From IMG/VR virus record IMGVR_UViG_3300043174_000016, positions 1 to 26,253 of that record: a stretch of DNA of 26,253 nt; one strand, 5' to 3'. Shown here piece by piece: positions 1 through 26,253 of this stretch. The notes under the pieces are model-generated. The model had not been told where the DNA came from. It did not search any database and was given only the letters and a program-made list of their open reading frames with translations. Numbering within the stretch: the first letter of the stretch is position 1; the number at the start of each line of letters is the position of its first letter. Source of the stretch: a virus (Duplodnaviria; Caudoviricetes). Made by a program: the position numbers and the translations under genes.

Positions 1-1071
1 AACCGCAAGCGGATGTATGACCATCCGCAGACCGGCCAGGATGCACGCAAGATGCTGACCGTGCTGAACGAATACAAGAAGGAGAGCAAGTTCCTTGGCA
101 CGTATGCCAACATGCAGATCGACCCAGATGGCCGCGTGCGCTGCGAGTATAAGCAGACAGGCGTCCAGTCTGCGCCGGGACGCCTGTCGTCGTCATCTGT
201 CATGTGGGGTAGCGGCGGCAACCTGCAAAACTGGCCCGAACGTGCGCACCACATGGTCATTGCTGACGATGACTACGTGTTCCTCTACTTCGACTTGTCA
301 CAAGCAGAGGCGCGCGTTGTCGGCTGGCTCGCCAACATCGAGACGTGGATTGAGCAGTTCGAGCAGGCCCGCCTTGACGGCAGCTTCGATTGTCATCGTG
401 CGTTGGCTTCCGACATGTTCGACATTCCTTACGATGACGTGCCGACCTACGACCGCGACGAAGAAGGGAACGTGTCGTTGCGGTTTGTCGCGAAGCGGTG
501 CAGGCACGGGCTTAACTACCGCATGGCGGCAGATCGCCTTGCCGAAACTACCGGACTTAGCCTTCCTCGCGCACGCGAGGCATACAATCTCTACCATCGT
601 GCCTCTCCCGAGTTGCGTCAGTGGTGGGCCGATCTTGAGCAGGAGGTGCGCAAGACGCGGCAGTTAGTGTCACCGAAGGGCCGAGTGCTGCGCATCATGG
701 AGAGGCTGACAGATGAAGCACTCGAAAGCATGGTCGCCTTCAAGCCACAGTCTTGCATAGGCGACCACGTTTCGCAAGTGATTTATGAGTGTGAACAAGA
801 TGACGCATGGCCGATTGATGCACGCATCTGCTTGAACATTCATGACGCACTGATCGCTCTGGTGCCACTTGACAAGGTGTTCACCTGTGCTAAGATCATG
901 AAGCGGTATGCGGAAGCACCGATAATGATCAACGGCAGACAGTTGATAATCCCCGCAGATTTCGCTGTGTCACAGCGCGACGAGTATGGGTATCATCGCT
1001 GGTCAACATTGAAGAAGGTGAAGCATCTTGACGACCTCGACAGAGTGGCGCGCACACCTAAAGATGGATGA
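1..1071 (+). CDS. polA: Family A DNA polymerase, C-terminal polymerase domain (5'-truncated by the window edge)
   Basis: Frame open from base 1. PGRLSSS..GGNLQN, motif A YFDLSQAEARV, motif B RFVAKRCRHGLNY and motif C NIHDAL are all present. Confidence 0.95.
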   Translation, partial: NRKRMYDHPQTGQDARKMLTVLNEYKKESKFLGTYANMQIDPDGRVRCEYKQTGVQSAPGRLSSSSVMWGSGGNLQNWPERAHHMVIADDDYVFLYFDLSQAEARVVGWLANIETWIEQFEQARLDGSFDCHRALASDMFDIPYDDVPTYDRDEEGNVSLRFVAKRCRHGLNYRMAADRLAETTGLSLPRAREAYNLYHRASPELRQWWADLEQEVRKTRQLVSPKGRVLRIMERLTDEALESMVAFKPQSCIGDHVSQVIYECEQDDAWPIDARICLNIHDALIALVPLDKVFTCAKIMKRYAEAPIMINGRQLIIPADFAVSQRDEYGYHRWSTLKKVKHLDDLDRVARTPKDG

Positions 1072-1456
1072 TGACTGTGTCATAGATGGCACACTGTCAC
1101 TACATTCTAACGGATACGTGCGCGTGATCTTCCGTGGACAGGGCGGTGCAAGTGAATACTTGCACCGCTACATTATGGGCTGCGTGCCCGGTGACAATGT
1201 CATCGTAGATCACATCAACGGTGACATCCTCGACAATCGTCGCAGCAACTTGCGTGCTGTGACGCAGCGAGAGAACATGCACAACGTGTCAAACAAGTAT
1301 GCGTCCAACACGAGTGGTCATCGTGGCGTGTCGTTCAACAAGAGCAAGGGCAAGTATCAAGCCTACATCAAGATCGACTACGTCAAGAAGCATCTTGGCT
1401 ACTTTGAGACGCTTGAAGAAGCTGTAGCTGCAAGAGCATCAGCAAGTCTAGAGTGA
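1064..1456 (+). CDS. HNH homing endonuclease with C-terminal AP2 DNA-binding domain
   Basis: LHRYIMG...VDHINGDILDNRRSNLRAVT...EN is the HNH signature; NTSGHRGVSF...KYQAYI...KHLGYFETLEEAVAAR is AP2-like. ATG at 1064 overlaps the polA end. Confidence 0.92.
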   Translation: MDDDCVIDGTLSLHSNGYVRVIFRGQGGASEYLHRYIMGCVPGDNVIVDHINGDILDNRRSNLRAVTQRENMHNVSNKYASNTSGHRGVSFNKSKGKYQAYIKIDYVKKHLGYFETLEEAVAARASASLE

Positions 1457-1472
1457 CTATGGCCCACTTCAC

Positions 1473-1524
1473 TATCACAGGCCGGGACACAGATTTCACT
1501 TTGCCGCGATCCCGGCCTGTGATA
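1473..1524. repeat. Perfect 15-bp inverted repeat with 22-nt loop
   Basis: TATCACAGGCCGGGA (1473-1487) and TCCCGGCCTGTGATA (1510-1524) in the intergenic region after the HNH gene. Confidence 0.9.
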
Positions 1525-1539
1525 ACATGACACGTGTCA
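1501..1539 (+). promoter_or_regulatory. Putative sigma70-type promoter with overlapping palindromic operator-like site
   Basis: TTGCCG (1501-1506), 16-nt spacer, extended -10 TGaTAACAT (1520-1528), overlapped by TGACACGTGTCA (1528-1539). RBS AAGGAGA at about 1567-1573. Confidence 0.5.
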
Positions 1540-1576
1540 CGGCGCTCATGTCGCGACCATCCTTGCAAGGAGATAC

Positions 1577-1966
1577 GTGATGAAGAAACTGCTGCTTTCC
1601 ACCGTTGCGCTCGCGCTGTCCGCATCGCTCGCGCTGTCCGAAGTCGTGCTTGGCACGGGTGCCGTCGCGCAGTCCGGTGCCGGTGGTGAATACTCGACGC
1701 TTGGCGGTGCCGGTTCGCTCGGCAATGGCGCTGCTCTGTCGGGAACCGTGCTGACGGCGCGCAACACGGGTGCTGCGTTCGGCGTCGCCGGGACCATCGG
1801 CCTCGCTTCCGGTGCTGCGTCGGGTTCGCAGACGACCAACGACCTCGGCGTCGTCAACACGTCGCTCTCGCAGGGTGGCGCTGGCGGCTTCTCGGGTTCG
1901 GCCACGGCTGGCGGCTCGACCGCGCTCGGCTTCGCGTTCGGCGGGTTCGGCGTTTTTCAGCCCTGA
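1577..1966 (+). CDS. Secreted Gly/Ala/Ser-rich small protein of unknown function
   Basis: Strong RBS; start GTG 1577 or ATG 1580. Sec signal peptide MKKLLLSTVALALSASLALS. The mature part is about one quarter Gly with only four charged residues. Confidence 0.85.
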   Translation: MMKKLLLSTVALALSASLALSEVVLGTGAVAQSGAGGEYSTLGGAGSLGNGAALSGTVLTARNTGAAFGVAGTIGLASGAASGSQTTNDLGVVNTSLSQGGAGGFSGSATAGGSTALGFAFGGFGVFQP

Positions 1967-2017
1967 CCGCAGCCGGTGCTGACCGCGCGTATCGCGGTTG
2001 GCTGTGGTGACAGCATC

Positions 2018-2054
2018 GGGGCGCGCATGTAACAACGTGCGCGCCCCTTTCCTT
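2018..2054 (+). terminator. Rho-independent terminator
   Basis: GGGGCGCGCATGT-AACA-ACGTGCGCGCCCC stem followed by TTTCCTT. Confidence 0.75.
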
Positions 2055-2080
2055 CAACCGTCCATTCACGAGGTGATCAC

Positions 2081-2773
2081 ATGGACAATGACTACACCAA
2101 CCACATCATGCCGCGCAAGCCGCGTCCGACGCAGCGCGGCAACTACAGCGCCTTCCTGTGGGCCATCATCCTTGGCCTCGTGTTCTGGGTGCTGCTCGTC
2201 GCAACTGCGTTCGCGCAGTCGAGCAACAGCGAGGCATCGAGCGAGGCGTCGAGCGAAGTCGAGGTCACGACCGGCGCTGCTGCCGGTGCGGCGATCAACA
2301 ACTACGGCCAGAAGGCGGGCAAGGACAACCGCACCTACCAAGAGGTCGCCACCGCGCCCTCGCTCGGCGGCCTTGCACTCGGCGGCGGGCATCCGTGCGC
2401 CTACTCGCCTGCAACCGCGCAGATCAGCATCATCGGCTCCGGTGCGGGCGTCGGCGGCATGAAGGTGGACAGCGCATGTATGCTCATGGTCATGGGCGCA
2501 GCGGGTGATGCGAAAGCCTACAAGGCATCGCAGTATATCATCGCCGCCCGCGATCCCGTCGCCTGCCGGGCGATGGAACGCGCCGGGATGCTAGACTGCG
2601 TGACGAAGGAAGAACGCCGGGCCAATAGCACGACCGCGAAGTCTAGCAAAGGCGTCAATGTCGGATGGGGAGCAAAGTGCGACCTGCAAGGCAAAAAGCT
2701 GATCTTCCAGCCAACGAGCAAGGCAGCGCGCAACGCCGAACTGTCTGCATGCAAGGCGCGTTACGGTATGTGA
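2081..2773 (+). CDS. Exported or membrane-anchored Cys-containing protein of unknown function
   Basis: RBS GAGGTG. Hydrophobic stretch ending in ATAFA (signal peptidase-like site), Ser-rich linker, core TAPSLGGL...HPC...GAGVGGMKVDSAC...RDPVACRAM, six Cys. Confidence 0.85.
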   Translation: MDNDYTNHIMPRKPRPTQRGNYSAFLWAIILGLVFWVLLVATAFAQSSNSEASSEASSEVEVTTGAAAGAAINNYGQKAGKDNRTYQEVATAPSLGGLALGGGHPCAYSPATAQISIIGSGAGVGGMKVDSACMLMVMGAAGDAKAYKASQYIIAARDPVACRAMERAGMLDCVTKEERRANSTTAKSSKGVNVGWGAKCDLQGKKLIFQPTSKAARNAELSACKARYGM

Positions 2774-2901
2774 ACGCGAGCGGCAGCGCCTGCTTGGCAG
2801 TCGCTGCGCTATCGCTTTGCAGCCCGCCGGGGGGTCGGGCACGAGAAACCCCCTACATTCGTTATGACATTTGTCACAGAAACTGCAACATGGGGAAGCA
2901 G

Positions 2902-3075
2902 ATGGATGACGCAGTGCTGATACAGGAGCCGCTTGTCGTGCTCTTGCCACCAATCATCGAAGAGACGGTGCCACCTGCTGACACTGTCACGGTGACGGCA
3001 GACGACGCACCGTGCACGTTGATCCGTGTGCGCAAGGGGACAGAGCACGTGCTGTTCTGTGTGCCAGCGTCATGA
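2902..3075 (+). CDS. Small hypothetical protein (57 aa)
   Basis: MDDAVLIQEP...FCVPAS (alternative ATG at 2890). Its stop overlaps the next start (ATGA 3072-3075). Confidence 0.55.
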   Translation: MDDAVLIQEPLVVLLPPIIEETVPPADTVTVTADDAPCTLIRVRKGTEHVLFCVPAS

Positions 3076-4286
3076 ACTATGCCAAACTTGTGCCGCCCGA
3101 TACATTCATCGGGCGGTATCTTGCCGCAGCATCAGTGCTTGAGACATCGCAGTCATACGACTTCTGGTGCGCGTTGTGGGCGCTAGGCTCGTGCGTCGGT
3201 CGCAGCGTCTACGTGCCGCGTCCTCATGCCCCGGTGTTTCTCAATTGGTATGTCATGCTGGTCGCAGAGAGCGGCGTGACCCGCAAGTCTACCGCCGTGC
3301 GCCTAGCCCGTGACATTGTCAGCGGGTTCCTGGGTGTCGAGCAGATGGTCGAGGGCAGATGCACGCCTGAATACCTGTTCGAGTTGCTGACACGTCACCC
3401 ACACACTGCCATCGCTGTCAGCGAACTTGTGACGTTCCTCGGACGCGAGAGTTACGTCATCGAACTGCCTGCCCTGCTGACAGATCTATACGACTGCCCG
3501 CCCGAGCGTCGGGGCGGCAGTGTCACTCGCGGTGAGCGCATCATCAGCAACGCCTTCGTGACATTTGTCACAGCCTCAACGCCGTCATGGTTACAGACGA
3601 GCGTCAACCCGACTGTGGTCGAAGGTGGCTTCACGTCGCGATGCCTATTCGTGCACGACGAGCAGCCGAAGCAGAAGGTCGCATGGCCGTCCGATCACGT
3701 GAACATCGACGATACTGCCAGCGTGCTACGTGACACTGTGAAGCTGGCACGTGACGTGCAGAAGATCGAACTCATGCCAGCAGCCATGAAGCGGTTCGAG
3801 AGTTGGTATCGCCAACGCGACACATCGAGCATCGTGCCGTTCGTGTCGTCGTTCAACAGCCGAGAAGATGCGCACGTGCTGCGCGCTGCTGCCTGTCTAG
3901 CAGTCAATGACGGCACGATGGCTATCGACGTGCGCCACATCAACGCCGCCGTCAAGCTGATCGCAGCGGTGAAGGCCGGTGCCATCAACATCTTCCAAGA
4001 CGGTGGCACTGTCATCAAGACAGCACAGGGCATCGACAGGATCACCAAGCTGCTGATCGAGGCCGGCCCTCTCGGCATCCCGCACACGCGCTTGTATGCA
4101 GCCGTGCGCTACTACATGCAGCGTGACGACTTCCACATCGCTATGGAACTCATGCACGAGACTGGCATGGTGCATGCTGTCATAGACAACCGCGCAGGCG
4201 GTGGACGGAAGGGCATGCGCTACCTGCCCGCTGATGGCCTGCGCAGTCGCGTCAAGATGGACGCGCTGCGACAGTCGTTTACCTAG
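3072..4286 (+). CDS. DUF3987/YfjI-like AAA+ ATPase, probable replicative helicase
   Basis: Walker A-like VAESGVTRKSTA, TPEYL, Walker B-like IAVSEL, LLTDLYD, ASTPSWL and arginine finger GGFTSR, with a winged-helix-like C-terminus. Start chosen at the ATGA overlap. Confidence 0.75.
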   Translation: MNYAKLVPPDTFIGRYLAAASVLETSQSYDFWCALWALGSCVGRSVYVPRPHAPVFLNWYVMLVAESGVTRKSTAVRLARDIVSGFLGVEQMVEGRCTPEYLFELLTRHPHTAIAVSELVTFLGRESYVIELPALLTDLYDCPPERRGGSVTRGERIISNAFVTFVTASTPSWLQTSVNPTVVEGGFTSRCLFVHDEQPKQKVAWPSDHVNIDDTASVLRDTVKLARDVQKIELMPAAMKRFESWYRQRDTSSIVPFVSSFNSREDAHVLRAAACLAVNDGTMAIDVRHINAAVKLIAAVKAGAINIFQDGGTVIKTAQGIDRITKLLIEAGPLGIPHTRLYAAVRYYMQRDDFHIAMELMHETGMVHAVIDNRAGGGRKGMRYLPADGLRSRVKMDALRQSFT

Positions 4287-7200
4287 TCAGCATACACGTC
4301 AGCGCGCGCTGCTGTCAGGAATGTGTCGATGGTCCATTCCGGGTCGCCAGTGATCTGACGCATGCGGTCCTCGAACATGCCATACGATTGCAGTATCTGC
4401 TGATACTTGGCGTGCATGTCATCGTTGATCTTGTTCAGCACCGTGTTGCGTTCGCTGATGTCCTGCTCCACGTTTGACTGCGTGCGGAAATAGGACGAGC
4501 GTAGCTGCGACAGATCACGGAAGCCTTCCGACACCGCAGGCGTCTTCATGAAGCCTTCATGGATCAGCATTGCCTGCTGTTGCAACGCAGGATCACGCAG
4601 CCCTTCGGCAATGACAGTCATGACAGTGTCATAGGGCATGTCCGCGTCGAGCGGCCCCTCGGTGAAGCTTGGCACGAGGTCACGTGCAAACTCCTGCGCG
4701 CTCTCAGCAAAGTTGCGGATGGCGTATGCCTTCTCAGACAGCGGCGTGCCGCGTGCTGACTGTGTCACAGCATTGCCAAACAGCGCACCAAACCGCTGCC
4801 GGTCAACCATGTTGAACTTGACGACATCGAACACCTTCTCGATGCCCTCACGCATGCTTGCGTCAGGCTGCTGCAACTCGCTGTCCAGCACCTCGGCACT
4901 GTCCATCAGCGTGCGACCAAACGAACCGAGCACCGATGACACCATGTAGAACAGGCGGTCAGTGACGAAGCCGTCATTCTGTCCGACGCCGCGCATTTCA
5001 GGCACACCGCCTTCAATCTGCGGCTGACGGAACAGGCTGTCACCGCGCATCGCGCTCTCGGTGTCAAGCGGCCCATAGCCTGCCGCTGCCGCACCTACGT
5101 TAAGGATTGGCGGCATTGCAGGGATGACCATGTCAAACAGCGCCGCGCGAAGCTTTTGCGGCATCGAGCGGTCGCCAGTCTCGCCTTCGTTCAGCCAAGC
5201 AGACAGGCCGTCAAGCACGCCATGCACGATCAAGCCTGGCTCCGGCCCAAGCGGCAGGTGGAACAGATGCTTCTGTGCGTCGAACGGCTCACCGTCATGC
5301 GGTATCTCAAACGTGATCGACGTGCCACGGCGGTAATCAGGAACGCGGTTCTTGAGGTGATCCTTCGCCTCAGGCGACATCGCTTCATGTAGCGCCCATG
5401 TGGTCATGATCAAGCTGCCCATCGACACAAGCGCGCCTTGGTTCGTGAGGATGTTACGCATCATGTGTGCCGCAGAGTGCAGCGCGATGTTGCCGTATGG
5501 CACCGCGGACGTGATGCGGTTCAGGTTGTCACTGGCACCGCGCTTGGACGGATCAACCGACACCTCGCGAACGTGGTTCACAATTTTGCGATACTGTGCC
5601 TGCGACAGCTTGGCAGGCGCACCGCTCTGCTTGTTGAGCCATTGCTGATGCGCGACGTTACGCGTGAACATGCCAAGGCGATATGCATCACGGATGCCGT
5701 CAAGGGCCGACACGTATGCACGTGACAGCATGTTGCGCTTGACGGGATTGGTGATGGCATTGGTCATGCGCTCCAAGAAGCCGCTGTTCAACTCCGTCAG
5801 CCCCTCGGTCATCATGTTGCCCGAGTAGCCCTGCATCTGCATGGCACCATACTTGCTGTCGATGAAGCGGTTCATTGCTGCATCAGCCGCGACTTTGTCA
5901 ATCGGCATACCACTGGCTGCTGCGCGACGTGCCATGTGCACTGCATACTCTTCCTTGATGCGTCCGGTCGCGCCTTGATACAGGCCCTCGCCAAGCACCG
6001 TCAATGTGTCGAGCGGGCGCAGGATCGCCATGTAGTTGCGCATCTCAGGCGACATACCGAGCCGCGCGAGACGGTCGTCGATCATGCCAGTCACAACACG
6101 GTCAGTGCGGCCACCAAGCATGCCCGCAAAGGCGTCATACGCAAGCGACACGGGCGCGAAAGCGGGGTTCAAGTAGCCAGTCGTGCCTTGCTGGAACCAC
6201 TTGCGCATGGTGTTGAAGCCGAAGCCAGCAACCACCTGCGGGTTGAACTGCAACGCCTTCGCAATGCGCGGATCGCCGACGAAGTAGGTCACGCTCTTGC
6301 CGTCTTCGCGCACCGTGACCGGGATACCGCGCTCGTCGCCTGTCAGCTTCTTGGCAACGATGCGTCGACCCTGACTATAGTCAGTGACATGGCGACCGGC
6401 CATCTGCTTGAGCCACGTGCGTCTGACACGTGTCGCGCCGACCTCTTGCATCTGCGCGTTGATGTAGCGACGCATCGCTTCCATCGGCGGCACCTTCTCA
6501 GCAATGCCACCTTTGGCCTGCTTCTCGAACGCAGATACATCGCTCGCGACACTGTCACGGCCCTTGCTGGAATACTGATCCCACAGGCCAGCAATGCCCG
6601 TGCGCTTCGGCTCGGCCTCGATGTTCGGCATGTATGCGTTCTGCTCACGTGCATGCTGTGCTGCATCAATGATGCCATGCTTGTGACGGTAGTCACTCAT
6701 ACGCGCGCCTTGGTCGAAGTAGAGCGACGCAAACTTGCGCACCTCGGGCGTGCCATTGGCTCGCACAATGTTGACCAGATCATTGTCCGACAGGTGCGTC
6801 ATGTTGTAGACGCCACGTGCACGACGCGACTGCTCATCACGCGCGATGATGTAGTTGTCAATGCGCTTCCGCTTGACCGCGTCCAGCTTGTTATACGCCT
6901 TGTCGAGTTCAAGAAACGGAACCTGCGTGCGGATTGAGCCGTCTGCGTCAAGCACACCTGTCTCGATGAAGCGGTCACGTGCGGTGTTCGCTGCCGTGCC
7001 TGCCTCGGACCGCATGAAGTCGTCAAACGCCTCGATGCGATCACGCCTGACACCTGTGCGACGCATGCCTTCGATCAAAATGTTGCTCTCATCAAGCACG
7101 GTCGTGTTCATGTTCTGCACAACGTCACCGACAGCGTTCATAGCACTGTCACGGACAGGCATGACGCCTAGCTTCGAGCTGCCTTGCGACGTAATGCGTG

Positions 7201-8221
7201 CAGTCGTATCACGCAGTGAGCGGTTGATCGCGCGTCCACCGCCTACGATAGCTGCCAACGCACCAACCGTGCCCACCGCAGCGACATCACCGCTGTCGAT
7301 GCCGTCCCCCTCGTCCTCGGGGAAGCCGGTCATAGCGTCGGCCTGTTCCTCGTCAGTGATGACGCTCAGTGCATTGCTGGCAAGTGTCTCGTCATCCATC
7401 AACTCACGTGTCACGTCATTGATCGCAACCTGCACGGCTGCGTTGGCTGCAATGTTGCTGCCATACTTGCCTGCACCGACCGTGACAGGTGTCACCATTT
7501 CTGCGCCACGCAACGCCGTCTTGAGGCCGGTGCGGACAGCGGTGTTGCTGATCTTGTTGATCACTGCCAACGGCTTCGATACAAGCGCAGCAGGCAAGGT
7601 CAACAAAGTCGAGCCAACGATGCCGCCGACTTCTTCGTCAAGCGGCACCGAGCCATCGGGGTTGTCCGTGACGCCTGTCGTCTCACCGCCCCACGTATAC
7701 CACTCGGACGCAGCTTGCAGCCCCGTGCGCAGGATCGCAGCCGGATTGGCTTCGAGCGCCGCAATCTCCTCGGGCGTCGCCTGTCCTGCCTTGACCCTGT
7801 CAATGAGGTCGCGGCCTTCCTCGGATAGCATCGCTTCGTCCCACGGCACACCGTTGACATAGCGGTCCCACGCTGCACCTGCAAGCCCATACATGGCACC
7901 CGGCGCACCGGGCGTGGCAAGGATCTCCTGGCCCGCGCGGCGCGTGCTGCGCTTGACAAGGCTCTCCTGCGGCTCCGTGACAGATGTCACAGGTTCGACA
8001 GGCGGCACTTCGATTGGCGTTGCACCGGGCGGCAGTGTCTGCGGAACAGGCGTGACAACAGGTGCAGCGGGTGCTGCCTCTGCTGCCATGCCGCGTTGGA
8101 TCAGCTTCTTCGCTGATGCAATGTCACCGGCCTGCTGCGCCAAGCGTGCAGCTTCACGGTATTGCTCCGCAGTGTATTGCCCGTCTGCCACCGTCAGCCA
8201 CCGTTCAGCTTGTTCAGCCAC
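4283..8221 (-). CDS. Large internal virion/ejection protein (1312 aa)
   Basis: Last and largest gene of the structural operon, after three smaller ejection-type genes; helical and Ala-rich. GTG start with GAGGAAG RBS. Function inferred from synteny. Confidence 0.75.
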   Translation of the reverse strand: MAEQAERWLTVADGQYTAEQYREAARLAQQAGDIASAKKLIQRGMAAEAAPAAPVVTPVPQTLPPGATPIEVPPVEPVTSVTEPQESLVKRSTRRAGQEILATPGAPGAMYGLAGAAWDRYVNGVPWDEAMLSEEGRDLIDRVKAGQATPEEIAALEANPAAILRTGLQAASEWYTWGGETTGVTDNPDGSVPLDEEVGGIVGSTLLTLPAALVSKPLAVINKISNTAVRTGLKTALRGAEMVTPVTVGAGKYGSNIAANAAVQVAINDVTRELMDDETLASNALSVITDEEQADAMTGFPEDEGDGIDSGDVAAVGTVGALAAIVGGGRAINRSLRDTTARITSQGSSKLGVMPVRDSAMNAVGDVVQNMNTTVLDESNILIEGMRRTGVRRDRIEAFDDFMRSEAGTAANTARDRFIETGVLDADGSIRTQVPFLELDKAYNKLDAVKRKRIDNYIIARDEQSRRARGVYNMTHLSDNDLVNIVRANGTPEVRKFASLYFDQGARMSDYRHKHGIIDAAQHAREQNAYMPNIEAEPKRTGIAGLWDQYSSKGRDSVASDVSAFEKQAKGGIAEKVPPMEAMRRYINAQMQEVGATRVRRTWLKQMAGRHVTDYSQGRRIVAKKLTGDERGIPVTVREDGKSVTYFVGDPRIAKALQFNPQVVAGFGFNTMRKWFQQGTTGYLNPAFAPVSLAYDAFAGMLGGRTDRVVTGMIDDRLARLGMSPEMRNYMAILRPLDTLTVLGEGLYQGATGRIKEEYAVHMARRAAASGMPIDKVAADAAMNRFIDSKYGAMQMQGYSGNMMTEGLTELNSGFLERMTNAITNPVKRNMLSRAYVSALDGIRDAYRLGMFTRNVAHQQWLNKQSGAPAKLSQAQYRKIVNHVREVSVDPSKRGASDNLNRITSAVPYGNIALHSAAHMMRNILTNQGALVSMGSLIMTTWALHEAMSPEAKDHLKNRVPDYRRGTSITFEIPHDGEPFDAQKHLFHLPLGPEPGLIVHGVLDGLSAWLNEGETGDRSMPQKLRAALFDMVIPAMPPILNVGAAAAGYGPLDTESAMRGDSLFRQPQIEGGVPEMRGVGQNDGFVTDRLFYMVSSVLGSFGRTLMDSAEVLDSELQQPDASMREGIEKVFDVVKFNMVDRQRFGALFGNAVTQSARGTPLSEKAYAIRNFAESAQEFARDLVPSFTEGPLDADMPYDTVMTVIAEGLRDPALQQQAMLIHEGFMKTPAVSEGFRDLSQLRSSYFRTQSNVEQDISERNTVLNKINDDMHAKYQQILQSYGMFEDRMRQITGDPEWTIDTFLTAARADVYAD

Positions 8222-8751
8222 TCTTCCTCACGCGGATCAAGCGCGTCAGGCGTTGCACCTGCAATCGGCCCCGTGTAGACCGGACCCATCTGCACGACTT
8301 CGTAGCCGCTCGTGCCGTTGAGCACCTGCGCGCGGAACGTCTCGTCCATCTCGGATATCTTCGCGACGGTCACGATGCCGTTTGGGTCGCGCAATAGCAT
8401 CTCACCCGGCTTCAATCCATCAGCGCCGCCGCTACCACCACCGCCACCGCCGCCAGATGCAGCACGTGCCATGCCGGCCAGCCGCAGACGGTCTGCCATC
8501 GCAGCGTAGTCACCGCCGAACACCGGCACGTCGCCGCCCGCAAACTGGTCGATCAGGCGGTCAGGTGCCACCATGCCACCGCCCACCTCGGCGATGCCCT
8601 TGATGTTGCCAAGGATGCTGCCGAGCGCCTTCGCACGTGCGTCGAGTTCAGCCGCGACTGCTTCACCGCGCGCTGCACTGCCAGCCATCAGCGTGTCACC
8701 AAGCTGCGCACCGTATCCCGGTGGCCGCGTCATTGGAACCTGTCCAGCCAT
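8194..8751 (-). CDS. Putative internal virion protein (185 aa, Gly linker)
   Basis: Coupled to flanking genes (TAATG overlap at 8751); SGGGGGGGSGG linker; position in the ejection cluster. Confidence 0.65.
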   Translation of the reverse strand: MAGQVPMTRPPGYGAQLGDTLMAGSAARGEAVAAELDARAKALGSILGNIKGIAEVGGGMVAPDRLIDQFAGGDVPVFGGDYAAMADRLRLAGMARAASGGGGGGGSGGADGLKPGEMLLRDPNGIVTVAKISEMDETFRAQVLNGTSGYEVVQMGPVYTGPIAGATPDALDPREEEWLNKLNGG

Positions 8752-9707
8752 TACTTCACCGCTCCTGTGCTACTGCCGTATCTGTCACGGATCGCATTGA
8801 ACAGCGCGTCGTTCTGGCGCATCTGCTGCCACGATCCGAGCATCCCGGTGATGTCCGAGATAGTGTCAGGCACGGCAAGGTTGGCGTTCGTGTAGTCACG
8901 TTCGACAGGACGCGCCATCACGTTGATGATGCCCTGATCGGCAACACCTGTGCCACGCGTCTGCGGTCCTTGCGGCTGATACGGCGTCGGTGCTGCGGTG
9001 CCACTGGTGGACATGCGACGGTAGTAGTCATACATCTGACCACCACGGCTGCGACCTGCATCGAAGCGACGATCCGCTTCATCATTCGCCATCAGCGCGG
9101 CCTCAATGCCCGCCTGCCGCGCACCCGTTGCGTCACTTGCCGCTCTCGCGCCCTGCAAGAGTTCCGCTGCATTGCGGCTACCCGAGCGCAGGTTCTGCCG
9201 TGCGACGATCTCGCCGCTGCGGTCGGCACTCTGGTTGCGCGTCTCGGCACCACGTGCAAGCAGAAGTTGGCGCAGAGCATCTTCGTCAGGACGACGTTCA
9301 GCACGAAAAGCACGTTCACCCTCCGTCGCAAGCACATCTTCACGATCACGGCGCGTGGCTGCGCGTGCGCTGACCGTCTCGTTGCGGTCGGCTTCCTCGC
9401 GCAGTTGGCGCAGCATCTCTGCTTCGCTCTCGTCTTGGATCGCCTGCTGCTCATCTGTCAGCACCGTGACCCATCCACGCCCCGGCACGAACATGGTGCG
9501 GTTGCCTGACGCATCAGTCGTGCCAAGCTTCGCCTCGCTCTGTTGACGACGCGCTTCCATTTCGGCCCGCTGACGTGCGCGGACCTGTTCCATGTAGTTG
9601 AGCATGGCGATCTGCGCGTTCTGCTTGTTGGCATTGTTCGCGCCGATGCCGCCCAAGACACTGCTGATGCCAGTGCCGGCCATGATTGCAAGCGTGATCG
9701 GGTCCAT
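8751..9707 (-). CDS. Putative DNA ejection/pilot protein
   Basis: N-terminus MDPITLAIMAGTGISSVLGG followed by Q/R/A-rich coiled coil, typical of podovirus ejection proteins. Confidence 0.7.
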   Translation of the reverse strand: MDPITLAIMAGTGISSVLGGIGANNANKQNAQIAMLNYMEQVRARQRAEMEARRQQSEAKLGTTDASGNRTMFVPGRGWVTVLTDEQQAIQDESEAEMLRQLREEADRNETVSARAATRRDREDVLATEGERAFRAERRPDEDALRQLLLARGAETRNQSADRSGEIVARQNLRSGSRNAAELLQGARAASDATGARQAGIEAALMANDEADRRFDAGRSRGGQMYDYYRRMSTSGTAAPTPYQPQGPQTRGTGVADQGIINVMARPVERDYTNANLAVPDTISDITGMLGSWQQMRQNDALFNAIRDRYGSSTGAVK

Positions 9708-9708
9708 G

Positions 9709-10662
9709 TCAGAACGATCCTTGTGTGCCTAGCCCGCGCTGTTGTTCCTCATCCGTCTTGCGCTGCGTGATCGCTGCAAGCAGGCCACCGCTCTGTCCGC
9801 CGAGGCCGGTGTTCGTCGCGCCTTGACCGACGCCGCCCTTCTGGATCAGGTCAGCGGTGTTGAAGAACTGCTCACCGCCGATAGCGTTGCGGATGTCGCC
9901 CTCAAGTCTGCTGCCCAACTCGCCCTGCTTCGTCTCAAGCTGCGTGCGGTAGACATTGGGGTCGAACGTGTCGCCGAAGTCCCACGATCCCGCACCCGTG
10001 CGCGCGTTCTTGACAATGTCATCGAGCGAACCGCGATAGCCTTCGAGGATGCCGCCGCCCGTGTCCTGCAACCGCGCCATCGCCGCTTGCTTCTGCGTGT
10101 TCAGGTTGTCCATCGCATACTTGAAGCCTGCGTCGTTGAGCGTGCCACGGTCGCGTGCGCGCAGGATCGCGTCACTTGCCGTGCCGAACTGCTCGCCCAG
10201 GATCGCGTTGATGATAGCGTCATCGGCAGTGCTCGCAAAGGCGTTCTGCGTGAAGCCCTCGGGCGCATACTCGTTGATCGCGCGCTGGTAGTCCTTGATC
10301 TGCGAACTACGGATGTCACCGAGGATTTGCTCGCCAAGCCCCGTGCCGAACGTGGGTGACTGTCCGTATGTCATGCCAGACTGTGCGAGGTCCAGTGCCG
10401 CCGTGATGCGGTCCATGTAGTCATCCGCACTCAGGCCCGCGCGCTCGAACTGCTGACCGATGGCTGTCTGCGCACGCGAGCGACCTGCACCGAGGTCTGT
10501 CTGCCACTGCGCACGATCTTCGGCCTCTTGCGCCTTCTCGCGTTCCAACGCAGCAAGCGCCTGACGTTCTTCGAGGTCATACTGCTGTTGCAGAAGCTTG
10601 ATCTCAGCTTCCGCCTGCTTCATCGGATCAGGCGCACGAGGCGCGCCGCCACCACCACACAT
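9709..10662 (-). CDS. Putative internal virion protein
   Basis: MCGGGGAPRAPDP N-terminus, coiled coil, directly after the GNAT gene; AAGGAG RBS. Confidence 0.7.
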   Translation of the reverse strand: MCGGGGAPRAPDPMKQAEAEIKLLQQQYDLEERQALAALEREKAQEAEDRAQWQTDLGAGRSRAQTAIGQQFERAGLSADDYMDRITAALDLAQSGMTYGQSPTFGTGLGEQILGDIRSSQIKDYQRAINEYAPEGFTQNAFASTADDAIINAILGEQFGTASDAILRARDRGTLNDAGFKYAMDNLNTQKQAAMARLQDTGGGILEGYRGSLDDIVKNARTGAGSWDFGDTFDPNVYRTQLETKQGELGSRLEGDIRNAIGGEQFFNTADLIQKGGVGQGATNTGLGGQSGGLLAAITQRKTDEEQQRGLGTQGSF

Positions 10663-10663
10663 G

Positions 10664-11143
10664 TCATATCTCCTTCATCGTCAGACGACCTACCGTCGCG
10701 TATCCAAGCTTGTTGTAGAATTGCTCGGTGCGCTCTGTGTGCACTCCGGTAGTGATGCCGAGAAGCACACGTTGTGCGCCGTTGTTGCGTGCCCACGTCT
10801 CGAAGGCACCAATCAGCATCCTCGCCGCCACGCTGCCGCGCATTGTCGGCGTAACGTATAGCAAGCGGTCGTAGGCAAACCGCGCGTCAGCGAAGCCGTA
10901 GTCTGCGAGCGAACCAATCACGAAGCCATGACACGTGTCAGCACCATCTACGGCCACCCCGAAGAAGGACAGCGGGTCGGCCCGCATAGTATAGGCAAAC
11001 TCGATCATCTTGTCTACCGCTCGCGGCAGGCTTGTGTATGGGGCGCTGTTGTCCCACATAGCAACACCGAGGCGCACCGCCGCGAGAAGCTGCTGATCGG
11101 TCGGCTCCCGGACCCGCAAGCCCTGTGGGACATTGTCAAGCAT
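10664..11143 (-). CDS. GNAT-family N-acetyltransferase
   Basis: LYVTPTMRGSVAARMLI (acetyl-CoA binding motif A), WARNNGAQRVLLG and FYNKLGY. Confidence 0.88.
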   Translation of the reverse strand: MLDNVPQGLRVREPTDQQLLAAVRLGVAMWDNSAPYTSLPRAVDKMIEFAYTMRADPLSFFGVAVDGADTCHGFVIGSLADYGFADARFAYDRLLYVTPTMRGSVAARMLIGAFETWARNNGAQRVLLGITTGVHTERTEQFYNKLGYATVGRLTMKEI

Positions 11144-11480
11144 CAATGGGCCGCCCCTTCCGCAGACGCATCATCTCGTGCAGCAATAGGCCGGTGTCAG
11201 GCTCGCCCGCCTTCCATCTGCCTGTGCCTGTGAGGTTGCCATGCACGCCATCAGCGCGATCAGCGTCGAACATCTCGCTGCGTCTGTCATACTCATACTG
11301 CGACGCTTCCAGCTCTTGCTTCTGCTGCTCAAGCAACGCGCGTAGCATGGCCTCTTGCAGCCGTGACATCGGTGGGTGATGCACGGCGCGACCGGGAGGA
11401 GGCTGGTTGCCTTCTCGGGGATCGACAAATCGTGCACTCGTCGTGTTCTTGTCACCAACCGCGACACGCTTCTCACTCAT
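11136..11480 (-). CDS. Hypothetical protein (114 aa)
   Basis: Fills the gap, with an ATGA overlap at 11477-11480 and an overlap with the GNAT start. Confidence 0.6.
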   Translation of the reverse strand: MSEKRVAVGDKNTTSARFVDPREGNQPPPGRAVHHPPMSRLQEAMLRALLEQQKQELEASQYEYDRRSEMFDADRADGVHGNLTGTGRWKAGEPDTGLLLHEMMRLRKGRPIDA

Positions 11481-11701
11481 GGCGCTGTCCCCACGCTAGG
11501 CGCTGTCCCCACGCTATTGGTATCAGTCTCACTAATAGAAGCAGTCAAGCTTCCGCTGCTGCCGTCACCTTCGGTCAGCGTCAGTATCTGTCTGCACCAC
11601 AGGATGCACAGCGGTTGCAGCGCACCATATGTGTTCAGGTCAGGTTGCTCGGGCGGCGGCGAGCATGCAGCCAACAACAAAAAGATCATGACACGTGTCA
11701 T
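11477..11701 (-). CDS. Small lipoprotein (74 aa)
   Basis: AGGAG RBS, then MTRVMIFLLLAAC (lipobox LAAC) followed by SPPPEQP. Confidence 0.65.
   Translation of the reverse strand: MTRVMIFLLLAACSPPPEQPDLNTYGALQPLCILWCRQILTLTEGDGSSGSLTASISETDTNSVGTAPSVGTAP
11481..11516. repeat. Perfect 18-bp tandem duplication
   Basis: GGCGCTGTCCCCACGCTA twice, encoding SVGTAP-SVGTAP at the lipoprotein C-terminus. Confidence 0.95.
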
Positions 11702-11711
11702 TTGTGCGCTC

Positions 11712-12212
11712 CTATCTGTATTCGATCCAGCCTGAAAACTCGACGCTGCCGTTGGTGTCCAGCATATACCACCATCGCGGAGGAACGATACCAAACAACG
11801 CGCGGGGCGCACCTAGAGCGGGATTAATATGCCGCAGGAAGCGAAACAGCGTATCGGGCGTGGAGCCGATCAGCAGTTCGACAGAGGTCGTCCCCCACGC
11901 AGACAGACACATCGGACGGTTGAACGTGTTCTGATACGGCACGAGCCGCGCACGTTGCGAAAGCATGTCTGTCGGCGTCTCCGACAGCGGGTTGCTGGTG
12001 CCCGTCGCGATGCGGGCCTCGTCGGTCTTCAGCTTTGTCAGGGCAGGCGACATCGCGCGATCCGCGCGCGTTCCGGCGATGGCCTCGGCTTCGGTTGCAA
12101 ACGGCGACGCAATGACGCTCAGCACCCACACGCTGCCGTTCCATGTAAACGCGCGGCCCTCGGCGGCGTAGGTGTCGCCAACAACAGGGGTTGCAGGAAA
12201 GTTCAGGGTCAT
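11712..12212 (-). CDS. Mini tail-fibre/adhesin paralog 3 (166 aa)
   Basis: Start MTLNFPATP at 12212 with AGAGGA RBS; same architecture as the two upstream paralogs. Confidence 0.8.
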   Translation of the reverse strand: MTLNFPATPVVGDTYAAEGRAFTWNGSVWVLSVIASPFATEAEAIAGTRADRAMSPALTKLKTDEARIATGTSNPLSETPTDMLSQRARLVPYQNTFNRPMCLSAWGTTSVELLIGSTPDTLFRFLRHINPALGAPRALFGIVPPRWWYMLDTNGSVEFSGWIEYR

Positions 12213-12261
12213 GCGACTTGGTCCTCTTGGAAATCTCCGGCACTCAAACCGGGGGAAGATG

Positions 12262-12792
12262 TTACTCAGGTCTCCATTCCCACCATTGATCGGCGGATGG
12301 GCTGTTGGCGACAATGTGCAGCCTATACCACCACCCTCGCGGGACAGCGCCGATGAGACATGCGGACGTGCCGGTCCCCGGCGATCCAGACAGGCAGCGC
12401 GCCCGCCCGAGGTTGATTGCAAGGCTGCCGGAGTTCTCCGACCCCACGCGCAATTCAACGTCACCGTTTCCGTAACTGCAATAGAAGTTGACCGACACGA
12501 GCAGCGGACGGTTGCCTGTCCACTGGTAATTGGTGTTCAGCGCGCGGCTCGCGGTCATGTTCGTCGGAACACCCAAAAGGAACGTGCTGCCCCCGACAAG
12601 CGTATCAAGTTCCGCTGCGGTGCTTGCGGGCGTCATCAGCTTGCCGTCGTCGGTGCCCGCAATCGCCTCGGCGTTCGACGCAAAACCAAACGTGTCGAGA
12701 ACGTGCCAGACTGTGCCGTTCCACACGAAGGACATGCCCTCGGCCTGATAGACCTGCCCGACGACCGGCGTATTGGGGAAGTTCAGCGCCAT
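12262..12792 (-). CDS. Mini tail-fibre/adhesin paralog 2 (176 aa)
   Basis: MALNFPNTPVVGQVYQAEG..FVWNG..W, FASNAEAIAG..MTP, and C-terminal SRA..YQ..NRP..VPRGWWYR..WWEW. Confidence 0.8.
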   Translation of the reverse strand: MALNFPNTPVVGQVYQAEGMSFVWNGTVWHVLDTFGFASNAEAIAGTDDGKLMTPASTAAELDTLVGGSTFLLGVPTNMTASRALNTNYQWTGNRPLLVSVNFYCSYGNGDVELRVGSENSGSLAINLGRARCLSGSPGTGTSACLIGAVPRGWWYRLHIVANSPSADQWWEWRPE

Positions 12793-12793
12793 G

Positions 12794-13291
12794 TCACCAT
12801 TCCCACCAGTTGCCGATCACGATGCCGGAGCCGTTTACGCGATAATACCACAACGGCGGAACGATCAGGAACGCCGCCACGCCGTTGCGCCCGGATGCCG
12901 CAAGCAGTCGCGCGACATGGTTGCTGGCGAGCGACGATGTAAGACTGATACGCATGACGCAGGAAACGTCATTCGTGACGTGCAGCCCCCAAAAGAGGTC
13001 GCGGTTCGTCATGTTCTGATACGTCACGGCCTCTGCGCGGCTGGCCTTGACATCGACCGGGATGCCGTAGCCCTCGCTAGGGACGATGCCGCGATCCGTC
13101 AGGGCCTGCTGCGTGGTCATCGGCGACATCACGACATCCGCGCGAAGCCCCGCAAGTGCGTCGGGCGTCGTGGAATACGCAAAGTTGGTGGGGTCGAGAA
13201 CTTCCCATGCAGCGCCTGTCCACACGAAGTCCTCGCCCTCTGCGGAATAGACCTGCCCTGCTAGCGGATTGGAGGGAAAGTTGATGCCCAT
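12794..13291 (-). CDS. Mini tail-fibre/adhesin paralog 1 (165 aa)
   Basis: MGINFPSNPLAGQVYSAEG..FVWTG..W, DALAG..MSP, and C-terminal SRA..YQN.TNR..VPPLWYYR..WWEW. Confidence 0.8.
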   Translation of the reverse strand: MGINFPSNPLAGQVYSAEGEDFVWTGAAWEVLDPTNFAYSTTPDALAGLRADVVMSPMTTQQALTDRGIVPSEGYGIPVDVKASRAEAVTYQNMTNRDLFWGLHVTNDVSCVMRISLTSSLASNHVARLLAASGRNGVAAFLIVPPLWYYRVNGSGIVIGNWWEW

Positions 13292-13294
13292 GTA

Positions 13295-14935
13295 TCAGCG
13301 CCGCCACCTACAGATGATTTGGTTTGTCGCAAATGTGCCTGCGGAAGCACGGATGCGTAGCGGCATCATCGTCGACTGGTTGAGTATCAGCCGCGCGCCC
13401 GCATGGGTGACAAGGCTGTTCCCGCGACGGTGTGAGCCAGACATGACCCACACCACGTTGTTACTGTATGGTATCCGCTCAAAGAAATACGTCCCGATAA
13501 ATCCACTTGTGCCGCCGATGTTGTCCAGTTCGATTTCGGTGGCACTCTGCGAAGCTGGCGCAGCGTAGGCAGCACCTGCAATCTGACGCAAAGTCGACAA
13601 GTCTGCGGTTGCTGCTCCGAGGAAGTCAAGGATCGCGTTGCCGCCGGAGAAGGTGACATTCGAGAACGAAAGCGCCAAAGAGACAGCATCGCTGGGCACC
13701 TGATCGAACACGACTTGCGTCTGTCCAGCGGTGTCGATGTTCTGCTCGCCCGACTGCGCGATGGCACCGCCTGCAACCTGAACCCATTGACTGCTGTCAC
13801 CATCATTATACCACACGAACATGCCGACTGGCGCAACTACGCGATACCACAACTGCCCCGGCTGTGGATTTGCAGGCGCTGTGTCACTGATAACAACGCC
13901 ACTTCCGGGCGGCAGTGCTGCAATCGCCTGATCAACGTAACTTTTGCTTGCAGCGTGCAGAGCCGCAGTAGGCATCGCATGCAGCGAAAGAAAGCCTGTG
14001 AGCGTTCCGCCTGCAAGAGGCAGCTTGCTATCGATTTGCGTCTGCAATCCTGCGTCAGCGGCTGCAAAGTCATTGCGGATCGACGTGTCAGCCGCCGCAA
14101 AGGCGCTGCGGATTGCCGTGTCGATGCTATCGACATAACCTTTCGTTGCTGCATGAAGCAGCGCAGATGGATTTGCTGACAGTGTCAGGAAACCTGTCAT
14201 TGTGCCGCCTGCTTTTGGCAGACGGCTGTTGATGTCTGTTTGCAGGGTCACGTCTGCGGCAGCAAAAGCGGCACGGGTCGCTGCATCAATCGCATCAACC
14301 TGTGCTTTTGAATACTTGTCAAGGTTGGTGATGTCTGCTTCAACATGTGTGTGCACCGCAGGCGGAAACGTCGCAGGCTTGTTCAGCAAGCTGTTCCACG
14401 AAGTCCCGTGCGGATTGTCTGTGCGCGCAATGTGCGCTGCCGTTGCCGCCTTGTCGGCATAGAACATTGCATAGTCAGCAGCGTCAGCAAGCACATCACC
14501 AATGCGACCAAAGACGCTGTTGACCGGCGGCTTGGCTTGATCGACCAGTTTCCAATACAACGGCTTGTCAGCTTCGAAGTCAGTGCTCGACGTATGTGGC
14601 GAGAGACACAGATACAGCCGCGATACATTGTCAGGATCGAACACGCTCTGCCCTGCGAGGTAGTCAGTGCTCGGCTTCCAGAAGCCCTTGATGTTCAAGA
14701 AGCCGATTGCAGCGTTCAGCAGCGCATCGACAACGATCCAGTTCTCCCACTCGTAGTTGTGCCACGTGATCCAGTCGAAGTTGACGAGGTTCAGCGAGAA
14801 CGTGTTTGTGAAGCCCGCAATCGGGCCATTGCCGGGTGTCGCAAGCACTGACGACGCAGGCGCGACATCCTTCTGCGGCGTCGTTGCAGCCGCAAGCCCT
14901 GGCAGGAAGTAGCGCGGACGGAACGGATTGGTCAT
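13295..14935 (-). CDS. Tail fibre protein
   Basis: Follows the nozzle gene. Fibre motifs VNSVFGRIGDV, NPHG, NKPATFPPAVHTH, two LPxAGGTxTGFL..HAAxKxYVD repeats and an ISDTAPANPQPGQLWY module. Confidence 0.88.
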   Translation of the reverse strand: MTNPFRPRYFLPGLAAATTPQKDVAPASSVLATPGNGPIAGFTNTFSLNLVNFDWITWHNYEWENWIVVDALLNAAIGFLNIKGFWKPSTDYLAGQSVFDPDNVSRLYLCLSPHTSSTDFEADKPLYWKLVDQAKPPVNSVFGRIGDVLADAADYAMFYADKAATAAHIARTDNPHGTSWNSLLNKPATFPPAVHTHVEADITNLDKYSKAQVDAIDAATRAAFAAADVTLQTDINSRLPKAGGTMTGFLTLSANPSALLHAATKGYVDSIDTAIRSAFAAADTSIRNDFAAADAGLQTQIDSKLPLAGGTLTGFLSLHAMPTAALHAASKSYVDQAIAALPPGSGVVISDTAPANPQPGQLWYRVVAPVGMFVWYNDGDSSQWVQVAGGAIAQSGEQNIDTAGQTQVVFDQVPSDAVSLALSFSNVTFSGGNAILDFLGAATADLSTLRQIAGAAYAAPASQSATEIELDNIGGTSGFIGTYFFERIPYSNNVVWVMSGSHRRGNSLVTHAGARLILNQSTMMPLRIRASAGTFATNQIICRWRR

Positions 14936-16896
14936 CGACGGATACTCCCGTTCTGATACATCAGCGAGATTGCAACGATGCGGATCGGTGCATCAACGAC
15001 GCCCTCGAACCGCAGCTTCATCAGCTTGCCTCGTGCGACCCACGCATACAGCCGCTGGTCACTCGTGCGGCGGCCACCGCCATACGGCTGACCGTTGTTG
15101 CCATAGCCACCGTTCTCGCCGCCGACAAACGTCATCGCGTTGTTTGGGATCAGCAGTCCGTCAAGCATGTAGAGTTCATCGACGAACATCATCATCGTAA
15201 ACTCAGCCGTGCCGCGTGTGTCAAGTTGCACGTAGCGCATGTGCTTGATCTGCACGCGCTGATCGAAGTCAGCCCACGGCATTTCCCATTGGAACGCGAT
15301 GGAACGCTTATCGGTCGTGCCGATGAAGTCCGAGTAGAGCGGGTTGGTGCCGCTGCCGAGCAAGAACAGCCGCCGGTCGTCAGCGAACACGATATTGCCC
15401 AACTCGGTGCGGCAGCTAGAGCGCCAACGCCATCCACGGTAGCGCGCCCACGCTCTGATCTTCAACTCGTTGACGAACGTGTAGATGTAACCGAGCGTCT
15501 CGGTCCAGCGCGGCATCCACTGCGCTGCATTGCCGCCGCCGATGAGCGTCTTGTTCTCGTCCGTCACCATGCCGGGCGGCTCGAACTCGATGATGCCATC
15601 ATTGATGACACGTGTCACGACATGGTCGATGCCGTTGAGCATCGTCGCAGCGTTCACATCGTTCCAGCTTGTCGCGCCACTGATCGTGAACGTGTCACCG
15701 ACCAGCAGCCCATGCGACGGGATACGTGCACGAAGCGCGTTGTTGCGATCACGTAGCACCTCGAACGGGTCGGTGATCATCTTGCGCTGAAACTCGCTGT
15801 GGTTCGGCAAGAAGCACATATACTGCTTGTCGTTGTTGTTGTAGACCGCGTGCGCACCGAGCAGCGTGTCCACCTCAAGCAGCCGGTTGACGTTCGCGTT
15901 GATCTCGGGGTCGATCAGTTCACTGACACGCTTCGGCTCTGTCGCACCGCTGTAGAGCGAGCGCGCAATCGACGTGATGCCTTGGTTGTCGAGCATGAAC
16001 AGGTCGTTGCCAAGGTTCACCATCGAGCGATGCGCGTGACAGCCAAAGCCCTCGATCACGTCATCGAAGTTGGGCTTGTGCACGGGCGTGCCTGCCAACT
16101 CTGTGTAGATGCCAAGCTTGCCAAGCACCGACGCAGAGAAAAACGACACGACAAGCTGATCGCGGTAACGGTTGACACCTGTCACGATCTGCTCACCTTG
16201 CACACCGACTTTGCCGAGGTCAACGAACGTGCCATCGTTCGGCGCAGCGTCACCGAACCACGTGCCTGACGTGTTCTGGTTGCTGATGTGCACGCGGTCG
16301 GGATACAACGCGTCGCCGGCCATCACCAGATACGTGTTCATCGCCACCACGTAGCGGCAGATCGGCACGTTGACGTTGCTGCCCGTCGCCTCGTCAGCAA
16401 GATACTGCACCGGCTTGGCGTTGGTAAAGTCCGTGATCAGCGGCTTGTCGGTGCCGTTGCACACGATCAGTCTGCCGTTGAAGATAGCGAACGACGCGAA
16501 GTCTGTCGGCCCCCACGCAGCCGGTGCACCGAGCAGGCCACCGGCAATAGCCGTGTCCCAGATCACCGTGGTCGTGCCGTCACCGAGCGTGCGCGTCAGG
16601 CGTCCATCCGACAGCACAGTGACGATGGCGTCTTGGAAGTAGATCGTGTTGATGATGTGCACATCCGCGGGCGCGTTGATCTGCGTGCAGATGTCGGCGA
16701 GCAACTCTGTGCCCCACCGGATGCCCATCGAACCATCTTCCTCGCGCGACATGTTGTCGAGCAGCGTCGCAAAGCGCGTGCTTAGGTTCAGGTCGTTGTC
16801 AACAACGTTCCAGCCACCGCCGAACTCGCGCACGGTAGCGTCTTGCAACACCGAAGAGCGGTTGCGGACAGGCGCAAGTGATGGCTTTGCGTGCAT
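14932..16896 (-). CDS. Tail nozzle/stabilisation protein (tail tubular B or P22 gp10-like)
   Basis: 654 aa, beta-rich, N-terminal REFGGGWN...LDNM...IRWG pattern; position after the adaptor. Confidence 0.8.
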   Translation of the reverse strand: MHAKPSLAPVRNRSSVLQDATVREFGGGWNVVDNDLNLSTRFATLLDNMSREEDGSMGIRWGTELLADICTQINAPADVHIINTIYFQDAIVTVLSDGRLTRTLGDGTTTVIWDTAIAGGLLGAPAAWGPTDFASFAIFNGRLIVCNGTDKPLITDFTNAKPVQYLADEATGSNVNVPICRYVVAMNTYLVMAGDALYPDRVHISNQNTSGTWFGDAAPNDGTFVDLGKVGVQGEQIVTGVNRYRDQLVVSFFSASVLGKLGIYTELAGTPVHKPNFDDVIEGFGCHAHRSMVNLGNDLFMLDNQGITSIARSLYSGATEPKRVSELIDPEINANVNRLLEVDTLLGAHAVYNNNDKQYMCFLPNHSEFQRKMITDPFEVLRDRNNALRARIPSHGLLVGDTFTISGATSWNDVNAATMLNGIDHVVTRVINDGIIEFEPPGMVTDENKTLIGGGNAAQWMPRWTETLGYIYTFVNELKIRAWARYRGWRWRSSCRTELGNIVFADDRRLFLLGSGTNPLYSDFIGTTDKRSIAFQWEMPWADFDQRVQIKHMRYVQLDTRGTAEFTMMMFVDELYMLDGLLIPNNAMTFVGGENGGYGNNGQPYGGGRRTSDQRLYAWVARGKLMKLRFEGVVDAPIRIVAISLMYQNGSIRR

Positions 16897-17579
16897 CAGA
16901 TCACCTGATATCCGCTGCTTGGCGGTGCCATGACAGGATGCAGCGGTATCTCCTTCTCGTTCTCGTCGCCCTTCAACTGACGCAGACGGTCATTGAACAG
17001 GTTGCGGAACTTCTCGGTCTGTCCCGCGTTCGTGCCGTCATCCTCAAGGTAGTCGTAGCACGCGCCGAGGATCAGCAACTGCTCGTCCATCGGCACGACA
17101 TCGTTCGGCTTGAAGTATGCGTAGTGGCGCTTGACACGCAGCGTCATCACCATACCCGGTCGGAACGGTGCAAAGCGCACGACCTTCTGCTGATCGGGCA
17201 GCATGTAGAGCGTGTCAGAGCCGCCAGCGACAAACAATGGCGCAGGGTTCGCGCGGCGCGGCCAGTAGCGCAACGGATCGCGGCGCTGTGGATGCCAGCC
17301 ATACTGAATGTCGGTGAAGGTGTTGATGACAACCTCGTTGCCAATCGGCGGCACGGGCAGGTCACGCACCACGTTCTCGACAGGACGACCATCGGTGTCC
17401 TGCGTCAGCGTGATGTAGTCCATGAAGTCATCCCACCACAACTCGTCGCGCACCATGACGAACTTGTGCCAGATCATCTCTGCGATCCGGTCTTCGGCGT
17501 ATACCTGCACGGATACACCGCCAACCATCGACAGACGGGTGACGGTGCGTTGCACAAGCTGGCTCAATGTCTGTGACAT
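16896..17579 (-). CDS. Head-tail adaptor (tail tubular A-like)
   Basis: 227 aa, N-terminal TLSQLVQRTVTRL helix, C-terminal LLILGACYDYL; coupled to the nozzle gene (TGATG). Confidence 0.75.
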   Translation of the reverse strand: MSQTLSQLVQRTVTRLSMVGGVSVQVYAEDRIAEMIWHKFVMVRDELWWDDFMDYITLTQDTDGRPVENVVRDLPVPPIGNEVVINTFTDIQYGWHPQRRDPLRYWPRRANPAPLFVAGGSDTLYMLPDQQKVVRFAPFRPGMVMTLRVKRHYAYFKPNDVVPMDEQLLILGACYDYLEDDGTNAGQTEKFRNLFNDRLRQLKGDENEKEIPLHPVMAPPSSGYQVI

Positions 17580-17587
17580 ATGTCATG

Positions 17588-17664
17588 CCTCTCTGTAGGT
17601 GCGACGGCGATGCTAGAGAGGATAACACCGCCGCCGCGTTACGTCGCCTGGGGGAGCGAACGTA
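17588..17664 (-). promoter_or_regulatory. Structured intergenic RNA element (two hairpins; one loop complementary to the downstream RBS)
   Basis: On the mRNA: 15-bp stem GCGGCGGCGGUGUUA/UAGCAUCGCCGUCGC (17601-17637) with loop UCCUCUC; RBS AGAGAGG at 17588-17594. Confidence 0.6.
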
Positions 17665-18687
17665 TCAGTCGAGCGCGTCGATCAGCGCCTGTGCGGACGC
17701 ATACTTCTGCGCCAGCGTCAGCGTTGCCCAATCGAGTGGCTCACCGACACCGACACCGAGCGCGAACTCGTCGAGCCATGCGTCGGCCTGTGCGTGCGTC
17801 GTGAACGATGTGGGTAGAGCAGGGATCACCGGAGCAGGTGCCGATCCGCTGGTCGGCGTCGCAATGATGCCCGTCAGGTTGACGAGGATCGACGTGCCGT
17901 TCTCGGTGCCACCGCGCACGAGCGTATCGACGTTCGTAATCGTGCGCGCATACTTCGACATCCACAGCTTCGAGAGGGTCGCATTGACCGTGCCCGCAGC
18001 GTTGGGCGTGGTGATCTGCTGTCCATCCGGCAGCGTGTAGAACTGATTGCGCGAGCCGTCCGCAATCAGCGTCTTGGTGATCGCGATGACACCTGACACA
18101 TTGATCGTGCCAGCCATCGTCACGGGTGCGACACGTGTCCCCGACTTGAAGCGGTCAGCGTAGGGCGCACCGAACAACGCGGTCAGGTCCGCGACATACG
18201 GCACGGACACGTGCGCGCCCTTGCTGATGTCAGCCGTGGTCACGAACGTGCCGCGCGCGTCGCCGTCCGCTGCCGACGCAGTGATCGTGTTCGCGGCGTT
18301 CGGCACGGGATGCGCGCCCTTGTATTTGTAGGGCAGGCCGAACTTGTTCGTCCACATCACGTCATCCGGCCCGGTGACGATGCCCGCGAAGGCGATCTTC
18401 GTCGTGCCTGCCGCAGCAACCGTCTCCTTGACGAACTGCCCATACATGTCGTAGCCGATGATCTCGCCACCTGCTGCTGACACCACGCATGCACCCGTCG
18501 AGACAGGGCACACGTTGACATCGCCCATCAGCTTCTGCTGGAACGCAGGCGTGCCGTCGATGTCCACCAGCCACAGCGTCGGCTCACACAGGCCGCTGCC
18601 GCTGTCCACTTCATAGGCATAGCCCATGTCCTTGACGTTCAGAGGCCGCGCAAACGGCGCTCCGATCTGTTGTGTCGCAAGCTGCAT
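17665..18687 (-). CDS. Virion structural protein, probable capsid decoration protein with C-terminal extension (340 aa)
   Basis: Start MQLATQQ at 18687 after an AGGAGG RBS. GYDMYGQFVKET..KIAF..FGLPY..GDARGT resembles proteins encoded after podovirus capsid genes (from recall, not searched). Confidence 0.65.
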   Translation of the reverse strand: MQLATQQIGAPFARPLNVKDMGYAYEVDSGSGLCEPTLWLVDIDGTPAFQQKLMGDVNVCPVSTGACVVSAAGGEIIGYDMYGQFVKETVAAAGTTKIAFAGIVTGPDDVMWTNKFGLPYKYKGAHPVPNAANTITASAADGDARGTFVTTADISKGAHVSVPYVADLTALFGAPYADRFKSGTRVAPVTMAGTINVSGVIAITKTLIADGSRNQFYTLPDGQQITTPNAAGTVNATLSKLWMSKYARTITNVDTLVRGGTENGTSILVNLTGIIATPTSGSAPAPVIPALPTSFTTHAQADAWLDEFALGVGVGEPLDWATLTLAQKYASAQALIDALD

Positions 18688-18688
18688 G

Positions 18689-19030
18689 TCAGCCTCCTTG
18701 ACGAGCGTCCACGCTCCCGGTGTCAGCGCGGCGTGTGGACGCTCCTGCGCGGCGCTGAACATGCTTCTTGAGCGACATCTGCACCTGGCCGACAACCTCG
18801 CCGTCCTCGTCGATGAGTTCGGCAGGCTGATCGAAGCCAAGGCGATGCAACTCTTCTTCATTCCGCACACGGATGCTGTGTCCCGCAGGGAAGAACACGT
18901 CGAAGCCATACGGCACCTCGACCTTCTTCTCGACGTTGCGTCCGTCTTCGCGCATGATGTGCGTCTCGACCGTCGTCTCATGACGACGGTCGTGAACTTC
19001 ATAGCGCGGCTTTACAGCCTGCTGGATCAT
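18689..19030 (-). CDS. Hypothetical protein (113 aa)
   Basis: ATGA-coupled to the upstream acidic ORF; typical codon usage. Confidence 0.75.
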   Translation of the reverse strand: MIQQAVKPRYEVHDRRHETTVETHIMREDGRNVEKKVEVPYGFDVFFPAGHSIRVRNEEELHRLGFDQPAELIDEDGEVVGQVQMSLKKHVQRRAGASTRRADTGSVDARQGG

Positions 19031-19176
19031 GCCGGGGTTCCCTCGACATCATCGGTGTCATCGGCGTCGTCATCGTCATCGTCGTCGCCGTCATCACCAT
19101 CGTCGTCGTCATCGTCGAAGAAGCTGTCGTCTTCGAGTTCGTCGCTGCCACCGTTCAGTTCGTCGTCGTTCAGCAT
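19027..19176 (-). CDS. Extremely acidic 49-aa peptide
   Basis: GAGAGGA RBS; MLNDDELNGGSDELEDDSFFDDDDDDGDDGDDDDDDDADDTDDVEGTPA; stop overlaps the next start. Confidence 0.7.
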   Translation of the reverse strand: MLNDDELNGGSDELEDDSFFDDDDDDGDDGDDDDDDDADDTDDVEGTPA

Positions 19177-19222
19177 GTTGTATCCTCTCATGTTACATGC
19201 GTTGCGGTTGGTAGTCTCAGTG

Positions 19223-19256
19223 CAAGCGGGCCATGACATGTGTCACAGCCCGCTCG
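19223..19256 (-). terminator. Post-capsid hairpin (terminator, pause or stability element)
   Basis: AGCGGGCUGUGACA-CA-UGUCAUGGCCCGCU just after the capsid stop; no U-tract; centred on a TGACA-NN-TGTCA site. Confidence 0.5.
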
Positions 19257-19260
19257 TAGG

Positions 19261-20253
19261 TCAGGCGTTGGAGACGACAGCGTGCGTTCTGAACGCGCGC
19301 CACATGCACCACTGCCCCTGCCACACCACGCGGCGCCCGACAGCGTCGGTGTCCCACGGCGCGACAAGCTGCTTCACCTTCATGTTCACGTGGCGCAGGA
19401 TGTGCAGCCGCAGGAACTTGCTGTTGATGAAGTAGCACTTGTTGACCGGGCAGTCTTCGTCGTAGACCATCGGCACGTTCTGGAACGTGACACCGCCGAA
19501 CCCGAGGTCGGCCATGCGCGTCCCGTTCTTCGTCTCCGACAGTGCGAAGATGACTTTGTCACGCACAGCGGCGCGATACAGACGCATGATGTTGCGCCCG
19601 CACAGGATGATGTCGGGCTTCTCGCCCTTGACCGTCAGGTCCATCATGATGTCGTCGAACGCTTCTTCGATGTTGGTCTGGTTCAGCGCACCCGCGAACA
19701 GGTAGGATGACGTGCGCCACTGCACCTCATTCGCGCGGTCGAGGTCGCCGAGCACGCCGGTCGTCGGGTCGTCAGGGATGAGGTTCGACAGGCCGAGCGG
19801 GTCGGTTCCTGCGCCGGCACCGTAGAGGTAGCCGCTGAACTTCTCCTTGATGCTCTCTTCGAGCACTTCCATCTTCGCGCGCAGCAGCTTGAAGATCTGC
19901 GCACCACCTTGGTTCTCGTCCTGCTCCTGATCGCTGATGACGACAGAGCCTGCGACACGCGACCAGTTGTAGCGCACCGTCTCGAACTCGCTCGTCTGCG
20001 CCATCGGCAGTTGGTCGTAGTATTCGTAGGACGCAACGTTCGGGTTGCGGCCAACGGTCAGCGGGTTGGTGATCTCGTGACCACCGTCCTCATACTCCAC
20101 GCGCCCCGTCGCGAACGCCCACGCTTGCAGCGCGTTCGATTTCACAGAAGCCATGATCAGCTTCTTGCGCGACTTCGTCATCGTGGAGTGCAGCACCGTA
20201 TCAAGCGGTGTGCTACCACCGGGATGATACGGAGGGGTGCCATATCCTGGCAT
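19261..20253 (-). CDS. Major capsid protein
   Basis: 330 aa after portal and scaffold; GGHEITNPL, YNWS..AGSVVIS..E, PDIILCG, GFGGVTFQNVPMVYD..CP...YFINS pattern of HK97-fold capsids; strongly biased codons. Confidence 0.92.
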   Translation of the reverse strand: MPGYGTPPYHPGGSTPLDTVLHSTMTKSRKKLIMASVKSNALQAWAFATGRVEYEDGGHEITNPLTVGRNPNVASYEYYDQLPMAQTSEFETVRYNWSRVAGSVVISDQEQDENQGGAQIFKLLRAKMEVLEESIKEKFSGYLYGAGAGTDPLGLSNLIPDDPTTGVLGDLDRANEVQWRTSSYLFAGALNQTNIEEAFDDIMMDLTVKGEKPDIILCGRNIMRLYRAAVRDKVIFALSETKNGTRMADLGFGGVTFQNVPMVYDEDCPVNKCYFINSKFLRLHILRHVNMKVKQLVAPWDTDAVGRRVVWQGQWCMWRAFRTHAVVSNA

Positions 20254-20265
20254 CGTTCACTCCAT

Positions 20266-21360
20266 CTAGTTGAGCAGTCCTGCCTCACGCATGGACTGCC
20301 GGACAATGTTGTCCCACGCATCGTCAGGGTTCGCCATGTTCGGCCCTTGTTGCATGGCCTGCGTCGGCGCGCTCCCGTTCGGCATGGGCTGTTGCTGCGG
20401 CGCATTGGGGCGTGGTTGCGCGTGACCGTTGGTGCCTGTGCCGCCCTGCTGTCGCACCAGCACCTGTGCGCGTAGGGGTTGAGCGAAGTCCAAGCCGTTC
20501 TTCGCGGCATACTCACGCAGTTGCCAGTAGGCGACTTGCGGGGTCAGCTTCGGATCGCCTTGCAGCATGTTCGCGAGCACATCCTCGTGCACAGTCGCAT
20601 GCTCATGCTTGGCGACGAACTCGTCGTATTCACGCTGCGCGCTCTGCTCGGCTTCACTCTGCCGTTGCTGCGCTTGGCGGTCGCCGACCAACGGTTGCAT
20701 TGCCTCAGCGATCATGCTGCGGACGGCCTGAAGGTCCAAAGACCCACCAATGGCCTGCCCTTTAGCATCTGCACCGACGATCTGTTGCAGATTATAGCCC
20801 TGACGCATGGTCTCTTGCAACATCCATCTTGCGGTCGCGACCGGGTCTTTCTTGAACGACGCGATGGCTTGCAGGCCGATCTCAGCTTCGGACAGCGACA
20901 GGCCAAGCTTCTGCGGCACCTCGTTCAGCGCACGTGCGTAGGTGTCCTGCTTGCGCGCGTCAACCAACTCGCGCTCAAGGCGGTCGATGTATTTCTGCTG
21001 CTGCTGTGCGCGCTCGAAGTGACGACGCTCGGCACCCGCAGCGGCAATGATGTTGCCATCCTTGTCGATCAGGTTGCCTTTGTCGTCCGTGCGAGGCTTG
21101 TCGGCAGCATCAGCTTTCGGCGCTGCTTGGGGCTGCTGCTGTTGTTGTCCGGGTGCAGCTTTGTCTCCTGCACCGCTCGTGACAGTGTCACCGCCTGCGA
21201 GCTGATCGGCCTGCTTGGCAGCGTCATCTTGCGCACCACCATCAGCGGGCGCTGTCGTAGTCGTGCCATCGGGCGCTCCTTCGTTACCGACCTTGCTCTC
21301 GTAGTCAGGATCATTCAGCAGCGGATCGCCGAAGTCGATGTCGTCCTCTTCACCGGGCAT
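20266..21360 (-). CDS. Capsid scaffolding protein
   Basis: Between portal and capsid; acidic disordered N-terminus, Q-rich coiled coils, C-terminal helix DDAWDNIVRQSMREAG. Confidence 0.78.
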   Translation of the reverse strand: MPGEEDDIDFGDPLLNDPDYESKVGNEGAPDGTTTTAPADGGAQDDAAKQADQLAGGDTVTSGAGDKAAPGQQQQQPQAAPKADAADKPRTDDKGNLIDKDGNIIAAAGAERRHFERAQQQQKYIDRLERELVDARKQDTYARALNEVPQKLGLSLSEAEIGLQAIASFKKDPVATARWMLQETMRQGYNLQQIVGADAKGQAIGGSLDLQAVRSMIAEAMQPLVGDRQAQQRQSEAEQSAQREYDEFVAKHEHATVHEDVLANMLQGDPKLTPQVAYWQLREYAAKNGLDFAQPLRAQVLVRQQGGTGTNGHAQPRPNAPQQQPMPNGSAPTQAMQQGPNMANPDDAWDNIVRQSMREAGLLN

Positions 21361-21373
21361 GTTGGTCCTCTCC

Positions 21374-23560
21374 TTATGCCGTCTGTTGTTGCGGTTGTTG
21401 TTGCGCTACCTGCGCGATGCGTGTCAACGCTTCACGCACAGGCACCCCACGCGCCATTGCCATGCCCAACGCCTGCTTGGCTTCGGGCGGTAGTGCATCC
21501 ACGACTGCCTCAATGGCAGCAATGGGATCGCCTTGCGGCTGTGACGGCGCACCACCTTCTGCCGGTGCACCACCTTCTGCGGGCGGCGCAGCACTTTGCG
21601 GTTGCTGTGCCATCTGCGAGATGATCGCCTTCCACTGTTCGTCAGGGATCACGTCATTGAACGCACCGCGCATCGTTTCGAGCAGCACCATGATGACCGG
21701 CTGCGGCGCGGCGTTCACGAACTGCCCGAGCACCTGGCCCATCTGCAACGCCTGCTGCTTCTTGCTCTCGCTGGTCTGCTTCTGCGTGCTGCCACCGACC
21801 ACGGTCATCTGCACCGTCGCTTCGATCTCGTCGGGCGACATCTGCTTCCACGACGATGCGTCGCCTTGACCGATCAGCGTAGCGACTTGCGCGGCTGGCA
21901 TGAACTGCATGCACAACTGCGCAACGCCCCATGCGATCTGGCCGATGTAGTCCTCGACCGCGTCGATCTTCTCGTCCGTGCGCGTCTGCTGGATGCTGTT
22001 GTAGGTGTTGATCGCCTGATTGGTCGTGTTCGTCTTGAACTCGACGCCACGCATGACAGGCTGCACGCTGCTGACGCGGTCGATGGCCTCAAGGATCGGC
22101 TGCTTGTCGAACAACTGCACGAACTGCATGCTCGGCGGCACGATTGCCTGCACGAAGTCCTTGAGGTTCATGCCCTCTGGCACATCAACGCCGACAGCGA
22201 CATCCTCGTCGCCTTTCAGCATGCGTTCGACTTCATCCTTCGACACCTTGTTCTTGTCGAAGAACAGGTTGCGCCGCGCCCACTGACGCGCCTGCTTGAA
22301 CTCGCTGTTGATCTGGTTGACCGCGTCTTGCTGGTCGAGGTAATACGTCACCTCGCCCTTCGACATCGGTTCCTCGGGGTCGGTGTAGAACTGCAACTTG
22401 TAGAGCGGGAAGAAGCCTTGCAGGTGGTAGGGATCATCCCACACCCACACCGGCCAATCCCAATCGTTGTCTGCGTAGAGCATGACACGCCGCGTCGTCT
22501 TGTCCCACACCCACCAGCACATCGTGCGCTGTGCACGTTGATACGACTGCTCGTCGCCGTAGCCGAATGACGCTGCGCCCGCCTTCTCGCTGTCATCGAA
22601 CAGCGAGTAGTTGTTGATCTCATGCTCGGCGCTGTTCTCACCGCTCTCACCGGCCTGCACAACGTGCGTTGGCTTATAGAGCGACATCGTCTGGTCGCCC
22701 TTCTGCTGACGGAAGCGTGCATTGAGATACGAGGTGCTGATGTAGTCGCGGATCATCACCCACCGCGCGTCACTGTGGTCATCTTCGAGACTGTCGGGGT
22801 CGATCAGTATGTCATGCGGACGGCGGAACTTGGCCCACGGTCCCGCTGGACGCAGCAAGTCAACCGTCTGCTCCAACGCCTCGATGCGGCCCTCGATAGC
22901 ACGCACATCCTGCGGCGTCTTGGCCTTGATCAACTCGTCCGACATCTTCGCGAGGTCGGCAAGCGCCTGATCGCTCGACTGCTCACGGAACGTGTAGCCG
23001 ATCTCCATGTAAGCAGCGTTCGTCAGCGTGCACATGACGACCGACTTGCGCACCTTCTGCTTGAGGTTGATGCCGGGTGCAGCCTTCTTCGACATCAGCC
23101 GCGCGATCAGCTTCTCAAGCACCGTCGCCAACTCGTTGTCGTCTTTGTCGTTCGCAGTGAACTCGGCGCGCGGGTTCTTGGCATACAGCATCGGCACAAG
23201 CGCAGACGTGTTCGCGAAGACGATGTTCTCGGTCTCGCTGAACCGCCGCGTCATGCGCCGTGCAGCTTCCTCATTGCCCGCGCTATCGCCGTCCGTCTCG
23301 ACGCGATGCTTGACCTGATCGTTGCGGTAGTAGGACAGCGCCTCGTCCCACGCGCGACCGAGGTCACGCGACGTGCGCTTCGACAGCGCCTGCTTCTTGC
23401 GCGACTGCCACAGCTTGCCGTGCGCCTTCGCGACAGGGATCTTGCTGTCAGTGCTGACGATCTGATAGACCGGCTTCACCTTCTCTTGCTTCTTCTGCGG
23501 CACAACTTCCAAGTCACCGCGCGCGATCTCGTCGTCGATCTGTTCGTCAATGTCGGCCAT
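21374..23560 (-). CDS. Portal protein
   Basis: 728 aa directly after TerL; NIVFANTSALVPMLYAKNP, LDQQDAVNQI, TTNQAI and a Q/P-rich tail resemble P22-like portals. Confidence 0.88.
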   Translation of the reverse strand: MADIDEQIDDEIARGDLEVVPQKKQEKVKPVYQIVSTDSKIPVAKAHGKLWQSRKKQALSKRTSRDLGRAWDEALSYYRNDQVKHRVETDGDSAGNEEAARRMTRRFSETENIVFANTSALVPMLYAKNPRAEFTANDKDDNELATVLEKLIARLMSKKAAPGINLKQKVRKSVVMCTLTNAAYMEIGYTFREQSSDQALADLAKMSDELIKAKTPQDVRAIEGRIEALEQTVDLLRPAGPWAKFRRPHDILIDPDSLEDDHSDARWVMIRDYISTSYLNARFRQQKGDQTMSLYKPTHVVQAGESGENSAEHEINNYSLFDDSEKAGAASFGYGDEQSYQRAQRTMCWWVWDKTTRRVMLYADNDWDWPVWVWDDPYHLQGFFPLYKLQFYTDPEEPMSKGEVTYYLDQQDAVNQINSEFKQARQWARRNLFFDKNKVSKDEVERMLKGDEDVAVGVDVPEGMNLKDFVQAIVPPSMQFVQLFDKQPILEAIDRVSSVQPVMRGVEFKTNTTNQAINTYNSIQQTRTDEKIDAVEDYIGQIAWGVAQLCMQFMPAAQVATLIGQGDASSWKQMSPDEIEATVQMTVVGGSTQKQTSESKKQQALQMGQVLGQFVNAAPQPVIMVLLETMRGAFNDVIPDEQWKAIISQMAQQPQSAAPPAEGGAPAEGGAPSQPQGDPIAAIEAVVDALPPEAKQALGMAMARGVPVREALTRIAQVAQQQPQQQTA

Positions 23561-23571
23561 TGCGGTGCTCC

Positions 23572-25143
23572 TTATCCGTAGCGATGTGCTCGCGGTGATG
23601 CCGTGACAATGTCACGAGTATGCCACTTGAGATAGGCCGGGGGCTTTGGTATAGCATATCGTGGGAGTTTGGCAATCTCTGGACGGCGACTTAGCATGTA
23701 TTTGATCGCGTCCATAGCATGATCATCTCTATCGCGAGGCTTATCCTCCCGTTCACCTCGGGAATTGCTGGCCCAAAGGTAGGTGCCGAACTCGTCGATG
23801 ACATATGTCAGCGTGTCAGCGATGTAGAGATGCGGTGCACCGTGCTCACCTGTCAGCGGATGCTGGTGCATCTTCGACGGGCTGAGATACGTGCTCACCT
23901 TGATGATGCCATTCAGGATGTCGTTGTTGCCGCGCACCATGCGCACGCCCATGCCATTGTCATGGAACACGTCAGCGGTCGATATGCCCACCGTGCGGCG
24001 TGTGGCACTGGTGCGACGGAAGATTGCCGGGTCGGCCATGACAGGCTGATTGCCTCGCACGCCATACACGTCGCGCAGACGCTTGATTTCGTCGCGCTGA
24101 TCCTCGACGGGCATGATCTCGCCCTTCTCATAGAAGCCGTCGATCAGGAACGTGTTGCCCCATGCATCACTGATGCCGATCAAGTAGCATGACGGCACCG
24201 CGATGCCGAAGTCGTAGCCCTCGACATACTGCAACTCGTAGAACTTCTGTTGCAGGTCGCCGAGGTAGTCCATGATCGCGTCATACGGCAGGATGTGCAC
24301 TGTCGGGTCGAACTGCGGATAGATCAGGCCCTCGTAGCTGCCCCACCCGCCCATCAAGAAGCGTTGCTTCATGCTACCGCGATACGTGCTTTCGAGCGTC
24401 TTGATGAAGTCAGGCTCCAGGTTCTCTGCGTTCTCATACGTGCTGCCCTCGACAACGCCAAGCAGCAGATGCGGCTTGCCTGCATCGTCGAGCACCGGAC
24501 GGTCGTTCGCGTCGCGCTCGCACAGCAGTTGCGGGCTGATGACACCTGTCTCACGGTAGATGTGATACGGCTGGATGATCTTCTTGTAGACCCAATTCCG
24601 CGTTGGGTTCGACGTGATGACGAAGTAGCGCGGTCCCGTGCGTGGCATCGTTGGATCGTCACCGATGTATGGCGTCATGCCACGCAGACGACCGAGCAAG
24701 TCGTCGAAGTCCTTCTCGACAATCTCCGGGTCTTCGATCTGATCGACGATGATCCAGTCATATGTCGCAGACAGCAGGTTTGACGTGCCTTGTCCGTCAA
24801 CAGACGTGCTCTGCTGCGCGACGTAGCGGAAGTTGATCGTGCTGCCGTTCGACAGCGTGCACGTGTTGCTCGCATTGGCGCTGAGTGGGAACGACTTGAT
24901 CCAGTGCTTCGGACACCACTTCAAGAACTCCTTGCGGATCGTGTCGTTTAGCTTCGGATACGTGCTGCGTGCAATCAGACCGTTGCTGCCGGGATAATCG
25001 CGCGCCCATTTGAGCGCCTTGAGCACGACAGACGCGGATGTCTTGCCGTTCGCAAAGCCGCCGCCGTAGAACTGCACCTTTGAGCGCAGTGCATCGAACT
25101 GCTCTTGCAGCGATCCCTCGTGTATGCGGTAGACCTTGCTCAC
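23572..25143 (-). CDS. terL: Terminase large subunit
   Basis: Walker A YGGGFANGKT, ARSTYPKL, Walker B WIIVDQIE, motif III TSNP, nuclease GYDFG, ADPA and DDHAMDA. Confidence 0.95.
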   Translation of the reverse strand: MSKVYRIHEGSLQEQFDALRSKVQFYGGGFANGKTSASVVLKALKWARDYPGSNGLIARSTYPKLNDTIRKEFLKWCPKHWIKSFPLSANASNTCTLSNGSTINFRYVAQQSTSVDGQGTSNLLSATYDWIIVDQIEDPEIVEKDFDDLLGRLRGMTPYIGDDPTMPRTGPRYFVITSNPTRNWVYKKIIQPYHIYRETGVISPQLLCERDANDRPVLDDAGKPHLLLGVVEGSTYENAENLEPDFIKTLESTYRGSMKQRFLMGGWGSYEGLIYPQFDPTVHILPYDAIMDYLGDLQQKFYELQYVEGYDFGIAVPSCYLIGISDAWGNTFLIDGFYEKGEIMPVEDQRDEIKRLRDVYGVRGNQPVMADPAIFRRTSATRRTVGISTADVFHDNGMGVRMVRGNNDILNGIIKVSTYLSPSKMHQHPLTGEHGAPHLYIADTLTYVIDEFGTYLWASNSRGEREDKPRDRDDHAMDAIKYMLSRRPEIAKLPRYAIPKPPAYLKWHTRDIVTASPRAHRYG

Positions 25144-25177
25144 TGCGGCCTGCCATGCGCTTCGCTGTCAAATGCCA

Positions 25178-25435
25178 TCACAGCCTTGCAGTCTTGGGCA
25201 CAGAAGGCAGAAAGAAGTCAGCGAACTGCACATACGGATGCGTTGACGCAGGATTGTCTGCCGTATTGTTTACAGGCGCGACAGCAACTGACAGGTTTGG
25301 GATGTGCGTCTCAACACGCGATTGCTTAGCATCAAACCCCTGCGCCATCAAGCGCGGAGTAGGTTGCGTAAACTCGCCCATTGCACACACAATGTATGCA
25401 TCAGCAGGACGAGACTTGTTCAGAGTGATCGGCAT
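25178..25435 (-). CDS. Hypothetical protein (85 aa)
   Basis: AAGGAG RBS; TGATG overlap with the upstream gene. Confidence 0.6.
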   Translation of the reverse strand: MPITLNKSRPADAYIVCAMGEFTQPTPRLMAQGFDAKQSRVETHIPNLSVAVAPVNNTADNPASTHPYVQFADFFLPSVPKTARL

Positions 25436-25902
25436 CAGAAGTCTCCTTTGCGGCTGCTGTTAAAGTTGTCAGGCTGCGACACGACATCCTTCGTCGTCTT
25501 CTTCTGTCGCTGTCCGATGTTGCCACCGCCCACAGATGCACCAACCGCAAACTGCGCTTGCGTGCTCTCGGGTGACACGTAGAACGCCGACTGCGCTGCG
25601 TTGCTGCCAGACAACTCAGGCGTCAGCGACACGCCGGTGATCTGCTTCAACGGCGCTGCGTTGGGTGTGACACTTGGCGGTGTCGGCGCGTTCTGCAACG
25701 CCAGCTTGGCCTGCTCTCCACGCTGCTTCATCTGCTGCATGAGCGTATTGACTGCGGTCTGCCGTGCTGCGTCGTTCTGCGCGCGGATGTCCGTGACACG
25801 TGACGCGAGTGCCTGACGCTGATCAGCGACACCCTGCTTGCCCGCTGCCAGACGCTGTGCGACGGCATCGCGTGCTGCTTGTCTGCGTGCTGCTTCACTC
25901 AT
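25435..25902 (-). CDS. Hypothetical protein (155 aa, Ala/Gln coiled coil)
   Basis: Overlaps the TerS stop; coupled to the next gene. Confidence 0.7.
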   Translation of the reverse strand: MSEAARRQAARDAVAQRLAAGKQGVADQRQALASRVTDIRAQNDAARQTAVNTLMQQMKQRGEQAKLALQNAPTPPSVTPNAAPLKQITGVSLTPELSGSNAAQSAFYVSPESTQAQFAVGASVGGGNIGQRQKKTTKDVVSQPDNFNSSRKGDF

Positions 25903-26253
25903 CGCTCACGTCCTCTGCATTGAGGTCAATGACGGGCATGCCATCATCGCCGCCCTTCTTGACGTATTCAATCGTCAGACCACCCTCGACACGATGACGG
26001 TGCTCAACGACATCGGCAGGGCGATGACCCGCACGGTCAAGGATGTCCTTGGCAGCGACAACGGCGACCTGCTCGTTCTCGCTAGACATCGCACTGACGA
26101 GGGTGTGCACCGCATTGCGTGCCTGACCAGTGATCAGCGTGCGCACGTCATCCTGCTGTGTCTCGACGATGTTGTTCGTCATCGCCTCGACGAGCGTCGT
26201 GAACGCCTCGGTCATGCGGATGCGTGATACCTGTCCTTCTGTGCAGCCGATTG
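25895..26253 (-). CDS. terS: Terminase small subunit (start lies outside the window)
   Basis: Frame open to the window edge with HTH-like IGCTEGQVSRIR; AAKDILDRAG motif; upstream of terL. Confidence 0.72.
   Translation of the reverse strand, partial: IGCTEGQVSRIRMTEAFTTLVEAMTNNIVETQQDDVRTLITGQARNAVHTLVSAMSSENEQVAVVAAKDILDRAGHRPADVVEHRHRVEGGLTIEYVKKGGDDGMPVIDLNAEDVSDE

Follow-up and report, generated by a model that had tools for sequence, protein, structure and literature searches.

The palindrome TGACA-N1/2-TGTCA recurs roughly once per kb in the window (the whole 26,253-nt stretch analyzed here, a fragment of an uncultured freshwater phage). We consider it best explained as a conserved, sequence-specific operator, spread over the entire phage genome, to which a single dimeric DNA-binding protein of the phage would bind and so tune what the host sigma70 polymerase transcribes, mainly in the early/replication arm. 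We give this reading a probability of about 60%; the variable spacer of 1-2 nt sits awkwardly with a rigid dimer. The first-pass annotation had read the array as a selected, sequence-specific, dyad-symmetric site on double-stranded DNA, similar to stoperators, and had connected it with MatP/matS or titration of a host regulator. The former part is upheld by the data below, the latter is poorly supported.

The phage is apparently lytic and podovirus-like. The window carries a P22-like portal and a podovirus-like gene set, not that of a prolate siphovirus as in Cluster O, and consists of two arms. Positions 1..4286 (plus strand) are the terminal part of the early/replication arm, with the C-terminus of DNA polymerase A, an HNH endonuclease, two signal-peptide-like ORFs and a primase/helicase (1.4 sites per kb). 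Positions 4283..26253 (minus strand) form the late arm, with the small and large terminase subunits, the portal, a scaffold-like gene, the major capsid protein (phrog_9953), and tail and internal proteins (0.64 sites per kb). One contig from a public run matches positions 1-19900 with a single difference, and may be the window's own source. Close cultured relatives were not found (best matches less than 30% identical), nor was a host; in genome contigs, the major capsid protein had one match, a 26-kb MAG contig.

All 20 perfect copies listed in the first-pass annotation are present at the positions given there, 8 with a 1-nt spacer (N1) and 12 with a 2-nt spacer (N2), and its 11 one-mismatch copies are all among the 14 that we found at these spacings. 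The arms are perfect inverted repeats. Perfect copies with spacers of 0 or 3-7 nt, or in the inverse arrangement, do not occur in the window, and no other palindrome with 5-bp arms exceeds four copies there, sub-words of the TGACA/TGTCA site aside. Markov models of orders 1-5 predict 0.12-0.65 copies. A protein-preserving codon shuffle of the called genes (2000 runs) gave a mean of 0.21 and a maximum of 3, versus 16 observed, an approximately 80-fold excess. The enrichment survives both controls that had been proposed for it; the expectation is higher than the 0.03 copies behind the original "several hundred-fold" estimate, but still tiny.

These numbers bear on the idea that the array simply results from composition, such as purine/pyrimidine alternation or codon or amino acid use. 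The clade does show strong purine/pyrimidine alternation and a TG/CA excess, and half-sites on their own show an approximately 2-fold excess in genes. However, no model expects more than 0.65 copies, only spacers of 1-2 nt in one orientation are found, and equally alternating relatives carry other motifs or none. Together with the arm conservation described below, the codon shuffles in the window and in the sister contig L375 (16 observed versus 0.20 expected, again about 80-fold) refute this explanation, to which we attach a negligible probability.

The sites were initially described as embedded in genes. This is correct for 16 of the 20, one of which (11689) lies in a doubtful ORF; of the other four, two are intergenic (1528 and 2865) and two straddle start codons (17574 and 19234). 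In the early arm, sites are found within the HNH endonuclease gene (1192..1202, N1, read as D-N-V), in the intergenic region about 40 nt ahead of a Gly-rich ORF (1528..1539, N2), upstream of a small ORF and the primase/helicase gene (2865..2876, N2), within this small ORF (2979..2989, N1; ORF 2890-3075, called in the present analysis), and twice within the primase/helicase gene (3311..3321, N1; 3559..3570, N2, read as V-T-F-V-T). In the late arm, three sites (4621..4631, N1; 7483..7494 and 7978..7989, both N2) lie within a gene for a 1312-aa protein, likely an internal virion protein judging from its size and position. Others are located within genes for a 317-aa protein (10011..10021, N1), a GNAT acetyltransferase (10929..10940, N2) and a tail-fibre-like protein (14177..14187, N1), and twice within that for a 654-aa structural protein (15606..15617 and 16173..16184, both N2). 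The site in the doubtful ORF (11689..11700, N2) may alternatively be placed directly behind a ribosome site. At 17574..17585 (N2), a site lies between the ribosome site and the ATG of a 227-aa gene and reaches across this ATG, and at 19234..19245 (N2) one tops a longer GC-rich inverted repeat directly behind the capsid stop codon. The remaining sites are in the scaffold-like gene (21180..21190, N1) and in the large terminase subunit gene (23604..23614, N1, near its end; 23799..23810, N2).

The sites are conserved in a sister phage, as the first-pass annotation had suggested checking. In L002 (89% identical), all seven aligned sites are retained and none of the 70 arm bases has changed (P about 1e-4). 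At third codon positions within arms, 0 of 22 differ from the window versus a background of 19% (P 0.009). The sites at 15606, 16173, 21180 and 23799 are among those retained, and those at 17574 and 23604 keep their arms with an altered spacer; overall, spacers differ in three of the seven. The position behind the capsid gene holds a site also in L002, L003, L004 and L006, and in G001 it is occupied by that phage's own motif. The site arms are under purifying selection. L375, which is probably the early/replication arm of this sister phage, adds 26 TGACA-type sites, for a total of about 46 with the window, 33 of them with a 2-nt spacer.

Several sites in L375 fall between the ribosome site and the ATG, and more generally there are several that overlap stop and start codons or lie behind a ribosome site. 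Such places would suit a hairpin, in RNA or otherwise single-stranded, by which translation or processing is controlled where genes meet: a stem of 4 bp and a loop of 3-4 nt would account for the variable spacer, and the site behind the capsid gene tops a longer inverted repeat. We nevertheless regard a hairpin as very unlikely. Its predicted stability is only -0.8 to -2.1 kcal/mol, flanking bases lengthen the palindrome by only 0-2 bases, and within one genome it is the arms that are fixed and the loop that varies. On the sense strand, the changes in one-mismatch variants are not biased toward RNA wobble pairs either (G-U 32, A-C 26, other 53).

Dispersed motifs are not limited to the window. 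Of 28 long records of the phage family, 11 each have their own dispersed motif and 17 lack a strong array. At least ten different motifs occur, for example TAAC-N3/4-GTTA, TTAC-N3-GTAA, TCCAC-N3-GTGGA, TATAC-N3-GTATA and CCAA-N6-TTGG. The majority are built on an AC-N3/4-GT core, with outer bases that are particular to each phage; asymmetric motifs were seen only in the distant G026/G027 and in G043. A cross-count matrix for eight records is near-diagonal, and the motifs almost exclude one another. Phages with 90-92% identical capsids (the capsid tree being a quick version) nevertheless differ in motif (TGAC, TAAC, TGACA-N4), and G001, whose capsid is 92% identical to the one in the window, has 22 TAAC-N3/4-GTTA sites at positions unlike those in the window. 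Since phage-specific variants are present in many relatives, the sites are likely docking sites of a candidate regulatory protein made by the phage, whose recognition sequence would vary between phages.

A host protein, either a MatP-like chromosome organizer or a transcription factor, whose motif each lineage copied for recruitment or titration, is an unlikely alternative. MatP is encoded by certain Gammaproteobacteria. Its dimer binds matS, described as a fixed 13-mer spaced by about 35 kb in the chromosome terminus of enterobacteria (PMC6907758). The resemblance is real: the N1 sites contain the matS core palindrome TGAC-N3-GTCA, about 20 copies are dispersed in both cases, and the exact matches from 21179 and 23603 are genuine. 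Patchy arrays and the lack of a phage gene family that tracks them among the family records would also fit host dependence, and some bacterial genomes show a modest excess over the control pattern (28 vs 4, 32 vs 6). However, the consensus GTGACRNYGTCAC (taken from the first-pass annotation, and found as the same string in one paper), with its fixed spacer, is matched by only 2 of the 20 sites in the window and none in L375. Here, sites follow one another at intervals of about 1 kb, the majority depart from matS by a longer spacer (12 of 20 in the window and 33 of the 46 TGACA sites) or by their flanks, and sister phages rely on different motifs. In 301 sampled bacterial genomes from the phylum of G062, the motif occurs in at most 32 copies per genome, or about 9 per Mb, versus 760-1600 per Mb in the phage, an approximately 100-fold lower density. 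The different motif and positions in G001, and at least ten motifs across the family, also argue against a single conserved host regulator.

Site placement is consistent with a role in gene expression. In eight records, 93 sites were counted in 117 kb of early arm versus 78 in 207 kb of late arm (P 1e-6). Gene starts hold 30 of 182 sites, about 3-fold more than the 9 expected, and the remaining 152 lie elsewhere. A site centered at -56 to -81 of the first predicted early sigma70-type promoter was seen in five of six array-bearing phages, versus three of 13 array-free phages scored; G001 (-71.5) and G009 (-74.5) are further examples. Most predicted promoters have no site nearby. Phasing as for a class I activator was considered and dropped, as the distances (-56.5, -62, -64.5, -71.5, -73.5, -74.5, -80 and -80.5) are not cleanly periodic. 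A scan for the promoter-plus-site pattern returned 120 loci, drawn from 14 of the 64 parts of the collection, none from this phage family.

The many sites within genes and far from promoters could instead indicate that a phage protein binds them for a non-transcriptional task, such as genome coating or organization, DNA entry, replication, packaging or shielding from host defence. The authors of the Cluster O study concluded likewise for their array (PMC4351075). Sites in G026 (P 0.001) and G001 (P 0.04) are spaced a little more regularly than expected by chance, and the small terminase subunit has, by eye, a helix-turn-helix-like segment. In contrast, spacing is not even in seven of nine records, the terminase segment shows no visible covariation with the motifs, and both the enrichment at gene starts and the recurrent place ahead of the first early promoter speak for a role in expression control. 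We therefore consider a non-transcriptional role rather improbable.

The window encodes no cognate regulator, in line with the first-pass annotation. The product of the first early gene, a protein of about 320 aa encoded outside the window, is the leading, weakly supported candidate for the binder. Among 15 orthologue pairs of a TGAC and a TAAC phage, it is the most diverged (27% versus 41-67% identity), and it is 94% identical between two phages with the same motif. It is also present in many array-free relatives. The protein has no Pfam or PHROG match and no recognizable DNA-binding fold. A structure model for G017 (pLDDT 76) had no match in PDB or BFVD at E<=0.001 (best VIA Z 7.4, helical hairpin only), although for a predicted model this would not show that the fold is new. 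Homology between the protein of the window clade and the larger family was not detectable (HHalign 1.2%). In the ESM Atlas, where all matches with named families scored below 0.9, the named cluster closest to one of the first early proteins was the c-repressor family (0.81), which we treat only as a lead.

Other candidates were also considered. A ribbon-helix-helix (RHH) protein as universal binder was rejected, as array-bearing G020 and G028 have no RHH match, and its recognition strand N-x-R-x-R does not covary with the motif, being common to TGAC phages, the TAAC phage and marine phages without an array. The HNH-HTH protein of L375 clears the HTH_3 cut-off and has three sites at or in its gene; searches of G023 and G026 did not reveal it, phages without an array also encode it, and covariation of its helices with the motifs was not apparent by eye. 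The HTH-like gene of G001 has no match in L375 and is therefore not the family binder. Dispersed conserved inverted repeats are also known from phiC31, where they are tied to the phage regulator, repressor c. That phage is temperate, and no sequence homology to its repressor was found here (PF25746 in 0 of 5 near-complete relatives; HHalign profile comparison 0.8%).

The closest precedents are the palindromes of Cluster O mycobacteriophages and the stoperators of Cluster A. The former (Corndog) contain 34 copies of a 17-bp palindrome, TGTTCGG-N3-CCGAACA, a sequence other than the window motif; it is described as common to five near-identical genomes and is assigned no function (PMC4351075). 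As this array is comparable, the original description of an "undescribed system" was overstated. In both systems, dozens of sites with dyad symmetry and a short free spacer lie within as well as between genes, are more frequent on one arm and are mostly off promoters, in phages with no integrase seen; here, the about 46 sites of window and L375 exceed the 30 of that pattern. Unlike in Cluster O as described there, arms are shorter (4-5 bp), two spacer lengths occur, and variant motifs replace each other between close relatives across the family. Cluster A repressors of the L5 gp71 type are described as monomeric and as binding asymmetric sites oriented with transcription, in the context of lysogeny (PMC6550527, PMC9283540). 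In that system, the repressor on its site halts the elongation of transcripts. Shared features are 20-30 genome-wide sites, most of them off promoters (here 20 in the window and 26 in L375), and motifs that diverge between phages, in Cluster A along with the repressor. In contrast, the sites in the window are palindromic rather than asymmetric and oriented, and no repressor was recognized. Integrase and partition genes were not seen among 30 proteins of G001 (part of the ORFs of this complete genome) and 25 of L375/L001, which suggests that there is no lysogenic state to silence. The literature search, with subscription journals and supplements outside its scope, found nothing relevant to the family's motif beyond the papers on Cluster O and on stoperators.

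Under the operator reading, the putative binder would be made early and dock beside the first promoter, where it would feed back on the beginning of the early operon. When bound at gene junctions and within genes, it would form a roadblock in the manner of a stoperator, though at a palindromic site. The common AC-N3/4-GT core with changing outer 2-3 bases may reflect one binder family with drifting specificity, as in immunity groups. More tentatively, and with a probability that we judge low, the fast-evolving first early protein of this apparently lytic family, of unrecognized fold, may bind genome-wide, with lineages rewriting the outer bases and re-seeding 15-45 copies, thereby discriminating self from non-self among kin.

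Dispersed palindrome arrays of the Cluster O type in non-temperate phages have been unexplained since 2015. In the present family, at least ten variant motifs are spread over a single phylogeny, and there are pairs of close relatives that differ. The binder can be sought by cross-binding of cognate and non-cognate sites without knowledge of the host. Should it be phage-encoded, the family would document the evolutionary replacement of an entire operator array and could supply orthogonal regulators. Discrimination among kin, if true, would amount to superinfection control without lysogeny and to a natural series of orthogonal protein-operator pairs.

All 20 perfect TGACA-N1/2-TGTCA copies reported in the first-pass annotation were recovered at the same positions, and the window holds no copy with a spacer of 0 or 3-7 nt and none in the inverse arrangement; the relaxed form TGAC-N3/4-GTCA occurs 28 times. 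Codon-preserving shuffles of the called genes, which contain 16 sites, gave a mean of 0.21 and a maximum of 3 in 2000 shuffles. Markov models of orders 1-5 run on the whole window predicted 0.12-0.65 perfect sites, and an origin of the array as a by-product of composition is extremely improbable. The sites occupy two reading frames and encode many peptides, and therefore, as the annotation had already stated, do not form a protein repeat. A contig from a public freshwater run spans positions 1-19900 with one difference, and is possibly the source of the window itself.

In L002, a sister sequence 89% identical to the window over 10.9 kb, all seven aligned sites are kept. None of the 70 arm bases is changed (P ~1e-4 against codon-position backgrounds), while spacers are changed at three sites. 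The array is real and under selection. Among one-mismatch variants from nine records, the sense-strand pairs comprised 32 G-U, 26 A-C and 53 others, and hairpins formed by bare sites are weak. The unbiased mismatches and weak hairpins therefore point to recognition as double-stranded DNA, and make it very unlikely that the array is an RNA element.

A second arm of this genome type may be represented by L375 (record G057, 17.1 kb), which starts with the first early gene and reaches as far as the polymerase, matches the window phage in GC content and motif, and has the same dataset number as L002. Because BLAST detected no overlap with L002 or the window, we can only infer that L375 is their missing arm. 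It carries 26 perfect sites, 21 with a 2-nt spacer, and 16 sites in genes against 0.20 expected from codon shuffling; several fall between ribosome site and ATG, others on stop codons. An entire genome of this type would contain about 46 or more sites.

The window is a piece of an uncultured podovirus-like phage genome. Its plus strand carries the genes for DNA polymerase A, HNH and primase/helicase; its minus strand encodes terminase, a P22-like portal, capsid and tail proteins. Cultured matches are all below 30% identity, and a host search found none. Two ORFs with signal-peptide-like N-termini (1577-1966 and 2081-2773), one Gly/Ala-rich and the other with paired cysteines, are inserted between polymerase and primase; neither had a match in a family search. 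The capsid gene is directly followed by a 70-aa ORF (19027-19239) that contains a long stretch of aspartates; in the complete relative G001 the equivalent position is taken by an acidic ORF of 128 aa. Two adjacent late genes of ~170 aa (12262-13291) have a common 66-bp stretch with 76% identity, which suggests a duplicated N-terminal module. The terminase small subunit is truncated by the window end (25895-26253); its complete form (~200 aa, L001/L002) contains a helix-turn-helix-like segment. The family DNA polymerase A has an N-terminal uracil-DNA-glycosylase-superfamily domain (L182:16906-19422 in G001; its start also in L375:14907-16154). CC/GG is depleted genome-wide (~0.6) in the window clade, a deficit that low-GC relatives (G008 and G012, for example) do not share.

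G001, whose capsid is 92% identical, contains only a single perfect TGACA site; TAAC-N3/4-GTTA occurs in it 22 times, at positions unrelated to those of the window's sites. A strong dispersed motif was present in 11 of 28 long family records, the other 17 having none, or at most 4-5 copies. Besides the window and G001, the motif-bearing records are G009 (CCAA-N6-TTGG, 21 copies), G017 (TCCAC-N3-GTGGA, 13), G020 (TTAC-N3-GTAA, 15), G023 (GTCA-N5/6-TGAC, 26), G028 (TATAC-N3-GTATA, 22), G038 (CAACG-N2-CGTTG, 6), G026 and G027 (near-palindrome GTGTGAGTCATACA) and G043 (asymmetric motif). Shorter contigs carry CTAC-N4-GTAG, TTTAC-N4-GTAAA, TACA-N5-TGTA, TCAAC-N4-GTTGA and TGACA-N4-TGTCA. An inner AC-N3/4-GT is common to most motifs, except in G023, G026/G027, G043 and L167. 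The cross-count matrix of eight records was near-diagonal (off-diagonal counts of at most 5, except for the window/L375 pair), and a quick capsid tree placed phages with differing motifs, and motif-free ones, as close neighbours. In G026/G027 (L218-L220, L224-L225) the motif is found at very many gene junctions, mostly in one orientation, often includes the upstream stop codon and ends 7-8 nt ahead of the next ATG; this is the family's most stoperator-like case.

Across eight records, the early/replication arm holds 93 sites in 117 kb versus 78 in 207 kb of late arm (P 1e-6), a bias that is small in G026 and G009. Gene starts account for 30 of 182 sites (9 expected), with the remainder elsewhere, and two to five sites are grouped in the gap between diverging early and late transcription. 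The same gap (G001:35640-36580 and equivalents) has strong purine/pyrimidine alternation. Relatives have sigma70-like early promoters (TTGACA-17-TA..T). In 5/6 array-bearing versus 3/13 array-free phages, the centre of a site lies between -56 and -81 relative to the first early promoter, 8 of 27 phages being left out where the script found no promoter; separate inspection placed sites at -71.5 in G001, -74.5 in G009, and -97.5 and +6 in G023. Predicted promoters other than the first early one mostly have no site within 120 bp. We favour, with a probability of roughly 0.6, the sites as putative operators for a dimeric regulator that the phage itself would encode and that would act on transcription of the early arm. 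We regard binding by a phage protein for a non-transcriptional job as unlikely.

Binding by a host protein is rather improbable: in 301 sampled bacterial genomes, from the phylum of G062 only, the motif reached at most 32 copies, ~100-fold under phage density, and such fast replacement of the motif between closely related phages would speak against a single conserved protein of the host. Exact matS matches, to which the annotation had pointed, are confined to 2 of the 20 window sites, and L375 has none.

Simple gene calling and BLAST clustering, which small divergent genes may escape, found no gene cluster separating array-bearing from array-free genomes. L375 and L186 have a site at the start of an RHH-like gene, and G001 has one 76 nt upstream of it; searches did not detect this gene in array-bearing G020 and G028, and its recognition strand is identical among phages of different motif or none. 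An HNH-HTH fusion, with three sites at or inside the gene in L375, had no match in G023 or G026 and is present in array-free phages. The first early gene (~300-460 aa product) lies downstream of a site-bearing promoter in every array-bearing phage covering the region; at L375:287-1252 and L134:1993-3015 it encodes a ~320-aa, very fast-evolving product. Between L375 and G001 this protein has 27% identity, the lowest among 15 orthologue pairs (others 41-67%). Its larger family, which the window-clade protein resembles by position only, comprises 242 clusters at 50% identity. In its favour, several low-GC relatives without palindrome arrays showed no comparable long ORF beside the first late gene (some contigs being too short). 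Against it, many array-free phages also encode the protein, and domain and fold searches, including a confident larger-family model against known structures, gave no match. We consider it a possible, tentative binder; independently of any role at the sites, it may act as an anti-host factor.

The closest parallel in the literature is the array of Cluster O mycobacteriophages, described as a 34-copy palindrome of unexplained function, likewise mostly far from promoters and in phages without integrase (PMC4351075). Cluster A stoperators, by the account in PMC6550527, are a precedent for the mechanism and for motifs diverging along with the repressor; unlike the window-phage palindromes, they are asymmetric and serve lysogeny. 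Dispersed arrays as such are already known; the form described here is a short palindrome with two spacer lengths, whose outer bases differ by lineage, in a family that appears to be lytic.
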